Virus record (IMG/VR): IMGVR_UViG_3300012231_000008
Span: 4,334 to 68,333 of that record
Length of the DNA: 64,000 nt
Direction: 5' to 3' (one strand)
Source: a virus
Taxonomy: Duplodnaviria; Caudoviricetes
Part shown: in pieces, positions 1 through 64,000 of the stretch
Layout of the letters: every line of letters begins with the position of its first letter
Position numbering within the stretch: position 1 is the stretch's first letter
Made by a program: the position numbers and the translations under genes
Notes under the pieces: model-generated
What the model was told of the DNA's origin: nothing
What the model saw: only the letters and a program-made list of their open reading frames with translations
Database searches by the model: none

Positions 1-2
1 CT

Positions 3-308
3 AAGACAACGACGAAGACCGACAGGTCGTGGGCGCCCAAGTGGCATATAGGCCTCGGGTATTGGACCCGGTCGAACACCGAAATCTGCTTGCTCGGCAC
101 AAAGGGCGAGCCCAAGCGCGTCTCCAAGGCGGTGCGCCAGCTCCTGATCGCCCCGCGCCGAGAGCATTCCCGCAAACCGGATGAGTTTTACGCCAGCGTA
201 GAGGCGCTTGTGCCTGGGCCGTATCTCGAGCTGTTCGCGCGTCAGGCGCGGCCGGGATGGGCGGCATGGGGCAATGAAACCACCAAGTTCAATGAGGCTG
301 CAGAATGA
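3..308 (+). CDS. MT-A70 family adenine methyltransferase, C-terminal part (5' truncated by window)
   Basis: Frame open from base 3: GLGYWTRSNTEICLLGTKG...RREHSRKPDEFY...YLELFARQARPGWAAWGNE, the typical MT-A70 C-terminus. Confidence 0.85.
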   Translation, partial: KTTTKTDRSWAPKWHIGLGYWTRSNTEICLLGTKGEPKRVSKAVRQLLIAPRREHSRKPDEFYASVEALVPGPYLELFARQARPGWAAWGNETTKFNEAAE

Positions 309-502
309 AACTCCCCACCGACGCCGAAACCATCAAGCGCCTGAAGCAGCAGAATAGGCTCCTGCAGAAACGGCTCGATGCCGAAGTCTTAGCAAGAGAC
401 CGGCTGGAAGAAGAACTCAGGGTTATCAGAAACGCAGAACATGCCAGGGCTTCAAGGGCGTCTTATGGAACGGGAGTGGGGGTCAGAAATGGCCACGGTT
501 AA
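305..502 (+). CDS. Hypothetical coiled-coil protein
   Basis: ATGA overlap with upstream stop; helical 65 aa. Confidence 0.6.
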   Translation: MKLPTDAETIKRLKQQNRLLQKRLDAEVLARDRLEEELRVIRNAEHARASRASYGTGVGVRNGHG

Positions 503-695
503 GACCCTGCCGCCCCAAAACCAGGCGAAGCCCAAGCAGCCATGGCGTAGGCCAGGCGCCCATTGCTCCAACTGCGTATCGGCGAAGCCCTTCCGCAAGC
601 GGGTATCTCTACTTGGTCTTGTTCTTTGGTGTCTGCATCACGAGGACCACAGGCTGGCGCTCTCGTGCTGCGAGGCGTGGGTAAGGAGGAAGTGA
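489..695 (+). CDS. Small Cys-rich hypothetical protein
   Basis: ATG 489; CxxC...C...CC pattern; coupled to next ORF. Confidence 0.5.
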   Translation: MATVKTLPPQNQAKPKQPWRRPGAHCSNCVSAKPFRKRVSLLGLVLWCLHHEDHRLALSCCEAWVRRK

Positions 696-940
696 TGGCG
701 GTCGTCCAGATGTTTCACAGGGAACATTTCAAACCTGAAACAGACATCACGGAAATGACGTGCAGCCGATGCAACCGATCTCGTGCGCTGGTTCTCTTCC
801 TCACGCCGAAGAAAACCTACTCCACAGTCTGCCAAGCATGCCGGACTCCGGAGGAGAGCAAGGACGAGGCATTCATCCGGAAGGACTGCTTCTGGAGGAA
901 CCAGAGGATCGTGCCTCTGAGGGAGAAGATCGGTCGATGA
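695..940 (+). CDS. Hypothetical zinc-finger-like protein
   Basis: AGGAGG before ATG 695; CSRC and CQAC pairs. Confidence 0.6.
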   Translation: MAVVQMFHREHFKPETDITEMTCSRCNRSRALVLFLTPKKTYSTVCQACRTPEESKDEAFIRKDCFWRNQRIVPLREKIGR

Positions 941-1129
941 CCCGCGTCCCCTTTACGGGCCCCCCGAACCGCCGATCGAGCTACGCAGGGAACGCGGCTG
1001 CCCGACCGGCGGTAACGGTGAGCGCCCAATGGGGGAACGGGGGATCTTGGGCTGCTCACGATGGAGAGTGTGGCCTGCCGAGGCCGCGAGGAACAGGGTC
1101 GGAAAATACCTAGCGGACAGGAGGGGAGC

Positions 1130-1294
1130 ATGTGGTGCGTGAAAGCGGAGGCCCACGACGGCCAAGTCTACACGTTGGGCATCTTTCCGAACAGGCGGAC
1201 AGCCGAGAGCTACAAGATCGTGGCTAAGAGGTGGCGGCGGTTCTGGGTGGAGCCGACGCCGGCCAACAATCAGACGGAGAGCGCTCGGCCGTGA
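1130..1294 (+). CDS. Hypothetical protein
   Basis: GGAGGGGAG before ATG 1130; stop overlaps methylase GTG start. Confidence 0.5.
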   Translation: MWCVKAEAHDGQVYTLGIFPNRRTAESYKIVAKRWRRFWVEPTPANNQTESARP

Positions 1295-2916
1295 GGTACT
1301 TGTCAGTCTGTTCAGGTATCGAAGCTGCCACCGCAGCTTGGCATCCGCTGGGCTGGACGCCCGTTGCGTTCGCCGAGATCGAGCCGTTCCCAAGTGCCGT
1401 GCTCAAGCACCATTACCCGCATGTGCCCAATCTGGGCGACTTCACCAAGATAGAGGCTTCGGATGTCGGCCCAATTGACCTTCTTGTCGGAGGAACCCCC
1501 TGCCAATCCTTCTCGGTCGCCGGCAAGCGCCTCGGAATGGATGACCCGCGTGGCAACTTGGCCCTTGAATTTTGTGCGCTTGCTCGCCGACTTCAGCCCC
1601 GCTTCTTGGTCTGGGAAAACGTCCCTGGGGTACATTCCTCCTGGTCCGGTGCGCCGGAGTGTGACGACATCGAAGGGGACGAAGACAGTGACTTCGGGGC
1701 ATTCCTCGACGCCTTGGAGGAGTGCGGGTATTCGGCATGCTGGCGAGTCCTGGACGCTCAATATGTCCGAGTGGACTCACACGCTCGTGCCGTCCCACAG
1801 CGACGGGAGCGTGTCTTCGTTGTCGGATATCTTGGAGACTGGCGACCACCTGCGGCCGTACTACTTGAGCCCGAGGGCCTGCGCGGGGATTCTCCGCCGC
1901 GCCGCCAAGCGCGACAAGACATTGCCGGCAGCCTTGGAGCGGGCTCTAAGCGCAGTGGCGGGCGAGTTGGCCGACGAGAAGCCGCAGCCAATCATCTGAT
2001 CGCCGGGACGCTCAATGGGAACGGCAAGGCTGCCGGCAGCGCTACGCAGCAAGACGCCGAAACCGGCATGCTGGTGCCATTGAATAGTCTGGGGGGGGCA
2101 AGCCACTCCCTGACGGCGCGTCACAGTCGGACGGGTCGCTACGATCCGAATGGCGAGACGTTCGTGGGCTTCTCCTGCAAGGACCACGGCGCGGACGCGC
2201 AGGAGGACTACACCCCGACACTAAGAGCGATGGGCCACAGCAGGAGCCACGCGAATGCGGGCGGCCAACTGGCGGTAGCCCACACGCTCAAGGGAGGTGG
2301 CTTCGATGCGTCGGAGGACGGCACGGGGCGCGGCACGCCGCTGGTCCCAACCGTCTACTCGATCATGCCTCAGAACAGCGGCAAGGACTACAAGGCGCGG
2401 CCCGTCGATGTCGCGCAACCAGTGATGGCGGGTGGGCCTGTAGGCGGCAACCAAGGCGGCGACTTCGTGATGCAGCCACTCGCCTTCGACACCACGCAAA
2501 TCACCTCCAAGGCGAACCGTTGCCAGCCGGAAGCGGGTGGCCCGTGCCACCCGCTTCCGGCACACGGCCACGCGCCGGCGCTAGCCTTCCATGCCCGACA
2601 AGACCCAGACAGCGGAGAGGTCACGCATCCGCTGGATACCGATGGATTCTCCATCGGTATCCAGCAAGCCTGTGCCGTCCGCAGGCTCACGCCCAGAGAG
2701 TGCGAGCGCCTCATGGGATACGAGGACGACTTCACGCTGATCACCTATCGCGGCAAGCCAGCCGCAGACGGCCCTCGCTATCGAGCGCTCGGCAACAGCA
2801 TGTGCGTGAACGTCATGGCCTGGATCGGCCAGCGCATTGCTCTGTTCGAAACAATCGCCGCCCGCGCTGAGGGTCTAAATCCGGCAGCCACAACCACCGA
2901 GGTCTCACGCCCATGA
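1291..2916 (+). CDS. C5 cytosine DNA methyltransferase with long variable region
   Basis: GTG 1291; motifs YLSVCSGIEA (I), GGTPCQSFS (IV), ENVPG (VI), QRRERVF (VIII), RRLTPRECERLMG (IX), RYRALGNS (X). Confidence 0.95.
   Translation: MRYLSVCSGIEAATAAWHPLGWTPVAFAEIEPFPSAVLKHHYPHVPNLGDFTKIEASDVGPIDLLVGGTPCQSFSVAGKRLGMDDPRGNLALEFCALARRLQPRFLVWENVPGVHSSWSGAPECDDIEGDEDSDFGAFLDALEECGYSACWRVLDAQYVRVDSHARAVPQRRERVFVVGYLGDWRPPAAVLLEPEGLRGDSPPRRQARQDIAGSLGAGSKRSGGRVGRREAAANHLIAGTLNGNGKAAGSATQQDAETGMLVPLNSLGGASHSLTARHSRTGRYDPNGETFVGFSCKDHGADAQEDYTPTLRAMGHSRSHANAGGQLAVAHTLKGGGFDASEDGTGRGTPLVPTVYSIMPQNSGKDYKARPVDVAQPVMAGGPVGGNQGGDFVMQPLAFDTTQITSKANRCQPEAGGPCHPLPAHGHAPALAFHARQDPDSGEVTHPLDTDGFSIGIQQACAVRRLTPRECERLMGYEDDFTLITYRGKPAADGPRYRALGNSMCVNVMAWIGQRIALFETIAARAEGLNPAATTTEVSRP
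1463..1999 (+). CDS. Overprinted ORF inside the C5 methylase, resembling the alternative-frame beta polypeptide of M.EcoHK31I-type methylases
   Basis: 178 aa in +1 frame; AGAGG 7 nt before ATG; ends SSLSDILETG...YYLSPRACAGILRRA...LPAALERAL. Confidence 0.6.
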   Translation: MSAQLTFLSEEPPANPSRSPASASEWMTRVATWPLNFVRLLADFSPASWSGKTSLGYIPPGPVRRSVTTSKGTKTVTSGHSSTPWRSAGIRHAGESWTLNMSEWTHTLVPSHSDGSVSSLSDILETGDHLRPYYLSPRACAGILRRAAKRDKTLPAALERALSAVAGELADEKPQPII

Positions 2917-3524
2917 AGAAACCCCTCAAGTACGCCTTCGGCATCGTCATGCTTGTGTTGCTGGCGATCGTCTTCGCGAGCGAAAGCCGAAGCCAGGAGT
3001 ATCATTGCCGCTACGTGCAGCGCACCTATCCATCCTGGGATAGCTGGACGGGGCAGGTCGTTACCCGCTGGCGTTACGTCCGCAAGTGCCACCGCAACCA
3101 CGCATACTACCTACCGGAGGATGACCGCAGGACGCGGGTCTATTCCTACGTGCGGCGGGATGACGACGACCGCAGGGCAGGCCGCGAAGACCGCGGCAAG
3201 TGCGCTCGAGACGAGGAGTCCCACCGTCCCGTCTGGATCGATGTCCTATCCACCGAACACCAGAGCGAGGAGAGCGCTCGCGAAGCCGCACGTAAGGCAT
3301 GGATGGCGCGCTCTCAGTGGGAAGTCGGCGGCGCCTACATGAACCTGGACGAGGCCGAGGGCGTCCGCTGGCGCTGCGGCCCAAGCAATGCTCACGACAC
3401 GGCCTCCGGCAGGATCTCGGAAGCCGTCGGCACTGTGACTGGCAAGGGCGGCCAGAATGTCAGGTGCGCTCTGTCCGCGCGGCCGTGCAAAGGCCCGAGG
3501 GAAAGCGATAGGGGGCGGCGATGA
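2913..3524 (+). CDS. Hypothetical exported/membrane-anchored protein
   Basis: ATGA overlap; N-terminal hydrophobic signal (YAFGIVMLVLLAIVFA). Confidence 0.7.
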   Translation: MKKPLKYAFGIVMLVLLAIVFASESRSQEYHCRYVQRTYPSWDSWTGQVVTRWRYVRKCHRNHAYYLPEDDRRTRVYSYVRRDDDDRRAGREDRGKCARDEESHRPVWIDVLSTEHQSEESAREAARKAWMARSQWEVGGAYMNLDEAEGVRWRCGPSNAHDTASGRISEAVGTVTGKGGQNVRCALSARPCKGPRESDRGRR

Positions 3525-3700
3525 GCGTGTTCATTGACATGGTCTTCGGCAGCCGATCCGGGAAGAAGACGAAGCTCGGCAAGGGCTACCGCTTAGACAA
3601 GAACGGAAAGCTCGTGAAGATCGCGCCGAACGCATCGGCGAAAGCGAAGTGGCAGGGTTCGAAGCGCGTGCGCGTAGCTCGGCGGGGGACGCCAAAATGA
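3521..3700 (+). CDS. Small basic hypothetical protein (59 aa, not in ORF track)
   Basis: ATGA overlaps at both ends; MSVFIDMVFGSRSGKKTKLGKGYRLDKNGK... Confidence 0.55.
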   Translation: MSVFIDMVFGSRSGKKTKLGKGYRLDKNGKLVKIAPNASAKAKWQGSKRVRVARRGTPK

Positions 3701-3915
3701 TCGAGTGGATCATGATTTTGCAGATCGCCTTAACCGGCCAAGTTGTCCCAATCGACGTTACATCTAAGCAGGAATGCTTGGACGCCAAGGCCAGGGTAGA
3801 GGCTGGCGAGAAGATGACACTTACGCTCAAGAGCGGCATTGGCGGCGTTCTGGTGCCGGTAGAGAAGGTATTGGCGTGCGTGTCGAAGAATGGGGATGGT
3901 GGAGGGGTGTCCTGA
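3697..3915 (+). CDS. Hypothetical protein
   Basis: ATGA coupling; MIEWIMILQIALTG... Confidence 0.55.
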   Translation: MIEWIMILQIALTGQVVPIDVTSKQECLDAKARVEAGEKMTLTLKSGIGGVLVPVEKVLACVSKNGDGGGVS

Positions 3916-4130
3916 CCGACAACGTCATCCCCTTCACCGGCGGCACCTTTGCGCCTGTTGATCCAGACGCAGTCCTCGAAGGCCAGAAGGGCAAGCTCAA
4001 GGACGTGTTCGTCATCGGCTACGACCAGAACGGCTATCTCATCTGTGCATCAAGCTCGGGGTATCTACCTGATCTGCTTTGGTTGCTGGAGCGGGCTCGT
4101 CGGCAAGTGAATAGGCAGGCTGATCTATGA
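3912..4130 (+). CDS. Small phage hypothetical protein, apparent CTG start
   Basis: GGAGG 6 nt before CTG 3912, which overlaps upstream TGA; reads (M)TDNVIPFTG...VFVIGYDQNG. Confidence 0.55.
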   Translation: MTDNVIPFTGGTFAPVDPDAVLEGQKGKLKDVFVIGYDQNGYLICASSSGYLPDLLWLLERARRQVNRQADL

Positions 4131-4220
4131 AAAACGATGACTACTCATGAAAAACGATGACCATGCCTACGCCGTCGCCATATCGGGCATGACGTGGCGT
4201 AAATTCGAGGTTTTGACGAC

Positions 4221-4865
4221 ATGAGAAGCGAAGTCAACGACGGCACCGCCGTAGAATCCCGGCGCTCCATTGTGTCCGAGGTCCCTCTCGACGGGCGAGG
4301 GAAGCAGGACGGGGAGCCGCGGGAGCGTGCGCTTACCCTGGTCGAGAAGCTCTATCAGGCTGGCATCCTTTCTTACGACGAGTGGGTAGCCGGCGGCCAG
4401 CTCAGGACCATGTTCTTTTTGGTCGAGGCGCCATCCGAGGGCGTCTCGAGCTACGGCCAGTCTACTGGGCGCGCGGACCCCACCCGCAAGGGCGACCGCA
4501 AGGCGAAGCGCCTCACCGGCATCGAGGTGGCAATAAACGGCGACATTCACCGGGGCCAATCCAGGAACAACCGCGCCGACGTGTGGAAGTACCGGGACGC
4601 CATGTTCGCGATGTGCGGGGTTGCCAACGAGGACGGCGACAAGGTGCTCGACGCCCAGGCCGCCAAGATCATGCTCCGGAGCGTCGTCGACAGCGAATAC
4701 ATGCCCACCCAGACCGAAATCGGCAGGGCTCGGGCCACCTACATCAAGGACGACGGCAATAAGCCGAGCAAACAGGTGACGGCGATCGGGGCCTTCTTCG
4801 TGAAGGAGCACCTCCGGAGGCTGGCTATGCACATGGGGATGGTGAAGGGGGAGGCTGTGAAGTGA
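4221..4865 (+). CDS. Putative late-gene regulator (position typical of Q-like/late activators)
   Basis: 214 aa just upstream of late promoter; LYQAGILSYDEWVAGGQLR; function inferred from position only. Confidence 0.4.
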   Translation: MRSEVNDGTAVESRRSIVSEVPLDGRGKQDGEPRERALTLVEKLYQAGILSYDEWVAGGQLRTMFFLVEAPSEGVSSYGQSTGRADPTRKGDRKAKRLTGIEVAINGDIHRGQSRNNRADVWKYRDAMFAMCGVANEDGDKVLDAQAAKIMLRSVVDSEYMPTQTEIGRARATYIKDDGNKPSKQVTAIGAFFVKEHLRRLAMHMGMVKGEAVK

Positions 4866-5521
4866 CACGCGCACGAAAGCCGCTGACCCATGATTATTTG
4901 GTTTCAGACGTGTTGTACGACGCGGTAGCAGGTGAATTTTACCGCCGCGCGACTGGCAAGATGTTGGGAACGCCAGACAAGTATGGCTACACCGTAGTGT
5001 GGTGCGGCGACAAGGCACACTTTGCTCATCGGCTAGCGTGGTTCTATGTCTACGGCGCATGGCCAGAGGGGCACGTGCATCATAAAAACGGTATCAAGAC
5101 GGATAATTCCATAGTTAATTTGGAGGACCTCGACAGCGCAGAGCATCTATTGCACCACCCATCGACCGTTGAGCGCCGGAAGCGGAAGTGGAAGCCTAAA
5201 TTCACACTCCTCAAGACGCCTAGCGTATTGATGCGGATACTCGCTGTGATGGGATTTGAGCTTGGGCGTTGGTCGGGCACATCCAAGAGGCCGTACCAAA
5301 TAGTATCGACCAGCACCAAGGAGCCAGTCGCTCGGCGCATGACTTTGGATGAGGTGGATGCTTGGGTGCAGGCGGAGCAAGAGCGACGGTGCGCATCAGA
5401 TGTGTCACTACCATCAAGCATGGTTCGGCTTGCTGTCAAAGGCGGGCGCTCACTGAGAGAGCGGAAGGGGATCATTTATTCGCGCGTAGAATCTGCGGGC
5501 AACTGGGCATCCCGTAAGTAG
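4862..5521 (+). CDS. HNH endonuclease (homing-type)
   Basis: AHRLAWFYVYG...HVHHKNGIKTDNSIVNL; lower GC than flanks. Confidence 0.9.
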   Translation: MTRARKPLTHDYLVSDVLYDAVAGEFYRRATGKMLGTPDKYGYTVVWCGDKAHFAHRLAWFYVYGAWPEGHVHHKNGIKTDNSIVNLEDLDSAEHLLHHPSTVERRKRKWKPKFTLLKTPSVLMRILAVMGFELGRWSGTSKRPYQIVSTSTKEPVARRMTLDEVDAWVQAEQERRCASDVSLPSSMVRLAVKGGRSLRERKGIIYSRVESAGNWASRK

Positions 5522-5529
5522 GCGCCCTA

Positions 5530-5585
5530 GATCACGGAAATGTGATCGAAACCCAGTTGACATTGCCTGGTGCACGTGGTAAGGG
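5530..5585 (+). promoter_or_regulatory. Sigma70-type late promoter with upstream palindromic site
   Basis: TTGACA 5557-5562, 17 bp, TG-n-TAAGGG 5580-5585; GATCAC-N6-GTGATC at 5530-5547. Confidence 0.55.
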
Positions 5586-5620
5586 CCTTAGACATTATCC
5601 TAGGATACCTATCTGAGATC

Positions 5621-5651
5621 AGGGCTCGCCGCGGCGGGCCTTCTCCATTTT
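5621..5651 (+). terminator. Candidate intrinsic terminator/attenuator just after late promoter
   Basis: GGCTCGCC/GGCGGGCC stem followed by TTCTCCATTTT. Confidence 0.45.
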
Positions 5652-5857
5652 CGGCCTCCCCCGCCACCCATCACGATCCCATTTGGCCATCTCCGGTTGG
5701 CCAACCGTAGCACCGAGGTATCCCCTCGGCGCATGCCCACCTTGGGCGTTTTCCTCCCTCAGACTTGGGCTCCAGGCCCGAAACTTGGAGCCCTCTTTTG
5801 TCCCTTTGCCAGTGCCCAGAGTTTTCCGTCTCGCCAAGCGCCAACGACCGCACACCC

Positions 5858-6103
5858 ATGATCATGAGCACGCGGGTTTCACGGCCAAAGCAGACGGAAA
5901 TCCTCTCGAGAGCCCAGATGAGCAAGCCCACCGCCCTGACCGACTCCGACCTCGACGAGCAGGATCTCCGGCTCACCAAGGGCTGGGTGATCAGGTACGA
6001 CGTCATGCGGGCGCTCGTTGCCATGGCACGGGAGCGGAACGCCTACGTTCGGGCGTCTGAGGATGAGAGGATCAAGCGGGCGATCCAGGGAGCCATGGCG
6101 TGA
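5858..6103 (+). CDS. Hypothetical protein
   Basis: First ORF after late promoter; start 5858 or 5864; GTGA coupling downstream. Confidence 0.55.
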   Translation: MIMSTRVSRPKQTEILSRAQMSKPTALTDSDLDEQDLRLTKGWVIRYDVMRALVAMARERNAYVRASEDERIKRAIQGAMA

Positions 6104-6435
6104 CCCGCGTCGTCATCGCCACCTTCGCAATGATGGTCGCCTTGATGACGTTGGCGCACCGCGCAAGGGCTCACTCCTGGTACGATCCAGAGTGCTGTTC
6201 TGGTATGGACTGCGCCGTGGTCGAGAAGGTCGAGGTGGTGCCCACCTCTGCGATCGCCAGCATGCTAGTCCCGCCAGCCCAGGCCTCACCCCCGTCCATC
6301 ATGTTCGTGACGACCAAGCACGGGACGGCCCAGGTTCCCCACAACATGCAGTTCCGGGAATCCAAGGACAGCAACATGCACGCCTGCATCATCAAAGGCA
6401 GGCTGATCTGTCTCTACATGCCACCGGGGATGTAG
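6100..6435 (+). CDS. Small secreted Cys-containing protein
   Basis: Signal peptide then AHSWYDPECCSGMDC...HAC...LICLY. Confidence 0.7.
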   Translation: MTRVVIATFAMMVALMTLAHRARAHSWYDPECCSGMDCAVVEKVEVVPTSAIASMLVPPAQASPPSIMFVTTKHGTAQVPHNMQFRESKDSNMHACIIKGRLICLYMPPGM

Positions 6436-6438
6436 CCC

Positions 6439-6573
6439 ATGGCCAAAGCCATCACCGTCAAGCAACTCCGCGCCGAGTGCAAAGCCAGAAGGCTCAAGGG
6501 CTATTCGAAGATGCGGCGGAAGGAGCTGCTCGAGCTGTTGGCGCGTCTGGCGCCCGACTTCCACCCTAACTGA
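6439..6573 (+). CDS. 44-aa Rho-N/SAP-like helix-extension-helix nucleic-acid-binding miniprotein (not in ORF track)
   Basis: TVKQLRAECKARRLKGYSKMRRKELLELL matches the Rho_N/SAP pattern. Confidence 0.7.
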   Translation: MAKAITVKQLRAECKARRLKGYSKMRRKELLELLARLAPDFHPN

Positions 6574-6687
6574 CGGCCGGACTGACGAAGTACACGCACG
6601 TCCGGCCGTTGATCAGCAAGGGGGGCTCCACTGGGGGACAGTGGGTTCGCTGATGTTCTCTCTCTACCCCACAACTGCGGCACAACA

Positions 6688-6954
6688 ATGACAATCGACC
6701 GCCGCGCCCAGAAGCGCATCCAAAACCGCCTCGCCAAGCACGGCATCACCTGGCTCCGCTGGGAACAGAACGACCCGCAGCTCATCACCATGAGAGCGAT
6801 CGTCGAGACCAGGTGCTCGCAGCGCTTCGCCAAGGCAGTCGTCTACCCACTCAACTGGCTCAAGAACGCAGGACCGCGGGTGATCGCCGACAGCATCCTC
6901 TGCGAGTTCGCGCGCCACAATGCAAAGACAATGCAATCGCAATGCCAGTCCTAA
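6688..6954 (+). CDS. Hypothetical protein
   Basis: 88-aa ORF overlapping terS start. Confidence 0.5.
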   Translation: MTIDRRAQKRIQNRLAKHGITWLRWEQNDPQLITMRAIVETRCSQRFAKAVVYPLNWLKNAGPRVIADSILCEFARHNAKTMQSQCQS

Positions 6955-7463
6955 CGAACGCCAAGCATGAGCGCTTCGCGCAGGAAATTGTTAAGTGCTC
7001 CAGCAGCCGCGATGCCTACAAAGCCGCAGGCTACAACAGTAAAAGCGATGCTGTAGCCGATGCAGCCGCCTCCCGACTGTTAAGCGATGTTAAGATTCAG
7101 GGGCGCATCGCAGAGCTTCAGGGCAGGGCCGCAGAGAAGGTCGCCCTGAACCGATCCTGGGTGCTCGAGCGGCTGATGCGCAACGCCCGTATCACCATGG
7201 GCGAGGAGAAGGTCAAGATCACCGTCAAGCCCAAGGACTCGACGGAGACCATTGATCTGGACATCACAATGCGGGATGCCGGCGCAGCCAACCGAGCACT
7301 CGAGCTCCTCGGCAAGACCGAAGAGGCTGCGGTGTTCATCGACCGCGTCGAGCATACCGGCAAGGACGGCGCTCCCCTGATGCCCGAGCCCTCCAACCGC
7401 GACATCGCCCGAGCGATCGCGGACATCCTGCGCACAGCCAAGGTCGAAGAAGCTGGAGAGTGA
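6942..7463 (+). CDS. terS: Terminase small subunit
   Basis: LTNAKHERFAQEIVK...AYKAAGY...AASRLLSDVKIQGRIAELQ...ANRALELLGK...DRVEHTGKDGAPL. Confidence 0.9.
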   Translation: MPVLTNAKHERFAQEIVKCSSSRDAYKAAGYNSKSDAVADAAASRLLSDVKIQGRIAELQGRAAEKVALNRSWVLERLMRNARITMGEEKVKITVKPKDSTETIDLDITMRDAGAANRALELLGKTEEAAVFIDRVEHTGKDGAPLMPEPSNRDIARAIADILRTAKVEEAGE

Positions 7464-7871
7464 ATGCCTCTCGATCCCATCAAAGGTGAAACCTTCGACG
7501 GCCTGAATACGGGTCCTCACATCACCATACCGCCGAGGCTGCTGGCGAACCTCTCGAACCTACAGACTGAGTACACCCTGAAGTCCAGGTTCATCGCTAA
7601 GAGCGCGAAGAAGCGCACTCGCGCCGTCTTCGACGATGCGGTCGCCAATGCAATCGAGGCGTTCGCCGAGAATGGCGCCCTTCGCCCCATCCGCTTCGAT
7701 GAGGACGACGTCGTCGTCCAGGTCTATCCCAGCGACTTCAAGGTTGCGGTCATCTTCCAGCGCTCGATCGCCGGGACCGTCCACTACTCCACCAGCTTCT
7801 ACGATCTGCCGCCGGCCGCCCTTGCCTGTCTGCTTGATGCAGCCGGGAAGAGAGCGCCAGCGACGCACTGA
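7464..7871 (+). CDS. Hypothetical protein
   Basis: 135-aa ORF abutting terS. Confidence 0.6.
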   Translation: MPLDPIKGETFDGLNTGPHITIPPRLLANLSNLQTEYTLKSRFIAKSAKKRTRAVFDDAVANAIEAFAENGALRPIRFDEDDVVVQVYPSDFKVAVIFQRSIAGTVHYSTSFYDLPPAALACLLDAAGKRAPATH

Positions 7872-7884
7872 GGTTTCTGCAACG

Positions 7885-8664
7885 ATGGCAATGAATGAAC
7901 AGGAGCTGCTGGCGGCGCTCGAGCGCACGCGCTTTTGGGCGTCTGACACGCAGGACCCTCGCCTGGCCGCCATGTATGAGCGCACCGCACAGAAGATTGA
8001 GGAAGAGCTTGCCAGGGTAGAGGCGGCAGCCAAGCAGCAGGTGGCGCTCAGTCAGAGCCGGGAGCTGCAGGTTGCGCAGCCGAGTCCCGCTGCGCCTGCG
8101 GTGGCCGCCGCACCCGCCACGTTCTCGCTCGAGTTCAAGGGGTTGCCGGAGGCCATCGCCGCGGTGCAGGGACTGCAGGCCACGCTGGCCGGTATCGCCG
8201 CAGCGATCAGCAGTCGTGATCTGGCCGATCTTACCGCCGCAGTCAACGCCAAGGATAAGGATGCCGGGGCTGGAAAGATCGAGGATCTCCTCGCAGTGGT
8301 GAGGGAGTTTGCGACGTCACTGGTCCCGGCGACGGTTGCGGGTGAGGTCAAGGAGTTCGCGTCCGCGTTTGTCCCGGACACCGTCGCGGAGGCTGTGCAG
8401 CCACTGCAGGTCGCCGTTGACCAATTCACGCAGGATGTCGCTGCCAACTGTGAGCAGGCTAACGCCAACGCCGAGCAGGCTTCTGCCCGCATTGCAAAGG
8501 TTGCGGCCGACGTCGAGCGTATCGCCGCCGAACAGCGCGCCCCGCGTAGCATCGTGACCGATAAGTCTGGCCGCGCCGTCGGTGTCAAGACCGGCAAGGG
8601 CGTGCGCAAGATCATCAGGGATGAGTCTGGTCGGCCCGTGGGTCTCGAGGGCGAGGCTAGCTAA
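7885..8664 (+). CDS. Ala-rich coiled-coil protein, likely virion-associated
   Basis: ATG 7885; C-terminal IVTDKSGRAVGV / IIRDESGRPVGL doublet; TAATG coupling. Confidence 0.65.
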   Translation: MAMNEQELLAALERTRFWASDTQDPRLAAMYERTAQKIEEELARVEAAAKQQVALSQSRELQVAQPSPAAPAVAAAPATFSLEFKGLPEAIAAVQGLQATLAGIAAAISSRDLADLTAAVNAKDKDAGAGKIEDLLAVVREFATSLVPATVAGEVKEFASAFVPDTVAEAVQPLQVAVDQFTQDVAANCEQANANAEQASARIAKVAADVERIAAEQRAPRSIVTDKSGRAVGVKTGKGVRKIIRDESGRPVGLEGEAS

Positions 8665-9869
8665 TGGCTCTGTCTATTACACACTCCTACGTGTCGGCTG
8701 TCCCAGATGCCGGTGACGCATCGCTCGTCCAGCCCTCCGACTGGAACGACACGCACGACATTTCTGGGCTTGCCGCGGGTATCGAGGATTTCCTCGCAAC
8801 GCCTTCCAGCGCGAACCTCAAGACCGCCGTCACGGATGAGACGGGGTCTGGTGCCCTAGTATTTGCCAACACGCCGACGCTTGTGACACCTGTACTGGGT
8901 GCTGCGACCGGCACGTCAGTCGTTCTCTCTGGCAAGCTCGAAGCCGCATCGATCGAGCTCGGCCATGCCTCGGCTAATACCCTGACGGCGTCGGGCGGAA
9001 CGCTCTCGATTGAGGGCGTGGCAGTCCTGACCGCGAACACGGGCCAGCCTCTTGATAGCGATCTGACAAGCTGGGCAGGCGTAACGCGGGCCAGCGGGTT
9101 CGATACATTCGCAGCGACGCCATCTAGCGCCAACCTAATATCGCTCGTCTCGGACGAGACTGGCACGGGTGCGCTAGTGTTTGCGAACACGCCCACATTA
9201 GTCACGCCGGTCCTCGGCGCGGCAACCGGCACGTCCGTAGTGCTGAGTGGAAAGCTTGAGGCAGCGACGATCGAGCTTGGCCACGCCTCCGCGAACACGC
9301 TTTCCGCATCTAGCGGCGTGCTGTCGATAGAGGGCACCGTCCTAATCAAGGGTGGCACGCACACGATCTGGATACCTGCGGGCGCCATGATGGCCGCAGC
9401 GACCAGCGGCGCTGCCACGGCTTCGCTGGACAGCGGCAGCGAGGACATCAACTATAAGGTCTTCGATTTCGACGCGAGCGCAGACGAGTACGTGCATTTC
9501 TCCGTCGCCATGCCCAAGGGCTGGGACGAAGGGACGGTTACCTTCCAGGTGTGGTGGTCATCGACGGCGACCGACACTGACGGCGTGGCGTGGGCGCTGC
9601 AGGGCATAGCCCTCTCAGATAACGAGGCCGTCAACACCGCCTTCGGCACGCCTGTTGTTGTCACCGATGATGCGCAGAGCGCAGCCGGTGAGGTTTACGT
9701 TACAGCAGCAAGCGGCGCCGTGACGATCGGCGGATCTCCAGCAGAGGGTGATATTGTCTTCTTCCGGCTACTCCGAGACGTTTCGGACGCCAACGACGAT
9801 ATGTCCGAAGACGCCCGCCTGATCGGCATCAAGCTCTTCTACACCGTAGCCGCTGCGAACGACGCCTAG
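8664..9869 (+). CDS. Putative tail fibre/spike protein with internal 76-aa duplication
   Basis: N-terminal VQPSDWNDTH motif, S/T/G/A-rich shaft, beta-rich C-terminal domain. Confidence 0.65.
   Translation: MALSITHSYVSAVPDAGDASLVQPSDWNDTHDISGLAAGIEDFLATPSSANLKTAVTDETGSGALVFANTPTLVTPVLGAATGTSVVLSGKLEAASIELGHASANTLTASGGTLSIEGVAVLTANTGQPLDSDLTSWAGVTRASGFDTFAATPSSANLISLVSDETGTGALVFANTPTLVTPVLGAATGTSVVLSGKLEAATIELGHASANTLSASSGVLSIEGTVLIKGGTHTIWIPAGAMMAAATSGAATASLDSGSEDINYKVFDFDASADEYVHFSVAMPKGWDEGTVTFQVWWSSTATDTDGVAWALQGIALSDNEAVNTAFGTPVVVTDDAQSAAGEVYVTAASGAVTIGGSPAEGDIVFFRLLRDVSDANDDMSEDARLIGIKLFYTVAAANDA
8790..9335 (+). repeat. Two 228-nt in-frame copies (8790-9017 and 9108-9335)
   Basis: 66/76 aa identical; central 33 aa identical but 24 of 33 codons differ. 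Confidence 0.95.
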
Positions 9870-9876
9870 AGGACCA

Positions 9877-10269
9877 ATGGCACGCTACGCTAGAGTCAAC
9901 GCGCAGAACGCAATCGAAGAGTTTCGCAACTTCGATGCGCCGCCCGATCCAAATCCGGTGAAGGGCTGGCGGTGGTTGCTGGCGCCTACCGTTGCTGCGC
10001 CTTCGTATGACCCGATGACCCATAGGCGAGTTGGTCCGACCCATACCGTAGGCGCCAACTCCATCACCCAATCTTGGGAGGTTATCGCGCTAACCGCGCA
10101 GGAGATCAGCGACAAGAAGGACGCAGCAGTCAGCGGAATGGAAAGCGGTATTGGATACAACCCCGTGTATAAGGCGCTGTTCAATCTTAACAACCGGGTG
10201 CGGGTGTTGGAAGGCCAGAGCACGATGACGGCAGCGCAGTTCAAGGCCGCGATCAAGGCGATCCTCTGA
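9877..10269 (+). CDS. Putative tail fibre assembly/accessory protein
   Basis: PSYDPMTHR...ITQSWEVIALTAQEI motif typical of fibre chaperones; position. Confidence 0.55.
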   Translation: MARYARVNAQNAIEEFRNFDAPPDPNPVKGWRWLLAPTVAAPSYDPMTHRRVGPTHTVGANSITQSWEVIALTAQEISDKKDAAVSGMESGIGYNPVYKALFNLNNRVRVLEGQSTMTAAQFKAAIKAIL

Positions 10270-11048
10270 TGCTGCTGACAACGCAGTTGATCGGATTTGG
10301 AGCGAGCAGCGGCGAGGCGGCGGCATTCGACCCGCTGACCCTGTCTCCTTACGTCTGGCTGCAGTTCAACGACATATCGACCCTGTTCACGGATAGTGCA
10401 GGCATGACGCCCGTAACAGCGGACGGCGACAAGATCGGTAAGGCATCAGACAAATCGGGGAATGCGCGGCATTTCACGCAAGCCGACAACGATCGGCGTG
10501 CCAGCTACGAGACAAACGTAATCAACGGTCTTGCAGCGGGGGAGTTCGGCCATTCCGTAGCCACCACAGCGAGTCTTGTCGGCCCAGACATAAGCTCCCT
10601 AACGGAGGGCGAAGCGTTTGTGGTCATTAAGGCCGAGGCGGACCCACCCGGAGACCCGCCGGGGAACGGACTTTGGCACCTCGGATCGGCTAGCAGCAGT
10701 TCCCACGTCCCTTATGCAGACGCCACGATTTATGATGCATTCGGCACCACCGCGCGAAAAACGACAGGAGACCCGGCGACGGCTCTAACCTCTTGGCGTC
10801 TTTATAACGCCGTTTCCGCTTCTGGCGAGTGGACAAGCTTTATCGATGGAACCCAGCACTACACGACAGGAACCAACACTGTAGGGTTCACGAACGCGCC
10901 ACGGCTTGGCGGTTCATTTGACTCAGCGTCTTATTATTGGGTGGGGCAGATCGCGGAATTTATCCTGTTCAGTTCAAAGCTGAGCGGGACGGACAAGACC
11001 AACTTGGAGGCTTACTTCGCCAGCCGGTACGGCCTGACGATAGCCTAA
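10269..11048 (+). CDS. Lectin/LamG-like jelly-roll protein, candidate receptor-binding tip
   Basis: DKSGNARHFTQ...WTSFIDG...GQIAEFILFSSKLS...LEAYFASRYG. Confidence 0.65.
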   Translation: MLLTTQLIGFGASSGEAAAFDPLTLSPYVWLQFNDISTLFTDSAGMTPVTADGDKIGKASDKSGNARHFTQADNDRRASYETNVINGLAAGEFGHSVATTASLVGPDISSLTEGEAFVVIKAEADPPGDPPGNGLWHLGSASSSSHVPYADATIYDAFGTTARKTTGDPATALTSWRLYNAVSASGEWTSFIDGTQHYTTGTNTVGFTNAPRLGGSFDSASYYWVGQIAEFILFSSKLSGTDKTNLEAYFASRYGLTIA

Positions 11049-11890
11049 AGGTGGGGCTGCCATTCGGTGCCGCGCTTGGGCGCTACGAACTCGCTGACCT
11101 CCGCCCCGTTTCGCTCAACAACCACAACAAACGGGTAGAAATGTATTGACCAGATCGCGAATTGCAACGGCGTGGCAGAGCACGCAATGCGGCGGTTTGG
11201 GTTTTCATAATCTGCCTGGAAACCCTGCATCGCGTTTAGCTTGTCGGTGATGCCGTGAGCGTAGCGGGAAAACTCGTTGCCCTCCATGTGTACGTCCTCG
11301 CAAAGGTAGACGCCACCTGGCCGCATGAGCGGCAGCAGTTCCTCGAAGCTTGCGATCTGCTGCTGGGGCTTGTGGCCGCCGTCGTCAATGACAACATCAA
11401 GGGCAAGCCCCTCTGTGCCTAGCCCGCGCCAAAATGACCTGTTCGCCTGATCGCCTATAAATACGCGCGTGTCCGCCGTCTCGTAGGCGCGACAGGCGGG
11501 CTCGATATCGACTCCATAAATATGGGCGCCCGCTCCGAAGTAGTCGCGCCACATATCCAGGCTGCCGCCGCTATAGACGCCAATCTCTAGAACGTGCGGC
11601 GAGCGCCCGCGGAACTTGGCAAAATATCGGTGGTAGATGTCGAAATAGTGTTGCCACTTCCAGATTCCGCGCCCCTCGGTGCGAGCCTCAAAGAACGAGC
11701 GCAGCGGGTTGGCTGGTAGTTCAGAAGCAGCAGGCGCTGGGAACGTCTCTCGCGTCCAATCAGGTAACGCTGGGGCAGCAGGTGTTGCCGCAGAGATGAT
11801 AGAGCGAGCAAGCCGACGCGCTGGCGCAGGCACTAGTTGACGCAATCCCATAGCGATCCCTCTCGTTAAATCCCTGCCCACCTTACCCAA
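11045..11890 (-). CDS. Class I SAM-dependent O-methyltransferase (Methyltransf_24/MycE-like); start may be 11851
   Basis: KWQHYFDIY, VLEIGVYSGGS, YGVDI, VIDDGGH, GGVYLCED; only antisense gene in this block. Confidence 0.85.
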   Translation of the reverse strand: MGKVGRDLTRGIAMGLRQLVPAPARRLARSIISAATPAAPALPDWTRETFPAPAASELPANPLRSFFEARTEGRGIWKWQHYFDIYHRYFAKFRGRSPHVLEIGVYSGGSLDMWRDYFGAGAHIYGVDIEPACRAYETADTRVFIGDQANRSFWRGLGTEGLALDVVIDDGGHKPQQQIASFEELLPLMRPGGVYLCEDVHMEGNEFSRYAHGITDKLNAMQGFQADYENPNRRIACSATPLQFAIWSIHFYPFVVVVERNGAEVSEFVAPKRGTEWQPHL

Positions 11891-11910
11891 CCGGAGTCAC
11901 CGATACAACC

Positions 11911-12126
11911 ATGGATCAACAAGACCCGAGAGCCCAAATCCAGAAGCTTAACGACATGATGCAAATGCTCTCCAACCAGCGCAACTCCGCACAGAATGAG
12001 TGCGTGCAGCTAGGGGCAGAGATCATCGCGCTACAGCGCGAGATTGCCGAGCTCAAGAAGGCCAAGGAAGAGACGGCAGTTCCGGCTCGCGCCACCAACG
12101 GCCACGACGCGGAAGCCCGCGCGTAA
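11911..12126 (+). CDS. Small coiled-coil protein
   Basis: Heptad pattern, 71 aa. Confidence 0.6.
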   Translation: MDQQDPRAQIQKLNDMMQMLSNQRNSAQNECVQLGAEIIALQREIAELKKAKEETAVPARATNGHDAEARA

Positions 12127-12159
12127 GCAACCTCCAGAAATCCTGGCTGAGCTAACAGA

Positions 12160-12660
12160 ATGACAACAGCTTTTCAAAGCTCAGCCTTCCAAAACAATGC
12201 GTTTCAGATTGATGTTGCGGTCGCTGAGGCCCCAGCCCCAGCGCCAGCCTCATCAGCAGCCGGCGGCGCTACCGGCCCAGCATCAGGCCGTCGTAAGCGT
12301 CGCCCAGATCAACTAGCGCAGCCAAAGCGGGCGCGCTCCGAGCCCACGAAGCCGAAGAAGCTCGTCGCAGAGCGACAGCACCCGCCACAGCCAGAAGTAG
12401 ACGCGTTCTACCTGCGCGATCTCGAAGCCAAGGCGCGCGCACGAGAAGAGGCGGCAAAGGAAGCCGCAGATCCAAGCCGCAAGGGCGTCGTCATCGCCCT
12501 CAGCGATGCCAGGCGTTCCGCGCTTGCCACTATCAAGGATGCGCAGGCCGCAGAGCTGAAGCGCCAGGCCGATATCAATGCCGCGCTTGAGGCCGAGGCT
12601 CTCGCCAAGGCGCAACAAGAAGAAGACGACCTGATCGCAATTCTACTGCTGGCGGCGTAG
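12160..12660 (+). CDS. Hypothetical phage protein
   Basis: AFQSSAFQNNAFQ start and EEDDLIAILLLAA end. Confidence 0.65.
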   Translation: MTTAFQSSAFQNNAFQIDVAVAEAPAPAPASSAAGGATGPASGRRKRRPDQLAQPKRARSEPTKPKKLVAERQHPPQPEVDAFYLRDLEAKARAREEAAKEAADPSRKGVVIALSDARRSALATIKDAQAAELKRQADINAALEAEALAKAQQEEDDLIAILLLAA

Positions 12661-12684
12661 GCCGGCAGCGCTGAGGAACAAGCC

Positions 12685-13071
12685 ATGACCATGCATCGCT
12701 ACATCTTCAATGTGTCCACAGATACGGGCACATCCGCGCTACAATCCGGCGATACCGGCAAGTCGGTTTTCGGCCAAGTTGTGCAATTGCGCTGGAACCC
12801 GACATCGGTGGATACAGGTGGCGATTTGTACGTCGCGCTACTCCCCAAGGACGGCGACACCGGGGACGGCTTCACTATCTACTCCAAGAACGACTGCCTC
12901 GGCAGCAACTTCACGCGGTTCCTTGGATATCCCTCGTCACACATCGACGGCTTCGACACCGGCCGCGGTGGCGCAGCCCACCCATACGCTGCCGGTGAGC
13001 GCCTCCGTATCAAGATTCTCCCCGGTCAGAGTGAGTGCCGCGGCAGGCTCTACGTCTACGTGAAGGAGTGA
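12685..13071 (+). CDS. Putative virion beta-sandwich protein with 5 DTG motifs
   Basis: STDTG, GDTG, VDTG, GDTG, FDTG in 128 aa. Confidence 0.7.
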   Translation: MTMHRYIFNVSTDTGTSALQSGDTGKSVFGQVVQLRWNPTSVDTGGDLYVALLPKDGDTGDGFTIYSKNDCLGSNFTRFLGYPSSHIDGFDTGRGGAAHPYAAGERLRIKILPGQSECRGRLYVYVKE

Positions 13072-13074
13072 GAC

Positions 13075-13227
13075 GTGGGCCGCCTGATCCGCTCGGTGCT
13101 CATTCACTCCATCCTCTTGCGACCTGCGGGCCGACCGCCAACCGGCGGCGCCGTCGGCAACTCGGTCCTGCGTGAGGACGGCACGTTTGTCCTGCGCGAG
13201 GACAGCTCGCAGATCTTGAGGGAATAG
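13075..13227 (+). CDS. 50-aa hypothetical virion-associated peptide (not in ORF track)
   Basis: GTG start after AAGGAG; ends LREDGTFVLREDSSQILRE. Confidence 0.55.
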   Translation: MGRLIRSVLIHSILLRPAGRPPTGGAVGNSVLREDGTFVLREDSSQILRE

Positions 13228-13230
13228 CTC

Positions 13231-13791
13231 GTGGCCGACACGAAAGTCAGCGCCGAGACGCTCGTCAGTGCGCTTGCCGCCAACCACAGATTCTACGTGG
13301 TCTGCGATACCGGCGCCGCGCCAGACTCTAACGCCGCGCGAGCATCCCAGGTCAAGACTTACGTGGGCATTGGCACCGCGACCAATGATGATGCCGCGGC
13401 GGGTGCGATTGGAGAGACCCAGGTTGCAACGGGGTCAGCCGTTGCTCTGACCACGACGACGCCAGCCAACGTGTGCTCAATCTCGCTGACTGCTGGAGAT
13501 TGGGACGTTTCGGCCGTGGCCGGTTTCACCGGAGCTGGTGCCACCGTAACCAGTAATATCACGCTATCGCACAGCACCACGAGCGCAACCCAAGACGGGA
13601 CTGTCGGCAAGCAGAACACATTTCGCTTCAACGGCGGCTCCGGCTTTACCGACGTCAACCATGGCGTCTCTCTTTCGCCGTACAGGTATTCTCTCGCCGC
13701 CACGACGACCGTCTATCTGGTGGCAACCGCCGTGTTCTCGACATCCACCTACGCTGTCAGCGGTCGGCTTTATGCCCGAAGGATGCGCTAG
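13231..13791 (+). CDS. Putative fibre/decoration protein (1 DTG)
   Basis: T/A/G/S-rich beta protein; GEIGE-like GAIGETQ motif; C1q/TNF-like strand pattern at end. Confidence 0.55.
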   Translation: MADTKVSAETLVSALAANHRFYVVCDTGAAPDSNAARASQVKTYVGIGTATNDDAAAGAIGETQVATGSAVALTTTTPANVCSISLTAGDWDVSAVAGFTGAGATVTSNITLSHSTTSATQDGTVGKQNTFRFNGGSGFTDVNHGVSLSPYRYSLAATTTVYLVATAVFSTSTYAVSGRLYARRMR

Positions 13792-13794
13792 CCC

Positions 13795-14967
13795 ATGATC
13801 CCCCACTACGGCAAGCGTGAGGCAGGGCTGCTTACCGCAGCAAGTCCGGGGGATACCCTCTATTTCCCGTTCGCCTCCTACAACGACTCCGGCGACTCCG
13901 AGGTGCTGAGCGGTCTGGCCGTCACCGATATCGAAGTTCTGAAAAACGGCCTCCCGACCGTGCGCGCCACGGACTCCGGCTATTCGCTGATCTCCGACAC
14001 CGGCATGGTGGGTGATCGTGGCGGCCTTTACCGCTGCTCGATCCAGCTCTTCAACACCGCCGACGACGCCTCCTTCTATGCATCGGGGTCCTGGTATCAG
14101 GCGTTCGTGGACGCCGTCACCATCGATGGCAGGACAGTTCGGTTTTGGCTCGGATCGTGGGAGATCGGGCGCCAACGCGTCGATGTGCGCGCGCTGATCG
14201 GCGACACCGGCGCCGCCAACTGGCTGCAGCAGACGTATGCGGCGGGCTTCGCTGACACTGGCGTGAACCAGCGCCTCGGGCAAATACAGTCCGACGTGGA
14301 CACGGGGCTGAGAACCCACGTCAACGACCTCGACACGGGCCTCCACGACACCATCGCCGATTTGGATACTGGCTTGCGCGACCATGTCGACAACACCGAT
14401 ACTGGCCTGCGTCGGTTCCTAGACAATATGGACACCGGCATCAAGGACCGCTTCAACGATCTCGCCGAGGATACGGGTGGAGTAAATATCAACTCGATCC
14501 AGGGTGATACTGGCGCGGCCGGCTGGCTCAAGGCCATCTTTGCCAACGGTTTCAACGATACCGGCATCAACGAGCGCCTCGCCCGCATCCAGTCGGATGT
14601 CGATACTGGGCTGCGCGTTCATATCGACGACAGCGATACTGGCATCAAGGATGTCATTGCGGATCTCGACACCGGTCTGCGAGACTACATCGACAATGCG
14701 GATACCGGGCTGCGCGCCATCCTCCAGACGACCGGCGTCAACGTCACAAAGATCGTGGGCGACACTGGTGCCGCCAACTGGCTCAAGACCGTCTACACCT
14801 CCGGCTTCACCGACACCGGCCTCGAAGAGCGCCTGACCACTATTGAGACCCAGACCAACAAGCTCACCTTCGACACCGGCAACGAGCTGCACGCCGACAT
14901 CCGCAAGGTCAATAACGTCACCGTTCAGGGCGCGGGCTCCAATGGCAACGAGTGGAGGCCTGAGTAA
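13795..14967 (+). CDS. Repeat protein with 18 DTG motifs, probable fibre/whisker
   Basis: Globular N-terminus then 11-residue DTG-periodic coiled coil. Confidence 0.75.
   Translation: MIPHYGKREAGLLTAASPGDTLYFPFASYNDSGDSEVLSGLAVTDIEVLKNGLPTVRATDSGYSLISDTGMVGDRGGLYRCSIQLFNTADDASFYASGSWYQAFVDAVTIDGRTVRFWLGSWEIGRQRVDVRALIGDTGAANWLQQTYAAGFADTGVNQRLGQIQSDVDTGLRTHVNDLDTGLHDTIADLDTGLRDHVDNTDTGLRRFLDNMDTGIKDRFNDLAEDTGGVNINSIQGDTGAAGWLKAIFANGFNDTGINERLARIQSDVDTGLRVHIDDSDTGIKDVIADLDTGLRDYIDNADTGLRAILQTTGVNVTKIVGDTGAANWLKTVYTSGFTDTGLEERLTTIETQTNKLTFDTGNELHADIRKVNNVTVQGAGSNGNEWRPE
14200..14885 (+). repeat. 33-nt (11-aa) periodic repeat nested in a roughly 100-aa duplicated unit
   Basis: DTGLRTHVNDL-DTGLHDTIADL-DTGLRDHVDNT-DTGLRRFLDNM-DTG; GDTGAAxWL...GFxDTG unit occurs three times. 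Confidence 0.9.
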
Positions 14968-15200
14968 TGGCCACCACCATCAGCAAGCGAGTGCCGTCGG
15001 GGGCGTCCGCTAGCAACACGCCCCGTGTCTCGATGGGCAGCCACAACGCCTCCTACGATTGCTGGGGCGGCTCATGGGGCAGTTCGTGGCTCCTTGCTTG
15101 GCACAACTTCCTTTCCGCCTCTGAGCTATCTGGCAACATCACCCAGCGTGTGACGAGCACGCAGGTGACGGCCAACAATACCAAACGGGTGACGCTCTGA
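14967..15200 (+). CDS. Small hypothetical protein
   Basis: TAATG coupling; WGGSWGSSW motif. Confidence 0.6.
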   Translation: MATTISKRVPSGASASNTPRVSMGSHNASYDCWGGSWGSSWLLAWHNFLSASELSGNITQRVTSTQVTANNTKRVTL

Positions 15201-15841
15201 CCCTGACGCGCGCCGAGCTCGAAGCTATCGCGTCCGAGCCCTACGAGGCCCGCGGCATCCCGCATTCCGAGATGGCCCTTATCATCGGCACATGCCGCAA
15301 GCTGGGCGTCGAGGTGTTCATCGAGTCCGGACGCGCGCGCGGGCAGTCCACCTACATGCTGGCGAAGTACCTGCCGGACGTGCGTATCCACTCCATCGAC
15401 GCGCGTCCCGGCCATCCCGACGAGGCCTTCGCCCAGTCGCGCCTCAAGGGCTTTGCCAACGTCTCGCTCTACCACGGAGACGGAGCGGTGGCCTTGCCGG
15501 CCCTGGCCAAGCAGAGCGCACCGAAGCGCGCTGCGATCCTCTGCGATGGTCCCAAGGGCCTCTTTGCAGTGGCCGTCATCGAGAAGTGCTTCGGCAACAA
15601 GCACGTCGTAGCTGGCTTCGCGCACGACATGAGGCCTATCGATCACGGGGTGCCCTCGCCCTACCGCGCTGCGGCTGAGGTTGTGTTCCCCGGCGCCAAG
15701 TTCAGCGACGATCCCGAATACGTCGCCGCCACGTCCTGGATGGACGCCAAGGTGGTGGCAGCCAATGGCCCGGTTGGCCCCAAGCAGCAAGCAGAGTTCG
15801 GCAGTTACGGGCCGACAGTGGGTGTGTTCATCAAAGCCTGA
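15197..15841 (+). CDS. Class I SAM-dependent methyltransferase-like protein (ATG 15272 or coupled CTG 15197)
   Basis: IESGRARGQST (motif I), IHSID, ILCDGPK, AHD. Confidence 0.7.
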   Translation: MTLTRAELEAIASEPYEARGIPHSEMALIIGTCRKLGVEVFIESGRARGQSTYMLAKYLPDVRIHSIDARPGHPDEAFAQSRLKGFANVSLYHGDGAVALPALAKQSAPKRAAILCDGPKGLFAVAVIEKCFGNKHVVAGFAHDMRPIDHGVPSPYRAAAEVVFPGAKFSDDPEYVAATSWMDAKVVAANGPVGPKQQAEFGSYGPTVGVFIKA

Positions 15842-15902
15842 AGCCTACCGGCCTCCGCGGCCCCAGCAATAAGCAACTCAGCAAAACCTCGGAACATGCC
15901 CC

Positions 15903-16178
15903 ATGCTCTCGCCAACCCAGCGAGCGCTGATCGAGCCATTGCGCCACGGCGAACCCGTGTCGCTCAGCCGTCTCATCAGTCTGCTCTATTCCGCCCGCTA
16001 TGACGGCGGACCTGACGACGCCGCCAACGCTGTGCGCCAGATCGTATTCAAGGCCCGGCGCAAGCTCGCCGAGCACAGCATCCAGATCCGCACTGTCGGC
16101 ACCGGCCGCGGTTCGCATGGCTGGATGGTGGAGCCCGATCACCGGGACGCGCTGTCGGCGCTGCTCGAAAATCGGTAA
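15903..16178 (+). CDS. Stand-alone OmpR/PhoB-type winged-helix DNA-binding protein
   Basis: LSPTQRALI...VSLSRLISLLY...NAVRQIVFKARRKL...IRTVG.GRG.GW. Confidence 0.75.
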   Translation: MLSPTQRALIEPLRHGEPVSLSRLISLLYSARYDGGPDDAANAVRQIVFKARRKLAEHSIQIRTVGTGRGSHGWMVEPDHRDALSALLENR

Positions 16179-16238
16179 CGGAAGAGAGATGCAAGCTGGC
16201 GTACTTCAGGGCAGGCACAAGACCCTGGAGACTCCGCT

Positions 16239-17081
16239 ATGACAATGAGCGTCTTAAAAGGCCTGCACCGCAGGGCACTCGGTCTCAGTAAGGACGGCGA
16301 GACGATGTCGCGAGCTGGCTTCGTTGCCGGCGGCGAAGACAAGCCGGTTATCGTATTCCCTGGCCCCGACACGGTCGCCATATTCGACGACTTTCTCGGC
16401 GATCTGGTTGGAGATGAGTGGATCGCTGGATCCTCGGATACCGGCCAAGCTACCGGCACTGGCGTTCTGGCTACTTCGGCGGTATCGGCGACCAACGGCA
16501 TCTACCGCATGACGTCGTCGGCATCATCGACCCAGACGCCAGCCGGCGGCGCACAGAGCATCAACACACCACCAAACTGGAAGGCGAACCAAGGTCAGGC
16601 GCTCAATAAGCCCTTGCGCTTCGGAGCCCGCGTCAAGATCGCCGACCTCGCCAAGAACAACGTCTTTGTCGGTCTGACAGACACCGGCGGCGCTGAGATA
16701 GCGGTGTACGACACAGGTGGCGGCATCCTTACCCCGGCTGCTGACTATGTCGGTTTCCTCAAGGGTGGCGGCGCTGCGGCCGGAACGACCGCCCTGACTT
16801 GGCGTCTGGTGACTGGCAAGGCCGGCGTCGACCAGGTCGCTACTACCGGCATCACCCCAACCACTAACGTCTACGACGTGCTTGAGGTCGAGGTGAGCCC
16901 AGACGGCAACGTGGCAACAGGCTTCATCAACGGGAAGTACGCGGCGCAGATCATCAGCGCGGCTACCACTCCCACTGTCGCCCTGGCTGGCGGCGTGTGG
17001 CGGGCCAACACGGAAGCCGCCGCCGATGCAGTCGATGTTGACTGGATGGCCATTTCCGCCCCTCGAGACACAGGATTGTAA
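16239..17081 (+). CDS. Putative capsid decoration/jelly-roll virion protein with 4 DTG motifs
   Basis: FDDFLGD start of beta-sandwich; SDTG, TDTG, YDTG and C-terminal RDTGL. Confidence 0.6.
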   Translation: MTMSVLKGLHRRALGLSKDGETMSRAGFVAGGEDKPVIVFPGPDTVAIFDDFLGDLVGDEWIAGSSDTGQATGTGVLATSAVSATNGIYRMTSSASSTQTPAGGAQSINTPPNWKANQGQALNKPLRFGARVKIADLAKNNVFVGLTDTGGAEIAVYDTGGGILTPAADYVGFLKGGGAAAGTTALTWRLVTGKAGVDQVATTGITPTTNVYDVLEVEVSPDGNVATGFINGKYAAQIISAATTPTVALAGGVWRANTEAAADAVDVDWMAISAPRDTGL

Positions 17082-17083
17082 GA

Positions 17084-17779
17084 ATGCTCGATGCGGTCGT
17101 CACCGACCTAGAAGAAGATGCCGGCGCCCCAGCGGCGCCGGCAGCGTCTCGGACCAAGCTCAAGGGCATCGCGATCCTTGGCTCGCATCCGGCGACCGTT
17201 GAGGCTGCCCCATTCGCGGACGAGGGCTGGCTGATCTATTCGTGCTCTCCGCATAATGTAGAGCGGCGCAAACTCCCGCGCGTCGACCAGTGGTTCGAGG
17301 TGCATGACGTCATTGAGGACGAGACGAGGGCATTCGGCTATCTCAAAGCTATCTCAGAGATGCCGTTCGTGTGGATGCGCGACCAGCGTGCTCTCAAGTC
17401 TGGCCATTTTCCCGGCGCTCGGCAGTATCCCGAGAAGGATCTCAAGGGCACGTCGACCGTCCAAAAGGTCAAGGTTCCCCAGCCCAACGGCAGCGTCGAG
17501 GTTCGCCAGGTCGAGGTGCCCAACGGAGACGGTCTCTTCTGCCCCTACATGTTCACGTCATCGATCGCCTACATGTTGGCGAAGGCCATCGTCGACTGCA
17601 AAGAGCAGGACGTCCCACAGATCGGCATCTGGGGCGTGATGCAGGCGAGCGAGACCGAGTACACGTATCAGCGTCCCGGCATCCAGTATTTCCTGCATCA
17701 GGCGTCCAAGCACTACGGCATTAAGGTGTTGGCCAACCGCGAGTCGTGCCTGTTCGACATGCCGACCTGGAAGTGGTGA
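17084..17779 (+). CDS. Rossmann-like transferase candidate (pattern reminiscent of sialyltransferase/Maf-like folds)
   Basis: IAILGSHP...RVDQWFEVH...FTSSIAYMLAKAI...IGIWGV...EYTYQRP; fold assignment is inference. Confidence 0.45.
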   Translation: MLDAVVTDLEEDAGAPAAPAASRTKLKGIAILGSHPATVEAAPFADEGWLIYSCSPHNVERRKLPRVDQWFEVHDVIEDETRAFGYLKAISEMPFVWMRDQRALKSGHFPGARQYPEKDLKGTSTVQKVKVPQPNGSVEVRQVEVPNGDGLFCPYMFTSSIAYMLAKAIVDCKEQDVPQIGIWGVMQASETEYTYQRPGIQYFLHQASKHYGIKVLANRESCLFDMPTWKW

Positions 17780-18813
17780 TGCGGGTCGCTGTCGTCGGTG
17801 GCGGTCTCTTTGGCTGTACGGCTGCAATCTACGCTGCTCGCGCCGGCCATGACGTGCATCTGTTTGAGGCGAAGCCGGAGCTGATGTGCGGTGCCACGGC
17901 CGGCACCTACTCACGATTGCATCGCGGATACCACTACCCGCGGTCAGCCGCGACCGGCAGAGAAAGCCGCCGGGCTGAGAAGAGCTTCCGCGCTGAGTAC
18001 GGCGCAGCGGTGATCGACAGTGGTGACCAAATCTATGTGGTGCCATCGAGGCGCAGCCACGTAACGGTCGACCAGTTCCGAGACTTCCTCGACAACGAGG
18101 GCTTGCCGTTCTCCGAGGATGGCGGCGTGTTCCAGGTGACGGAGCCCCGCATCAACCTCGCCGTCCTGCAGACGATGGTGCGGCAGAAGGTGCAGGCGGC
18201 GGGTGTCCAAGTCTACCTGAATACATGTGTACACGAGTATGACAGGTTCGACCGGGTCGTCGTCGCCACCTACGCGACGCTGAACCAAGTCCTGGGCGAT
18301 CTCGGCATGCCGTCGCAGGAGTACAAGTTCCAGGTGGTCGAGCGGCCCGTCGTCCAACTACCCGAGGCGTTCCGCAACACCTCCATCGTCGTCGTCGATG
18401 GCCCCTTCGGCTGCATCGATCCGCTCGACGAAACCAAGTTCCACGTTCTCGGCCACGTCACTAAGACGATCCACTGGGAGAACACGGGGACCAAGGCATT
18501 CGTTCCTGAGCGTCTTGAGCCGCTCATCGATGCGGGGCTGATCAATCCTTTCAGCGGGCCGACGAACGTGTGGGAGGTTGTGCATCACCTCGCAAGATAC
18601 GTTCCTGGCGTAGGCGATGCAGTGTATCAAGGGTCTAGCTTCGTGGTTCGCGCCGTGCTGGCGCACCAGGAGGCAACAGACCGGCGCCCCACATTGGTAA
18701 CGCGCCACAACGAGCGGGTGATCTCGGTGTTCTCCGGCAAGCTCGGAACCGCAGTGCGAGCCGCCCAAGAGGTGCTCGAGGCAATCGAAGCCCGCGAGAT
18801 GATTGCCGCCTAA
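17779..18813 (+). CDS. FAD-dependent oxidoreductase
   Basis: MRVAVVGGGLFGC (GxGxxG), RLHRGYHYPRS, FSGKLGT. Confidence 0.9.
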   Translation: MRVAVVGGGLFGCTAAIYAARAGHDVHLFEAKPELMCGATAGTYSRLHRGYHYPRSAATGRESRRAEKSFRAEYGAAVIDSGDQIYVVPSRRSHVTVDQFRDFLDNEGLPFSEDGGVFQVTEPRINLAVLQTMVRQKVQAAGVQVYLNTCVHEYDRFDRVVVATYATLNQVLGDLGMPSQEYKFQVVERPVVQLPEAFRNTSIVVVDGPFGCIDPLDETKFHVLGHVTKTIHWENTGTKAFVPERLEPLIDAGLINPFSGPTNVWEVVHHLARYVPGVGDAVYQGSSFVVRAVLAHQEATDRRPTLVTRHNERVISVFSGKLGTAVRAAQEVLEAIEAREMIAA

Positions 18814-19400
18814 TGCTCGCCGTCACCGGGTTCCACTCAAAGATCGTTGATGAGCTGAGGAAGCTGCTGCCAGGGGGCGAGGAGATCGTCCCCTTCGATC
18901 GCCTGATTGATCCAAAAGTGTGGTGCGATCGGTATTTGTTTTGTGCCGGCGTCCTACGACCGAAGCGCCTTGAGGAGCAGAGCCTCGACGAGCGTGACGA
19001 GAGCTGGCATGTGAACCTCATCCGCCCGATGCTTCTGTGCGATGAAATTCTGGCCCGCAATAGCCGAGCCCGCATCGTTGTGATGGGCTCGGAGTCCGGC
19101 TTCTCCTGGTCCTTCGACGGCACCTACGCGGCGGCCAAGGCGGCGCTGCATCGCTATGTCGAGACCAAGAAGCTGAAGCCTGATCAGCAACTCGTGTGCG
19201 TGGCGCCTAGTATCATCGAAGATTGCGGCATGACCATGCGCCGCGAGGATACCGAGAACCTTGAGCGCCGTAGAAAAGCCCACCCAAAGCAGCGGTTTCT
19301 CAAGGCTGTTGAGATCGCCAAACTGATCCATTTCCTTCTTTACGTGGATCAGGGATACATCTCAAACACAGTGATTCGGGTTAACGGCGGGGGAAACTAA
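18813..19400 (+). CDS. Short-chain dehydrogenase/reductase (SDR)
   Basis: YLFCAG, IVVMGSESG, YAAAK (YxxxK), CVAPSII. Confidence 0.85.
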   Translation: MLAVTGFHSKIVDELRKLLPGGEEIVPFDRLIDPKVWCDRYLFCAGVLRPKRLEEQSLDERDESWHVNLIRPMLLCDEILARNSRARIVVMGSESGFSWSFDGTYAAAKAALHRYVETKKLKPDQQLVCVAPSIIEDCGMTMRREDTENLERRRKAHPKQRFLKAVEIAKLIHFLLYVDQGYISNTVIRVNGGGN

Positions 19401-20204
19401 GTGCTCGCAGTGGTGAGCTTTTTCTGGGTTGACAAGTCCCGCGCCAATCAGCGCACGGCGCGGCCCTGGCGCGATCCGAAAACTGGTGAGACGCACATGC
19501 TCACCATCAACCCGGATGAGGTGCGCATCTGGGACCGCATGGTGGCGCGCAATCTCTCTATCCCACACCGCAGAGTCTGCGTGACCCATCGCCCGGACTG
19601 GATCGACTTCATGGAGACGGTGCCGCTGGACATGGCAAAGCATGTGCCCGGCACGTGCCTCGTGAAACTGCAGGCGCACAAGCCCGGCGGTGTCGCCAAG
19701 GAAGGCGATAACGTCGTGTTGATGGATGTCGACTGCGTGGTGACGGGAAACCTTGATCCGCTGTTCACGTCGGCAACCCCCGGCATCACGAGCTGGTGGT
19801 GGAAAAACCCGAACTATGAGCGGGGCGGCAAGCGCGGGTTCATTCAGGGGTCGCTGCAATATTTTACGGTCGGCGCCACCGAGTTCCTATGGCGCGACTT
19901 CGACCCACGATCGACGATGTCATGGCTCAATCGCCGCTTCGGTGGCGCCGAGCAATGCTGGATATCTGAGCGCATGAACGCGGAATATCCCGCGCCCGGC
20001 TGGCAATGGAACGTCGCGCATTGGACTGAGGCCGATGGCGTCTACGGAGCCGGCCGCCTCTTCAACGGCAAGATGGGTGCAGGCGTGCAGACCGAGTTGC
20101 CCGCCAATGCACGGATCGTCTTCTTTCCTGGCAACCGCAGTGCGATGCAGCCTGATACGCAAGCCCAACATCCATGGATCAAGGAGTTTCTTAGCCAGCC
20201 ATGA
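19401..20204 (+). CDS. GT-A fold glycosyltransferase (paralogue 1)
   Basis: RMVARNLSIPHRRVCVTH, HVPGTC, LMDVDCVVTGNLD (DxD), GGAEQCWISE. Confidence 0.8.
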   Translation: MLAVVSFFWVDKSRANQRTARPWRDPKTGETHMLTINPDEVRIWDRMVARNLSIPHRRVCVTHRPDWIDFMETVPLDMAKHVPGTCLVKLQAHKPGGVAKEGDNVVLMDVDCVVTGNLDPLFTSATPGITSWWWKNPNYERGGKRGFIQGSLQYFTVGATEFLWRDFDPRSTMSWLNRRFGGAEQCWISERMNAEYPAPGWQWNVAHWTEADGVYGAGRLFNGKMGAGVQTELPANARIVFFPGNRSAMQPDTQAQHPWIKEFLSQP

Positions 20205-20887
20205 TGGAATATCTGCCTCCCGTCCAGCAGCGCCCAATGTCGCCTCAAGGCAACATTAACCCGCCTAATGGTGCCTCAAAGTACCACGGCGACATCGCCG
20301 AGGGCTACGACGCCAAGCGCGTCAAGGACGCCAAATGGGTTGTCGAGCAGGCCGTCATCGAGCGCATGCTTTCCGAACTGCCGGCAGGCTCTACCATCCT
20401 TGACTGTCCCGTCGGCACTGGCCGCTTCCTCGACGTTTACAAGTCCAAGGGGTTTCAGTTCGTTGGCGCCGATCTCTCCGGCGACATGCTGATCCAGTCG
20501 GCCCTCAAGCTGCTCCCTCAGCCAGAGGTCGAGCGCTGGGTGGCGGCATGTAACGAGAAGGAAACCGTGCTACCGCTGCGCATCGGCAACAACGCGTTGG
20601 TCAACGGCGACGTCCGTAAGATCGGGCTGCCGGACAAGGCGGTAGACGCCGCAGTTATGTGTCGGCTTACTCGGTGGCTGAGTCCAGAGGACAATCAGGT
20701 CGCTATGCGCGAGCTGATGCGCGTCACGAAGGGTCGGATCATCTGGACGGCGCGCGTTGCCAATCACCCGCATGCGCGCACCGTCGAGCTGTTCGAGGCC
20801 GCGCTGAAGCCTGGCGGTTGGAAGATCGCTCGGAACGAGGCGGGCTACATCACAGACTATCGGATCCTCGAGGCCCGTCCGGCATGA
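20201..20887 (+). CDS. Class I SAM-dependent methyltransferase
   Basis: ILDCPVGTGRF, GADLSGDML, GDVRKIGLPDKAVD. Confidence 0.9.
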   Translation: MMEYLPPVQQRPMSPQGNINPPNGASKYHGDIAEGYDAKRVKDAKWVVEQAVIERMLSELPAGSTILDCPVGTGRFLDVYKSKGFQFVGADLSGDMLIQSALKLLPQPEVERWVAACNEKETVLPLRIGNNALVNGDVRKIGLPDKAVDAAVMCRLTRWLSPEDNQVAMRELMRVTKGRIIWTARVANHPHARTVELFEAALKPGGWKIARNEAGYITDYRILEARPA

Positions 20888-21282
20888 GCGATCTGCGTGA
20901 CTTCCTGAACTGGTTCGACGGCTTCGCCGAGAACATCGAGAAGACGCCGACGGCCAAGCAGTGGGCAAAGATCAAGGAGCGCGTGGGCGCGCTGCAGTTG
21001 CAGAAGGTGGAGCCAGAGACGCAGGTGACGCGTCATAATGGCCCCAGCACCCTGGTTACGGTGCGGGCTCCCAAGCCACGCAAGCCTCACCCTACCGCCT
21101 TCAAGTTCATCATCGACAATCAAGGTGTGGTCCGCCGCGGCAATGGCGAGCCCGTCCTGCCCAGCGACGTGACCGACATCATCCACGACTACCGCGACGG
21201 CGAGGCCGATCTGCGATCGATCATCTGGGCCGATGGCTCGACTGGCCTCAACGGCCAGGATCTCACGATCGTTGCTGCATGA
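20884..21282 (+). CDS. Hypothetical protein
   Basis: ATGA coupling both ends; FLNWFDGFAE...PTAKQWAKIKE. Confidence 0.65.
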   Translation: MSDLRDFLNWFDGFAENIEKTPTAKQWAKIKERVGALQLQKVEPETQVTRHNGPSTLVTVRAPKPRKPHPTAFKFIIDNQGVVRRGNGEPVLPSDVTDIIHDYRDGEADLRSIIWADGSTGLNGQDLTIVAA

Positions 21283-22115
21283 TAACCATTGCGACCTACT
21301 GGTGGAGCCCGGACGCGGGCAGCAAGTTCGACGTCCCCTACCGCACCGACGACGTCCGCCGCCTGCAGCGCATGGTGGCGAGGCACTGCACCGTACCGCA
21401 CCAGTTCGCTGTTATCACAGACCAGCCCGCTCTGTTTGCGGGCGACCGCAATATCTGCGCCATCCCCATCGACAAGACCACCCACGTTCCCGGCACCTGT
21501 TTCACCCGCTTGATGACATTCCACCCGCGAGGCCGGGAGTTGATCGGCGAGCGCATCCTGCAGCTCGATCTCGACACCGTCATCGTCGGCAACATCGATC
21601 ACCTCGTCACGCGCGAGGAGCCGGTGGTGCTCTGGCGCAACCCGACGCGGTTTCCCTGGGCCGACATGGATGCAGAGGGCCTGAAGGCCCACGTCGAGCA
21701 GAGCTTCCCCGGCATGGCCCATCTTCTCGGCAGCGTCGACTGGCGCCAGAAGAGCATCGCCTACGTGGGCGGAGAGGGTAACGTCTTCGTCGTCAACCAG
21801 CTTCGCACCTACTACAACACGTCGGTGGTATTCCACCATTGTGGCACCATGCCGGAAATCTGGGAGCGCTTCGATCCCAAGCGCCCCCCGGCCAAAGATG
21901 ACCAGTGGCATCTGTCCAACATCTTCGGCATGAACTGCCCCTACTTCGATGGCGAGCGGGATGGCGTCTACCGGCGGGCACGAGCCGACACGCCTAACTC
22001 CGGCATTGACGGCGACAAGAAGAACGCCTGCGTGCTCACGTTTCCGGGGAGCCACGGCAAGATGGACGACGCGTTCATCGCCCGGAACCCCTGGATCAAG
22101 GAGCACCTTGAGTGA
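21279..22115 (+). CDS. GT-A fold glycosyltransferase (paralogue 2)
   Basis: RMVARHCTVPHQFAVITD, HVPGTC, LDLDTVIVGNID (DxD), YNTSV, DDQWHLS. Confidence 0.85.
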   Translation: MITIATYWWSPDAGSKFDVPYRTDDVRRLQRMVARHCTVPHQFAVITDQPALFAGDRNICAIPIDKTTHVPGTCFTRLMTFHPRGRELIGERILQLDLDTVIVGNIDHLVTREEPVVLWRNPTRFPWADMDAEGLKAHVEQSFPGMAHLLGSVDWRQKSIAYVGGEGNVFVVNQLRTYYNTSVVFHHCGTMPEIWERFDPKRPPAKDDQWHLSNIFGMNCPYFDGERDGVYRRARADTPNSGIDGDKKNACVLTFPGSHGKMDDAFIARNPWIKEHLE

Positions 22116-22936
22116 ACTGGCGCGACGCGCTCAACGCTGCCGTCAAGGATGTGCCGTCCCTTCCGCGCGTCCGCTTCGACGTAGGCTGGAATGACGCATC
22201 AGACAACTGGATACTTCGCAAGCACGTCAACGGTGCCGTGCATGAGCCGGCAACCATCGCTGCGTTCCTTGCCGTTTCCCGCGCTCGACCTGTGTCCGCT
22301 GTCTACGACGTCGGCGCTTTGTTCGGATACTTCTCGCTCGTCGCCCAGCAACTGTTCATGGGATCCAAGGTCGTCGCCTTCGAGATGCATGGCGGTGTGA
22401 TCACGCCACTCATGCGTAATGTCCCAAACCTATTCTGCGTTCACGCTGCGGCCTCTGACGAGACGCGCCTCAAGGTCAAGTGCTGGGTATCCGGGTTCAA
22501 CCTCTACGAGGAGCCCGAAGGCGGCTGGGATCGCCTCGCCGATATTCCCGGCGCCATGAAGGAGCGCGGCGAGGGCAACCGAGGCCGGTTCTTCCGCGAG
22601 ATCGACTTCGTTACCATCGACGACTGCATCGCCGAGTACGGCTTGCCCGCTCCCGACCTCATCAAGATCGATGTGGAGGGCTACCAGGCCAAGGCGCTCC
22701 GCGGCGCCATGGGCACGATACGCGCGCGCAAGCCGATCATCATCATCGAACTGCACGATCCAGAGAAGATCGCCCGCTTCGGCACGACCAACAAGGACAC
22801 GGTGCAGCCCTTGTTCGATCTGGGCTATCACGCATTCTGGTGCGGCAACTTCCGCGACAAGGATGCCAGCTTCGAGGCCGTCTCGGAGATGCGCCCCGAG
22901 CACGAACGTCTGTCAATCATGGTGTTCGTGCCATGA
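22112..22936 (+). CDS. FkbM family methyltransferase
   Basis: VYDVGALFGYFS, VVAFE, TIDD, LIKIDVEGY, IIIELH. Confidence 0.9.
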   Translation: MNWRDALNAAVKDVPSLPRVRFDVGWNDASDNWILRKHVNGAVHEPATIAAFLAVSRARPVSAVYDVGALFGYFSLVAQQLFMGSKVVAFEMHGGVITPLMRNVPNLFCVHAAASDETRLKVKCWVSGFNLYEEPEGGWDRLADIPGAMKERGEGNRGRFFREIDFVTIDDCIAEYGLPAPDLIKIDVEGYQAKALRGAMGTIRARKPIIIIELHDPEKIARFGTTNKDTVQPLFDLGYHAFWCGNFRDKDASFEAVSEMRPEHERLSIMVFVP

Positions 22937-23580
22937 GGTGGGTGGACGTAGCCGGACCGCCAGGCTGTGGCAAGAGCACGCTCTGCTACGCCGTCTGGGG
23001 CGACAAGTCCGTAGGCTGGGACGGCAAGCATCAGCCAGCCTACTGGAAGCCTTTTCTCGACGAGATCAACAGCCTGATGCATCTGGTGAAGGATCACCCG
23101 AGCATCGATGCCGTGCTCCGAATGAACGACCGCTCCATCAAGAAGATGGCGACGGTCGAGCGCATGGACGCGCAGGCAGACAAGTTTCCGGTGTTCGTGC
23201 AGACCGGCTTGGTTCAGCGCATTCTCGGCTTCGGCTGGCGCCTCCAAGAGATGGGCCGTGACATCAACCTAATCCGTCCAGCGCTGTGGCGGATGCCAGT
23301 GTCTGTTGGCGTGGCCTTCCTGGAGGCGTCAGCCGAAACCATCCTGGCTCGCAACCGCGCCCGTGAGAAGGTCGCAGCTACCGCGCACGAGAACAGGTCG
23401 CTTCAGGTGCCGCTGATGCTGCCGTCGATAGCCTTGGCAAAAGAGGTGCTGATTGAGCGCTCAATCCCAGTGGTTACAATCAATGTGGAGCGCCAGTCCA
23501 TCGACGAAGCCAGGGCCGAACTGCTTGCTTTTGCCGACCGTCCAGCTTGTGACGCCGCGAAGATGGGACTTGGCCGTTAA
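22933..23580 (+). CDS. P-loop small-molecule/nucleotide kinase-like protein
   Basis: ATG 22933; VAGPPGCGKSTL Walker A; RNRAR lid-like motif. Confidence 0.75.
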   Translation: MRWVDVAGPPGCGKSTLCYAVWGDKSVGWDGKHQPAYWKPFLDEINSLMHLVKDHPSIDAVLRMNDRSIKKMATVERMDAQADKFPVFVQTGLVQRILGFGWRLQEMGRDINLIRPALWRMPVSVGVAFLEASAETILARNRAREKVAATAHENRSLQVPLMLPSIALAKEVLIERSIPVVTINVERQSIDEARAELLAFADRPACDAAKMGLGR

Positions 23581-24049
23581 GGCCCGATACTTCAAGCATC
23601 TCATCGACGGCCAAGACCCAGACGCCGGCCGCGTCTATCGTTGGCACATCGAGGCGCGCAAGGCCGCCAACGCAAAAGTCCGCATCGGCATGGACGGCAA
23701 GAATGGGACAGATCAGTACGTCGCCGACTGCCGTCAGTTGTTGCTTTCCATGCGACGACTGGGGTTCCGGCCAGAGCATGCCGCGCCGATCGATTTACAG
23801 GGTGAGCTTCTAGGCGGCGCTCATCGCGTCGCTTGCGCACTGGCGCTCGGCATCGAAGACACGCCCGTCATCCGCAAGAACAGCCTGGCCTGGGCTCCGC
23901 CGTGGGGCGAGGCGTGGTTCATCGAGAACCGCTGCGCTCCCGAAGACCTGAACCACATACGACAGGATTTCCAATCCCTGCATGACAGTCACCGTTGCCG
24001 ATCTCCAAGCGATCGAGCGCCTGATAGGGGGGCTGTCCCCCAAGGATAA
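23453..24049 (+). CDS. ParB/Srx-like domain protein (true start probably near 23520)
   Basis: IDLQGELLGGAHRVACALALG (GxHR). Confidence 0.5.
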   Translation: MSAQSQWLQSMWSASPSTKPGPNCLLLPTVQLVTPRRWDLAVKARYFKHLIDGQDPDAGRVYRWHIEARKAANAKVRIGMDGKNGTDQYVADCRQLLLSMRRLGFRPEHAAPIDLQGELLGGAHRVACALALGIEDTPVIRKNSLAWAPPWGEAWFIENRCAPEDLNHIRQDFQSLHDSHRCRSPSDRAPDRGAVPQG

Positions 24050-25553
24050 GAAGGCCCTTGTAGAACTGCCGGCCGTCAAGAAGCGGCTGGCAAAATGGCA
24101 GCCAAATCCAGGACCGCAGACAGAGGCCTACTACTGCGAAGCCGACGAGTTGCTCTTCGGTGGCTCCGCTGGCGGCGGTAAGACGGACGAGCTTCTCGGC
24201 CTCGCCATCAACGAGCACAAGCGCTCGCTGATCCTTCGCCGCATCAACCAGGATGCCGCCGGCCTGGCCGACAGGTTCCTCGAAATACTCGGCTCCGACG
24301 ATGGCTTCTCCCGCCATCCCCCGACATGGCGCGGGCCGAACGGTAAACTGGTCGAGATGAGGGGCTGCGAGTTCGAGAAAGACAAGCAGCGGTTCAAGGG
24401 AAGGCCGCACGACTTCATCGGCTACGACGAGCTCGCCGACTTCCTCGAGAGCCAGTACACGTTCATCAACACATGGAACCGCTCGACGGAGCCCGGCCAG
24501 CGTTGCCGCATCGTCGGGGCGACCAATGGCCCGACGACCGCGGAAGGCATGTGGATCGTCAAACGGTGGGCCGCGTGGCTTGATCCAAATCACCCCAAGC
24601 CCGCCAAGGATGGCGAGTTGCGATGGTATCTCACCATCGAGGGCAAGGACATCGAGGTTGACGGGCCAGGCCCGCACGATGTCCGAGGCAAGATGGTTCG
24701 CGCTACGTCGCGCACCTTCATCCGTAGCCGCCTCGAGGACAACCCCGACCTCGCAGCTACCGACTACGGCGACCGTCTTGAGAGCCTGCCAGAGGAGCTG
24801 AGGCGGGTCTACAAAGAAGGCGATTTCACCGTCGGCATGCGGGACGACGAGTACCAGTGCATCCCGACGGCATGGATCGACGCTGCCCAGCAGCGCTGGA
24901 AGGACCGCCCGCCCGAAGGCTACGCCATGACCGCCATGGCGGTCGACGTGGCGCCAGGTGGCGGCGACAAGCGCGTCATTGCCTGCCGATACGGCGGTTG
25001 GTTTCCGAAGCTCGACGTGGCTCAGGAGCGGGACAAGGACGGCCGGCTCACCGCTGCTGCCGTCGTCAAGATCCGGCGCGACAACTGCCCCGTCATCGTC
25101 GACCTCGGTGGCGGCTGGGGCGGCGATGCCGTCATCGCCCTCAAGGACAACGGCATCGATTGCGTCACCTACATGGGCCTCAACCCATCGTCGGCAACGA
25201 CGAGAGACGGCAAGATCAGGTTCGTGAATCGCAGAGCCGAGTGCATCTGGAAACTGCGCGAGGCGCTCGACCCAGGCCAGGAAGGTGGCTCGGTCATCGC
25301 GCTTCCTGCCGACGACTCCGAACTCCGGGCCGATCTTGCATCGTTCCGATGGCTTCTGAAGCCCAACGGCATCCAGATCGAGGACAAGGAAAGCATCAAG
25401 AAACGCATCGGCCGCTCGCCCGACCGCGGTGAGGCCGTCGTCATGTGCCTCGTGCCTGGAGACCAGGCTGTAAGGCGGTCACTCACGCGACGGTCCCCAC
25501 CCAAGGTGATCCTGGGCTACGCGAACGCAAAGCGGAAAACTCGCAACTACTGA
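23982..25553 (+). CDS. terL: Terminase large subunit
   Basis: GGSAGGGKT Walker A, FIGYDE Walker B, AVDVA and SPDRGEA nuclease motifs. Confidence 0.95.
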   Translation: MTVTVADLQAIERLIGGLSPKDKKALVELPAVKKRLAKWQPNPGPQTEAYYCEADELLFGGSAGGGKTDELLGLAINEHKRSLILRRINQDAAGLADRFLEILGSDDGFSRHPPTWRGPNGKLVEMRGCEFEKDKQRFKGRPHDFIGYDELADFLESQYTFINTWNRSTEPGQRCRIVGATNGPTTAEGMWIVKRWAAWLDPNHPKPAKDGELRWYLTIEGKDIEVDGPGPHDVRGKMVRATSRTFIRSRLEDNPDLAATDYGDRLESLPEELRRVYKEGDFTVGMRDDEYQCIPTAWIDAAQQRWKDRPPEGYAMTAMAVDVAPGGGDKRVIACRYGGWFPKLDVAQERDKDGRLTAAAVVKIRRDNCPVIVDLGGGWGGDAVIALKDNGIDCVTYMGLNPSSATTRDGKIRFVNRRAECIWKLREALDPGQEGGSVIALPADDSELRADLASFRWLLKPNGIQIEDKESIKKRIGRSPDRGEAVVMCLVPGDQAVRRSLTRRSPPKVILGYANAKRKTRNY

Positions 25554-25562
25554 GAGGCATCC

Positions 25563-25850
25563 ATGGCCAACGTCGGCAAGACCATCAAGAAAGTGGCAAA
25601 CAAGGTCGTCGAGACCGTGACGGCTCCGTTCAAGATGCCTGCGGCTCCAGAAGCGGCGCCTCCTCCACCGATGCCGACGCCCGAGGAGGCGCCCAGCTAC
25701 AAACGGATGCCAGTCGCGACCGATCGCGAGACCTTGATGGCCGGGATGCGCACTCGCGCCAATGCTCTGCGCCGCAAGGGCCGGCAATCCACGATCCTGA
25801 CCGATCGCGCCCGCGAGGTTGTCGGAAGCGGCTCGGAGAAGCTTGGCTGA
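25563..25850 (+). CDS. Small virion protein upstream of portal
   Basis: Pro-rich then RRKGRQSTILT, typical of podovirus pre-portal proteins. Confidence 0.7.
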   Translation: MANVGKTIKKVANKVVETVTAPFKMPAAPEAAPPPPMPTPEEAPSYKRMPVATDRETLMAGMRTRANALRRKGRQSTILTDRAREVVGSGSEKLG

Positions 25851-25874
25851 CGCGGCAACGTAGGAGTCTCCGCT

Positions 25875-27542
25875 ATGGAGCAGCGCGCTCGCGACGTCAT
25901 CAAGATCGGCAACAAGCTCTTTGAGAGCAAGCGCTCGGTCGACTCGCTGTGGCAGGAGATCGCCCTCAACTTCTATCCGAAGATGGCGAATTTCACCACC
26001 AAACGGGATGACGGAGAGGAGTATTCTGATCACCTGTTTTCCTCCTACCCGTCGATGGCGCGGCGCGAGCTCGGCAACATGCTCGCCGAGTTCCTGCGAC
26101 CCGATAAGTGGTTCGCCATCCACGTCGAGGACGAGGATCTGGACGAGTCCGACTATGAGCGCGCGTACCTTGAGAAGTTAACGGAAATACAGTGGCGGGC
26201 GATGATGGACCCGGACGCCAATCTTATTGGCGCCATGGGCATGCACGACCACGACTTCGCGGCGTTCGGCAACGCCGTTGTCAAGTTCGGGCTCAACCTG
26301 GCCGGCGATGGTCTGCTGTTCCAGAACTACCATCTGCGCGACAACGTCTGGTCGGAGAACGCGGAAGGCAAGATCGACTGCAACCACCGCAATTGGAACC
26401 CGACCGCGCGCCAGCTCAAGCACAACTTCCCCAAGACGATCAGCGCAGAGGTTCAGCGGGCCTGCAAGGACGATCCCGAAAAGGAGTTCGCCTGCCGCCA
26501 CGTCGTGCTGCCGACCAGGCTCTACGAGTACAAGAGCAAGATGGGCAAGAAATTCCCGTTCGTGTCGCTGTACGTGGAATGCGAGTCCGAGACGGTGCTG
26601 GAGGAAGTCGGTCTCAGCTACTTCTGCTACGTCATCCCGAGGTGGCAGAGAGTGGCGGGCTCCGTGTTCGGCACGTCGATGGCGACCGATGTCATCCTGC
26701 CGGACGGCCGCACGCTTCAGGTCGTCATGCGCACGTTGCGCGAGGCTGGCGAGATGTACGTCAACCCGCCGATGCTCGCGGTGACCGAGGCTATCCGCGG
26801 GGACATTGCCCTATACCCCGGCGGCATCACCACAACGGACATGGAGTACGACGAGCGCCTTGGTGAGGTGCTTCGCCCGCTGACCAAGGACAAGTCAGGC
26901 TTTCCGATCGGCATTGAGCTTGCCGCCGCCCTCAAGGAAGACATCAGGAACGGCTTCTTCCTCGACAAGATACAGTTGCCCGAGACCAACAAGAACATGA
27001 CGGCGACCGAGGTTCGGCGCCGCATCCAGGAGCACATCCGCGCTTCCGCCCCGATCGCTAAGCCAATCCAGCGCGAGTCCAATCACCCCTTGTGCGATGG
27101 CGTGTTCCAACTGCTGAGCGCGTACAATGTTTTCCCGCGCGACCAGATGCCGGACAGCCTTTCCGGTCGCGACATTAAGTTCAAGTTCCGCAGCCCGCTG
27201 GACGAACTCGCCGAGCAGAACGAGGCCGAACTGTATCTCGACAACCGCGATCGCATTCTGTTGCCGGCCGCGCAGGTCGATCCGTCCCTGATGGAGATCG
27301 TTGATCTGCATGCCGCCACCCGCGATGCACTCCGCGCCAACGGCTGGAAAGCCAAGTGGATGCGGCCCAAGGAGGCGGTCGAGGAGCGGCGCGCGGCCGA
27401 TGCCGAGGCGGCAGAGCTTGAAGCCGCTGGCCAGGAATTGGCAGGCGGTGGCGCGATTGCCGAGCAAATCGGCAAGGGCGTCGGCGCCTTGGTGGACGCC
27501 AGCACGCAGAAGCCAGAGCGGATCAACGGGCGGGGGCAGTAA
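25875..27542 (+). CDS. Portal (head-tail connector) protein, T7/BPP-1-like
   Basis: 555 aa; WQEIALNFYP, PRWQRVAGSVFGTS, MTATEVRRR, FRSPL. Confidence 0.9.
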   Translation: MEQRARDVIKIGNKLFESKRSVDSLWQEIALNFYPKMANFTTKRDDGEEYSDHLFSSYPSMARRELGNMLAEFLRPDKWFAIHVEDEDLDESDYERAYLEKLTEIQWRAMMDPDANLIGAMGMHDHDFAAFGNAVVKFGLNLAGDGLLFQNYHLRDNVWSENAEGKIDCNHRNWNPTARQLKHNFPKTISAEVQRACKDDPEKEFACRHVVLPTRLYEYKSKMGKKFPFVSLYVECESETVLEEVGLSYFCYVIPRWQRVAGSVFGTSMATDVILPDGRTLQVVMRTLREAGEMYVNPPMLAVTEAIRGDIALYPGGITTTDMEYDERLGEVLRPLTKDKSGFPIGIELAAALKEDIRNGFFLDKIQLPETNKNMTATEVRRRIQEHIRASAPIAKPIQRESNHPLCDGVFQLLSAYNVFPRDQMPDSLSGRDIKFKFRSPLDELAEQNEAELYLDNRDRILLPAAQVDPSLMEIVDLHAATRDALRANGWKAKWMRPKEAVEERRAADAEAAELEAAGQELAGGGAIAEQIGKGVGALVDASTQKPERINGRGQ

Positions 27543-27545
27543 GGC

Positions 27546-27881
27546 GTGGCCAAGCGCGAAGTGTGGCATCCGGCTCTCTACGAGCGGGGAGACGTCAGTG
27601 CCATCCAGGCACTGTATCGGTACGCGCAGTTGGCAGAGGTGGCGTGGGACGTTGGGACGATGGGTTCGCCCCCGCCAGCGCCGTCAGAGTTCGAAGTCAA
27701 GCGCGCATTGGACTGGATCATCAACCAGGCGGCGCAGACCTACGACAATTCATTTGTCCCCGACGATCCCAATGGCCGCATGGCCGCCTTCATCGAGGGA
27801 CGACGCAGCGTCGGCCAGCAGATCGTCAAGCTGATGAGGCTCTCGGGGAAGGTGCTCGAGGGCAGGGATAAGCAAGAGTAG
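27546..27881 (+). CDS. Small conserved post-portal protein (Bbp19-like)
   Basis: AAFIEGRRSVGQQI motif and position. Confidence 0.7.
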   Translation: MAKREVWHPALYERGDVSAIQALYRYAQLAEVAWDVGTMGSPPPAPSEFEVKRALDWIINQAAQTYDNSFVPDDPNGRMAAFIEGRRSVGQQIVKLMRLSGKVLEGRDKQE

Positions 27882-27907
27882 CGGCACGTCACAATCCAGC
27901 AGGAACC

Positions 27908-27933
27908 AACGCGGCCTTTGCGCCGCGTTTTTT
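27908..27933 (+). terminator. Intrinsic terminator
   Basis: AACGCGGC/GCCGCGTT stem plus T-tract. Confidence 0.7.
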
Positions 27934-27955
27934 ATTGCAACCAACCAGAGGAACC

Positions 27956-29065
27956 ATGGCCGAAGAAAGCTTCACGGAAGGCGCTACGGATGACGCAGCG
28001 GTCTCGACTGCAGGTGAGGGGTCTGGCGCAGCGGATACGAAAGGCGCCGCAACTGCGGGAGCCGAAGCGGGCAAAGCAGCCGAAGCTCCACTCGCAGCCG
28101 GAGACGGCAAAGGAGCAGGCGCCCCCGCCGTGGCTGCGAAGGGCGCGACGCTTGCTGCCGGAGCTGACGTAGCGGCCGAGGATGCTGCCAAAGATGCAGA
28201 CAAGGCCAAGGCTAGCGCCGCCTGGTACAACGAGCAGTGGCGCGAGAAGATCGCCGAGCACATCGCGGCCGGCGACAAGAAGGTCTTCGACAAGGAACTC
28301 AAGCGCCTCCAGCGCATCGCCGATCCTGCCGGCATCTACGGCATGTATCGCGAGCTCGAGGGCAAGTTCACTGGTGGTGGCCTCGTCAAGCTTCCCGGTA
28401 AGGACAGCAAGCCCGAGGACGTTGCAGCCTTCCACAAGGCGCTCGGTGTCCCTGAGAAGGTCGAGGACTACTTCAAGGATCTGCAGCTTGAGAACGGCGC
28501 GGTCATTGGCGCCGACGACAAGCAGTTTTTCGAGAAGTTTGCCGCGGACATGCACCAGGTTGGCATGACGCCGGAGCAGATGAAAAAGGCGGCTAGCTGG
28601 TACTACAAGGACCAGGAGGATCGGGCGGCGCAGCAGGATGAGGCCGACGACACCTTCCGGCGCGAAGCCGAGTCGAAACTGAAGGAAGAGCTTGGCCCGT
28701 CCTATAAGCGGGTGACCAGCGCCATCGCCTCGATTTTTGCCGCGGCGCCTGGCGGTAGCGATCCCAGCAACCCCAACTCTCTCTTCTCCCGGTTGCTCAG
28801 CGGGCGCACATCCGACGGCCGCGTCATCGGCAACGACCCCGACATGGTCCGCTTCCTCGCCTCCATGGTGCAGGAGATCAACCCGGAGATGTCGGTTGTT
28901 GAGCCTGGCAACCAGGGCGGCATGTCGATCGATGCGGAGCTTGCGCAGATCGACAAGTCGCGCCGTGAGAACCGCGCGGCCTACAACAAGGACTACAAGA
29001 TGCAGGCGCGCGAGCGTGAATTGCTCGAAGCGCAGATGAAGATTCAGTCCCGGCAACGTGGCTGA
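27956..29065 (+). CDS. Capsid scaffolding/assembly protein
   Basis: Ala-rich N-terminus, acidic helical body, directly before capsid gene. Confidence 0.8.
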   Translation: MAEESFTEGATDDAAVSTAGEGSGAADTKGAATAGAEAGKAAEAPLAAGDGKGAGAPAVAAKGATLAAGADVAAEDAAKDADKAKASAAWYNEQWREKIAEHIAAGDKKVFDKELKRLQRIADPAGIYGMYRELEGKFTGGGLVKLPGKDSKPEDVAAFHKALGVPEKVEDYFKDLQLENGAVIGADDKQFFEKFAADMHQVGMTPEQMKKAASWYYKDQEDRAAQQDEADDTFRREAESKLKEELGPSYKRVTSAIASIFAAAPGGSDPSNPNSLFSRLLSGRTSDGRVIGNDPDMVRFLASMVQEINPEMSVVEPGNQGGMSIDAELAQIDKSRRENRAAYNKDYKMQARERELLEAQMKIQSRQRG

Positions 29066-29238
29066 TGCGCGGCCAACCCGGCTTGCCGGCGCCGCGCCCT
29101 AGTAAACACGCGTCAAACCCCGACCGTTCGTGAAGCCCCTTAGAGTGTGAGTAGCGGCCCCATCAGGGCAACCCGCGAAAACAAGCAGAGGACAACCAGA
29201 ACGCAACGGCATCCCCAACCGCTCAAGGAGATGCCAAC

Positions 29239-30072
29239 ATGGCTGAGAGCGCACCACAGGTACAATACCGCCGCGAGCTCGTGGCGGAGTTTGAGGAGGG
29301 CATGAGCTGGCTGCGCCAGACCACCGTCACTGAGGCGGTGATCAAGGGCAACACAGCGACCTTCCTGGTTGCAGGTTCCGGCGGCGCTTCCGCCGTGACC
29401 CGCGGTATCAACGGTCTGATTCCCGCTCGCGCGGACAGTCTGACCCAGACATCCGCAACGCTGGTTGAGTGGCACGATCTTGTTCGCAAGACGCGCTTCA
29501 ACATCTTCCAGTCGCAGGGCGACCAGCGCGCCCTGATGCAGCAGACCACGCGTAAGGTTCTCAATCGTCGTCTCGACGCTGACGTCATCGCTCAGCTCGA
29601 CACGGCGACCAACAACCTTGGTGGCGCTTCGACCTTCGCTCTGAGTGCTGCCGCGAAGGCAATCGTTACCCTCGGCGAGAATGAGGTTCCCGTCGAGGAA
29701 GTCGACAAGATGTGGGCTGTCGCGACCCCTGCGGTGCGCGGCTACATCATGCAGCTCCCCGAGGCAACGAAGATCGACTACGTCGATCAGAAATTCCTCA
29801 CGGGTCCCGCGCGTCGGCTAATGCGTTGGGCCGGATTTAATTGGGTGTTCCACCCCAATTTGACCGGCGTCGGGACCTCCAGCGAGAAGTGCTACTTCTA
29901 CCATCGCGATGCGATCGGTAGCGCATTTGACGCTGGCGAGGGTCTCAACACGGCTATCGGCTACGACGACGAGCAGGACTACTCGTATGCTCGCGCTTCG
30001 TCGTTCACCGGCGCCAAGATGTTGCAACAGTCCGGCATCGTGCAGTTCCTGCACGACGCGTCGGCTATCTAA
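29239..30072 (+). CDS. Major capsid protein
   Basis: AAGGAG RBS; QYRRELVAEFE...FYHRDAIG...MLQQSGIVQF; position. Confidence 0.85.
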   Translation: MAESAPQVQYRRELVAEFEEGMSWLRQTTVTEAVIKGNTATFLVAGSGGASAVTRGINGLIPARADSLTQTSATLVEWHDLVRKTRFNIFQSQGDQRALMQQTTRKVLNRRLDADVIAQLDTATNNLGGASTFALSAAAKAIVTLGENEVPVEEVDKMWAVATPAVRGYIMQLPEATKIDYVDQKFLTGPARRLMRWAGFNWVFHPNLTGVGTSSEKCYFYHRDAIGSAFDAGEGLNTAIGYDDEQDYSYARASSFTGAKMLQQSGIVQFLHDASAI

Positions 30073-30086
30073 GGAGGGCAACCACA

Positions 30087-30365
30087 ATGGCTACCTACTC
30101 CAAAGATAAAATGAAGCTCATGAGTCAGGGCCTCACTGGCTTTAAGATCTGGAGCTACCACGACACCGGAACGGTGCTCGATGTGGCCGGATTTTTTGCC
30201 AATGCCGGCGACATGGGTGTGGACAGCGGTGACCTGATCATGAGTAGCGGTGGTGGCGTGACGAAGATCGTCAGGGCCGCTGCGTTTGCTCCCGGTTATG
30301 TGCAGGATACGGGCGCGACGCAGGGCACGACCGGCCCCGCTACCCTCATCGGCGATACCGGCTGA
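30087..30365 (+). CDS. Small capsid-associated protein with 3 DTG motifs, ending in DTG
   Basis: Follows MCP before terminator; YFANA-like GFFANAGDMGVDSGDLI. Confidence 0.75.
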   Translation: MATYSKDKMKLMSQGLTGFKIWSYHDTGTVLDVAGFFANAGDMGVDSGDLIMSSGGGVTKIVRAAAFAPGYVQDTGATQGTTGPATLIGDTG

Positions 30366-30387
30366 TCCAGAGTATCAGAGAACTACG

Positions 30388-30419
30388 AGGGGCCGGCATC
30401 GCGCCGGCCCCTTTGCTTT
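30388..30419 (+). terminator. Intrinsic terminator after capsid genes
   Basis: AGGGGCCGGC/GCCGGCCCCT stem then TTGCTTT. Confidence 0.75.
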
Positions 30420-30439
30420 GCAACCCCCAAGGAGATGTC

Positions 30440-30826
30440 ATGGCAGTCGCCACCACTAAGCCTACCGTTGCTACGCCTGCAGGCACCGAGCTTGTCAAGC
30501 AGACCATGCGTCAGGTGCAGCCCAAGAAGGCCGCGCCGTCGAGTCTGCAGTCGCTCGGCCAGGATTTCGACATGCTGGCCCACAAGCCCGGCCCCGATGT
30601 CACGCTCGCGGATGTTCTCAAGCCCGTCTACTGGGCCAACGTCGCCAATCTGGTGGCCAAGGATGCCTTGAATACCCGTCGCGACAAGCTCGGCTCCCTG
30701 ATCTACGTGCGCCCCGAGAGCGGCGCGTACAAAGCCATCCTCACCATCGAGGGCATCTCGCTCGACCAGTTCGGGCAGGCCAACGGCCTCAAGGTCGAGC
30801 CCTGGCTCCTCGACAACAAGGAATAA
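30440..30826 (+). CDS. Hypothetical protein
   Basis: AAGGAG RBS, ATG 30440. Confidence 0.65.
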   Translation: MAVATTKPTVATPAGTELVKQTMRQVQPKKAAPSSLQSLGQDFDMLAHKPGPDVTLADVLKPVYWANVANLVAKDALNTRRDKLGSLIYVRPESGAYKAILTIEGISLDQFGQANGLKVEPWLLDNKE

Positions 30827-30832
30827 CGCGCT

Positions 30833-31471
30833 GTGGCGACCAAACTCGGCATTTTCAATGCAACGCTCGACGAACTCGGGCATCGCCCCGTTACCGATAC
30901 GGGCGAGCCAGTGGAGGCGGCGCGCGTGCTTTCGCGCCGCTACGACCGGGTGGTCGCCGATTGCCTCTCCGAGGCGAGTTGGAATTTCGCCATGGAGACC
31001 ATCGAGGCGACGTCGGACACGGGCGTCACACCAGAGTTCGGCTACGGCGAGGTGTTCGCTAAGCCCTCAGATTGGGTGCGAACCATCAGCGTATCGATGG
31101 ACGAGTATTTCTCCTACCCGCTCCTGCAATACTACGACGACGCCAACTTCTGGTCGGCGGACGTGAGCCCGCTCTACATCCGCTACGTCTCGAACGACAC
31201 CGGGTTAGGTATGGACATGACCCGGTGGACGCCGGCGTTCACCCGCTATGTCGAGCTGGAACTGGCGCACCGCGCCTGGCGCATCAACAACGACAAGTCG
31301 CTGCGCGAGGAGATCGGCCAGATGCGTGATCGGGCGCGCAAGGCCGCGAAGAACCAGGACGCCATGAATGAAGCGGCAACCAAGTTCCCGCCGCCATCCT
31401 CATGGACGCGGTCGCGTTGGGGTGACGGCGGCGGGAACGATCGCGGCGGCCGCGGCAGCTTGACGGGATGA
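30833..31471 (+). CDS. Tail tubular protein A (adaptor, T7 gp11-like); 3 DTG
   Basis: IFNATLDELG...YDRVVADCL...WNFA...FAKPSDWVR...IRYVS...FTRYVELELA. Confidence 0.85.
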   Translation: MATKLGIFNATLDELGHRPVTDTGEPVEAARVLSRRYDRVVADCLSEASWNFAMETIEATSDTGVTPEFGYGEVFAKPSDWVRTISVSMDEYFSYPLLQYYDDANFWSADVSPLYIRYVSNDTGLGMDMTRWTPAFTRYVELELAHRAWRINNDKSLREEIGQMRDRARKAAKNQDAMNEAATKFPPPSSWTRSRWGDGGGNDRGGRGSLTG

Positions 31472-31475
31472 CCTT

Positions 31476-34400
31476 ATGACGAAAGCGAACGTCCCGTTCC
31501 TCAGCTTCAACCGCGGGCTGATTTCTCCGAAAGCCCTGGCGCGCGTCGATATCGATAAGTTGCGGCTTGCGGCTGAGGTGTTTACGAACTGGATTCCCAA
31601 AACAACGGGGGCCATGATCATCCGACCCGGCACGAAGTGGCTGGGAAGCTCCCTCAACGACACAGGCGCTGAGTTTTTGGAGTTCGTGGCCTCGACCGAC
31701 GATGTGGCATTGCCGGAGATCACCCACAACAAGATGCGGGTGTGGCTCGGGACCGATCCGCACAATATCTCTCTGCTCGGTCGGCCAGCGGTCGACACCG
31801 TCGTTGCGATAGCCGATACGGGATGGTCGAATACATCGACCGGCGGCGCGTTTGCGACGTCCGCCTCCGATCTAATGCCGACCATGAATGGGTACACGAC
31901 GTCTACCGCGGAAATAACCGCATCCTCCGATGATGCTGTGCAGGAGCGGCAAGCGTGGCGTGCTGCGGACGACGATAACGCCACTTATTGGCAGGACACA
32001 GGCAACAGCGAGGCGTCGACGCTGCCCACATGGTGGAACGTCGACTTCAGCTCCAACGGCGATACCGGCAACCGCAAAGCGGTCCGTTCCTATAGCATCC
32101 GTTCAACCGAGAACGCTGCTTTTGTGTTGTCCGCTCCCAAGAAATGGTCGCTGCTTTCCAGCAACTGGGACACCGGAACCTACGCGACCGATACGGGAAA
32201 GTGGACGCTCACGGATACGCAAGGCTCTGAGACTGGCTGGGCGGTCAACGAGAGGCGCACCTATCGGCTTCCCGATGCTGATACCGGCACGATCGACATC
32301 AAGCGGCACTGGCGGCTCTATTTTACTCAGATTGTCGGGGGTGCCGACGCCTCGCTCCGCATCTCTGAAATCGAAATGTTTGATGCCGCTACCGCGCAGC
32401 AGGTGAAGCTACAGGGCGGCAAGCGCGTCTTCAATGCCACCGCCACGGGTTCCCTGGCGCGGCTCGAGAGGACCGTGTTGGTGAGTGATACGGGGAGCGA
32501 GCACAGCCTTGCCATCTATGTCGAGCGTGGGCCGATCACTCTGCGAGTCGGATCAAGCCAGCGTGGTGACGACTACATCAATGAGACCGCGTTGGGAACA
32601 GGCTACCACAACTTAGCCTTCACGCCGCTAGGCAACTTCTACATCACGCTGCAGCACGATGGTCTGGTAGATCGCATCGTCTCCTCTATCGCCATCGGCG
32701 ACAGCGGCACCGTCGAGCTCACCGCGCCGTGGGAGGCGGCTGATCTTGAGAACATCCGCTACGACCAGTCCGCCGATGTCGTCTATGTGGACTGCGCGGG
32801 TGTCCGGCCGCAGAAGATCGAGCGACGCGGCACTGGGCGGTCGTGGAGTGTCGTCGACTTCGCGCCTAACTTCGGGCCGTTCCTGCCCACTGCTTCATCG
32901 ACAGCAAAATTGCAATTCGGGGCTTACATCGGCAACGCAACGCTCAACTCGGACATCCCGCTGTTTACGGCTGATCACGTCGGAGCATTGGTGCGGGCTT
33001 TTCACGGTGGTCAGGACGGCGTGTGGCGACTTGGCGATACCCAGGTCAGCACCGACGCCATTGAAGTAACCGGCTACAGCGATACTGGAGGCGGCGCAGA
33101 CAGTGAGCGTCAGCTTGTGTTCACTGTCACCGGAACCTGGAGCGGATCCATTGTCATTGAGCGCTCTTTTAACGGGCCGGAGGAAGGGTATCACAGCGTC
33201 GATACAAACTTCGTTGCCGGAGGGCTTGGTGCTGAGGATACCGGCAGCTTCACGCGCACCATCAATGACCGGGATGACAACGTGGGGGTGTGGTATCGCG
33301 CACGCGTGAGCTCGCACACGAGCGGCGTGGCCGTCGTCAGCATAACCTACAAGGGTGGCGGCATTACCGGCGTTGCGCGCATCATCGGCTACAACTCCGC
33401 AACGGACGTAGATGTTGAGATTCTGTCGCGCTTCTCCGATACGGGGCCTACCGACAACTGGCAGGAGGGACACTGGTCGGCCCAGCAAGGATTCCCGACC
33501 TCAGTTGCATTGCACGGCGGTCGCCTCGCCCACGCCGAAGGCGGTCAGCTCTTCATGTCTGTGTCCGACGATTACGAGAACTACGACGATGGCACGGTGG
33601 GTGATGCTGGTCCCGTTGTGCGCGCGCTGGGCTCGGGTCCGGTCGATGCTATCCGCTTCCTAATCTCAAAGTTGCGGCTCCTGATCGGCACGGCTGGTGC
33701 GGAAATCGCGCTAACAACCTCCTCGCTCGATGAGCCGGTGACGCCGACCAACTGCAACGCTCGGTTGTTCTCCAGCAAGGGCAGCGCCAACGTGCGAGCG
33801 TTACACCTCGATACCAGGGCCATCCATGTGGGTCGGGCGGGTAACCGTATCTACATGATCGGCCCATCGGATGCAGCCTTTGGAGACTATGCCTCGTTTG
33901 ATCTGACTCGGTTGGTGCCGAACCTGCTTGATGCCGGCGTTGTCTCGATCGCCGTGCAGCGCCATCCCGACACGCGCGTGCACTGCGTTCTTGCCGACGG
34001 CAAGGTCGCCATCCTCACCTACGAGCCAGAGGAGGAGGTGGTGTGCTGGTCGATGTGGGAGGGCGATACGGGCACAGGGGCGGCTGTGGAGAAAGTTGTC
34101 GTGCTGCCTGGAAGCGGCGAGGACGCCGTCTTCTACCACGTCCGACGCACCATCAACGGCACGACTAAGCGGCACCTCGAGAAGTGGTCGAAGGAGTCGG
34201 AATGCGTCGGCGACACCGGCCTGACCTGGATCATGGATTGCTCGAGGAGCTACACGGATACAGGGCGCTCCGCTGCGCTCACGGATATCGCCACGCATCT
34301 GGTGGGCGAGTCGGTGGTGGTCTGGAGTGACGACACGGGCTCGATCCCAGGTGTCGACAGATCATCCGATGTCAACGGCGTGCAGACGCGCTACACGGTC

Positions 34401-34805
34401 GATACAGGTGGCGACGTCACGCTCTCGACAGCCGTGCATCATGCCGTGGCTGGGCTGCCGTACCGCGCGCTCTGGAAGAGTGCCAAGCTTGCCTATGCGT
34501 CCGAGGCCGGCACCGGGCTTGCGCAGTTAAAGCGCGTGGACAAGATCGGGTTCGTGTTGTGGCAGACCCACAATAACGGGCTGTTCTTCGGCAACGATAC
34601 CGGCAACCTCGACCCGCTCCCGCGCATCATCGACGAGGGCGCCGAAGTCGATGCGGACAAGATATTTGCGGCCGAAGAGCTGATCGCGATGCCGTTTCCA
34701 GGTTTGTGGAAGGCGGACAGCCGCATCGTGCTGCAGGGCAAATCGCCAAGACCGGCAACGGTTCTCGCTGCTATTCCCGGCGTCGACGTCAACGAGAAAG
34801 TCTAA
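31476..34805 (+). CDS. Tail tubular protein B (nozzle, T7 gp12-like), enlarged; 17 DTG
   Basis: SFNRGLISP...GAMIIRPGT; YDQSADVVY; GFPTSVALHGGRL; AVAGLPY. Confidence 0.85.
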   Translation: MTKANVPFLSFNRGLISPKALARVDIDKLRLAAEVFTNWIPKTTGAMIIRPGTKWLGSSLNDTGAEFLEFVASTDDVALPEITHNKMRVWLGTDPHNISLLGRPAVDTVVAIADTGWSNTSTGGAFATSASDLMPTMNGYTTSTAEITASSDDAVQERQAWRAADDDNATYWQDTGNSEASTLPTWWNVDFSSNGDTGNRKAVRSYSIRSTENAAFVLSAPKKWSLLSSNWDTGTYATDTGKWTLTDTQGSETGWAVNERRTYRLPDADTGTIDIKRHWRLYFTQIVGGADASLRISEIEMFDAATAQQVKLQGGKRVFNATATGSLARLERTVLVSDTGSEHSLAIYVERGPITLRVGSSQRGDDYINETALGTGYHNLAFTPLGNFYITLQHDGLVDRIVSSIAIGDSGTVELTAPWEAADLENIRYDQSADVVYVDCAGVRPQKIERRGTGRSWSVVDFAPNFGPFLPTASSTAKLQFGAYIGNATLNSDIPLFTADHVGALVRAFHGGQDGVWRLGDTQVSTDAIEVTGYSDTGGGADSERQLVFTVTGTWSGSIVIERSFNGPEEGYHSVDTNFVAGGLGAEDTGSFTRTINDRDDNVGVWYRARVSSHTSGVAVVSITYKGGGITGVARIIGYNSATDVDVEILSRFSDTGPTDNWQEGHWSAQQGFPTSVALHGGRLAHAEGGQLFMSVSDDYENYDDGTVGDAGPVVRALGSGPVDAIRFLISKLRLLIGTAGAEIALTTSSLDEPVTPTNCNARLFSSKGSANVRALHLDTRAIHVGRAGNRIYMIGPSDAAFGDYASFDLTRLVPNLLDAGVVSIAVQRHPDTRVHCVLADGKVAILTYEPEEEVVCWSMWEGDTGTGAAVEKVVVLPGSGEDAVFYHVRRTINGTTKRHLEKWSKESECVGDTGLTWIMDCSRSYTDTGRSAALTDIATHLVGESVVVWSDDTGSIPGVDRSSDVNGVQTRYTVDTGGDVTLSTAVHHAVAGLPYRALWKSAKLAYASEAGTGLAQLKRVDKIGFVLWQTHNNGLFFGNDTGNLDPLPRIIDEGAEVDADKIFAAEELIAMPFPGLWKADSRIVLQGKSPRPATVLAAIPGVDVNEKV

Positions 34806-34821
34806 AGGAGAAACGCTAGCC

Positions 34822-35067
34822 ATGGGTATGTTCGAGACGCTTGGAAAGGTGTTCCAAGGTGGCGCGGGGTCGTCGATTGCTGGCGGAGGTTTCTCGCCGG
34901 GAGGCATCCTGCAATCGGCGTTCAAGCCGATGGGCATGATCGATCTCATCGGGGATAGGTTCAAGTCCGACCAGGAGAACGGGTCGATCCTCACGGCGGG
35001 CGGGGCTTACAGCGCCCTGAAGGGCAAAGACAAGAAGCCGCCGTCGATCCTCGGCATCGGGTTCTGA
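34822..35067 (+). CDS. Small Gly-rich hypothetical protein
   Basis: AAAGGAG RBS. Confidence 0.6.
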   Translation: MGMFETLGKVFQGGAGSSIAGGGFSPGGILQSAFKPMGMIDLIGDRFKSDQENGSILTAGGAYSALKGKDKKPPSILGIGF

Positions 35068-35077
35068 GGGAATAGCC

Positions 35078-35227
35078 ATGGCTGGCCTTGGTGATACGAT
35101 GGCCCTCTTAGCGCAGATGCAGCAGCGAGGACCGATAGAGGGTCTACCGGGTGACGAGGGCATCTTTAAAGCCCCGCCAGACCCATTCGTTCGCCGTGAC
35201 CTGGACTTCCGACAAGATGGACCCTGA
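35078..35227 (+). CDS. 49-aa hypothetical peptide
   Basis: GAGGG before ATG 35078; MAGLGDTMALLAQMQQRG... Confidence 0.4.
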   Translation: MAGLGDTMALLAQMQQRGPIEGLPGDEGIFKAPPDPFVRRDLDFRQDGP

Positions 35228-35293
35228 TTGGATCTATGAGCGGGGAAGGGTGCGAGTCCCGGAGACCATTGTAGGCGGGAAGCGGATTAGATA

Positions 35294-35677
35294 ATGGCGT
35301 CCCCGATTATTCGCGCGGCAACGCGCGAGGACATCGCGCAATTGGCTCGCAAGTATGGCGTCAACCCGACGATGCGCGCCATCGTCATAGATCTCGACGG
35401 CGAGGTGATCGGCGTCGGCGGCGTCTTTCGCTTCGATGCGCGGTGGTATGCGTTCGCCGAGCTTACCGACAAAGTGCGATCCCATCACAAGATGACGCTG
35501 ATGCGTGCGGGCAAGCGCCTCCTCGCCATCGCGAAAGAGATGGGCATCCGCTTCATGTACGCGGATCCCGATGAGAAGCAGCCGCGCTCCGTAGAGTGGA
35601 TGCTCAGCCTTGGTTTCGTTCCTAGCGCCGGCTCCTTCTATCGCTGGAGCGCGCAGGATACAGCGAGGAAGAACTAA
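35294..35677 (+). CDS. GNAT-like protein at the T7 gp13 position
   Basis: IIRAATREDI...GEVIGVGGV...WMLSLGF. Confidence 0.7.
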   Translation: MASPIIRAATREDIAQLARKYGVNPTMRAIVIDLDGEVIGVGGVFRFDARWYAFAELTDKVRSHHKMTLMRAGKRLLAIAKEMGIRFMYADPDEKQPRSVEWMLSLGFVPSAGSFYRWSAQDTARKN

Positions 35678-36387
35678 TGCTTCTTGCAAGAAGTTGGGCC
35701 GGCGGCGGGCAATGCTCGTTCGTGCCGCAGCCCTGCTACGACCCGATGACGATGCTGATGGTCGGGGCAACGGCCGCCGGTACGGGCCTATCCGCCTACG
35801 GCACCATAGCCGGCGGCAAGTCCGATCAGCAGGCCGCAGACTACCGGGCTCAGCAGCTCCGGCAGCAGGCCGAGCTGACGCGGCAGCAGGCTGATGAAAC
35901 GCGCGCGGCGGGCAAGATGGAGCTCGCTGGTGCCCAGGTCGATGCGGCCGAACTCAAGCGACGCAAGGAGCTGGCGCTATCCACGCAGCAGGCCCGCGCC
36001 GCAGCTGGCGGCTTCACGGCGACCGATCCAACGGCGCTGGCTCTGGCAGACGAGGTCGAGCGCTACGGCACGCTGCAGGAGCGGATGGCCGTGTTCGGTG
36101 GCACGTATGCCAGGGCGCAGCGTAACGCGCAGGCGCGTGGGCAGGAGATGGATGCCGGCAATCTGGATACCCAGGCCGCTTACGAGAACTGGCAAGGCAA
36201 GGTCGCCAAGAAAGCCTCATATCTCAAGGCGGCGACGACCATCCTCGGCGGCGTCTCCGGCATCGCCGGCAAATTCAATCCGTCTGCGTCGTTCGCGAGC
36301 CAGGACGACTACAGGTACGGAAGCAAGAATCTGATCGACCGCAACCATAGGTTCGGCACGACCAGCACCTATCGATCATACGGGTGA
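35677..36387 (+). CDS. Ejection/internal virion protein (gp14-like)
   Basis: CYDPMTMLMVGATAAGTGLSAYG then Q/A-rich helix. Confidence 0.75.
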   Translation: MLLARSWAGGGQCSFVPQPCYDPMTMLMVGATAAGTGLSAYGTIAGGKSDQQAADYRAQQLRQQAELTRQQADETRAAGKMELAGAQVDAAELKRRKELALSTQQARAAAGGFTATDPTALALADEVERYGTLQERMAVFGGTYARAQRNAQARGQEMDAGNLDTQAAYENWQGKVAKKASYLKAATTILGGVSGIAGKFNPSASFASQDDYRYGSKNLIDRNHRFGTTSTYRSYG

Positions 36388-36398
36388 GGCAGACATAG

Positions 36399-39008
36399 AT
36401 GGCGAAATTGCCGACGCGGGAAGATCTCGGCGGCCTCCCCGCCGTTCGTCCCACTGCAGGGTTCTCGCCGCCACCGTTGCGGCCAGTCCGCGCCGATGGC
36501 TCAGCCATCGGGGAAGCGGCAGCTGGCATCGGCAAGCAAATCGCTCACGCAGGCGAAGTGCTCTATCAGCAGGACTTGGCCGCCAAGGAGTTCGAGGCCG
36601 AGCGCAAGTTCCAGGAGTTCAAGTACGGCGAGGAGCAGAGCCTCCAGGAGCAGATGCGCGCGGTCGAGCCGGGGCAGGCCGATGGCTTCGCTGATCGCTG
36701 GGCTGCCGGCTACAAGGAGCGGGCCAGGGGCCTGTTCGCTGGCCTGCCCGAGCAGGTCAAGCCCAAGTATGACCTGAAGCTCTTCGACACCGAGCGCTCG
36801 CTATTCCGCAATTCGGCGAACTTCGCCAGAGAAGAGCAGAAGCGCTACTCCCTCAACACGCTCGAGGACCACAAGAACCGCCTGTCCCTGTCCGATGATC
36901 TCGATCGATCCAAGGCGGACTACGACGAGCTTCTTGCAAAAAACCCGCACCTGACGCCTATCGAGAAGGACGAGGTCGGGCGCAAGCACAAGGATGATCT
37001 CGAGGAGCAGCACGCGGAGCGGCGCATTGGCCGCGGTGATGCAATCGGCATCATCAAGGACTTGGATGTGGATGCTCCCAATAGCGGGATCCGCGCTAGG
37101 CTGATGCAGCGGGAGTCCAGCGGGAAGCCAGACGCCCAGAACAAGCTGGGCTACACGGGCCTGTATCAGTTCGGTGCTCCACGGCTTGCCGATCTCGGCA
37201 TTTACACGCCAGGCGAAGGCGAGAAGGTCGACAGCAAGGAGCGGGGCGGCTGGTCCGGCAACAAGTGGTCCGGCACCTTCAACATCCCCGGCTTCCCCGA
37301 GGTCAAGACGATCGAGGACTTCAAGTCCAATCCCGATGCGCAGAATGCCGCCTTCGGCCGGCACATGGAGTTGACCGACGCAGAGATCGAGAAGCACGGC
37401 CTCTCCAAGTACATCGGCCAGAAGGTCGGCGGCGTCGACATCACCGAGGACGGCTTGCGGGCTATGATCCATCTGGGTGGTGCTGGTGGGGCCAAGAAGG
37501 CGCTGGAGTCCGGCGGCAAGGTCAACCCGGCCGACGACAACGGAACCAGCGTGCTCGAGTACGCCAAGCTCGGGGTTCCGGGCAAAGGTGAGGGTGAGAC
37601 CAGAGTTGCGGACGCTGGCGCGCGGCTCCCCAAGTACGCCAACCTCACCCCAAAGCGCCGCCAGGCGCTGCTCTACAAGGCGCGGCAGTCCCTCTCCTAC
37701 GACATGCAGGATCAAATCAAGTCTGATCGGCAGATGGCGTTGGAGACGGGCGAGGTGCCCAAGGGCGAGGATGGGCTCACCACCCTGCAGCGCGCCGCAC
37801 GCTACGGCATCCTCAACGACAACCAGCTCCGCCGCGCTGAAATCCAGATCGACAATGCGCGCCTGACGCATGGCGCGGTCACGCCGCTCAGCAACATGAC
37901 GGAGGCCGATGCAATTTCGCATATCGGCACGTTTGCTACAGATGCGAAGGCAAACGGCGCCAACGCGGCGTCGATCGCAGCGGCAGAGCGCGCGGCCCAG
38001 ACCGCCCAATCCAAGATCAAGGATCTGCGCAACAGCGATCCGGTCGCTGCTATCTCCGGCGGCAAGCTTCCGGGGTCCGCTCCGCAGATGCGGCCGACGG
38101 AGGACGGGCAGGTCATCGTCGAGACCGGCACCGACAACGATCTACGCTTCCGCCCCGCCCATGAGGTGAACGAGGCGTGGGCATTGATCAAGGCCGCCAA
38201 CGAGCAGCAGCAGAACCCAAGCAAGCTGTTCACCGCCATCAGGACCGATCCTCTCAAGGCACGGGAGATCATGATAGAGGCTAGGCTGCAGGCGCAGGCT
38301 AGGCTGATGCCGGGGGAGGACTACAAGTATCGCATCCTCAGCCGGGATGAGGCCGAGAAGCTTCTGGCCATGCCGAAGGACGTTGATCCGCAGGGGCCTG
38401 ACTTCGTCAAGTACGTCAAGGCTGCCGCAGACAGGGCCGAGCAAGTCTACGGTCCCGCCTACGCCAAGCGGGCGCTGCATGAAGCCATCGCCTTCAAGTT
38501 CAAGAAGACCGATGAGATCACCGCAGCCGACGGCATTGCCGGCAGGGTAATCGGCCAGCTGACGACAGGCTTCGATCTCACGCCGACCGGCATCCACCAG
38601 ATGCGCCGAGACATCGAGCGTCTCCGCAACATGGAAGAGGTTGATCGCGTTGGCAGGGCATTCAACGGCAGCGGTGGCTACCAGGGCGAGGTATCCGGGT
38701 TGACGTTCGGAATGGAGCGCTCGCCGCTTTCGATCGTGTCGCCGAAGGCTTCCTTTGGTGCAGACGGAAGCGTGATTTCACGCGGGCCGTCCGCAAACAC
38801 CGACACCCTGACCGGCATCACAGGCTACGCCGAAGAGGGTGCGCGGAGAGGTGCAGGCGTGGTCCCGGATAAGACCAAGGCGGGACCGATGCCAGAAGAC
38901 CTCGAGTGGGCAGCGCAGAACCCAAAAGCGCGCCAGAGGGCTTTTGACGAGCGTTTCGGCGATGGCGCCTTCGCCCGCGAGATGAAGAAGCGCCAGAACA
39001 AGCAGTGA
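36399..39008 (+). CDS. Ejection protein with lytic transglycosylase-like domain
   Basis: QRESSG (Glu at 37113) and GLYQF motifs within long helical protein. Confidence 0.8.
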   Translation: MAKLPTREDLGGLPAVRPTAGFSPPPLRPVRADGSAIGEAAAGIGKQIAHAGEVLYQQDLAAKEFEAERKFQEFKYGEEQSLQEQMRAVEPGQADGFADRWAAGYKERARGLFAGLPEQVKPKYDLKLFDTERSLFRNSANFAREEQKRYSLNTLEDHKNRLSLSDDLDRSKADYDELLAKNPHLTPIEKDEVGRKHKDDLEEQHAERRIGRGDAIGIIKDLDVDAPNSGIRARLMQRESSGKPDAQNKLGYTGLYQFGAPRLADLGIYTPGEGEKVDSKERGGWSGNKWSGTFNIPGFPEVKTIEDFKSNPDAQNAAFGRHMELTDAEIEKHGLSKYIGQKVGGVDITEDGLRAMIHLGGAGGAKKALESGGKVNPADDNGTSVLEYAKLGVPGKGEGETRVADAGARLPKYANLTPKRRQALLYKARQSLSYDMQDQIKSDRQMALETGEVPKGEDGLTTLQRAARYGILNDNQLRRAEIQIDNARLTHGAVTPLSNMTEADAISHIGTFATDAKANGANAASIAAAERAAQTAQSKIKDLRNSDPVAAISGGKLPGSAPQMRPTEDGQVIVETGTDNDLRFRPAHEVNEAWALIKAANEQQQNPSKLFTAIRTDPLKAREIMIEARLQAQARLMPGEDYKYRILSRDEAEKLLAMPKDVDPQGPDFVKYVKAAADRAEQVYGPAYAKRALHEAIAFKFKKTDEITAADGIAGRVIGQLTTGFDLTPTGIHQMRRDIERLRNMEEVDRVGRAFNGSGGYQGEVSGLTFGMERSPLSIVSPKASFGADGSVISRGPSANTDTLTGITGYAEEGARRGAGVVPDKTKAGPMPEDLEWAAQNPKARQRAFDERFGDGAFAREMKKRQNKQ

Positions 39009-39179
39009 TCACTTCTGGCTTGTGAAGTGGGCGATCCACATCCAGACGACCATCGCCATCACGGCAGCGAAGCCACCGTATTTCGCTGCATCGGCGCCGA
39101 GCACGCCAGAGCCGAGAATGTGCACGGCGGCCAATAGACCGACCAGTGGCAGCACGTACACCAGCAAGATCCTTTGCAT
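39009..39179 (-). CDS. 56-aa two-TM membrane protein on opposite strand (not in ORF track)
   Basis: MQRILLVYVLPLVGLLAAVHILG...FAAVMAMVVWMWIAHF fills the gap between two ejection genes. Confidence 0.65.
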   Translation of the reverse strand: MQRILLVYVLPLVGLLAAVHILGSGVLGADAAKYGGFAAVMAMVVWMWIAHFTSQK

Positions 39180-39195
39180 GGCCTGAAAGGCTACT

Positions 39196-42100
39196 ATGGC
39201 TGACCGCGAAGATCAACTCGACCCGCAGATCACCGAAGTCGATGAGACCCCGCCGTGGGCGGCGAGAGACACAGAACAGGCGGCTCCTCCACCCGAGGAG
39301 CCGCCTGTTGGCGTTTCTGAGACGGCAAGGCAGCTCGAGAGCGAGGGCTTCTTTGACCGCATGGCATTCAAGAAGTCGATCGACGACGCTGCGGCGCGCT
39401 CCGAGGCTGTCGCCAAGTCGGCCGGGTCGCAGGGCATTCTCGGCGAGAGCTTCGGCCTTCTGACGCCAGGAGAGTCGCGGGCATGGCTGAAGGAAGCGCG
39501 CACGGAGTTCGACGCCAAGGAGCAGCGCTGGGCGGAGTTCCGCTCCGGTCCCATTGAGCGTGGCCGGGCCAACGTCGAGGGTATGTTCGGCGACAAGTTC
39601 GCCGAGGCAACCAAGCCGACGCTGGAGGGTGCCGACGCCGACGTCGCCAAGCAGCGCGCAAAGCGCGGCCGTGAACTCTCCGAGATGGAGGCTGGAACCC
39701 GCGCGCCAGCGATGAAGACGCCGCTGCGGTCTGCAGTCGAGAACGTGCCCCAGGGCGCAATCGATCTCGCCGGCAGCATCGTCAAGGGCGTCGGCATCGG
39801 GGCCGGGTTCGCAGGCCGCGAGCTCGGCATGGACATCGCCCCCGACGACAACACCACCTATTCGCTGGGCAAGTGGATCGAAGCCAAGGGCAAGGAGCTA
39901 TTCCCTGGTGACATAGCTCGGCAGGAGGAGTTCACCCAGAAGCTGGCCCATGGCGCGGGCTCCATGATCGGGTTCTATGGCCCCGCTATCGCCGGCAAGC
40001 TGATTGGCGCCTCCGACAAGGCACTGATCGGCATCACCATGGCGACGGGCTCGCTGGCCGAAGGCTCGGAGACATACGAGCAGGCGCTCCAATCGGCCAA
40101 GGCTGGTCGCGATGTAAGCGAGGGTGCCAAGGCACTGGCGTTCATGGGCGGCCTAATTCTCGGCACGTGGGAAGCCCTGCCCATCGCACATATGTTCAAC
40201 CGTCGCATGGGCCTTGCCCGCGGCATGGCTATCCAGGGCCTTGAGGAAGGCCTGCAGGAAGGCGGCCAGACGCTCGGCGAGAACGTCATTGCCCAGACGC
40301 TGCATGATCCAGAGCGCCCGCTCACGCAAGGCGTGGGCGAGAGCATGGCGATCGGCAGCATTCTCGGCACCTTCATGCAGGGTGCGCAATACGCGGCATC
40401 CAAGCAGGCGAGGGTGCAGGCGAGGCCGCAGCCAGCGCCGGCGGCTACTCCTACGCCAGCCGTAGAGCCCCCGGCTGAGCCGGAGAAGCCCAAGCAGGAA
40501 ACCCCTGCCAATGCTTACGACGTCAAGCAGTTCTACGACGGGACCGAGGAGCCCAGCGCGGCCCTTGGCATCGCGGCGATGGCGGTGCGGAAGACGCCAG
40601 AGACGCCCGAGGATGAGCAACCATCCCTCGCCGACGAGATCGCCGCGGCCCAGCCGCAGCTCGAGCCCTGGCAGCAGAAGCTCTCCGAGACGCTGGTCGA
40701 GATCGCCAAGCAGACGGAGGCCAACCGTCCCGCGCTTGAACAGGATGTGGAAGCCAACCTGCCAACGTATACATCCGCCATCAAGGACGTGTACGCTGGG
40801 CACGGGTTGCCCTACGCCCTTGCGGACGATGCCGTTCGCAGCGTCGCCATCAACATGGCGCAAGGCCTAACCGCAGAGGAGGCGCTGAAGCGCTATGCCG
40901 CAGAAGGCTACGAGCAAGAAAGGGCGCCCCGCGCCCAAGGCGCGGGAACCAGCCCAACCTCTGCTGACGCCCGAGGAGCACGCCAAGGCAGCCCAGCAGC
41001 TCCGGGAGTGGGCAGCCTCGGAGACCGACTCCAAAGCAGCGCAGCGGCTCTACAGTCTGGCGGACCTAAACGAGGCGTTCAGCAAGCCGACGTCTCCGAC
41101 TACGAGCAACACTACCAGCGGGCTCTGAGGGCGAGCTTCCGGGCGATCGTCGCTTCCAGGCGACCCGCCAACGAATGGGGCAAGTTCCTCAAGCTCAAAC
41201 CGGACGAACTGAAGGCGCTGGTAGATGAGGCTGTGCGGGATGGACTGCTCAGGATCGACCGCAATGGCGTGATCCGGCGCACCAAGCTCGCCAAGGTCGC
41301 GCCCAAGGAAACGCCGATCCGCCCCGGCGAAGACATCGCCAACACCCCGCCAGATATCCGAGCGCGCGACGCCATCGCCAAGCGTGAGGAAGAGACCGGC
41401 AAGCAAATCGCACCCGACGTTCGCCGTTGGGCGCAGAACATCGAAGAGACTATCGGCCGGCCGGCGTTTGCCGAACAGATGTCGCTCATGCGGGAGGCGG
41501 CCCGCACGGGCGAGCTATCCCTGGCCGACATGCTCGACCTGACCGCCATGGTCGGGCTGCGGGATATCATTGTCGCTGGCAAAAACATCCAACTGTCCAA
41601 GATGACGAAGGCTGGGGCGCTTCTGGCCATCCAGCGCAAGCACGACATGCGGGTGCAGGAGCGGCAGGCTGCCATTGCCGCCGCCAAGTTCGAGTTCGAT
41701 ACCGGCATCAAGGCCATGGCGGTCAAGCGCCCTGGTCTGCCCGATGAGCGCGTGCGGCGCGGGATCGAGCGCAGCCGCATGGCTGACACTCTCCGCCAAC
41801 TGGCGACGGACGCCGGGGCAGCCCTCGGCGACGAAGCGGCGTTCCCGGCGGTGTTGCGGCGTTTGAAGGCCGCCGCAAAGAAGATGTCCAAGGCGGACGC
41901 CCTTGAACTTGCCAGACTTGTTGGCTATCAACCAAAATCGCGCACCACTAAGGCGCAGGCGCTCCAGTCGATTACGCTGCGCCATCAGGACATTGTAGAA
42001 AGCCGCGCACAGGCGCAAGCTATCGCCGAGGCTCAGGAGGCCGCCAATGCCGAGCGCCAAGCACTTCTCCAGTCTCAGGGAGCAGTACCTGAAGGAGAGC

Positions 42101-45100
42101 TTCCCGAAGGCGTATCAGAAACTGCAGGCGTCGGGGGAACTGGCGGAGCACCTGGAGCAGGTGGGCCAGGAGGCGGACGAGATGTGGCACGACCTGGAAG
42201 CCCAGATGTCGACGGCCAAGGATCTCCCGGAGAACTATCTGGAGAGGGTGCAGGAACTCGAGACGATACCCGAGAAGGTGCGCGAGATGGTGACGCGGGA
42301 ACTGATCTACGTTCCGCCCGCCCAGTCGTAGACACTGCGGCAGTCCGCGCCCAAGTCGAGGCCGACGCCGCCCGCGCCGAGCAGGCCCGCGCCGATCGCG
42401 TCGCCAACAACTACACCATCACCGACGCCGACGAGATCGGCAAGGGCGGCCCCAAGGCCAAGGTGCGCGCCAATCTGGCGGCCATCCGAACGCTGCGCCA
42501 GATCGAGGAAGAGAAGCGCCCGGCAACAGCCGGGGAGAAGAAAGTCCTCGTCAAGTACGTGGGCTGGGGCGCCTTCGCTCAGGACGTGTTCGCCACCCAC
42601 AAGCCTGAATGGGCCAAAGAGCGGGCAGAGTTGCAGAACCTTCTCAGCCCCGAGGAATACAAGTCCGCCCGCGCCTCCACCCTCAATGCCCATTTCACCT
42701 CGCCCGAGGTCATCAAGGGCATGTGGTCGGCGCTGGAATGGCTTGGCTTCAAGGGCGGCCGCGCCATCGAGCCGGCAGCCGGCATCGGCCACTTCATCGG
42801 CCTGCAGCCAGAGAACATGCGCGCGGATACCAACTGGACCGCGGTAGAGCTCGACAAGATATCCGGCGGCATCACCAAGGCGCTCTATGGCGCCTCCGAT
42901 GTGCGCGTGGGCGGGTTTGAGGAACAGGTTTGGCCCGACAACTACTTCGACCTGGCCGTCTCCAACGTGCCGTTCGGTGACTTCAAGATCGAGGATACCG
43001 AGCGCAAGGGTTACCTGATCCATGACTACTTCTTCGTCAAGGCGCTCGCCAAGGTGCGCCCCGGCGGCATCGTTGCGTTCATCACGTCTGCCGGCACGCT
43101 CGACAAGCAGGGCGGCGCGGCGCGGCGCGCCATGGACAAGCAGGGCACGTTCCTGGGCGCCATCCGCCTTCCCGGTGGCAACAAGGGCGCCTTCAAGGCC
43201 AACGCCGGAACGGACGTCACGACCGACATCGTCTTCTTCCGCAAGCGCATCCCCGGTGAACCCGTCGATGTGAACTCCGAGTGGCGTGATCTAGCCGAGG
43301 TCAATACGCCAGAGGGCAAGACCAGCATCAACGGCTACTTCGCCGCCAATCCCAAGATGATGCTTGGGAAGATGCGCCTCATCGGCACCATGTACGGCAA
43401 GGGCGAGCCGGTCCTGATCGGGCCGACCGACAACCTTGAATCCAGCATCGCCGAGGCTGCCCAGCGCATGCCCGAGGATGCCATGCTGCCGGCGACGACG
43501 TCGGCCGCGGCCTTCGAGGAGAAGGTAGACACCGAGGTCGATGCGATCAAGGAAGGCGCGTTCTATGCCAAGGACGGCCAGATCTTCCGCAAGATCACTG
43601 GCGTCGGCCATCCCCAGAAGCTGAACAAGGCCAACGCCGAGCGCGTCACCGGATTCATTGGTATGCGCGATACCGTCAACCGCATGCTGGCGATCCAGAG
43701 CGGCGCGGCCAAGGCCGCCGACGGCGAGATGGACAGTCTGCGGGCCGCTCTCAACGCGGACTACGACGCGTTCGTCAAGAAGTTCGGGCCGATCAACCTC
43801 ACCCACATCACCGAGACCAAGCGCAAGAAAGACGGCAAGGTCATCACGACCAGGCGCATGCCGAACTTCTCGCCGATCGAGGACGATAACGACGCCTACA
43901 AGGTGAAGGCGCTCGAGGTTTACGACGAGAAGACGCAGAAGGCCACAAAGGCTGCCATCTTCACCGAGGACGTTGTCGGTTCCTATACCCGCCCAGCCGT
44001 GACCGGCCCGTCCGACGCGCTCGCCGTATCTCTCAATGAGACGGGCCGCGTCGACATGGCGCTGATTGCCGATCAGCTTGGCGTCGGCGAAGCGGAAGCC
44101 GCAGCCGTTCTCGGTGATCGCGTATACCAGAACCCGGCGGGAGGCCAGTGGCAGACCGCAGCGCAGTACCTATCCGGCGACGTCGTCAAGAAGCTGGCGG
44201 ATGCGAAGGCCTCGGCAGAGCTTGACGAGAGCTATGCTCGCAACGTGACGGCCCTGGAGGAAGTGCAGCCCGAGCCTCTCTCGCGCGCCGAGATCACCGT
44301 GCCGTTCGGCGCCTCATGGGTGCCGGCTGAGGTGTATGAGGCGTTCCTGCAGGATGTTGTAGGTTCGGAGTTCAAGGTCACGCTCAACGAGGTGACAAAG
44401 CAGTGGCGCGTGGCGCAGTCCCGTCGTTCGTCGGAAGCAGCGCAAGCGCAGTGGGGAACCGACCGCAAGAGCGTTGGCGAGATCGTCGAGGCGGCGCTCA
44501 ACTCCAAGCCGATCATCATCACCGACAAGCAGCGCGATGGTAACTCTGTCCGCGACATAGCGGGCGAGACGGCGGCCCGCGCCAAGGTCGAGCTACTGCG
44601 CGAGGCATTCACCGGCCAGACCTTCCCCGGCGCTCCGGCGGCCGTCGGCGGCTGGGTGTGGAATGACGATGCCCGCGCCATGCGTCTCGAGGAGCTTTAC
44701 AACCTGGGCTTCAACCGCATCGTCAAAGAAGATCATGACGGCGCGCATGCGACGTTCCCTGGAGTGGCGCGCGTTGTTACCTTCCCCGATGGCGCCACCG
44801 GCACCATCAACCTGACGCCGGCCCGCACCAGCGCAATCTGGCGCATCATCCAGAACGGCAACACGCTGATCGACCACGTCGTCGGCGCCGGCAAGACCTG
44901 GACTTCCATCATGGCCGTGATGGAGATGAAGCGGCTCGGCATGGTTCGCCGGCCCATGTTCGTCGTGCCGAACCACATGCTGCATCAGTTCTCCAATGAG
45001 TTCCTGCAGGCGTATCCGGCTGCCAAGTTGCTGGTAGCGACCAAGGACAACATGAGCGCTGCAAAGCGCAAGGAGTTCGCCGCCAAGGCTGCTGCCGAGA

Positions 45101-48100
45101 AGTGGGACGGCATCATCATCACGCATAGCGCGTTTGGCCGCCTACGCATGCGCGATGAGGCCTACGTCGCGTACTACGAAGAAGCCATCGAGAGGATGAT
45201 CGAGGCCAAGGATCGGGCTGCCACAGAGGAAGGCAAGGATAGCGCCACAGTCAAGGACATCGAGAAGGCGCGCAAGCGGCTGAAGGCCAAGCTCGAGAAG
45301 TTCACGGCTAAGGAAAAGAAGGATCTCGGCATCACCTTCGAGGAGCTGGGCGTCGACCATCTCACGGTGGACGAAGCGCACCTCTTCAAGAACCTGTGGT
45401 TCCCGACCAGGCATACGCGCGTGCGCGGCATCTCCAACGCGACCGAGAGCCAGCGCGCGACCGATCTCTACATCAAGATCAGGAACCTGGAGAAGTCCAA
45501 GCCAGGACGCTCGACGCTGTTCCTAACGGGAACGCCGCTGTCGAACACGATGGCGGAAGTCTACACCATGATGCGCTACCTGCAGCACGATACGCTGGAG
45601 GAGTACGGCATCGGCGAGTTCGATAGCTGGGCGCAGACGTTCGGCAACATCAAAACCAAGACCGAGCTGGCCCCGAACGGACGCGACTTCCGAGACACCA
45701 CGTCGTTCGGCGAGTTCGTGAATATCCCCGAGCTGGCCACGCTCTACGGGCGCATTGCCGACACGCAGACGGCTGAGAGCCTGAAACTGCCGCGGCCCAA
45801 GCTGAAGGGCGACAAGCCCATCGTTGTCGAGACCGAGCTTGCCCCGAGCGAGGAGCAGTTCGTTCAAGACCTGATCGCCAAGATGGAGTCGCTGAAGGGT
45901 AAGAGACCAGAGCGCGGCTCCCCCAATTTCCTCAGCCTGTTCACACAGGGATTGCAGGTCGGAACTGACTTCCGGCTGGTCGACCCGAGCGCGTCGTACA
46001 ATCCCAACGGCAAGATCGCCAAGGCGGTCGACAACATCTTCTCCGTCTGGGAGCGCGGCAACAAAGACGAGAAGACGCCCGACAAGGCGCAGCTCGTGTT
46101 CCTCGACATGGGTGTGCCCGGTTCCAAGGGAGGCAAGCGCATAGCGGCCAAGGCCGCCGAGGCGACGGAAGAGCCTATCGATGCCGTGCGCCGCGGGCTG
46201 GCCGACGTCGAGGAAGACGCTGGCGAGCAGCTACAGGAAGAGGCCAGCGAGGAAGATGCCGAGGCCGAGGCTCTCCTAGCCGGCAAGTTCAACCTCTACC
46301 AGGACATCAAGGATCACCTGATCGAGCGCGGCATCCCCGCCGATCAGATCGCCTTCATCCACGACGCCAAGAACGACGAGCAGAAGGCCAAGCTGTTCGA
46401 CGCGGTGCGCGAGGGCAAGGTGCGTATTCTGCTGGGCTCGTCCGCCAAGATGGGCGTCGGCACCAACGTGCAGAAGCGTCTGGTTGCCATGCATCACATC
46501 GATGCGCCGTGGAAGCCTGCCGACGTTGAGCAGCGTGACGGCCGCATCCTTCGCCAGGGCAACAAGAACCCCGAAATCGAAATCTACCGCTACGTGACCA
46601 AGCGGAGCTTCGACAGCTACCGCTGGCAGATCCTGGAGAACAAGAGCCACTTCATTGGCCAGTTCCGGGCCGGCGCCCGCGGCGTGCGCATTGCGACCGA
46701 TATCGATGCGCCATTGCCGGAGGCAGCCGAGCTCAAAGCAGCGGCCACGGGCGACCCGCGTATCATCGAACATGCCGATCTGTCGCGTGAGGTGCGCGTG
46801 CTTGATGCACAGCGAGCAGCCCATCTGGGTGGCGCCGTGCGTGCCAAGTCCGCTCTGGTGCAGGCGAGAGCGCGCATTGAGTCGATGCGCAAGCACCTGG
46901 AGGTCTACAACCAGGACGCAGCCAAGGTTCGGGACCTCAAGGGCGACAACTTCAGCGTCGCACTGGACCTCGCCAAGGGCACGCAGACCGTTACCGAGCG
47001 CAAGAAGGCCGGCGAGGCGGTCAAGGCCTACCTGACGTCGCTGGCGGAGCGTTCCTACTACGGTGCGCAGGACTTCGACCTGGGCGAAATCTCCGGGTTT
47101 CGGATGCAGGGCAAGGTGCGGAAGGACTCGTTCGGAGATGGTTTCGTCGTCAAACCGGAAATCTCCTTTGCTGGCACCTACGAAGGCCAGGAGTTCGCCC
47201 TCAATGCCGAGACCAATCCCGTCACCCTGATCCAGCGCTACGAGCGGCTGGCTGGCACGCCCCTGGAGCGCCAGGCCGCCGCCAATGCCACCGTTGCCGG
47301 CCTTGAGCAGGAAATCCCCAAGCTCGAGGCGAAGACCGCAGCCACGGCCTTCCCGAAGGAAGCTGAGCTAGCCGACAAGCGCAAGCGGCTGAATGATCTC
47401 GAGCGAGCGCTGCGGCCTAGAGACCCGGCGGCGCAAGCCAGCGAGGACGCCTACGTCGAGCAGGCGATGCGCAACCTCAAGGCCACCAGCCGCACGGCGG
47501 CAGGCGTGGTCGACACCTCAGCATCTGCCGGCAAGGCTGGCCAGATGGCGGAGGGACTGACCGGCGAGGGCGCGGCTGCCGCGGCAACCCGCAACTTCGA
47601 AGGGGTGATCCGCAGCATCTACCGCAATCGCGACCGGATCGCGGGCCTATCCGCACGGGAGCTTGCCCAGGAGATCGACCAGATCGCGATCGCCATCAAC
47701 AAGGGCATCCTGAAGGAAGGCGCGCTCTACCGTGCCGACGACTCGACCAAGTTCCCGTACACGGCGGTGGCGGACCTTGGGGCGGCGCACCAGCAGTTCG
47801 CCCAGGAACTGAGCCAGCGTCTCAACGATCCCAATGCCGATCCGGTCGAGACCGCGGCATGGGTCGAGTGGCGCGCGAACCTCACGGATCACTTCTGGGC
47901 CGACGGCGTGGGCAAGACCAGCAAGGCACTGGCTGCCATCCCCTTGATGCGCGCCAACCAGCCCTTGCCGCTGTACCGGAGCAACAAGGAGTTCTTCGCA
48001 AACGCCAGCCGGCAGCAATACAACCCAAGCGAGGGTGGCAGTGCCTATCGCGATGCGGCATTCGACAAGTTCGTCGATTACTACCGCAGCCTGATGCCGG

Positions 48101-51100
48101 GCGCCGATCCGACGCTCGAGGAGATGGAGCGCATCGGGCAGGAGGCGTTCGCGTCTCCCGAGTATCAGGCTGCTCTAGCGGCGGCCAAGGCACAGCCTCA
48201 GACGATGCCGAAGGAGTTTCAGGTCAGCAACCCAGATATCGATGCGTTGTTGGCTTGGTCCGCATCTCGGGGCATCGAAGCTAACATTAATGCGACAATC
48301 GACAAGGCGCGCTCTTACGTCGCCGGCGGCGAGGTTGCCAACGAGCGTAAGGCAGTCGTCTTGCTGGGCTTGCCGGGCTCCGGCAAGTCGACCATATCCG
48401 GCGGGTTTGCCAACCTGACCAAGTCTGCCGTGCTCAATGGCGATGACACCAAGGAGTTCATTCCTGAGTACGCCAACGGGCTCGGCTCGATTGCCGTGCA
48501 CGAGGAAGCGAGCTTCATCACCAAGACGGCGCTATCGCGCCTGATGAACGAGGGTGCCAACGTCGTTCTGGAGAAGACCGGCTCTAGCCCTGGCTCAATC
48601 ACCGGCCTGATCAATACACTGCGTGGTAAGGGTTACAGCGTTCAGATTGTCTTGGCGGATGTGCCCAAGGCTCTAGCCATGCATCAGACCGTCGAGAGGT
48701 TCAAAAAGAACGGCCGCGTAGTCCCGCCTGACTACTTTGGCACGTTGAACACGAACGACGTTTTTGCTATCCTGAAACAGGAAGGAGCCGCTGATGGCTA
48801 TACAGTCGTCGAACGGAAAACGGCCAAGGGCGCATGGCGCTTCACAGCCCGTGATAGCGCCTTCGCCGGCATCGCCGATGCCATCGAACGATCCTCCGGT
48901 GGGATCGCTCGAGTGGTTCGAGGCGGTGGAGAAGCGGGCGGACAACCTGTCGGACCTGTACGAGAAGGCGCTGAAGGCCAAGGCCAAGTAGAGCCGGACG
49001 ACACGTCTCTCCTCGCGCTCGACGGTATCCTCCCCGAGTTCACCCCACAGTTCCAAGCCGCAGCATCTGAGTTCGCGCCAGCGCTTGAGCGCGAACTGCG
49101 AGCCATGCTGCCGGGGGACATCCCCGTCAAGATGGTCGATAAGCTGTTCCGCAGCGGCTATGCCGCCTACGGCGGCTATGACCCGCTGAAGCGCACCATC
49201 AAGGTGGCAACGCGCTACGGACGCGGGACGGCGACCCTGAAGGGCTTCCACGAGGTCGGCCACGCTCTACGCGAGTACGGTCGCAGGTTCGGCGAGATCG
49301 CCAAGGGCCTCTATACCGCCGAAGAGTGGACGATCCTTACCGAGCGTGCCCGCAAGACCGGCATCAAGGTCAGCAACGAGATTGCCTACCGTTCTATGTA
49401 TTCGAAGGACATTGCGCGGGAACGGCTCACGGGGGACAAGCAGCGGGACCGCATGGCGGAACTGCTCGACCAGGAGCGCGTGTTCAATCTGGCGGAGCAG
49501 TGGGCGGCAGGCACCAACTTCGGCGCCAAGGTCAACACGCTTCTCGAGCGCATCGGGCTGTTCTTCCAGGCCGTAGGGAATGCGCTGCGGGGGCTTGGCT
49601 TCCAGACCGCCAACGACGTGTTCCAGCGCATGGTGTCAGGTGAGATCGCCGCTCGCGCCGGACAGCGGCAGGGAGCGGTATCGCTGCCGCCGGTCATCAC
49701 TCCACAAGAAATCCTACTCTCCTCCCCTGAAGGGCAAGAGGCCCTTGGTAGTATGGGGCTGATGGCGATTGGTGAACAGAGCGAAGGTGCCGGGCTTGCG
49801 GCTATAGCATCTTCCCCCACCACTCCCCGCCCCTTCACTCTTTCAATTGATGGAAGAGGAGAAGTCTCTACTAGAGAGAAGGAGGATGGGAATAGGGTTA
49901 GGACTTATAAGGTTTTTGGGCGTGAGACCGAGGCGTTCATCCTTTCAGAACAGCCAGACGGAAGCTGGGAACTCTCATTCTTCAACGGAGGGAAGGACTC
50001 GGCCCTGATCATCTCCGACATTGAGTCCGACCTTGGCAATCGCATTGGCCCATCTGGATGGCTGACGCCGGAGGCATACGAGCAGTGGAAGGCAACCGCA
50101 CCTGAGAAGGTGGCAGACCATCAGGACGTCCGCGGCATGTGGGCGAGCCCGAAGGCGCTGGAGCTGGCGCAGGCGGTGGCCCAGGCTGGTGGCAGGGAGC
50201 TCGCCGCTCTCAAGTCCGATGAAGGCGGAAGGATAGAGCCGCAGCTTCCCTGGCCTACGGAAGGCGTCAGGGCGGCATCCATGCCGCATCCCGTCAAGAT
50301 TGGCTCGCAGGCGACGACGTCGTCGCTGGAGGCGCCAGAGCTTGGCCTGTCCGACCTGGTCGAGGAGTTGACGGATACGCTTGGCCTGACGGTGCGTCAT
50401 GGCAGGCTCGATCCAGGACTGAAGGCGAGGGCCGGCAGGGCTGGCGCACGCGTGTTCGGGCAGTTCTCGGCCAGCACCGGCATCACCCGCGCAGCCATCC
50501 CCAACGACTTCCCCGTGCTTGTGCATGAGGGTGGGCATGCGCTGGAGGTGCGTCCTTCGACCAGGGATCCGCTTGCCCAACTCAAAACTACGCACGCGAT
50601 GGAGTTGGTGCCGAACAACGGCAACCCGACCGCAGAAGAGTTGAGCGAGGGCTTCGCGGAGTGGTTCCGAGTGTATCTGACCGATCTGCCAACGGCCCGC
50701 GCGACGGCTCCCAACTTCCTCAAGGACTTCGAGGACATGCTGGATGCTGAGGAGCCCGGCATGCTCGAGGCCCTGGAGAAGGTCCAGGATGGCTTCCAGG
50801 CTCTGCTGAAGGCGTCGCCGGCCGGCGCCGTGCGTTCCCGCATCCAGTCCACCGAGCGCCCAGGCAAACTGGGCGAGATCAAGGAGGAGCTGCAGGAGAA
50901 GGGTTTCCGCAAGACGCTCTCCGACAAGCTCTATTCCTTCTTCCACAGCTACGCAGACCGCTGGCACGGCCTCAAGGTTGCCGTCGAGCAAATGCTGAGG
51001 GAGGGCGGTAGGCAGGCAGGCATCAACCTCGCTGAGGGCGAGAAGCTGGTCCTGAAGGCCATCAACGACCCCTACAAGCGGGCGCGGCTGGCCGCCCAGG

Positions 51101-54100
51101 CCAAGGCGCAGGCAACAGCCACCTTGCTCAACGGCGTGCGCCTGAGGGGCATGGCTGACCCCGTTGGCCCATCCTATCAGGATGCGCTTGATGCAGCCTT
51201 CGGCGGCAACCGGCGCTCGCAGTGGAACGAGGAGAAGGCGGAGCTGTTCGGCTCCTACTTGATCTCGCGCAGCATGTTGGCGGAGTTCGATCGGTACGAC
51301 CGCGGCGAGTTGGAGAACCCGCCGGATCAGTTGATCCCCCGCGACGTGTGGGCCAAGGCCAAGGACGACATCGAGAAGGCGCACCCTGAGTTCGCCCGCG
51401 CTGCACCGATCCTGTATCAGTTCCAGCAGAACATGCTGAAGCTGATGTATCAGGAAGGGTTCCTCACGGCCGAGGACTACCAGACCTATTCCAACCGGGT
51501 CGACTACGTCCCGCGCAACCGCGTGATGCCGGACAAGTCTCCGTCGTCGGTCGGCGCCGCCCGCGGCACCAACAAGCGCAAGGTGTTCATGCGGTTCCAG
51601 GGATCGACCCTGGACTTCATCAACCCGCTGGAATCGATTGCCCAGAACGTCTACGCCCAGCAAGGCCGGATCACCCTCAACGGAACGATCCGGGCTCTCG
51701 ACAATCTTGCGCGCTGGGCAGGCCCGGCCGGCGGTCCGATCGCAGAGCGTCTCCCGGCCAGGGACATGAAGGGCGTTCGGGTCGACGTGCGCGAGGCCAT
51801 GAAGGATGCCGTCAAGCAGCTCAACCCCGACGACGCTCAAGACCTGATCGACATGGTCGACGAGCTGTTCGACGAGGATGCGGCTGCCACCATCTTCCGC
51901 GCCACCGACATCAACGAGAAGGGCGAGAAGATCGTCTACCTCTACGAAGATGGTAAGCGCGTGCCGATCCGTATGGGCGACCATGACATCGGCAAGGACA
52001 TCTTCGACGCATTCACGGCGGTCGGCACCGACAACGCCAACATGGCGTTCGAGCTTGCCACCATGGGCACGCAGGCTTTGCGCTTCGGCGTCACCAAGGC
52101 CGTGTCCTACGTGTTTAACAACTTCCTGCGTGACCAGTTGCAGACCTGGACGCTGAGCGAGAACTACACGCCATTCGTCACGGGCACCAAGGGCTTGAAG
52201 CACGTCATTGCCAATGACGATGTGTCCAAGCGCGCGGCAGCCTTCGGCGTGATGATGGGCGGCATCGACACCAATCTGCAAGAGAGCGCTGCCCGTGATC
52301 GGGACATCAAATCCCTGCGACGCAAAGGCTTCTGGGCGGTCCCGCTAAACTGGCCGAGGGCATTGCATCCCGTGGAGTGGTCGTGGAAAGCGTTCATGCG
52401 CACCATGGAGATCACCGAGGCGGGAACGCGCGTCGGGCACATGAAGGCAATCCAGGATCGCGCGCTTGCCGATGGCATGACGCCAGAAGAGGCGGCTTGG
52501 GAAGGGGCCTACGGCGCCAACGACGTGATGCCGTTCGATCGTTCCGGCTCCAAGATGATGGTGATTGCCCGGCTTGTGGCGTTCCTCAACGCTGCCGTGC
52601 AGGGCATGAGCGCGGCAGGCCGCACGATCAGCGGAGAGCGCAACACCTACACCAACTACCGTGATGCCGTGTCGCCATACCTGCGGGCCGGCATGGGTCA
52701 GCCCGTGTCGGTTGCCGATAGGGCGGCTATCCCGAACGCGGCCAAGGTGTGGGTGAAGATGCTGACCATGGGCATCGTCGGCGTATCGCTGGCGGCGCTC
52801 TACTCTGGCGACGACGACGAGAGCAAGGAGTACCAGGAGTTCAACGACTACATGCGTGCCACCCATTGGTTCTTCAAGATCAACGGGACCTGGTGGCGCT
52901 TCCCGAAGCCGTTCGAGCTCGCAGCTATCTCCAATGCTATGGAAGCTGGATTTGCCGGCTACTGGAAGCAGGATCCCCGCGCGCTGAAGACCTTCGCTCA
53001 ATCCCTCAAGCACACGATGGTCCCGCCGCATGAGCTGCAGGCACTCAAGCTCTACTACGAGATGATGACCGGCAAGGACACCTTCCGCGACAAGGACATC
53101 GTCGGCGGAGACCTGCGGGCATTGGCGCCTGAGTACCAGTTCAACGCCTACACGTCGGAACTCGGGCGCATGGTGGGCAAGGTGATGGGTTGGTCGCCAG
53201 CGCAGATCGACCACTTCATGGCTGGTGCCCTCGGCACCTTGGGCCGCGATCTTCTCAACGCCTCGGACTACATGCTGCCGCGCATCAACAAGATGACCGG
53301 CGGCATCATCCCCGGCGTGTCGCAGACCCCGCGCGCCGAGAAGTCGCTCGAGGATATGTGGTTCGTATCCAGGTTCAGCCGGCGTGCCGGCCGCGGCGCG
53401 CTGTCAGTGGAGGAGTTCTGGAAGCAGGCAAGCCGCGACGGCGGCAAGTACACGCAGGCCGCGGAGACCTACAAGCGCCTTGTCGCAGCCGGCCGCGCCG
53501 ATCCTCGCCTCAACTTCGAGGTCAAGTCCTTCATGGAACGCCTTACCGACGATCAGAAAGCGTATGCGTACCTCGAAGGCGGCTGGTTCGACGAGAAGGA
53601 CAAGGACTTGCACCCTGTCCACCGCTCGCGCCAGGTGCTGCAGGCCATCTCCGGCATCCGCAAGGACATCCTGATGGACAACCTCGTGAAGCGGAGCACG
53701 GTCCCCGATCGGCGCCACAAGTTCCGTGAGCCTGAGAAGGTCAGCCTGTCGCCTTCGGATCAGCGCGTCGTCAACGAGATCCTGGAAGACCTGTCGATGC
53801 GAGAGGCGCGCAACGCGCTGATCGTGACGGGGCATCCTGGATGGGCGCAGAAGGAAATCCTGGGCACCGACGGGCTGGTCAAGGAGCTGCGGTCCAAGGC
53901 TCCAGCCGTTGCCGAGGAACTCGAGGCTAGGCTGACGAAGGGCCGCACCAAAGTCGTCCCGTTCGAGAAGGTGCAGGAGGCATGGCCTGAAGCGCGGGCG
54001 CGTATTCTGAAGGAAGGCCCGGAGGCCAGTCTGGCTGATCTACGCGGCTACGTTCCGCCGTCAGGGACGCTGGAGATCTTGATCACAAAGCCGAAGCCTA

Positions 54101-54129
54101 AGCGCGGCGGCTCACTAACGATCCAGTGA
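39196..54129 (+). CDS. Giant polyvalent ejection protein: DarB-like N6-methylase + SNF2 helicase + Fic-like + zeta-like kinase + two zincin motifs + LPD38-like C-terminus
   Basis: EPAAGIG aa1192, NVPF aa1257, DHVVGAGKT aa1893, DEAH aa2059, HFWADGVGKTSK aa2899, GLPGSGKST aa3058, HEVGH aa3352, HEGGH aa3777, WRFPKPFEL near end. Confidence 0.9.
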   Translation: MADREDQLDPQITEVDETPPWAARDTEQAAPPPEEPPVGVSETARQLESEGFFDRMAFKKSIDDAAARSEAVAKSAGSQGILGESFGLLTPGESRAWLKEARTEFDAKEQRWAEFRSGPIERGRANVEGMFGDKFAEATKPTLEGADADVAKQRAKRGRELSEMEAGTRAPAMKTPLRSAVENVPQGAIDLAGSIVKGVGIGAGFAGRELGMDIAPDDNTTYSLGKWIEAKGKELFPGDIARQEEFTQKLAHGAGSMIGFYGPAIAGKLIGASDKALIGITMATGSLAEGSETYEQALQSAKAGRDVSEGAKALAFMGGLILGTWEALPIAHMFNRRMGLARGMAIQGLEEGLQEGGQTLGENVIAQTLHDPERPLTQGVGESMAIGSILGTFMQGAQYAASKQARVQARPQPAPAATPTPAVEPPAEPEKPKQETPANAYDVKQFYDGTEEPSAALGIAAMAVRKTPETPEDEQPSLADEIAAAQPQLEPWQQKLSETLVEIAKQTEANRPALEQDVEANLPTYTSAIKDVYAGHGLPYALADDAVRSVAINMAQGLTAEEALKRYAAEGYEQERAPRAQGAGTSPTSADARGARQGSPAAPGVGSLGDRLQSSAAALQSGGPKRGVQQADVSDYEQHYQRALRASFRAIVASRRPANEWGKFLKLKPDELKALVDEAVRDGLLRIDRNGVIRRTKLAKVAPKETPIRPGEDIANTPPDIRARDAIAKREEETGKQIAPDVRRWAQNIEETIGRPAFAEQMSLMREAARTGELSLADMLDLTAMVGLRDIIVAGKNIQLSKMTKAGALLAIQRKHDMRVQERQAAIAAAKFEFDTGIKAMAVKRPGLPDERVRRGIERSRMADTLRQLATDAGAALGDEAAFPAVLRRLKAAAKKMSKADALELARLVGYQPKSRTTKAQALQSITLRHQDIVESRAQAQAIAEAQEAANAERQALLQSQGAVPEGELPEGVSETAGVGGTGGAPGAGGPGGGRDVARPGSPDVDGQGSPGELSGEGAGTRDDTREGARDGDAGTDLRSARPVVDTAAVRAQVEADAARAEQARADRVANNYTITDADEIGKGGPKAKVRANLAAIRTLRQIEEEKRPATAGEKKVLVKYVGWGAFAQDVFATHKPEWAKERAELQNLLSPEEYKSARASTLNAHFTSPEVIKGMWSALEWLGFKGGRAIEPAAGIGHFIGLQPENMRADTNWTAVELDKISGGITKALYGASDVRVGGFEEQVWPDNYFDLAVSNVPFGDFKIEDTERKGYLIHDYFFVKALAKVRPGGIVAFITSAGTLDKQGGAARRAMDKQGTFLGAIRLPGGNKGAFKANAGTDVTTDIVFFRKRIPGEPVDVNSEWRDLAEVNTPEGKTSINGYFAANPKMMLGKMRLIGTMYGKGEPVLIGPTDNLESSIAEAAQRMPEDAMLPATTSAAAFEEKVDTEVDAIKEGAFYAKDGQIFRKITGVGHPQKLNKANAERVTGFIGMRDTVNRMLAIQSGAAKAADGEMDSLRAALNADYDAFVKKFGPINLTHITETKRKKDGKVITTRRMPNFSPIEDDNDAYKVKALEVYDEKTQKATKAAIFTEDVVGSYTRPAVTGPSDALAVSLNETGRVDMALIADQLGVGEAEAAAVLGDRVYQNPAGGQWQTAAQYLSGDVVKKLADAKASAELDESYARNVTALEEVQPEPLSRAEITVPFGASWVPAEVYEAFLQDVVGSEFKVTLNEVTKQWRVAQSRRSSEAAQAQWGTDRKSVGEIVEAALNSKPIIITDKQRDGNSVRDIAGETAARAKVELLREAFTGQTFPGAPAAVGGWVWNDDARAMRLEELYNLGFNRIVKEDHDGAHATFPGVARVVTFPDGATGTINLTPARTSAIWRIIQNGNTLIDHVVGAGKTWTSIMAVMEMKRLGMVRRPMFVVPNHMLHQFSNEFLQAYPAAKLLVATKDNMSAAKRKEFAAKAAAEKWDGIIITHSAFGRLRMRDEAYVAYYEEAIERMIEAKDRAATEEGKDSATVKDIEKARKRLKAKLEKFTAKEKKDLGITFEELGVDHLTVDEAHLFKNLWFPTRHTRVRGISNATESQRATDLYIKIRNLEKSKPGRSTLFLTGTPLSNTMAEVYTMMRYLQHDTLEEYGIGEFDSWAQTFGNIKTKTELAPNGRDFRDTTSFGEFVNIPELATLYGRIADTQTAESLKLPRPKLKGDKPIVVETELAPSEEQFVQDLIAKMESLKGKRPERGSPNFLSLFTQGLQVGTDFRLVDPSASYNPNGKIAKAVDNIFSVWERGNKDEKTPDKAQLVFLDMGVPGSKGGKRIAAKAAEATEEPIDAVRRGLADVEEDAGEQLQEEASEEDAEAEALLAGKFNLYQDIKDHLIERGIPADQIAFIHDAKNDEQKAKLFDAVREGKVRILLGSSAKMGVGTNVQKRLVAMHHIDAPWKPADVEQRDGRILRQGNKNPEIEIYRYVTKRSFDSYRWQILENKSHFIGQFRAGARGVRIATDIDAPLPEAAELKAAATGDPRIIEHADLSREVRVLDAQRAAHLGGAVRAKSALVQARARIESMRKHLEVYNQDAAKVRDLKGDNFSVALDLAKGTQTVTERKKAGEAVKAYLTSLAERSYYGAQDFDLGEISGFRMQGKVRKDSFGDGFVVKPEISFAGTYEGQEFALNAETNPVTLIQRYERLAGTPLERQAAANATVAGLEQEIPKLEAKTAATAFPKEAELADKRKRLNDLERALRPRDPAAQASEDAYVEQAMRNLKATSRTAAGVVDTSASAGKAGQMAEGLTGEGAAAAATRNFEGVIRSIYRNRDRIAGLSARELAQEIDQIAIAINKGILKEGALYRADDSTKFPYTAVADLGAAHQQFAQELSQRLNDPNADPVETAAWVEWRANLTDHFWADGVGKTSKALAAIPLMRANQPLPLYRSNKEFFANASRQQYNPSEGGSAYRDAAFDKFVDYYRSLMPGADPTLEEMERIGQEAFASPEYQAALAAAKAQPQTMPKEFQVSNPDIDALLAWSASRGIEANINATIDKARSYVAGGEVANERKAVVLLGLPGSGKSTISGGFANLTKSAVLNGDDTKEFIPEYANGLGSIAVHEEASFITKTALSRLMNEGANVVLEKTGSSPGSITGLINTLRGKGYSVQIVLADVPKALAMHQTVERFKKNGRVVPPDYFGTLNTNDVFAILKQEGAADGYTVVERKTAKGAWRFTARDSAFAGIADAIERSSGGIARVVRGGGEAGGQPVGPVREGAEGQGQVEPDDTSLLALDGILPEFTPQFQAAASEFAPALERELRAMLPGDIPVKMVDKLFRSGYAAYGGYDPLKRTIKVATRYGRGTATLKGFHEVGHALREYGRRFGEIAKGLYTAEEWTILTERARKTGIKVSNEIAYRSMYSKDIARERLTGDKQRDRMAELLDQERVFNLAEQWAAGTNFGAKVNTLLERIGLFFQAVGNALRGLGFQTANDVFQRMVSGEIAARAGQRQGAVSLPPVITPQEILLSSPEGQEALGSMGLMAIGEQSEGAGLAAIASSPTTPRPFTLSIDGRGEVSTREKEDGNRVRTYKVFGRETEAFILSEQPDGSWELSFFNGGKDSALIISDIESDLGNRIGPSGWLTPEAYEQWKATAPEKVADHQDVRGMWASPKALELAQAVAQAGGRELAALKSDEGGRIEPQLPWPTEGVRAASMPHPVKIGSQATTSSLEAPELGLSDLVEELTDTLGLTVRHGRLDPGLKARAGRAGARVFGQFSASTGITRAAIPNDFPVLVHEGGHALEVRPSTRDPLAQLKTTHAMELVPNNGNPTAEELSEGFAEWFRVYLTDLPTARATAPNFLKDFEDMLDAEEPGMLEALEKVQDGFQALLKASPAGAVRSRIQSTERPGKLGEIKEELQEKGFRKTLSDKLYSFFHSYADRWHGLKVAVEQMLREGGRQAGINLAEGEKLVLKAINDPYKRARLAAQAKAQATATLLNGVRLRGMADPVGPSYQDALDAAFGGNRRSQWNEEKAELFGSYLISRSMLAEFDRYDRGELENPPDQLIPRDVWAKAKDDIEKAHPEFARAAPILYQFQQNMLKLMYQEGFLTAEDYQTYSNRVDYVPRNRVMPDKSPSSVGAARGTNKRKVFMRFQGSTLDFINPLESIAQNVYAQQGRITLNGTIRALDNLARWAGPAGGPIAERLPARDMKGVRVDVREAMKDAVKQLNPDDAQDLIDMVDELFDEDAAATIFRATDINEKGEKIVYLYEDGKRVPIRMGDHDIGKDIFDAFTAVGTDNANMAFELATMGTQALRFGVTKAVSYVFNNFLRDQLQTWTLSENYTPFVTGTKGLKHVIANDDVSKRAAAFGVMMGGIDTNLQESAARDRDIKSLRRKGFWAVPLNWPRALHPVEWSWKAFMRTMEITEAGTRVGHMKAIQDRALADGMTPEEAAWEGAYGANDVMPFDRSGSKMMVIARLVAFLNAAVQGMSAAGRTISGERNTYTNYRDAVSPYLRAGMGQPVSVADRAAIPNAAKVWVKMLTMGIVGVSLAALYSGDDDESKEYQEFNDYMRATHWFFKINGTWWRFPKPFELAAISNAMEAGFAGYWKQDPRALKTFAQSLKHTMVPPHELQALKLYYEMMTGKDTFRDKDIVGGDLRALAPEYQFNAYTSELGRMVGKVMGWSPAQIDHFMAGALGTLGRDLLNASDYMLPRINKMTGGIIPGVSQTPRAEKSLEDMWFVSRFSRRAGRGALSVEEFWKQASRDGGKYTQAAETYKRLVAAGRADPRLNFEVKSFMERLTDDQKAYAYLEGGWFDEKDKDLHPVHRSRQVLQAISGIRKDILMDNLVKRSTVPDRRHKFREPEKVSLSPSDQRVVNEILEDLSMREARNALIVTGHPGWAQKEILGTDGLVKELRSKAPAVAEELEARLTKGRTKVVPFEKVQEAWPEARARILKEGPEASLADLRGYVPPSGTLEILITKPKPKRGGSLTIQ
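40895..41128 (+). CDS. Candidate nested ORF in alternative frame of giant gene
   Basis: GAGGAGG 12 nt upstream; amphipathic helices; host frame is low-complexity here. Confidence 0.4.
   Translation: MPQKATSKKGRPAPKAREPAQPLLTPEEHAKAAQQLREWAASETDSKAAQRLYSLADLNEAFSKPTSPTTSNTTSGL
42047..42331 (+). CDS. TnpV-like protein nested in alternative frame of giant gene
   Basis: AGGAGG 6 nt before ATG; LREQYLKE...GELAEHL...REMVTRELIY matches TnpV pattern as recalled. Confidence 0.7.
   Translation: MPSAKHFSSLREQYLKESFPKAYQKLQASGELAEHLEQVGQEADEMWHDLEAQMSTAKDLPENYLERVQELETIPEKVREMVTRELIYVPPAQS
48794..48991 (+). CDS. Candidate nested ORF directly after the zeta-like kinase domain
   Basis: AAGGAG 6 nt before ATG; C-terminal helix SLEWFEAVEKRADNLSDLYEKALK. 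Confidence 0.5.
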   Translation: MAIQSSNGKRPRAHGASQPVIAPSPASPMPSNDPPVGSLEWFEAVEKRADNLSDLYEKALKAKAK

Positions 54130-54566
54130 TGTAGATGGGCGGCGGCTGCGCAATCAGCTCCGCCCACCACACGCCCCCTACTCCTCGTGGGTGCGGGGCG
54201 CAGATGATCACCCGGTAGGTTCGGATCGAGGCGACGTCGTAGGGGATCGGGTTCCAGCGCAGCGCGTCGCCACTGACAATCTCGGGGTGGAAGTGCTCGA
54301 CTGACATCCGCCGGAAGGCGTCGTCGAAAGCCACACGAAGGACAACGGAGTGGGCACCCACAAGGTTGTGGAACTTCCATCCCATGTGTCTCGCCAACTC
54401 TCGCATCGGGGCGAGACGCTATAGATGGGGTGGCGACAGGGCAACATGGAACGGTCAAAACGGGTTCGTTCCATGCGGAAATCAAGGGTTTGTTAACGCT
54501 TTCCGCTGTTCTGACGTGGAACGGTGAAAGCGTTAAGGATTCGTCAACTATTCCCGGAAGTTGGGC

Positions 54567-54602
54567 AAAACGAAAGCCCGGCCGCCGAGATGGCAACCGG
54601 GC
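54567..54602 (-). terminator. Intrinsic terminator for minus-strand operon
   Basis: On minus strand GCCCGGTTGCC-atctc-GGCGGCCGGGC then TTTCGTTTT. Confidence 0.75.
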
Positions 54603-54627
54603 AACAAGGTGTGGATACCGGGCTGTG

Positions 54628-55773
54628 TCAGTCTGCGAGCGACTTGCGCATCTCGGCGCAGTCGATGCCGTGCTTCTCCAGCAGGTCCATGGCCTGATCC
54701 GGGAGGGTCATAACGCCGTCGTAGTCGGTCAGGGAGCGCTTGCCCTTGGGGTCGATCTCGAAGGTGAGGCCGATGCCCTCGACCATCTCGTCATCCTCGC
54801 TGAGGTAGACGATCCACTCGATGAAGCCGGTTAGCGTCTTGTTGTGGAGCCAAAGCTCCATGGTGCTGCGGGCTCTCTCGCTCAGGTTCCGTCCGCCCCA
54901 TGAACCCTCAAGGTTGATCGGGCTGTAGAACTCAAAAGTGTCGATCGACTTTTCCATCATGCGTCCTCCTCTGGGTTGGCCATCTTGCGCAGGACCTTAG
55001 AGTTCGTGGCGTCCAGGTACATCTTGGCGCTACCGTCGCTGAACTCCTCAATCGCCACGAAGCGGTCAAAGCGCGTGCCGTTCTTCGCGGCTGGCCAGAT
55101 GAAGATCTCGATCCGGTCGCCGACCTCGCCGTGGCCTCGGTGCCATTCCAGTCCAAGCTCTTGGACGTAGCGTCCGACGTCGTTGTGCTTCATCACTTCA
55201 CCTCGAAGACTACGGTTTCGTCTTCCACCTTGTAGGGGACGCTCTTGCTCAAGAGAGCCTTGGCAGCGTCCTTCGGCAGTTTCCAGCCATCAGTCAGAAC
55301 CCGCACCATGTTCGCGCGGTCGCGCTTGAAGGCGTACCCGTTGATTGCCCAGGCTACGATGCCTGGAGCGTAGATCGCGGGGGAAGAACCAAGGCGGTAG
55401 GTCATCGTGCGCTCCCTCAGTAGTGGTGCTTGCTTCCGACGTAGTTGAAGTCTTCCAAGTAGGAGAAGCTCTTCATGTCGGCGTAGGCCGCCTCGCGGCT
55501 CAGGTGCTCGCCCTGAACCAGCCACCGCTTGCTGACAGCCGAGAAGAGTTCAACGACCCAGTATTGGCCGTCCTGCCGAACCCGCAGGGCTTCTCCAGCC
55601 GAGGTCACATTGTTCGCGCTCATCTCGTGTCTCCTTCAGAGGTTTGGATCGCAGGCCCAGCCTTCGGCTTGCCCGCGGTTGTCGAAGACCTTGACCAGGT
55701 CGCCGTTCACGAAGAGGCCCCACTCCCCGTTCCCGAGGTAGAGGACCTGGACCTTCTTGGCGCTGGCGTTCAT
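54628..55773 (-). other. Operon of five small ORFs (54628-54960, 54957-55196, 55193-55405, 55417-55623, 55636-55773)
   Basis: Strong RBSs (GGAGG/AGGAGA), coupled starts/stops, promoter upstream and terminator downstream; no recognisable family. Confidence 0.75.
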
Positions 55774-55802
55774 GGCGGTGTCTCCTCTCTGGCTGCAAGA
55801 GG

Positions 55803-55831
55803 AATATACGAGCGGACAAAATGTCCGTCAA
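55803..55831 (-). promoter_or_regulatory. Sigma70 promoter with palindromic operator
   Basis: TTGACG-17-TATATT; CGGACA-AAA-TGTCCG at 55813-55827. Confidence 0.8.
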
Positions 55832-55843
55832 TCCGTCATCGCA

Positions 55844-56038
55844 TCACGTCTTCGTGATCGACATCAGCCGAAGCAACATAGCTACAGGCTTGGGGATAAC
55901 AACCTCTCCAAGCTCCCAGCGCCGCACCGTGCGCGGGTCGATATCCAAATGATCGGCTAGCTGCGACTTCGTCATGCCGAGCCGCTCCCGGATGTCTGCG
56001 AGTTCGTCCGGCGTCATGTGCTTCGTTCGCTTATGCAT
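55844..56038 (-). CDS. XRE/Cro-type HTH transcriptional regulator
   Basis: LADIRERLGMTKSQLADHLDIDPRTVRRWELG. Confidence 0.9.
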   Translation of the reverse strand: MHKRTKHMTPDELADIRERLGMTKSQLADHLDIDPRTVRRWELGEVVIPKPVAMLLRLMSITKT

Positions 56039-56044
56039 CCCCCA

Positions 56045-56074
56045 CGTCTATGACATTTTGTCCGGTCCTGTCAA
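56045..56074 (-). promoter_or_regulatory. Promoter of HTH gene with second operator copy
   Basis: TTGACA-18-TAGACG; GACATTTTGTCCG at 56052-56064. Confidence 0.65.
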
Positions 56075-56086
56075 CAAGGAGACTTC

Positions 56087-57052
56087 ATGCCGTCCCCTAC
56101 CTATGAAGCGTTGAGAGAGGAGTACGCGCGTCTTTGGGCATCGATGGAGATCCGCGCTTCGAAGGCGCCGGACATCGACGCGACCGCCAAGAAGATCGCA
56201 GCCAAGAAGGCGCGCTACCAAGCCGTCTCTGAGACCACGCGCGTTCCCTGGTTCATGATCGGGGCGATCCACGCCATGGAGTGCGGGCTAGCGTTTGATC
56301 GGCACCTCCACTGCGGTGATCCACTGACGGCACGGACCTATCACGTCCCCGCAGGGAGGCCCAAGGCGCCGCCGGCAAATGGCGAACGCTACACCTGGGC
56401 GGAGAGTGCGGCCGACGCCCTCACGCTGAAGGGCCTTGAGACGATAGGCGAGTGGCCGATCGAGCGCATCTGCTACGAACTCGAGCGGTTCAATGGCTGG
56501 GGCTACCGGCTCTGGCATCAGTCCGTTCTGTCGCCCTACTTGTGGAGCGGAACGAACCACTACAGCCGCGGCAAGTACGTCGCCGACGGCCAGTGGTCCT
56601 CGACCGCTGTCTCCGGCCAGTCCGGCGCCATGGCAATCATCAAACGCCTGGCCGAGCTTGACGCGGAAGTCGCTGCAGCGATTGCAGGTGCGCCGGTCGC
56701 CGGCAGCGAGGTTGCAGACGAGGCGATCGACGATCCCGCGCTTGTCTTCCCCAAGGCGGAGGCAAGGGAGCTAACAACCAGCCTCGCTGCGGTCTCCCGC
56801 AAAGCATCGCTGGCTGAGCGTGTCAGGGACTGGCTGCTCACCCTAGGCATCGGCGGTGCCGGCGTGTCCGTTGCTGACGCCGCTGGCCTCGGCAAGGGCT
56901 ACTTGGACGGCATCGTCCAGCTCCTACAGGACCACGGCTGGGCGGTCTTCATCGTCGGCTGCATTGCTGGCGGCTGCATCGCCGCGCTGTTCCTGCGCTG
57001 GATGCATGACGACGTGAAGCGCGGCTCTTACACGCCCTCGGGCATGGAGTGA
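56087..57052 (+). CDS. Endolysin (lysozyme-family, COG5526-like) with C-terminal hydrophobic helices
   Basis: AIHAMEC...HLHCGDPL...ERFNGWGYR...SPYLWSG...GKYVADG; two hydrophobic segments at end. Confidence 0.85.
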   Translation: MPSPTYEALREEYARLWASMEIRASKAPDIDATAKKIAAKKARYQAVSETTRVPWFMIGAIHAMECGLAFDRHLHCGDPLTARTYHVPAGRPKAPPANGERYTWAESAADALTLKGLETIGEWPIERICYELERFNGWGYRLWHQSVLSPYLWSGTNHYSRGKYVADGQWSSTAVSGQSGAMAIIKRLAELDAEVAAAIAGAPVAGSEVADEAIDDPALVFPKAEARELTTSLAAVSRKASLAERVRDWLLTLGIGGAGVSVADAAGLGKGYLDGIVQLLQDHGWAVFIVGCIAGGCIAALFLRWMHDDVKRGSYTPSGME

Positions 57053-57056
57053 AACC

Positions 57057-57347
57057 ATGTGGATGACACTACTACTCAACCCGCGTATGTGGATGGCGGC
57101 CGGCGTGCTCATGCTGCTCGCCTACACCTGGAACCATGGCCGCAAGTTTGAGCAGCGCGCCGAAGCCGCCCGCGTCGAGGCGACCAACGCTCGTATTCGC
57201 GCCGTCAATGCCCGCGAGGAAGCCGCTGCGGCCAAGGAAGCCGAACTAAGGGACGCAGCCTACACCGATGCCAGTGCTGTCCTGCTGCGCTCTGGCAAGT
57301 GCTACGCCACGCCCGACGTTGCCGCGGCCTTGTCTTCGATCCGCTAA
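57057..57347 (+). CDS. i-spanin (Rz-like)
   Basis: N-terminal TM then Ala/Glu coiled coil, after endolysin. Confidence 0.7.
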   Translation: MWMTLLLNPRMWMAAGVLMLLAYTWNHGRKFEQRAEAARVEATNARIRAVNAREEAAAAKEAELRDAAYTDASAVLLRSGKCYATPDVAAALSSIR

Positions 57348-57360
57348 GGAAACCATCACA

Positions 57361-57591
57361 ATGCGAATTGTTCTAACGGGAGCGCTCGCGCTCCTGCTGG
57401 CCGGCTGCGCCTCGAGCCAGGGCACTGAGCCGCCTCCTGCCCGCTGCATGCTGGCCCCCAAGCCTTTGGGTGACATCAAGCCGGGAGAAGACATCATCCA
57501 GAAGCACGCCGAGCTCCGCCGTGACTACGGCAAGGAGACCGGAAAATTACGCTGCATGCAGTCGTATTCGAAAGCGTTGCTGGCGAAGTAA
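57361..57591 (+). CDS. o-spanin (Rz1-like lipoprotein)
   Basis: Lipobox LLAGC followed by Pro-rich segment. Confidence 0.75.
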   Translation: MRIVLTGALALLLAGCASSQGTEPPPARCMLAPKPLGDIKPGEDIIQKHAELRRDYGKETGKLRCMQSYSKALLAK

Positions 57592-57632
57592 TTGGGCTGG
57601 GGAGCCCATGAGGGAGCACGAGGGCATCATGC

Positions 57633-57998
57633 ATGGATATCGAAACGCTCTTCTGGGTTCGCCAGCGCGACAACCACAATCTTCTGCGCCAGATCGACAC
57701 CAAGCAGGACCGCCAGATCGCGAACCAGGAGAAGGCGATCGAGCTGATTGGCCAGCTATTGATCTTGCTCGCTACCACCAACCGGACCTCGGTCTCGCCG
57801 CTGTCCTCGCCCAGCCCAACGGATTCGCCCCTCCAGACCCATTGGCGCTCGTGGCTAGAGCAGTCCGTCAACAAGGTCAGCCGGGAGGCGATCACATCGA
57901 TCGCTCTTTGGATCGGGGCCAGGATAGCCAGTTCCTACATCGTGCCCGCAGCGCTGTTCGTGGGTGGGTTGATATGGGCTTGGCTCAGCGGCGGCTGA
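57633..57998 (+). CDS. Membrane protein at end of lysis cassette (holin candidate)
   Basis: Coiled N-terminus, hydrophobic C-terminal helices. Confidence 0.45.
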   Translation: MDIETLFWVRQRDNHNLLRQIDTKQDRQIANQEKAIELIGQLLILLATTNRTSVSPLSSPSPTDSPLQTHWRSWLEQSVNKVSREAITSIALWIGARIASSYIVPAALFVGGLIWAWLSGG

Positions 57999-58009
57999 TC
58001 GTCGTCAGC

Positions 58010-60876
58010 CTATGGGCGCTTGCTACCAGCGTCTGGCTGTGGGTTCTGCTGCGGTAGAGAGAAGGCCGCCCAATCCTCGCGAACGAGATCCTCAAGTCGG
58101 CGGGCCAGGAGATGCCCATGAGATCGGATCAGCGCCACCATTTTTAGCTCGTCTTCTAGTGTCGCGCTGTGCTGCCCAATAGTGCCGATCAAGATGTCAC
58201 GGGCCATTTCGTCAATCACAGAGTCTATGTCCACTGCTCTCTCCTACTCTTTCCCCCGCCCTGCCCTCTGGGTGGGGCGGGGTTTGGCGTTTGCTGAACT
58301 CTACACGAGTGTAGAGTGAGTGTTGAGTAGTGTAGAGTCCGGGGCTCACTGTAGCAGTAGTGGTCCGATGAGCATACCCAGCAAGATGATGCCGAACAAT
58401 ATTCCGCACAGCAGGGCCTCCATCATGTTCATCGAGAGATGGCTCACTTGTTGATGGATCGGATTGGACACGACGCCATCCTTGGTGATGCGGATTACCC
58501 AGTCTCCGGCCGGGATGTGGAATGTGATTGCCTGCGGCTCCGGGTTGACCTCAATCTTGCCCGCAAACTCCTGGCCTGGGCGGAACGTGATTGAATCCGT
58601 CATCTCTCTGGTCTCTACTTCCGTTTCCTGATGCTGCGATCTAGCGCGCGCTTGAGGTGCTCCCACACGGGTCGCGTGAGCCATACGCCATGCACGTCAA
58701 CGACCTCGATCTCTTTCCCCTCATGGCGCACGCTTGAGACCAGTCCGCCCTCGTTCTCGTCCCATATCGGGCGGCCGACCATTGTGCATCGCTTGCGGTA
58801 GCCGCCCATTTCCACCATGACGCGCTCTGTCGGCATCTGAGAGGCCTTTCGTGACTATAGGTCGCTACGCGAGCGGCCGGTACTCATGCCGAGCGCTCGC
58901 TTCAGCTTTCCTATGCCTCTGTTTGCGGCGTGCTCAGGACGCATGGCGTCCCACAAGCCTGCCTCTATCTCGTCGCGGATGTTCTCGCGAACGACCGCGC
59001 CGTCGCGCTCGATGATTGCTATCACCGCGTCCGCCATGTCCGACGACTTGCGTTTGATGTAGCCGTTCATCTGTCCGGCCTCCGTTGTCACAACTTCCGC
59101 AGATCGCTGCGAACCGCGTCTATGGCTTGAGTGCCGCCGTGCGGCGACTCGGACGCCAGCACTTCAATCTCCGCGATGGGCGATGTCCGCAACCATCGCG
59201 CTTTGATCCAAGATGTGTCCCCGCTGGCCCACTCCACCCGCACCATACACACCCGACCGGGGCGAATGGCCTGCACTGTTCCGCGAAGCTGGGCGCGGTC
59301 GCGCACTACGTCTCCGACGCGCATTAGCGTGCCCTCTTGATTTGATCGGCGAACTGCCACCGCACAGGCTCTCCGGTGCTGGTGTAGCACTTGCGGGCGA
59401 AGGTCACGATTGCGCGGCCGTGGTCGTCGTAGCCGTGCGCAGCGTGGCTATAGAAGGGCTTGCCGGGGAGCGCCTTGAACGCCAGAGCGGCAAGGAACTC
59501 GGTGGCCTCGGCGCCGCTGGTAAATTCGAGGTCGTAGGTCATCTTAGAGGGCTCCATTAGTCAGGCATGTAGAGCGCTTGTATCGCGGCCTCGATGGCGT
59601 CGAGCGCCACGTCAAGGTCTCGCGGCCCCGGCAGGCCGTCTTTGGCCACCATCTCCAGGATGCGCGCCAATTCCTCTCGCAGTTCTGTGGTCATCGGGCT
59701 GGCCTTCCTTGTCAGCGTTCGACGCACCCGCCATCGCGGCGGACGCAGTGTCTAATTTCCATGCCGCACGCGCAGCGGAGCGGTGCGTCTTTCACGGCCT
59801 TGTTGAACTTGCCGGCAGGTATCTGCTGCACCGAGCCATCGTCGCAGAACCAAACCGTCACCACGTTGTAGGCGTGGCGACCCTTCGGCTTCACGCGGTA
59901 GCTGCCGGTCACGTAGCAGTGCCGACCTTCGTACATAGACACCGGGTATGTGTTGAGCCCATGCACAGCCGCGAGCGCGGTGTACTTGCCCACAAGGTTG
60001 TTGTGGAACTCGTGCACGAAGGGCGTTTGCGGCGCGGGCATCTGAGGGGCTCACTTGGTGGCGTTGCGGTAGGCCAAACGCGCGTCGGTCCAGTTGGTGA
60101 ACCGCGCGATGATTTCACTTCCGCGCGTCAGGGCGATCCAGCCCTGGCCGTCCACGTCTACGATCTGGCAAATGCGAAGCTTCATGGTCGGGCCTATGTT
60201 GCCGGTTGAAGGGTCACGGGAATTGCCTCCCATACGATCTTGGGAGAGAGCGGCGGAATGCCGTCGAAGCGGACCTCGGCGTAAAACACTTCCTCGCCGG
60301 TTTCCTCGTCGAGCTTCCAACCCATGCTGGCGATTTTGCCAGTGGGCGTCGGCAGCAGCGTTTCATTGCGCGGCATCTTAGAGGCCTTTCGTGTGGGCTG
60401 AAACGTCCGATGCCCACACGAGCAAATCGGACCCATCGGCGTAGCGTGGTGCTTGTGCGCTCCGCCTCTCTCGTTGTCTGGATCGTGTGGGCACATTTTT
60501 GGCATCTTACAGTGTTCGCTCGATGCGCTGGACTGCGCGGTAAATTTCACTCTTGGCTGTGTTGATGTCGCCTGTGCTGATGATGCCGTTGCAGGCTTGT
60601 ACGCAGTTGGAGTTCTGCGCGGCTTCCACCTGATGAATGACCTTCATAAGCCGCCTGATCGCGGCTTCCTTGGTCCTACGGCTTACTGTAGCGTCCATCT
60701 TAGAGGCCTCAACGGTTGACGTTGCGGAGGTGGGAGTATCCAGCCTCACACTTGGCTGCATACTCGCGGGCGGCGGCTTCTGTCTTGTGGCCAACCTTGA
60801 CGATGGCGTCGTCGATCAAGCTGCGGCGGATGGTGTCCCACTGGCCGGTTTTGTTGAACTCGATCTTGACGTTCAT
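58010..60876 (-). other. Early-type operon of about 12 tiny ORFs (58010-58234, 58346-58603, 58615-58836, 58855-59091, 59088-59324, 59324-59542, 59557-59694, 59712-60041, 60051-60185, 60194-60376, 60507-60698, 60709-60876)
   Basis: Tightly packed, same strand, RBSs, promoter at 60904-60932; no family recognised. Confidence 0.7.
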
Positions 60877-60903
60877 GGCCGTGTCTCCCTGTCTGATGAT
60901 CCC

Positions 60904-60980
60904 AACATAGCGATCATCCCCGAACCTGTCAACAGTTATTCGTACGACCTGTTGACAAATCACATCGTTGCGGGTAGCGT
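60904..60980. promoter_or_regulatory. Back-to-back divergent sigma70 promoters
   Basis: Minus: TTGACA(60932-60927)-17-TATGTT; plus: TTGACA(60952-60957)-17-TAGCGT; TGTCAACAG-N13-CTGTTGACA inverted repeat. Confidence 0.8.
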
Positions 60981-60986
60981 TCGTTT

Positions 60987-61580
60987 ATGGATGCGAAACC
61001 GACCGGGAAGATGATCGGCTACGCGCGTGTGTCCACCGAGGACCAAGAGCTACGCGTACAGCTAGACGCACTTGAGAAAGCCGGATGCTGGAACGTCTAC
61101 CAAGAAAAACGATCCGCCTCGAAGGGCAAGAGGCGTCCACAGCTAGAGCTTGCGCTGATGGACCTTCGCCCCGGCGATACGTTGGTTGTGTGGCGTCTAG
61201 ACAGGCTCGTGCGCAACGCGCGGGATATGTACGCGCTACTAGATCGCGTCACGGCGGCCGGCGCAAACTTCAAGAGCTTGCAAGAAGGCTACGATTTTAC
61301 AACGCCAATGGGCCAGTTCGTGCTGGGGCTGCTTGGGCTGCTGGCGCAGCTAGAGGCGCAGTGGACCTCGCAGCGCACATCGGCGGGCATCAGGGCCATA
61401 CAGGAGCGCGGGCTCCGGTACGGCGCGCAGCCGAAGCTATCCAAGGCTCGCGCCGAGCAGCTTGTGCGGATGCGCAAGGCCGGCGCATCGAGGGCAGAGA
61501 CTGCGCGCAAGTTCGAGGTATCGACTGGAACAGTTCGCAACTACGAGCTTCGCGCGAAGAAGCGCAAGCCTAGGAAATAG
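60987..61580 (+). CDS. Small serine recombinase (resolvase/invertase family)
   Basis: IGYARVST catalytic Ser, RPQL, GDTLVVWRLDRL, C-terminal HTH. Confidence 0.95.
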   Translation: MDAKPTGKMIGYARVSTEDQELRVQLDALEKAGCWNVYQEKRSASKGKRRPQLELALMDLRPGDTLVVWRLDRLVRNARDMYALLDRVTAAGANFKSLQEGYDFTTPMGQFVLGLLGLLAQLEAQWTSQRTSAGIRAIQERGLRYGAQPKLSKARAEQLVRMRKAGASRAETARKFEVSTGTVRNYELRAKKRKPRK

Positions 61581-61590
61581 AGGAGAGGCG

Positions 61591-61961
61591 ATGCGTAGCA
61601 AACCGATAGCCGATAGACCGGGGCTAACGAAGCTGTTGGCGGAGTCTGTTGCGAAATGGAAGGCAATGACGCCGGCTGAGCAAGAGGCAATGATGCGGCA
61701 ACAGAGAGATGGATGGGTGCGAGCCGAAATGTCTTGGCCGCGCGACTGTCCCTATAGGTAACGGAGGAGAGACGCATGTGCGGCTGGGATGACGCCACGA
61801 TTGAGGTGATGGCCCAGGAGATTGCGGAGATCAAGGCCTTGGGCTGGAAGTTGCTCGCGGTCGCTGAGCAACATTGGGATGAGGGTCCAGCCGATGAGGG
61901 TTGGCAATCGCCCGCCCTGGAGAAGCTTTGCGCCGAGGCGCGTGCGGCGTTGCAAAGATAG
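61591..61961 (+). other. Two small hypothetical ORFs (61591-61761, 61776-61961)
   Basis: GAGGAG/GGAGG RBSs. Confidence 0.6.
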
Positions 61962-61970
61962 GAGGCCACA

Positions 61971-62663
61971 ATGGCAGACCGCCCAAAGACGCTCGCCGAA
62001 CTACTGCAGCAGTGGTATCCGGCCGATGTTGCGCGTGATGTTGGCCGCGAGGAGAGCCAAGCGCGGTTCATGGAGAACCAGTTCGCCGTGCCGCCGAACG
62101 CGTTGGCTGGTCCGTCCCTAGAGACGCCGAGGTGGCGCGCTCCCAATCCTCTTGGTGGAGACGAGGCGGTCGCCGCTCAGATCGGCAACGACGCTCGCCA
62201 AGGAGATTGGGTGCCAGCGATTGGCGGCCTTGCGTCCGTTCTTCTTGGCGCCGCCGCCCCTCGGGGCGGGAAGCGGGTTGAGCCAGCACGCCTAAAGGAA
62301 GGCCTCAAAGGTGACCCAGGCTATGCCTACCACGCAACCAACGCAGAGCGTCTTTATGGCATCGCGGCTTCTGGTCGTTTGAACACCCACAGGCCGCACG
62401 AGTTCACCGACCAATCGGCATGGCCCGATGGGCTGACGGAGCGCCGATCCTACTTCATGCCAGGACCGGAGCGCGTTTGGCAGTTCGCCCCAGAGGACGG
62501 AACGCCCGTGGTGCTGCGGACGAAGCGCGGCGACCACATCTTCTCCGAGAGCACCGGCGACCTGTTCGCGAGAAAGCCGATTGAGTCAGAGCAGCTCGAA
62601 TACCTCGGCGGGGATGGTGCGTGGCATCCTGTCGCCAATTTGCGTAATTCAGACGGCAACTGA
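61971..62663 (+). CDS. Protein with C-terminal ADP-ribosyltransferase/KptA-like fold candidate
   Basis: AGGAGG RBS; YAYHATNAERLYGIAASGRL...SYF...VVLR. Confidence 0.5.
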   Translation: MADRPKTLAELLQQWYPADVARDVGREESQARFMENQFAVPPNALAGPSLETPRWRAPNPLGGDEAVAAQIGNDARQGDWVPAIGGLASVLLGAAAPRGGKRVEPARLKEGLKGDPGYAYHATNAERLYGIAASGRLNTHRPHEFTDQSAWPDGLTERRSYFMPGPERVWQFAPEDGTPVVLRTKRGDHIFSESTGDLFARKPIESEQLEYLGGDGAWHPVANLRNSDGN

Positions 62664-62675
62664 GGAGCGGCATCT

Positions 62676-63124
62676 GTGGCAGCGAAAATCCAGCGCGTCG
62701 AGTGGACGATGCCATACGGAGAGGACGGAGACGACGTAGACTTGGAGCTATATGTCGGTGTGCGTGGCCGGGACTTCCGGGAGTGGGTAGATCGGTTGCC
62801 AACATCCGCCGACATGGAAGAGCTCATGCGCACGCTGCTTGTGCTCATCGTCATCAGCAGCAAGGAATAGAGGAGCGGTGAATGTCTGAGCGATGGGTAA
62901 AGACGCACAGCCGCGTGTCTACGACGACCGGCGGCGAGACGACGCACACAGACGTGCCGTGCTGGGTGAACATGGCCTGGGTAATGGGTGTCCATCCTTC
63001 CCACGTCAGGAAGGGCGGTGCCTGTCTCGTGTTCGGCATCGCCCCGAGCGGCGACGATGCGACGGGCTACATGGATGTGCCGGAGCCGCCAGAGCACTTC
63101 ATCCCAAAGACATACGCAAGATAG
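62676..63124 (+). other. Two small hypothetical ORFs (62676-62870, 62882-63124)
   Basis: GAGGAG RBSs. Confidence 0.55.
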
Positions 63125-63596
63125 GAGCGTCATGCGCACGTGGTCGGAATGGATGTCTCTCCCCCATGGCTGCGCCGCTAGCGCCGCATGAGATCGGGTG
63201 AGAAGGGGCCACGCTACGGGGGTAGCGTGGCCGTGCACAGCCGGGGAACTGATGGCGGTGGCAACGGGGGATGCTGTGTTGAGGGAACACGGCGCACCAC
63301 CGCTGCTGTGCCAGGGGATGCTGGCCGACCTTGGTTGCGCAGGCAATCCGTGGGAACCCCTACGCCAAGATGAATAACCACGCATGCTGTAGAGTTGGAG
63401 TTGTATCCAGAACGGACTGTGCCAGCCGTGTGTCACACACCCTTGCTCGTTCTGCGCGCGTTCCTGCATTGTTTTGCACGTTCAGAGCGCCGTCTAAACC
63501 GCCATCGCTTGATTTTCATTGACTTTTCTATGGCCCCACCATACCTCCGCCGCGGGACACCCCTCCCCAACGAGGGGCAGCCTGATAATGCGTCTA

Positions 63597-63998
63597 TTAT
63601 GACTCCGCTTCTTCTCTAACCCTCGGATATAAAATAAGTTTTCCGCGCGCATCCAACTTCGGATTTTTAACTGCGACGTGTACGGGTGTCAGGTTTGTGT
63701 CTTTTTTCCTCTTATCCTGAGCTTGAGCATATTCGAGTTCGATACGCAACGCCACTTCCTCTGCGACCGTAGCTGCAACCTTCAGAACTGCCGCCACGGT
63801 CTTGGTGTCGACCAAGAACCATTCGCGGTGGTGATGAAACGCAGCTAGCTGCTCGTGGGCGTATTTCTCGCCATACCTGAGACCAGCCAGCGGGACGGAC
63901 CGGGAGCATACCCGTCGCACTTTGAATGGCGAGTGGCCGCGGATCTGGTCGATCCTCGTCCTCCACCCGTTCTGGGCGATGCCGACCTTTATGTAGGG
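63597..63998 (-). CDS. GIY-YIG-superfamily (T5orf172/MUG113-like) protein, 5' truncated by window
   Basis: Frame open to window end: YIKVGIAQNGWRTRIDQIRGHSPF...EKYAHEQL...REWF. Confidence 0.75.
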   Translation of the reverse strand, partial: PYIKVGIAQNGWRTRIDQIRGHSPFKVRRVCSRSVPLAGLRYGEKYAHEQLAAFHHHREWFLVDTKTVAAVLKVAATVAEEVALRIELEYAQAQDKRKKDTNLTPVHVAVKNPKLDARGKLILYPRVREEAES

Positions 63999-64000
63999 CC

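Follow-up and report, generated by a model that had tools for sequence, protein, structure and literature searches.

To our knowledge, glycosylation of phage virions has been documented so far in only a few mycobacteriophages, and no short sequon common to several proteins has been defined for this process. Chlorovirus PBCV-1, a eukaryotic giant virus, carries N-linked glycans on its major capsid protein; its machinery is host-independent, includes methyltransferases making O-methyl sugars and acts on atypical sequons of virion proteins. The general O-glycosylation of Bacteroidetes is host-encoded and operates outside the cytoplasm. The bacterial enzyme NGT/HMW1C, of the GT41 family and GT-B fold, builds Asn-linked glycans at many sites on surface-exposed adhesins. 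Glycogenin (GT8), UGGT (GT24), the large clostridial toxins and NleB-type enzymes transfer sugar from a nucleotide-sugar directly onto a glycoprotein or the side chain of a protein, and recognize folded partners, not a tripeptide. The capsid proteins of mycobacteriophage Che8 and its relatives reportedly receive glycans from the phages' own glycosyltransferases (Freeman et al. 2023, Cell Host Microbe, as cited in PMC11256854), and virus-encoded enzymes glycosylate the PBCV-1 capsid (PMC9614988, PMC7019647). The sequon of Bacteroidetes is D-(S/T)-(A/I/L/V/M/T) (PMC8550257), and that of the cytoplasmic N-glycosyltransferase NGT/HMW1C in adhesins is NxS/T (PMC5303269).

The phage described here is an uncultured member of a podovirus clade, found only in a freshwater-sediment metagenome. 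We analyzed a stretch of 64,000 nucleotides (the window), in which the genes described below between 12685 and 34805 lie on the plus strand. Seven proteins totalling 2397 aa contain 51 Asp-Thr-Gly (DTG) tripeptides versus 2.15 expected from composition (Poisson P = 7e-51), whereas only one is found in the remaining 14,264 aa. The latter is the single DTG of a 4977-aa protein; MCP, portal, scaffold, terL, an 869-aa protein and every enzyme have none. In the tagged proteins, DTG is by a wide margin the most over-represented tripeptide, and position 3 is Gly at 51/51 sites, with DTA and DTS both at zero. The seven proteins are mutually unrelated in sequence, and two of them have DTG at the very C-terminus. 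Our recount returned the same number for each protein as the initial annotation, and the per-ORF tripeptide test it proposed gave an extreme DTG excess. This pattern is suggestive, though not proof, of a tail that is sugar-coated at a three-residue address.

Four tagged proteins are encoded between 12685 and 17081. A 128-aa protein with five DTG (12685-13071) has no Pfam or PHROG match, and its family is found in DTG-rich phages only (4/6 genomes). It is followed by a 186-aa protein with a tail-fiber C-terminal domain (13231-13791; phrog_11393 tail fiber, E = 2.6e-13), whose lone DTG is not significant by itself (P = 0.12), and by a 390-aa repeat protein (13795-14967) with 18 DTG, many spaced 11 residues; relatives have 9-35 DTG. 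The 280-aa protein at 16239-17081 carries four DTG, one of them C-terminal (DTGL), and in all five DTG-rich genomes having this family the next gene belongs to the family of 17084-17779. The latter encodes a 231-aa protein of a phage family with 741 representatives, present in one copy in each of six DTG-rich genomes and also in one DTG-poor locus. Between MCP and tail tubular protein A lies a 92-aa protein (30087-30365) with DTG at residues 26, 74 and 90-92, so that it terminates in the motif; its DTG-poor homologs have zero DTG. Tail tubular protein A (adaptor, 30833-31471; phrog_394, E = 3e-31) contains three, exactly the number seen in most of 42 DTG-rich loci. Tail tubular protein B (nozzle, 31476-34805; phrog_376, E = 4e-121), a homolog of T7 gp12-type tail nozzles (PDB 8CK1 'Tail Nozzle', E = 7e-39), has 17, with 17/23 DT pairs continuing with G (P = 3e-17 for this protein alone). 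Tagging had initially been ascribed to outer virion proteins. This holds for tail and fiber proteins but is too broad, as DTG is absent from MCP and from 8664-9869 and 10269-11048, two probable virion proteins that both match 'virion structural protein' PHROGs. We count these untagged proteins against glycosylation. That tail and fiber proteins alone are tagged, and not every exposed protein, would also suit an alternative that we regard as unlikely, namely, that DTG is an unmodified tail motif (a turn, ion-binding or carbohydrate-contact loop) recognized by an assembly factor or the host surface, with the enzymes encoded nearby serving, for example, modification of the host envelope or of DNA.

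With its internal repeats, the 390-aa protein accounts for 18/51 DTG, which might suggest that the excess is artefactual, stemming from repeats, composition or a DNA-level signal. This reading is refuted, and we assign it a negligible probability: 33 DTG are left without the repeat protein (P = 1e-31), tail tubular protein B is non-repetitive, and the excess recurs in 120 homologs of the latter. Furthermore, the word GAYACNGG has 55 plus-strand matches versus nine on the minus strand; 52 of the former fall within a gene in frame 0, and every Asp, Thr and Gly codon is represented at DTG sites. The signal thus acts at the protein level, as the initial annotation had argued.

All 120 metagenomic homologs of the nozzle, at 56-76% identity, carry 10-22 DTG. 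About 14 sites in the nozzle alignment are more than 85% conserved, the chief substitute being DSG, and conservation is 0.80-0.88 for motif residues versus 0.47-0.57 for the flanks (P = 3e-5). DTG is present in at least one member in 74 alignment columns, indicating that sites are still being gained. By contrast, nozzles of sister phages (35-49% identity) have no DTG; in these and other DTG-poor homologs, as well as in the solved nozzle 8CK1, the equivalent positions are occupied by gaps or by loop residues (G/S/T/D/N). Judging from these comparisons, DTG tagging is a trait of one whole clade, the nozzle fold is independent of the motif, which the sister-clade nozzles and 8CK1 lack, and the DTG sites are probably surface-exposed, a prediction from alignments rather than coordinates. 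That Asp-Thr-Gly is plausible as a turn former and that most sites are positionally conserved would be compatible with an unmodified structural motif. Such a motif is harder to reconcile with DTG in sequence-unrelated proteins and at free C-termini, with same-fold homologs devoid of DTG and with fresh sites that keep arising in variable loops.

The untagged proteome of the clade avoids DTG. Non-tag proteins of DTG-rich genomes contain 11 DTG versus 30.5 expected (P = 5e-5), and in the same proteins 1.9% of TG pairs have D in front of them versus 5.8% expected (P = 2e-6). In DTG-poor genomes, 21 DTG are found versus 23.9 expected. For permuted tripeptides the ratios range from 0.62 (GDT) to 1.12, with four out of five within 0.98-1.12. 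Avoidance across the proteome is not predicted for a passive structural motif.

Two putative GT-A glycosyltransferase genes, paralogs of each other, share a strand with the fiber genes and terL and are located between the two. The first, 19401-20204, matches phrog_1962 (glycosyltransferase, E = 1.6e-6). According to HMM and tree analyses, its orthologous group is represented in every DTG-rich genome, and it provides the sole GT-A in genome G002 and in two relatives of 53-55 kb. A DxD at D109/D111 is invariant in this group; DxD is the classic metal- and nucleotide-sugar-binding site of GT-A enzymes. The second, 21279-22115, belongs to a paralogous group found in 5/6 genomes. Its AF2 model (pLDDT 92.3, pTM 0.91) retrieves LgtC (1G9R), the UGGT catalytic domain, LARGE1, glycogenin-2 and GT6 in Foldseek with probability 1.0, at a TM of about 0.5 (0.45-0.53) and only 10-14% sequence identity; among solved folds, the nearest are those of retaining enzymes. 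The D97/D99 DxD (LDLDT) of this protein is invariant in 43 sequences and aligns to that of glycogenin, which is also the best PDB profile match (E = 0.2). The GT-A family has no match at E <= 5 in Pfam (including Glyco_transf_8) or NCBIfam, and one of its members is labeled glycosyltransferase in RefSeq. Both proteins are thus predicted to be GT-A-fold glycosyltransferases, 21279-22115 from its model and 19401-20204 by homology, the latter being a candidate for the sequon-reading initiating enzyme and the former for the elongating one.

The surrounding genes encode a class I SAM methyltransferase (20201-20887; Pfam Methyltransf_11, E = 5e-9) and accessory enzymes: an FkbM-family methyltransferase (22112-22936; Pfam Methyltransf_21, E = 1e-13; TIGR01444, E = 1e-19), an FAD-dependent oxidoreductase (17746-18813; Pfam DAO, E = 5e-14; 3/6 genomes) and a short-chain dehydrogenase/reductase (18813-19400; Pfam adh_short_C2, E = 4e-11; 2/6 genomes). 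No sugar-nucleotide synthesis genes were recognized, which we count against glycosylation. The proposal that this enzyme cluster builds a glycan fits the two GT-A genes, but most of the cluster is made up of methyltransferases and oxidoreductases, which differ from one relative to the next. Its conserved core consists of one GT-A, a class I methyltransferase and a 215-aa kinase-like P-loop protein (22933-23580; GPPGCGKST). The AF2 model of the latter (pLDDT 93.9) has an adenylate-kinase/deoxynucleoside-kinase fold, with adenylate kinase, dCK and UMP/CMP kinase as top Foldseek matches (TM about 0.5), and besides Walker A it has invariant R96, R103, R140 and R144 (lid arginines). Searches with this protein placed it in no curated kinase family, with only AAA_18 and AAA_33 matching below threshold, and neither a PDB sequence match nor a homolog among cultured phages was found. 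It is the best conserved clade-specific protein, with 63-95% identity over the best 120 metagenomic matches, is single-copy in all DTG-rich genomes and adjoins GT-A in siphoviruses too.

What a protein of nucleotide-kinase fold would contribute to protein glycosylation is not evident, which we count against that process. In its distribution, the P-loop protein follows the motif as closely as GT-A does (6/6 DTG-rich genomes versus 0/10 DTG-poor). Together with its high conservation, this lends some appeal to the possibility that DTG is the site of a non-sugar modification, either phosphorylation of Thr or Asp by the P-loop protein or methylation by a methyltransferase of the cluster, with GT-A acting on a different substrate. 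The interchange of T and S and the avoidance of the motif would suit any hydroxyl-directed enzyme, and PMC13445384 reports that a phage tail protein is methylated in a host-dependent manner. We nevertheless consider this scenario improbable: the fold most resembles those of adenylate, UMP/CMP and deoxynucleoside kinases, all of which act on small molecules, and not that of any known protein kinase, the methyltransferases differ between relatives, and the ever-present GT-A would be left without a target.

The distribution of the GT-A family follows that of the motif, as anticipated in the initial annotation: it is present in 10/11 DTG-rich records versus 0/10 DTG-poor ones. The former comprise 6/6 full genomes (1-3 copies) and 4/5 further records, the one miss being a record that is 32% complete; the latter comprise five complete or near-complete genomes and the five closest DTG-poor relatives. 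The expected behavior of the tail tubular A and B homologs was likewise confirmed, in that phages without the cassette enzymes are also without DTG. Genome size is not a confounder, because two DTG-rich phages of 53-55 kb are roughly as large as the DTG-poor ones. However, since the DTG-rich phages form one clade, the co-occurrence of motif and enzymes is in effect one evolutionary event. The trio of GT-A, class I methyltransferase and P-loop protein recurs by synteny in loci L009, L021, L130 and L133, and is also found within late structural modules of unrelated siphoviruses, once beside a collagen-like fiber protein. Phages outside the clade with the GT-A/P-loop cassette show no DTG enrichment, so the cassette alone does not imply the motif. 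This is a point in favor of an unmodified tail motif, whereas the location of the cassette in late structural operons and the absence from the phage of a thymidylate-synthase-like hydroxymethylase that could feed DNA hypermodification speak against it.

We consider it moderately probable that tail and fiber proteins undergo sequon-directed O-glycosylation, with D-(T/S)-G read by a putative phage-encoded cytoplasmic system. The glycosylation interpretation of the initial annotation is thus supported; that any residue is modified, that the modification is a sugar and sits on Thr, which enzyme reads DTG and how the glycan serves the tail are all points that we infer. Late in infection, a GT-A of the 19401-20204 type would take sugar from a host nucleotide-sugar and attach it, within exposed DTG loops, to the hydroxyl of Thr or, rarely, of Ser in the tail nozzle, the adaptor, the small protein encoded after MCP and the fiber-like proteins. 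The paralogous GT-A, 21279-22115, would extend the glycan. Its tailoring, for example by O-methylation or phosphorylation, might then fall to the SAM methyltransferases and the P-loop kinase-like protein, joined by the FAD and SDR oxidoreductases in phages that have them. The remaining phage proteome would have been purged of DTG, avoiding accidental modification. More tentatively, and with slightly less than even chances in our estimate, the new GT-A family, class I methyltransferase and P-loop protein form a portable cassette that equips virion proteins with a tailored O-glycan, its action being directed by D-(T/S)-G in one widespread environmental podovirus clade, where the sequon was planted in tail loops and purged elsewhere.

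If a small soluble phage enzyme does read a three-residue sequon that can be planted genetically, virion glycosylation would be shown to be widespread among environmental phages, whose hosts are probably Gram-negative. Such a system would offer a compact tool for site-directed O-glycosylation in the bacterial cytoplasm. It would also provide a sequence rule predicting glycosylated phage-tail surfaces, with bearing on adsorption, stability and antibody recognition. The purge of DTG would correspond, in proteins, to the avoidance of restriction sites. A proteome-level footprint of this kind, with non-target proteins avoiding a motif, is new and could help to find further enzyme/sequon pairs in viral genomes.

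Among known systems, the Bacteroidetes sequon is similarly a three-residue O-glycosylation address with Asp followed by Ser/Thr. The parallel drawn initially with D-(S/T)-x of Bacteroides holds for these two positions but fails at the third, which is hydrophobic or Thr and never Gly in Bacteroidetes, and Gly in the phage; no link of the phage (62% G+C) to Bacteroidetes is recognizable. Glycogenin, UGGT, clostridial toxins and NleB-type enzymes share the GT-A fold and DxD with the phage proteins, although the likeness is at fold level only, without a Pfam GT8 match. As proposed for the phage, NGT/HMW1C is a cytoplasmic enzyme reading a short sequon, and the PBCV-1 enzymes are unrelated to those of the phage. 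In the mycobacteriophages, phage-encoded glycosyltransferases likewise probably modify structural proteins of the phage itself, in the cytoplasm and ahead of assembly, and here, too, the glycosyltransferase genes are close to structural genes on the same strand. However, the mycobacteriophages are actinobacterial siphoviruses in which capsid and tail-tube proteins are the targets, whereas those proposed here are the nozzle, adaptor and fiber-like proteins of a podovirus clade. This clade is further distinguished by a three-residue motif that is avoided proteome-wide, by a GT-A family that is unclassified and by the P-loop kinase-like protein as its partner.

The Asp-Thr-Gly (DTG) tripeptide is concentrated in seven proteins of the window, all encoded on the + strand. 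Translation of all long + strand ORFs gave five copies in the protein at 12685-13071, one in 13231-13791, which carries a tail-fibre C-terminal domain, 18 in a repetitive 390-aa protein (13795-14967), four in 16239-17081, three in 30087-30365, whose C-terminal three residues are DTG, three in the tail adaptor (tubular A, 30833-31471) and 17 in the non-repetitive, 1109-aa tail nozzle (tubular B, 31476-34805). The nozzle is identified by matches to phrog_376 (E = 4e-121) and PDB 8CK1, 'Tail Nozzle' (E = 7e-39); besides the nozzle, tubular A and 13231-13791, no tagged protein was assigned to a family. All remaining window proteins (14,264 aa) contain a single DTG, within the 4977-aa protein. Every per-protein count of the initial annotation was thereby reproduced, as were its zeros for the major capsid protein (MCP), portal, scaffold, large terminase (terL) and ejection protein. 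Composition predicts 2.15 DTG in the seven tagged proteins, and the excess is pronounced in the whole set (Poisson P = 7e-51), without the repetitive 390-aa protein (P = 1e-31) and in the nozzle alone (P = 3e-17); the lone DTG of 13231-13791 is not significant on its own. No other tripeptide approaches the DTG excess in the tagged proteins, and we give practically no credence to an artefact. Of the 55 matches to the nucleotide pattern GAYACNGG on the + strand, 52 fall in frame 0; the - strand has only nine, and DTG sites make use of all synonymous codons. Thus, selection acts on the peptide, as had been proposed from the varied, in-frame codons. Flanks of the window sites show no strong residue preference. 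The tagged proteins also contain four DSG and one ETG, and NTG, DTA and DTS are each absent from them.

The source genome is a single viral contig of 68,333 bp (86% complete, 62% G+C). Megablast of 12000-35000 found no cultured near relative, and nozzles of known phages share no more than 30% identity with this one. Among sequencing runs, the sole full match is a freshwater-sediment metagenome, probably the phage's source, and no RNA run was listed. DTG is absent from the MCP (29239-30072), from the internal or ejection proteins (35677-36387 and 36399-39008) and from two ORFs matching 'virion structural protein' PHROGs (8664-9869 and 10269-11048). The latter two show that the tag marks a subset of tail/fibre proteins, not every exposed protein; the initial description of tagged 'outer virion proteins' is therefore overly broad, the MCP and the two ORFs carrying no DTG. 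Both ORFs share an operon with the tagged proteins, and 10269-11048 additionally has a weak Laminin_G_3 match. The small terminase gene (Terminase_2, E = 5e-15; 6813-7463) precedes the large one (23982-25553) by 16.5 kb, with the fibre genes and the enzyme island between them. An ORF at about 23570-24049, just before terL, looks ParB/Srx-like by eye (LLGGAHR) and has no family match. Upstream of the late operon are a C5 cytosine DNA methylase, an HNH endonuclease and a minus-strand Methyltransf_24 gene (1231-2916, 4862-5521 and 11045-11890(-), respectively).

Metagenomes contain hundreds of nozzle homologues, and each of the best 120 (56-76% identity) has 10-22 DTG. When these are aligned, DTG is present in over 85% of sequences at about 14 sites, the usual substitute being DSG, and DTG occurs in at least one sequence at 74 columns, many of them in variable insertions. 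Conservation is 0.80-0.88 for the motif residues, against 0.47-0.57 for their flanks and 0.58-0.71 for those amino acids elsewhere (P = 3e-5). Judging from these alignments, nozzle DTG motifs appear to be islands of constraint in loops, with interchangeable Thr and Ser and with sites still being gained, the pattern expected of a recognition site that contains a hydroxyl acceptor. A single-sequence query of IMG/VR retrieved nothing, and an alignment-based query retrieved 80 loci, which split cleanly into 42 DTG-rich and 38 DTG-poor. Nozzles of the former are at least 50% identical to that of the window, with 10-22 DTG in full-length copies and fewer in truncated ones, and most of these loci have exactly three DTG in tubular A. 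Nozzles of the latter are 35-49% identical, about 890 aa long and contain 0-3 DTG. At the 17 sites of the window nozzle, both the DTG-poor homologues and the solved nozzle 8CK1 have gaps or G/S/T/D/N, indicating that the nozzle fold does not depend on DTG; the motif was seemingly added at loop or indel positions, which the alignments suggest to be exposed. The densest tagging seen is that of G004:C1:37-2772 (locus L105), homologous to the 390-aa repeat protein, with 35 DTG in 911 aa.

Outside the tagged proteins the motif is avoided. Proteins with fewer than two DTG in six DTG-rich genomes (G000-G005, including that of the window; 135,568 aa) contain 11 DTG versus 30.5 expected from composition (P = 5e-5), whereas five DTG-poor genomes contain 21 versus 23.9 expected. 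For permuted tripeptides in the same proteins, the lowest observed/expected ratio is 0.62 (GDT) and the highest 1.12, with four of the five at 0.98-1.12. Conditional tests concur: in non-tag proteins of DTG-rich genomes Asp precedes TG in 1.9% of cases versus 5.8% expected (P = 2e-6) and Gly follows DT in 3.9% versus 8.2% (P = 0.003), while the corresponding values for DTG-poor genomes are 4.0% versus 6.3% and 6.7% versus 8.4%, the last not significant. In tagged proteins, Gly follows 238 of 304 DT pairs. Non-tagged proteins of DTG-rich genomes also have a lower frequency of the DT dipeptide itself (281 in 135.6k aa) than do DTG-poor genomes (225 in 68.5k aa), and a mild depletion across the six DTG-rich genomes (ratios about 0.63) extends to DSG, DTA and GDT. 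Enrichment on few proteins coupled to depletion elsewhere is the footprint that would be expected of an enzyme acting, within the infected cell, on any accessible DTG. The motif might instead be functional without modification, the enzymes serving something else; we regard this as doubtful, since depletion in all other proteins would not be expected of a passive structural motif.

Which genes track the motif was assessed by comparing the genome of the window and five complete DTG-rich ones (79-101 kb) with five DTG-poor ones (49-52 kb), by clustering of all proteins and again with six-frame ORFs and profile HMMs. The family of the paralogues 19401-20204 and 21279-22115 is present in all six DTG-rich genomes (1-3 copies) and in none of the DTG-poor ones, as is, in single copy, that of the 215-aa protein 22933-23580; both are also missing from the nearest DTG-poor relatives, for which the records are partial. 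The co-occurrence anticipated by the initial annotation is thus borne out for these two families, although the association has a single evolutionary origin, the DTG-rich clade. Further DTG-rich records contain the paralogue family in four of five cases, the one without it being only 32% complete. Two of these five records, of 53-55 kb (93-94% complete), have one copy each, which removes genome size as an explanation for the association. The FAD oxidoreductase, SDR and individual methyltransferases are variably present among relatives. The 17084-17779 family shows the same distribution (single copy in six of six, none in the five DTG-poor genomes compared), but it is not DTG-specific because it is present in one DTG-poor locus, L052.

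The paralogue family matches neither Pfam nor NCBIfam, and its DxD is invariant in an alignment of 43 sequences. An AF2 model of 21279-22115 (pLDDT 92.3, pTM 0.91) retrieved LgtC (GT8), the UGGT catalytic domain (GT24), LARGE1, glycogenin-2 and GT6 enzymes with Foldseek, placing the protein, by predicted fold, among GT-A glycosyltransferases. The best PDB profile matches are glycogenins across the DxD region (E = 0.2), and 19401-20204 matches phrog_1962, 'glycosyltransferase'. The tree of the family comprises 19401-type, 21279-type and third groups; the first is present in every DTG-rich genome and is the sole GT-A in one (G002), and the second is present in five of six. The 22933-23580 protein contains a Walker A loop (GPPGCGKST) and shares 63-95% identity with its 120 best metagenomic matches; its model (pLDDT 93.9) is closest to adenylate, UMP/CMP and deoxynucleoside kinases. 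For 17084-17779 there was no Pfam match, singly or over 25 members, and no PDB sequence match; the only Atlas lead is MptE-like (0.83), and PF01973 has no match in the genome. Its N-terminus may, on visual impression, carry a CstII/Maf-like motif. This large unnamed phage family (741 representatives at E <= 1e-3) is conserved at about residues 25-122 and 150-228, and its gene directly follows the DTG-bearing 16239-family gene in the five DTG-rich genomes having the latter.

Distant GT-A members (28-36% identity) were traced to their own contigs. In two HK97-like siphoviruses (L130, L133) the gene lies within the head-tail block, flanked by class I methyltransferases and by a gene homologous to that of the P-loop protein (HMM, E = 1e-51 and 2e-33), and the island of L130 comes after a 553-aa collagen-like repeat protein. 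The latter (L130:5927-7588, ENA contig_114886), with about 20 copies of GRDGSNGLDGKDG(T/S/A)PG(A/V/T)D, is encoded directly upstream of a faint MptE-like/methyltransferase/GT-A/methyltransferase/P-loop island in the head-tail module, and could be a glycosylated fibre. Another member (E = 1.7e-56) is encoded by the siphovirus record 'Tetraselmis viridis virus S20' (NC_020840.1, L128). Its island (26950-32533), between capsid and head-closure genes, contains the GT-A homologue, two genes annotated as 'sialyltransferase', another glycosyltransferase and a methyltransferase. In the smallest DTG-rich relatives the gene order is GT-A, methyltransferase, P-loop, terL. Recurrence of this trio (in the window 19401-20204 with its paralogue, 20201-20887 and 22933-23580) in unrelated late gene blocks identifies it as a mobile late-gene module, and its placement argues for a virion-directed function. 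A kinase and a glycosyltransferase could also serve DNA hypermodification, but this is unlikely given the location of the cassette in late structural operons and the lack of a thymidylate-synthase-like gene in the genome (record 86% complete). S20, L130 and L133 show no enrichment of DTG or any other tripeptide, except the L130 collagen-like repeat; if DTG is a sequon, it is specific to the podovirus clade.

The best-supported mechanism, which we favour with some reservation, is O-glycosylation of D-(T/S)-G. The 19401-type GT-A would glycosylate Thr, rarely Ser, in the cytoplasm, and the glycan would then be lengthened by its paralogues and tailored by methyltransferases, the kinase-like protein and accessory oxidoreductases. 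Weighing against this mechanism are the single origin of the DTG-rich clade and the lack of tags on the MCP and on the two probable virion proteins. That DTG is the site of another hydroxyl-directed modification is, in our view, rather improbable. If glycosylation is correct, the system would represent sequon-directed glycosylation of phage virions by an unclassified GT-A family, with a proteome-wide avoidance signature. Our literature searches turned up no paper that describes DTG as a motif of phage proteins. Glycosylation in the Bacteroidetes that involves a comparable sequon belongs to a host envelope pathway. Virion glycosylation encoded by phages is documented in mycobacteriophages (Freeman et al. 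2023, as cited in PMC11256854). The Bacteroidetes O-glycosylation sequon, D-(S/T)-(A/I/L/V/M/T) (PMC8550257), resembles the phage DTG but excludes Gly, and GT8 and GT24 enzymes have only their fold in common with the phage GT-A.

Follow-up and report, generated by a model that had tools for sequence, protein, structure and literature searches.

The gene at 13,795–14,967 of the window, the whole 64,000-nucleotide stretch of viral DNA that we analyzed (G+C, 62%), is predicted from its sequence and from structural models to encode a modular fibre-type protein in an uncultured phage. We read it as a fibre with shaft units that open with the tripeptide Asp-Thr-Gly (DTG), in which DTG is most likely an acceptor for O-glycosylation by the phage's GT-A glycosyltransferases; we give this combined reading a probability of roughly 0.5. 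DTG would be a clade-specific short linear motif placed on exposed positions of seven predicted virion proteins, marking acceptor sites of the form D-[T>S]-G, in which the Thr would be O-glycosylated in the cytoplasm by the phage's own GT-A enzymes. The sugar would then be tailored by adjacent methyltransferases and oxidoreductases, and the fibre would form a poly-acceptor scaffold showing local rows of modified threonines.

Architecture of the fibre and its family

Along its 390 aa the protein divides into an Ig-like N-terminal domain, an alpha-helical shaft broken into segments, and a small C-terminal beta module. Its features are as follows.

13,795–14,967 (+): DTG fibre gene; open ORF, 390 aa, 18 DTG
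13,795–14,169 (+): N-terminal Ig-like beta-sandwich, presumed virion anchor; aa 1–125, AF2 pLDDT ~95
14,200–14,502 (+): super-repeat 1; aa 136–236
14,299–14,469 (+): hendecad run 1; DTG at aa 169, 180, 191, 202 and 213, period 3.69
14,503–14,757 (+): super-repeat 2; aa 237–321, ~62% aa identity with super-repeat 1
14,602–14,733 (+): hendecad run 2; DTG at aa 270, 281, 292 and 303, period 3.67
14,758–14,859 (+): partial third super-repeat; aa 322–355 (to 368 in the repeat comparison)
14,860–14,964 (+): conserved C-terminal beta module; aa 356–390, AF2 pLDDT 80–89

An earlier note on this DNA had read the gene product as a fibre, which the phage-fibre architecture bears out: the protein combines an anchor, a shaft and a distal module, and its gene lies among virion genes. 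Fibre-family genes in other phages adjoin portal, terminase and tail genes.

Both end modules recur in a large family of fibre-like proteins from metagenomic phages. The N-terminal domain, which holds one DTG in a loop at aa 68–70, has 829 representative matches at E<1e-10, including many with different shafts. Relatives that lack DTG have shafts of GSVTGAV, AITAxxIA or SDTTxIx repeats, and many relatives with other shafts end in the same C-terminal module as the DTG fibre. This module reads LTF-DTG-NELHADIRKVN...G.G..G.EWRP here and LTF-TVA-GQVDANIQ...EWGP in non-DTG fibres; likewise, HTDTGSFG here corresponds to HVTAGSFG in non-DTG relatives. Because homologous positions carry other tripeptides in the relatives, DTG appears to have been written onto an older scaffold, and it seems dispensable for the fold since sister fibres carry the same modules without it.

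Searches of the fibre against Pfam, PHROGs, NCBIfam and PDB sequences gave no match above threshold, and a few of its relatives match tail-fibre PHROGs (the fibre itself matches none above threshold). Fold searches with the fibre model returned only generic Ig-like sandwiches and long helices (Z ≤ 7.1), and a feature search with the N-terminal domain returned only unnamed viral clusters. No cultured relative was found for the fibre or for one non-DTG relative, and the 50,697 phage records contained no related protein apart from periodicity-only matches. The tblastn matches to Lak phages were rejected as being of this kind, the Lak segment being an 11-residue repeat without DTG.

The 11-residue repeats could also be apolipoprotein- or LEA-like amphipathic helices that bind membrane or lipid rather than forming a fibre shaft, a reading for which there are weak Pfam hits, Apolipoprotein at 17.3 bits and Baculo_PEP_C at 23 bits. 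These scores fall far below the gathering cut-offs (90 and 38 bits, respectively), hydrophobic residues occupy just three of the 11 positions, and the anchor-shaft-knob architecture is common to phage structural modules; lipid binding is therefore very improbable. Membership of the Apolipoprotein A1/A4/E and Baculo_PEP_C families was rejected, the below-cut-off matches reflecting periodicity only.

DTG repeats of the shaft

Successive DTG in ORF 13,795–14,967 are spaced at 69, 17, 15, 11, 11, 11, 11, 13, 12, 17, 15, 11, 11, 11, 20, 17 and 20 residues. The runs of DTG at exact 11-residue spacing claimed in the earlier note are present, as are all four of the 11-mers that it quoted, and its unit of ~100 residues, present twice and followed by a partial third copy, is recovered at residues 136–236, 237–321 and 322 onward. 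Super-repeat 1 consists of one 17-residue, one 15-residue, four 11-residue, one 13-residue and one 12-residue unit, each opened by DTG. Over 81 columns, super-repeats 1 and 2 share ~62% amino-acid identity and just 66% DNA identity.

Chance or composition was ruled out as the source of the motif, with 100,000 shuffles of the protein giving a mean of 0.57 (~0.6) and a maximum of 6 DTG, against the 18 observed. A DNA-level origin was likewise ruled out: the codons vary at all three positions of the motif (GAC/GAT, ACC/ACT/ACG and GGC/GGG/GGT), and Tandem Repeats Finder found no DNA repeat. The varied codons place the constraint at the protein level. More than 200 metagenomic homologues of the fibre, 225–1477 aa in length, have 4–76 DTG each.

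Helical register and the position of the threonine

The helical stretches have a hydrophobic period (Fourier peak) of 3.66–3.69 residues, i.e., 11/3. The consensus of 671 collected 11-residue units is D-T-G-L-R-D-H-I-A-D-L, with an a/d/h-type pattern of hydrophobic residues spaced 4-3-4, while the hydrophobic positions of 15-residue units are 4, 8, 11 and 15. These spacings are those of hendecad and pentadecad coiled coils (PMC4786415). An AF2 monomer model of aa 131–355 is helical with moderate pLDDT (55–80), and its helices at 155–178, 181–226 and 256–312 pass through the DTG of 11-residue units. The hendecad coiled coil proposed earlier therefore agrees with the 4-3-4 pattern, the 11/3 period and the modeled helices, but not as a single continuous rod: the shaft is segmented, with DTG-opened units of 17, 15, 11, 13 and 12 residues and predicted helix breaks. 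Across 167 homologues the number of consecutive 11-residue spacings per run ranges from 1 to 7, corresponding to length differences of whole units. The invariant Gly every 11 residues and the Asp/Thr/Asn-rich composition are unusual in a coiled coil.

In the helical register DTG occupies the three positions between core residues i and i+4, so that Asp and Gly flank the hydrophobic seam and Thr points straight outward. Azimuths from the seam are 65 degrees for Asp, 164 degrees for Thr and 98 degrees for Gly. At 164 degrees the Thr should be exposed and outside the core; a Thr buried in the coiled-coil core, which the earlier note had named as evidence against its proposal, is thus not what the register analysis indicates. 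Register geometry gives a pitch of 16.5 angstrom between Thr within a hendecad run. The linear stripe of threonines in that proposal holds within runs, where it is straight, but is only local (4–5 DTG here, 2–8 across the family), and the suggestion that the fibre acts as a ruler gained no support. Since each short shaft repeat opens with DTG and has its Thr facing outward, the fibre is, as judged from its sequence, the best natural test substrate for the suspected sugar-attachment signal.

The same geometry bears on the alternative that DTG plays a non-covalent part in structure or assembly and that the enzymes encoded nearby (see below) are unrelated to it. In the fibre it could be a helix cap or an inter-helix salt bridge, and elsewhere an epitope for docking or ion binding. 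The basic residue at position 5 (Arg/His/Lys, 94%) could pair with the Asp of position 1 in a salt bridge from i to i+4 or between chains, Asp and Gly lie beside the seam, and several DTG stand at helix starts in the AF2 model. However, no residue of the hendecad is more exposed than the invariant Thr, which the fold leaves unconstrained, and sister fibres that lack DTG form these N-terminal, shaft and C-terminal modules all the same. We regard a purely structural role as unlikely, and further evidence on it comes from the other DTG proteins.

DTG in other predicted virion proteins

DTG is also dense in six further predicted outer virion proteins. Within the window there are 51 DTG in the 2,397 aa of the seven predicted virion proteins and one in the other 11,774 aa; the remaining proteins of the clade have 5 DTG against 11.3 expected (P=0.03). 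Genes for other DTG proteins, with two neighbors of the fibre gene, are listed below.

12,685–13,071 (+): 128-aa beta-rich protein; 5 DTG, positions kept in the clade
13,231–13,791 (+): 186-aa protein with a tail-fibre C-terminal-type domain (phrog_11393, E 2.6e-13); ends 4 nt before the fibre gene
14,967–15,200 (+): 77-aa ORF, kept in the clade; its start shares one base with the fibre stop codon
16,239–17,081 (+): 280-aa protein; 4 DTG, one C-terminal
30,087–30,365 (+): 92-aa protein after the major head protein; 3 DTG, C-terminal end is DTG
30,833–31,471 (+): Tail tubular protein A-like protein; 3 DTG
31,476–34,805 (+): Tail tubular protein B-like (nozzle) protein; 17 DTG

The 77-aa ORF possibly encodes a fibre partner or chaperone. 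Despite its own surface location, the major head protein contains no DTG. Export signals were sought by eye in the DTG proteins and none was visible.

The nozzle protein, which is ≤30% identical to those of cultured podoviruses, has 10–22 DTG in each of 120 homologues, distributed over 76 alignment columns. About 14 of the sites are fixed, and gains and losses affect many; at several, but not all, of the conserved sites the most frequent substitute is DSG. The conserved position of many DTG sites would suit a structural motif, whereas the turnover of nozzle sites argues against one, as does the occurrence of DTG in helices, loops and beta-rich proteins that share no flanking context.

Conservation of the tripeptide

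Shafts of DTG-class fibres contain 55 DTG per 1000 residues, compared with 1.1 per 1000 in non-DTG relatives. In the DTG-class shafts DSG occurs at 1.0 per 1000, and ETG, NTG, DTA and DTS each at ≤0.07 per 1000. Over the fibres as a whole we counted 3,286 DTG and 62 DSG, with ETG, NTG, DTA and DTS together amounting to 8. Asp, Thr and Gly are all near-invariant, with Asp as invariant as Thr and DSG as the chief variant, and the residue following Thr (+1) in the fibre motif is invariably Gly. The interchange of Ser and Thr would be equally permitted by a purely structural, hydrogen-bonding role.

A GT-A glycosyltransferase candidate and its cassette

Two GT-A genes lie downstream of the fibre gene.

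19,401–20,204 (+): GT-A-fold glycosyltransferase candidate; D109-x-D111 invariant; 4.4 kb downstream of the fibre
21,279–22,115 (+): paralogue of the GT-A candidate; 32% identity

The product of 19,401–20,204 is confidently modeled with a GT8/GT6-like GT-A fold (pLDDT 89), for which Foldseek returned LgtC, BoGT6a and glycogenin (E 1e-7 to 1e-5), and in the Atlas it is nearest to viral glycosyltransferase clusters. A glycan on the fibre had been suggested from the letters of the sequence, and a glycosyltransferase candidate encoded this close supports the link. The cassette also includes three methyltransferase-type genes (at 15,272, 20,201 and 22,112, the last FkbM) and a gene for a P-loop protein at 22,933.

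Each of the five DTG-class viral loci has homologues of genes 19,401, 17,084 and 20,201, and the cassette is absent from the 76 non-DTG loci, save for one weak match to gene 17,084 in L014. With every DTG locus in a single phage clade, the link between cassette and motif is confounded by shared ancestry; among the 5 DTG-class and 76 other loci, with their one DTG clade, no independent gain or loss of motif and cassette was found. L019 and L060 were rejected as an independent contrast (terminase 46–55% identical, otherwise distant, with the L019 portal at 30%). When representative bacterial genomes were scanned for the GT-A protein, one 4.9-kb MAG contig was found, which thus offers no host clue and no sign of a prophage; GT-A homologues are also present on a 161-kb contig and an 'Aquamicrobium' contig. 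The target of the GT-A enzymes could instead be DNA, lipopolysaccharide or another molecule.

The composition of the cassette raises the alternative that DTG signals a non-sugar modification, such as methyl-esterification of Asp or phosphorylation of Thr, by the cassette methyltransferases or P-loop protein. The three methyltransferase-type genes and the P-loop protein would be on hand for such a reaction, and Asp equals Thr in invariance. Nevertheless, that DSG stands in for DTG implicates the hydroxyl group, and among clade members the GT-A gene is constant while the accessory enzymes come and go. The methyltransferases, GT-A, SDR and flavoenzyme found here match the usual content of sugar-tailoring clusters, in which FkbM-type and class I methyltransferases accompany GT-A genes, an SDR and a flavoenzyme. 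A non-sugar modification thus appears improbable. O-glycosylation remains the preferred reading; the fuller proposition, in which phage GT-A enzymes act in the cytoplasm on DTG as a new, genetically encoded signal for O-glycosylation, with the fibre as a natural poly-acceptor scaffold, we hold tentatively, at somewhat less than even odds.

Comparison with known systems

No paper describing a phage DTG motif turned up in the literature. Freeman et al. (2023; ref. 80 of PMC12582341) are said to have found that mycobacteriophage virions are glycosylated by phage-encoded glycosyltransferases, reportedly at Ser/Thr-rich C-terminal tails with no defined tripeptide. Similarly, the candidate glycosyltransferase genes of the DTG phage lie within or next to its structural operon, and its outer virion proteins are the putative substrates, but here seven proteins share one exact tripeptide as the putative signal. 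The hosts of DTG phages are probably Gram-negative. In the AIDA-I and TibA autotransporters a dedicated cytoplasmic transferase heptosylates many repeats of one long surface protein, and the capsid of chlorovirus PBCV-1 is decorated at a non-canonical motif by virus-encoded glycosyltransferases and sugar methyltransferases. Decoration of many repeats and virus-encoded enzymes would be shared with the DTG fibre, for which both are putative, while folds, enzymes, residues and motifs differ.

Bacterial O-glycosylation generally proceeds without a sequence motif, with the Bacteroidota as the sole known exception (PMC12871550). Their general motif is D-(S/T)-(A/L/V/I/M/T), in which Glu is not tolerated for Asp; the system is periplasmic and lipid-linked, and in B. 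fragilis Gly at +1 abolished glycosylation (PMC12871550). The two motifs are alike in requiring Asp with no tolerance of Glu, accepting both Ser and Thr, and being strongly enriched in target proteins, which for DTG are putative. By contrast, DTG has Gly at +1, which sets it apart from Bacteroidota substrates, and its candidate enzymes are soluble GT-A proteins. If our reading is true, only one other O-glycosylation motif defined by sequence would be known in the bacterial world; DTG would provide glyco-engineering with a second portable motif and a cytoplasmic enzyme-motif pair, and it would open a route to asking what function a sugar coat serves in environmental phages. The fibre family would then be a natural scaffold with 4 to 76 glycans per chain in exposed rows at the 16.5-angstrom pitch, a ready tool for programmable glycan display. 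The present fibre is the most practical substrate, being short and soluble-looking, with 18 sites and an outward-facing Thr in a simple helical repeat. If DTG is unmodified, an invariant exposed Thr-Gly in a coiled coil would be a structural rule still needing explanation and worth a structure.

T4 fibritin (wac) has an N-terminal virion attachment region, a segmented coiled coil with short non-helical inserts and a tiny C-terminal beta element, and the overall layout of this and similar segmented coiled-coil phage fibres is like that of the DTG fibre. The DTG fibre, known from sequence and a monomer model, differs in having no sequence or profile similarity to T4 fibritin, a period of 11/15 rather than 7, and segments that each open with an invariant DTG. 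Stalks of trimeric autotransporter adhesins mix 11/3 and 15/4 periodicities and carry polar residues near the core (PMC4786415). They share this mix, the near-core polar residues and length variation by whole repeats with the DTG fibre, which, in contrast, is a phage protein without an autotransporter anchor and has a conserved Gly and an exposed invariant Thr in each repeat.

DTG repeats in the fibre gene

The fibre gene and its two immediate neighbors occupy the following positions in the window:

13231-13791 (+), stand-alone protein of 186 amino acids, ending 4 nt before the fibre gene
13795-14967 (+), fibre gene, an open reading frame of 390 amino acids with 18 Asp-Thr-Gly (DTG) tripeptides
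14967-15200 (+), ORF of 77 amino acids, starting on the last base of the fibre stop codon

Successive DTG tripeptides of the fibre are spaced by 69, 17, 15, 11, 11, 11, 11, 13, 12, 17, 15, 11, 11, 11, 20, 17 and 20 residues. The exact 11-residue spacing reported in the earlier note is borne out, and all of the 11-mers quoted there are found in the ORF. The unit of about 100 residues, described as present twice with a partial third copy, is also correct (residues 136-236, 237-321 and 322-368, the last repeating the start of the unit). The two fuller copies share ~62% amino acid identity and only 66% DNA identity, indicating that the duplication is old. The nine-base DTG codings are variable at every synonymous position and Tandem Repeats Finder detected no DNA repeat in the gene; the DTG signal therefore resides at the protein level. 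In 100,000 shuffles of the fibre protein, DTG occurred 0.57 times on average and at most 6 times (18 observed). Overall, the analysis confirms the observation and lends partial support to the interpretation placed on it.

The 77-residue ORF, whose product may act as a chaperone or partner of the fibre, also directly follows the fibre gene in L001, L003, L004 and L005 (33-49% identity), which are among the five related DTG-class viral loci (L001-L005). The match of the 186-residue protein to tail-fibre phrog_11393 is confined to the C-terminal 140 positions, and the protein shows little conservation across the clade, as expected of a receptor-binding tip.

Architecture and helical register

An AlphaFold2 model of the fibre, with 106 relatives in the input, is organized as follows:

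Residues 1-125, beta-sandwich (pLDDT ~95)
Residues 131-355, helices (pLDDT 55-80), with breaks near residues 179, 227-231, 253-255, 313-324 and 336-340
Residues 356-390, small beta module (pLDDT 80-89)

Fold matches for the N-terminal sandwich are to generic Ig-like domains only. Based on every DTG-to-DTG segment from 120 listed homologues (n = 2,294), the shaft combines several types of unit, each opening with DTG.

Shaft unit types and consensus sequences
11 residues (n = 671), DTG-L-R-D-H-I-A-D-L
15 residues (n = 378), DTG-I-N-D-R-L-A-R-I-Q-S-D-V
17 residues (n = 175), DTG-A-A-N-W-L-K-A-T-F-A-N-G-F-A
Other lengths, 12, 13, 14 and 18-22 residues

Hydrophobic residues occupy positions 4, 8 and 11 of the 11-residue units and 4, 8, 11 and 15 of the 15-residue units, the 4-3-4(-4) spacing of hendecads and pentadecads (PMC4786415). 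The hendecad helix proposed earlier is well supported by this spacing, by a hydrophobicity Fourier peak at 3.66-3.69 residues (11/3) in the two long fibre helices, and by the predicted helices themselves. A continuous hendecad rod is unsupported, as 12- and 17-residue units break it. Runs among the homologues contain 1 to 7 consecutive 11-residue spacings, so the shaft is lengthened or shortened in whole-repeat steps.

The three positions that separate core residues i and i+4 are taken up by DTG. Plotted on an 11/3 wheel, Thr, Gly and Asp lie 164, 98 and 65 degrees, respectively, from the center of the hydrophobic seam. As judged from this register, no residue of the repeat is more exposed than Thr, which lies outside the coiled-coil core and yet is invariant. 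Within a run, the threonines are aligned at intervals of 11 x 1.5 = 16.5 angstroms; the stripe of threonines envisaged earlier thus holds inside 11-residue runs, but its phase is lost across the non-helical units.

The shaft would presumably be oligomeric. T4 fibritin is a segmented coiled-coil fibre, and fibres of this type are the closest architectural analogue of the DTG fibre, while the 11/15-residue stalk of trimeric autotransporters is the closest geometric analogue of its shaft; no sequence test supports membership of the DTG fibre in either family.

A DTG overlay on a modular fibre family

Searches recovered >200 close metagenomic relatives of the fibre and 1,675 representative hits (E up to 0.001), none of which carries a functional name. 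The relatives split into a DTG class (225-1477 amino acids, 4-76 DTG) and a non-DTG class, which has the same N-terminal domain, is essentially free of DTG, and frequently shares the C-terminal module as well. Non-DTG shafts are built from other short repeats, including GSVTGAV runs, AITAxxIA 10/11-mers and SDTTxIx heptads. Sister fibres that combine the N-terminal domain with other periodic shafts (e.g., P0188, P0195, P0203, P0233 and P0236) make this a rich, undescribed modular fibre family. Genes of the family adjoin those for portal, terminase and tail proteins on viral contigs that are otherwise unrelated, and the fibre is probably part of the virion. No recognizable relative was found in cultured phages; matches to Lak phages were rejected as relatives, their 11-residue repeat being without DTG. 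The 1477-residue member (4986-9419 of L083, a further DTG locus) has 76 DTG, and four neighboring ORFs have 5-8 each.

DTG occurs 55 times per 1000 shaft residues in DTG-class fibres vs. 1.1 times in non-DTG relatives, the latter being the compositional expectation. DTG-class shafts contain 3,286 DTG and 62 DSG, with ETG, NTG, DTA and DTS totaling 8, and nearly half of all shaft Asp, Thr and Gly residues sit in DTG. Flanking residues are variable, with a preference for a hydrophobic residue at +1. Selection acts on all three residues, and DSG is the main variant.

At homologous positions, KTDSLTF-TVA-GQVDANIQ, HVTAGSFG and GTGA-SGDEWGP in non-DTG fibres correspond to KTDKLTF-DTG-NELHADIRK, HTDTGSFG and GTGDTGAGDTWRP, respectively, in the DTG class. 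The selection might reflect a non-covalent role of DTG, structural or in docking, which we consider rather doubtful; what distinguishes the two classes at these positions is precisely the tripeptide, so DTG was superimposed on an older fibre scaffold and is not required by the fold.

DTG in other proteins of the clade

The window has the layout of a T7-like podovirus, with large terminase, portal, major head protein, tail tubular proteins A and B, and internal proteins. Within the window, DTG is restricted to seven proteins (51 in 2,397 amino acids, vs. 1 in the other 11,774 amino acids examined). This pattern recurs in the five related loci and L083 and is absent from 76 loci with the non-DTG fibre type only. 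DTG positions in the small beta-rich proteins are mostly conserved, with some arising as insertions particular to a lineage. Homologues (n = 120) of the nozzle protein (31476-34805 (+), tail tubular protein B-like, 17 DTG) have 10-22 DTG each over 76 alignment columns; ~14 sites are nearly fixed, many were gained from unrelated tripeptides, and at several fixed sites DTG is most often replaced by DSG. Nozzle residue 409 is DSG in 97 of the 120 homologues and DTG in 23, while other conserved sites have DSG in 2-18. The remaining proteins of the clade (G000, L001-L005 and L083) contain 5 DTG vs. 11.3 expected (P = 0.03, with proteins non-independent) and 9-15 occurrences of each of the other five D/T/G permutations; non-target proteins may avoid DTG.

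The enzyme cassette and DTG modification

Genes of the cassette downstream of the fibre, within 15272-23580, include:

15272, 20201 and 22112, methyltransferase-type (22112, FkbM type)
17746, flavoenzyme
18813, SDR
19401 and 21279, paralogous pair with no Pfam match

The 19401 product has >400 homologues (58-76% identity) with an invariant D109-x-D111. Its confident AF2 model (pLDDT 89) matches retaining GT-A glycosyltransferases in Foldseek (E 1e-7 to 1e-5, probability 1.00), including LgtC, BoGT6a, glycogenin, blood-group transferases and the UGGT catalytic domain; the Atlas lead agrees with this placement. All five DTG-class loci contain homologues of 17084, GT-A 19401 and methyltransferase 20201, while the flavoenzyme (3/5), SDR (4/5) and FkbM methyltransferase (1/5) vary. 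Glycan clusters would typically show such a pattern, in which the initiating functions are constant and the tailoring functions vary. L002 apparently has one GT-A only.

A role of the cassette at DTG is weakest on one point: the linkage of motif and cassette lies within a single clade, and common ancestry alone would therefore yield their co-occurrence. The cassette's methyltransferases or its P-loop protein might make a different modification at DTG; we regard this as quite unlikely. The best reading, to which we assign a probability of about 0.5, is that DTG on the segmented hendecad/pentadecad shaft is an O-glycosylation acceptor for the phage's own GT-A enzymes. The shaft would present rows of exposed, invariant threonines, DTG would be the acceptor signal, and the GT-A enzymes would act on the DTG proteins, with Thr as the probable site of modification. 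The protein may be a glycosylated phage fibre, and it offers the most convenient substrate for testing DTG modification by mass spectrometry.

For the presumed function, the nearest systems are mycobacteriophage virion glycosylation, cited in PMC12582341 (reference 80), and the Bacteroidota O-glycosylation motif D-(S/T)-(A/L/V/I/M/T). The latter system is periplasmic; Asp is obligatory, Glu is not tolerated, and Gly at +1 abolishes glycosylation (PMC12871550). DTG shares the Asp-hydroxy logic but its Gly breaks the +1 rule, so the Bacteroidota motif was rejected as its identity.

Two homologues of the GT-A, P0280 and P0340, may be clues to the host: one is recorded under an Aquamicrobium sp. 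assembly (79.8-kb contig), and the other comes from a contig of 161.6 kb.

Follow-up and report, generated by a model that had tools for sequence, protein, structure and literature searches.

The DNA between positions 42047 and 42331 of the window (the whole 64,000-nucleotide stretch that was analysed) very probably represents a real, unannotated gene within a gene, which codes for two proteins on the same strand, with both reading frames under selection and the small protein made by internal initiation. The small frame is an open reading frame (ORF) of 94 aa with an ATG start and a TAG stop. It lies fully inside the giant ORF, on the same strand and in the +1 frame relative to it. Coordinates and frame agree with the preliminary description of this DNA, which had reported an out-of-frame ORF of this length preceded by AGGAGG at a distance of 6 nt.

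In the proposed mechanism, frame 0 would supply a disordered-looking linker that joins the N-terminal part to the LPD36-methylase-helicase module of the 4,977-aa protein, and frame +1 would supply a complete, acidic, four-helix protein of the TnpV family. Translation of the small protein would start internally, at its own ATG and Shine-Dalgarno (SD) sequence, on the late mRNA of the giant gene, and the small protein would appear together with the giant protein, from this shared mRNA. That the nested product is made is suggested by the conserved ATG, the SD core, and the intact frame. The features are listed in Table 1.

Table 1. Features in and around the overlap (positions of the window).
Feature	Position	Strand	Basis
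Giant polyvalent (DarB-like) virion protein gene, 4977 aa, frame 0	39196..54129	+	Single open frame; Pfam and PHROG matches
Sigma-70-like hexamer pair TTGCCA-18-CAAAAT, possible internal promoter	41909..41938	+	Consensus match only
SD sequence AGGAGG of the nested gene	42035..42040	+	6 nt 5′ of the ATG, read from the sequence
Overlap DNA in the giant frame, residues 951-1045, low-complexity G/P/A/D/R/E linker	42046..42330	+	Composition; without stops
Nested TnpV-family gene	42047..42331	+	PF14198 score, conservation, substitution phase, AF2 model
LPD36-like N-terminal domain (GKGG) and N6-adenine methylase domain (NVPF)	42355..43806	+	PHROG matches; motifs read in the translation
SF2/SNF2-type helicase part of the DarB-like module	44821..46560	+	ResIII (1876-1984), SNF2-rel_dom, Helicase_C (2379-2455)

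The nested protein and the TnpV family

The Pfam TnpV profile (PF14198, gathering cut-off 27 bits) matches the nested protein with 56.9 bits (E=2.5e-15), residues 7-87 being aligned to profile positions 26-111 of 111, and a six-frame search of the record with the same profile gives 56.8 bits for the nested ORF. The likeness to TnpV, put forward in the preliminary description, is thus borne out by the HMM. PF14198 has 1111 representatives at E<=1e-3, and the best 150 of these 1111 are mostly 90-125 aa long. The nested protein, with its 94 aa and the four helices of its predicted model, has the size (about 90-125 aa) and the all-alpha character of the family. Carriage by mobile elements is also shared, as the window belongs to an IMG/VR virus record and homologues are found in phages and plasmids. 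The TnpV-like family is acidic, with a median net charge of -4 and a pI of 5.2. PF14198 is present in only 2 of the 401 genomes surveyed (the class of G005, an alphaproteobacterial MAG). A 27% tblastn match, L002, was discarded as a spurious homologue, PF14198 giving it no support.

The same family, by HMM, includes TnpV of the Tn4451/Tn4453-type mobilisable transposons and related plasmid and IME genes, which are likewise small, all-helical, and borne by mobile elements. Classical TnpV genes are free-standing, annotated as "TnpV protein", and 110-125 aa long, whereas the gene in the window lacks profile positions 1-25, lies out of frame within another gene, and resides in a phage virion module. 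No biochemical function of TnpV is described in the literature found. In Faecalibacterium, a PF14198 gene is carried by 16 of 24 MOBQ2 IMEs, and the authors suspect a role in transfer (PMC12084326).

The AF2 model of the 94-aa protein consists of four helices (pLDDT 96.1, pTM 0.82). No solved structure convincingly like it was found: Foldseek gives no match in the PDB at E<=0.001, the A2 profile (from a TnpV alignment) finds nothing below E 0.06 among PDB sequences, and the best VIA-align hit, 2apl_A (PG0816; Z 7.0, rmsd 2.1 over 65 residues), is below the level that is meaningful for helical bundles. In BFVD, the best match is Q8W6J4_2 (prob 1.0, TM 0.67), a piece of a long protein which might be the large protein of phage PBC5.

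Conservation of the layout and of the start signals

PF14198-positive ORFs in the +1 frame are found inside the giant ORF, directly before the methylase, in three related IMG/VR phages whose methylases are 53-65% identical, and the same nested layout is seen on the metagenome contigs L016, L017, L021, L022, L023, L027, and L045-L049. Both frames are open in all 12 distinct nested homologues, which are 30-79% identical to the window ORF. No giant-frame stop occurs across the overlap in these 12 sequences or in L021, which is a 99% identical copy of the nested ORF. Stops in the TnpV frame of close homologues, named beforehand as one of the signs that would speak against a nested gene, do not appear in the homologues. 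The free-standing homologues serve as a natural control. They are 52-67% identical to the nested ORF by global alignment (two sequences) and carry stops in the other frame (two in L018, one in L028).

A tblastn search with the nested protein of the window yields only weak matches, to four phage-collection records and one plasmid-collection record, and the homologues in cultured phages are reached by profiles only. The HMM built from alignment A2 detects an ORF at the same place and in the same frame in Bcep22, Eline, Atu_ph08, Itty13, Mwe-JY07, and L008 (15-27 bits). Since the cultured-phage ORFs score 13-17 bits against PF14198, below the cut-off, their homology is drawn from profile-profile comparison, in which hhalign aligns the Bcep22/Ralstonia ORFs with A2 at 94.8% probability (E=5e-8). 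When the Bcep22 ORF is used as a tblastn query, 41 phage records are retrieved, including those of well-studied therapeutic-candidate phages; the ORF always lies beneath a "DarB-like" CDS and is annotated in none of the 41. Unannotated distant versions are carried by Bcep22-like Burkholderia phages, 31 Ralstonia phage records, Atu_ph08, Itty13, and Mwe-JY07. Within a polyvalent ORF of a Firmicute plasmid, too, a canonical TnpV (150 bits) is nested. The cultured hosts of phages with the nested ORF are Burkholderia, Ralstonia, Pseudomonas, and Agrobacterium.

The ATG and the SD core (window -18..-4) are kept in 19 of the 19 nested homologues checked, as compared with 27 of 82 among the +1-frame ATGs of the giant gene that served as background. 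The recurrence of the ORF, the ATG, and the SD core across these 19 homologues is far beyond chance. About 110 nt 5′ of the nested ATG lies a sigma-70-like hexamer pair (one site found, 0.0 expected in shuffles), which is a possible internal promoter of the nested gene. Two further +1-frame ORFs in linkers of the giant gene (40895-41128 and 48794-48991) have no Pfam match.

These start signals bear on another reading, in which the TnpV segment would be the C-terminal domain of a shorter product of +1 ribosomal frameshifting, unshifted ribosomes making the full giant protein. Such a product is brought to mind by phage PBC5, where a related segment is in frame with the large upstream orf33 and the methylase frame is -1 to the segment, and by the fact that the nested ORF always stops right past the TnpV domain. 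The PBC5 layout is, however, most simply a 1-nt indel in the 2002 record. Indeed, the methylase frame of PBC5 is already open 580 nt further upstream, and in the related phage Atu_ph08 a single uninterrupted giant ORF contains the segment as a +1 ORF that starts with ATG, so that an indel is judged more likely than a true fused form in PBC5. Moreover, the upstream in-frame stop lies just 4-16 codons 5′ of the nested ATG in several homologues (4 codons in L016 and L017, 6 in L048, and 7 in L005), which leaves hardly any space for a shift site; an unsystematic look revealed no conserved slippery motif. Given, in addition, the ATG at a homologous position with its SD core in every nested ORF and the existence of free-standing homologues of 90-100 aa, frameshifting is considered improbable and internal initiation is preferred.

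Selection on the two frames

In the comparison of the window with L016, mismatches in the flanks fall mostly on the third position of the giant codons (19/10/55 by codon position in the downstream flank), whereas inside the nested ORF they number 23/18/8, which corresponds to TnpV position 3 > 1 > 2. The switch of phase sits exactly at the borders of the nested ORF, and five further comparisons (L017, L022, L023, L007, and the free-standing L018) agree with it. The preliminary description had proposed that the TnpV frame carries the constraint, and this is supported by the substitution phase, which fits TnpV coding, and by amino acid identity, which is higher in the TnpV frame than in the giant frame of the same DNA in 13 of 13 comparisons. 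The GC content by codon position is 0.88/0.65/0.33 in the overlap versus about 0.62/0.43/0.85 in the flanks. The phase switch is less marked in the Bcep22 group (22/12/16), where both frames may therefore be constrained. The comparative pattern clearly indicates that both frames are kept by selection among the relatives, the TnpV frame through ordinary purifying selection on its amino-acid sequence and the giant frame over the overlap mainly for the absence of stop codons.

This pattern leaves very little room for the +1 ORF being an untranslated relic, that is, an old tnpV gene or in-frame domain which was overrun by the giant gene and has yet to decay. Although long frames are often open by accident at a G+C as high as 62%, the ORF has kept its ATG, SD core, and stop in lineages that are near saturation at synonymous sites (42 of 95 third positions differ from L007), the remaining alternative frame has 3-8 stops across the overlap, and a confident fold is predicted from the alignment. 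With the mark of purifying selection on its substitution phase and amino acid identity, a functional gene is by far preferred to a relic.

The giant protein contains Pfam matches to ResIII, SNF2, Helicase_C, Zeta_toxin, and LPD38. Over the overlap it is a low-complexity linker lying directly before the DarB-like methylase, as had been described earlier. The linker is 13% hydrophobic and 71% G/P/A/D/R/E, with an entropy of 3.3 bits, versus 29%, 47%, and 4.0 bits in the 300 residues that follow it. The module begins about 75 nt after the nested stop, where a conserved N-N-Y-T-I-T-D segment starts (42406). The methylase region is matched by phrog_10089 ("DarB-like antirestriction", E=1.2e-154) and phrog_11801 ("DNA methyltransferase"), and the SF2 helicase domains come after it, which is the order of a DarB-like module. 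A GKGG motif is located about 10 residues past the start of the conserved block, N-terminal to the methylase. The GxG[GAS] motif of LPD36 and the LPD36-methylase-SF2 helicase dyad of DarB have been described (PMC5512222); the LPD36-like domain of the window has no Pfam model match. The giant gene has blastn matches to genes that are annotated as DarB-like in Bcep22 and Ralstonia phages. If P1 DarB and gp69 of the related phage JC1 may serve as analogues, the giant protein might exert a virion-packaged antirestriction activity.

Synonymous resampling assigns to an open giant frame a probability of 0.014-0.18 (1.4-18%) per locus and of 0.036 at the window locus. Multiplied over the four most divergent phages, the values give about 3e-6, a joint probability that overstates independence in view of shared descent. 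It is thus hardly credible that the giant ORF is discontinuous, with the upstream gene, tnpV, and the methylase-helicase gene separate and the frame across tnpV open by accident. Gene callers on short contigs do call tnpV and the downstream part separately, the N-terminal part is a separate ORF in the relative L003, and the domain order varies among relatives; against this, the giant frame is open not only in all the nested homologues above but also in Bcep22, Ralstonia phages, Atu_ph08, Itty13, and Mwe-JY07, free-standing copies carry stops in it, its coding-phase signals reach the nested ORF from both sides, neither a stop nor a start preceded by a ribosome-binding site is noted in it between 42331 and 42406, cultured relatives are annotated with single CDSs of 4,500-4,600 aa, and JC1 gp69, the corresponding giant protein, has been detected in virions by mass spectrometry with 51 unique peptides (PMC9144972). 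The nested ORF is absent from the annotated proteins of JC1, so its product could not be listed in that study (PMC9144972).

Origin and possible role

Where tnpV is free-standing (L018/L025 and L028), the gene upstream has the same frame relative to tnpV and ends a short way into it, which fits an origin by read-through; no darB-like gene follows tnpV at these loci. The origin suggested earlier, a separate tnpV-darB pair fused by read-through, is plausible but unproven. As the nested layout is common to distant phage genera and a Firmicute plasmid, the nesting did not arise in this phage. In view of the many free-standing TnpV relatives and the globular fold, the small gene probably predates the giant-frame linker. 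Overprinting would then have taken an unusual direction, the disordered linker having been added on top of a globular gene that was already there, and this suggests one route by which giant polyvalent genes may grow, neighbours being swallowed yet not lost. Same-strand genes that are long, wholly nested, and backed by comparative evidence are a rarity in bacteria and phages, and annotation pipelines are designed to drop them. No published description of a TnpV nested in a DarB-like gene was found in the literature.

The layout links the orphan TnpV family to machinery for the delivery of DNA and proteins. Speculatively, the nested protein could be a protein-binding helper of the polyvalent protein, for instance a chaperone for its assembly or packaging, or else an inhibitor that acts in the producing cell; a DNA-binding, excisionase-like factor is unlikely. 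More generally, and still doubtfully, TnpV-like proteins nested in this way might be dedicated cis-encoded partners of polyvalent transfer proteins (chaperone, packaging adaptor, or producer-cell inhibitor) that share one mRNA with them. If so, nesting in a linker would be the normal and ancient mode of carriage of the family in phages and conjugative elements, the 30-year-old orphan TnpV would gain a function, and the DarB-type antirestriction systems of Bcep22, JC1, and the Ralstonia phages would have a hidden component.

P1 DarB, with its accessory proteins Hdf, DarA, DdrA, DdrB, and Ulx, has the same LPD36-methylase-SF2 helicase dyad as the module in the window (PMC5512222). In P1, the small accessory gene ulx adjoins darB. 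Ulx was rejected as a homologue of the nested protein, the A2 HMM giving at best 3.3 bits and no TnpV-like ORF in any frame of the first 24 kb of P1, a stretch that contains both darB and ulx. A functional parallel between the two might nevertheless be drawn by analogy.

Known nested genes offer two further comparisons. In phage lambda, Rz1 is a whole same-strand gene in the +1 frame of Rz, with its own start, and both products are made from one mRNA; the window pair resembles it in being a whole gene with its own start in the +1 frame of another phage gene on the same strand. The Rz1 product, a short lipoprotein, binds the protein encoded by its host gene, and Rz/Rz1 is a dedicated two-part machine, whereas in the window the host gene is a 15-kb multidomain gene whose frame contributes only a linker, and the nested family is also free-standing. 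In Bacillus subtilis, srfAB contains comS, the out-of-frame gene of a small regulatory protein, which has a ribosome-binding site of its own on the shared transcript, and the likeness is that of a small gene with its own ribosome-binding site inside a giant multidomain gene. comS has 46 codons and is confined to one species group, as opposed to 94 codons conserved across phage genera and a Firmicute plasmid. Embedded-class Rz/Rz1 spanin genes are also present in Bcep22-like phages (PMC9144972).

A TnpV-family gene in the linker of the DarB-like gene

The window belongs to a 68-kb IMG/VR virus record and has a G+C content of about 62%. Its long ORFs lie mostly on the + strand and include candidate virion genes (family libraries were run on the giant gene only). 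In the giant protein, Pfam recognizes ResIII, SNF2 and Helicase_C, Zeta_toxin, and LPD38, and strong PHROG matches to "DarB-like antirestriction" and DNA methyltransferase families directly follow the nested ORF. This ORF, which is flanked by stops in its own frame, and its ribosome-binding motif are confirmed by the sequence and the ORF calls exactly as the preliminary description had them. The likeness to TnpV, suggested at that stage, proved to be real: a search with the Pfam TnpV HMM (PF14198) gives 56.9 bits (E=2.5e-15; cut-off 27 bits) and covers profile positions 26-111. The presence of a TnpV-family gene in the linker of the DarB-like gene is well supported by comparison with related loci.

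Coordinates of the giant gene, the nested gene, its putative signals, and the plasmid counterpart
Feature	Location	Strand	Remarks
Giant polyvalent protein gene	window 39196-54129	+	ORF, 4,977 aa
Nested tnpV ORF	window 42047-42331	+	ATG to TAG, 94 aa, +1 frame of giant gene
Shine-Dalgarno AGGAGG	window 42035-42040	+	six bases before nested ATG
Sigma-70-like hexamer pair	window 41909-41938	+	TTGCCA, 18 nt, CAAAAT; consensus match only
Canonical full-length TnpV	L050 8929-9282		Subdoligranulum variabile plasmid OY725857.1; nested, +1 frame; 150 bits
Unannotated polyvalent ORF	L050 8025-17708		3,227 aa; ArdC-N-like N-terminus (by eye), LPD11, methylase-helicase

At E<=1e-3, a profile made from four phage copies of the TnpV ORF retrieves 1,111 cluster representatives, of which the best 150 are mostly 90-125 aa long. 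The AlphaFold model of the small protein, based on a 35-sequence alignment, is a very confident four-helix fold (pLDDT 96.1, pTM 0.82) with no convincing match among solved structures. In Faecalibacterium IMEs, PF14198 is described as of "unknown function, may be involved in transfer" (PMC12084326). The TnpV family is acidic (median pI 5.2, median net charge -4), so a protein-binding role would fit better than an excisionase-like DNA-binding one.

Constraint on the two frames and expression

The giant ORFs of three related IMG/VR phages, whose methylases are 53-65% identical, carry a PF14198-positive +1-frame ORF directly before the methylase domain, and closer nested copies (41-99% identical) were taken from metagenome contigs. 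Over the nested ORF the giant frame is free of stops in all 12 distinct nested sequences, likewise in the 99% copy (L021), and the third frame, counted in nine loci, contains 3-8 stops. A pair of free-standing homologues provided the natural control. L018/L025 shares 67% identity in a global alignment (70% in BLASTP); L028 comes from an alphaproteobacterial MAG and is 52% identical. Their equivalent of the giant frame contains two stops and one stop, respectively, and their third positions are richer in T. When synonymous codons were resampled with the codon usage of each phage separately, the giant frame stayed open in 1.4-18% of trials per locus; the product for the four most divergent loci, ~3e-6, is indicative only, as the loci are kin by descent, although their third positions are nearly saturated.

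The pattern of substitution points to the frame under constraint. Mismatches in the flanks of the nested ORF are commonest at giant codon position 3; within it the peak is at giant position 1 (TnpV position 3) and the minimum at giant position 3 (TnpV position 2), and this switch coincides with the ORF borders. The GC content by codon position shows the same reversal. In 13 of 13 comparisons the amino-acid identity of the TnpV frame exceeds that of the giant frame over the same DNA. In the giant frame the overlap reads as 6-13% hydrophobic and 67-78% G/P/A/D/R/E residues; the 300 residues that follow have about 30% and 45%. Taken together, these features place the constraint in the TnpV frame, the giant frame being, by its sequence, a linker that needs only to stay open; the preliminary description had taken the low complexity of this stretch as a sign that the other frame is the constrained one.

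Two further +1-frame ORFs overlie low-complexity stretches of the giant gene, at 40895-41128 (77 aa) and 48794-48991 (65 aa) of the window. Their GC by codon position is anomalous too, to a lesser degree than in the nested tnpV, and neither has a Pfam match.

Each of the 19 nested ORFs examined opens with an ATG at the equivalent site, behind a Shine-Dalgarno core at -18..-4; the background is 27 of 82 +1-frame ATGs elsewhere in the giant gene of the window. In several homologues a +1-frame stop lies just 4-7 codons before the nested ATG. A programmed +1 frameshift, by which the TnpV segment would be expressed from the giant frame, is left with little room by these stops, and the invariable ATG and Shine-Dalgarno core also speak against it. 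The same signals favour internal initiation, which we infer as the best reading: ribosomes would start at the nested ATG on the mRNA of the giant gene. The sigma-70-like pair, which lies within the giant gene some 110 nt upstream of this ATG, is the one site found, against 0.0 expected in shuffles.

Occurrence in cultured phages and plasmids

Searched with an HMM of the 35-sequence alignment, Bcep22 shows a short +1-frame ORF (27.5 bits) immediately ahead of the methylase domain, within the annotated "DarB-like" CDS. Same-place matches occur in Ralstonia phage Eline, Agrobacterium phage Atu_ph08, Pseudomonas phage Itty13, Microcystis phage Mwe-JY07, and IMG/VR locus L008; in phage P1 the 24 kb surrounding darB reach at most 3.3 bits. 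The Pfam scores of the cultured-phage ORFs (13-17 bits) are under the cut-off of Pfam itself, and in a profile-profile comparison with the TnpV family the Bcep22/Ralstonia ORFs reach 94.8% probability (E=5e-8). With the Bcep22 ORF, tblastn retrieves 41 phage records (31 Ralstonia, 10 Burkholderia); the ORF lies under the giant CDS in all 41 and is separately annotated in none. Its start is an ATG preceded by AAGGAGG or AGGAGG, and the substitution phase switch is present in the Bcep22 group, in weaker form.

Plasmid TnpV genes are mostly free-standing and annotated. The nested plasmid copy follows an N-terminal domain judged ArdC-N-like by eye, lies 3.6 kb before the methylase, and overlies a G/P/A/D/R/E linker.

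Embedded same-strand genes are known, such as Rz1 in Rz and comS in srfAB, and tnpV is likewise of this kind in comparison with both. What makes its nesting notable is how long it is, how widely it occurs among phages and conjugative elements, and the direction that the overprinting appears to have taken. The article in which polyvalent proteins were defined describes the LPD36-methylase-helicase module and is silent on TnpV, on an overlap, and on a frameshift (PMC5512222). In JC1 the giant gene is a single CDS whose product was found in virions; an embedded Rz1 is discussed there, and no gene inside gp69 (PMC9144972). A literature search found no published description of tnpV nesting in a polyvalent gene.

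Origin of the overlap and database records

Of the two readings, tnpV is probably the older and the linker the younger, to judge from the many free-standing TnpV members and the globular fold against an unconserved low-complexity giant frame. The preliminary description had proposed that a separate tnpV-darB pair was absorbed by read-through fusion. In the free-standing loci (L025 5610-6026, L028 5079-6014), the upstream gene reads in frame -1 with respect to tnpV, the same relative frame as the nested giant gene, and ends 14-26 nt inside tnpV. The loss of a single stop could therefore begin such a fusion, and to this extent the proposal is plausible. The pairing fares less well: no darB-like gene follows tnpV in the free-standing copies. 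Moreover, what lies upstream of the nested gene varies from relative to relative (L005 has a zeta-toxin domain there, L003 a separate N-terminal ORF), and the nested layout is far older than the phage of the window. Pfam on the neighbours in L025 and L028 gives nothing informative except a PAS/Cache sensor further upstream in L025.

Relatives also differ in the order of domains in the giant protein. In L005 (4828-5349) the zeta-toxin domain comes directly before the nested gene, not 2,000 residues after it; in L003 (1-4558) a separate ORF upstream encodes the counterpart of residues 233-409 of the window's giant protein.

Two records deserve a remark. In Sinorhizobium phage PBC5 (AF448724.1, L029 4906-6143), orf33 appears to end with a TnpV-like segment in frame. 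A true in-frame fusion is disfavoured, since the methylase frame is open from 4906, 580 nt upstream, and in the relative Atu_ph08 the giant ORF is unbroken and the TnpV-like segment is a +1 ORF that starts with ATG. A 1-nt indel in the 2002 record, splitting one giant gene, is the simpler and probable reading; the annotated start of orf23 (6143) falls within the methylase homology. In Itty13 (L032; NC_070969.1 2119-10961, reverse complement), the annotated CDSs gp01-gp03 are on the strand opposite to the DarB-like methylase homology and the nested ORF, both of which fall in an open frame of 8.8 kb; this part of the record seems to have been annotated on the wrong strand.
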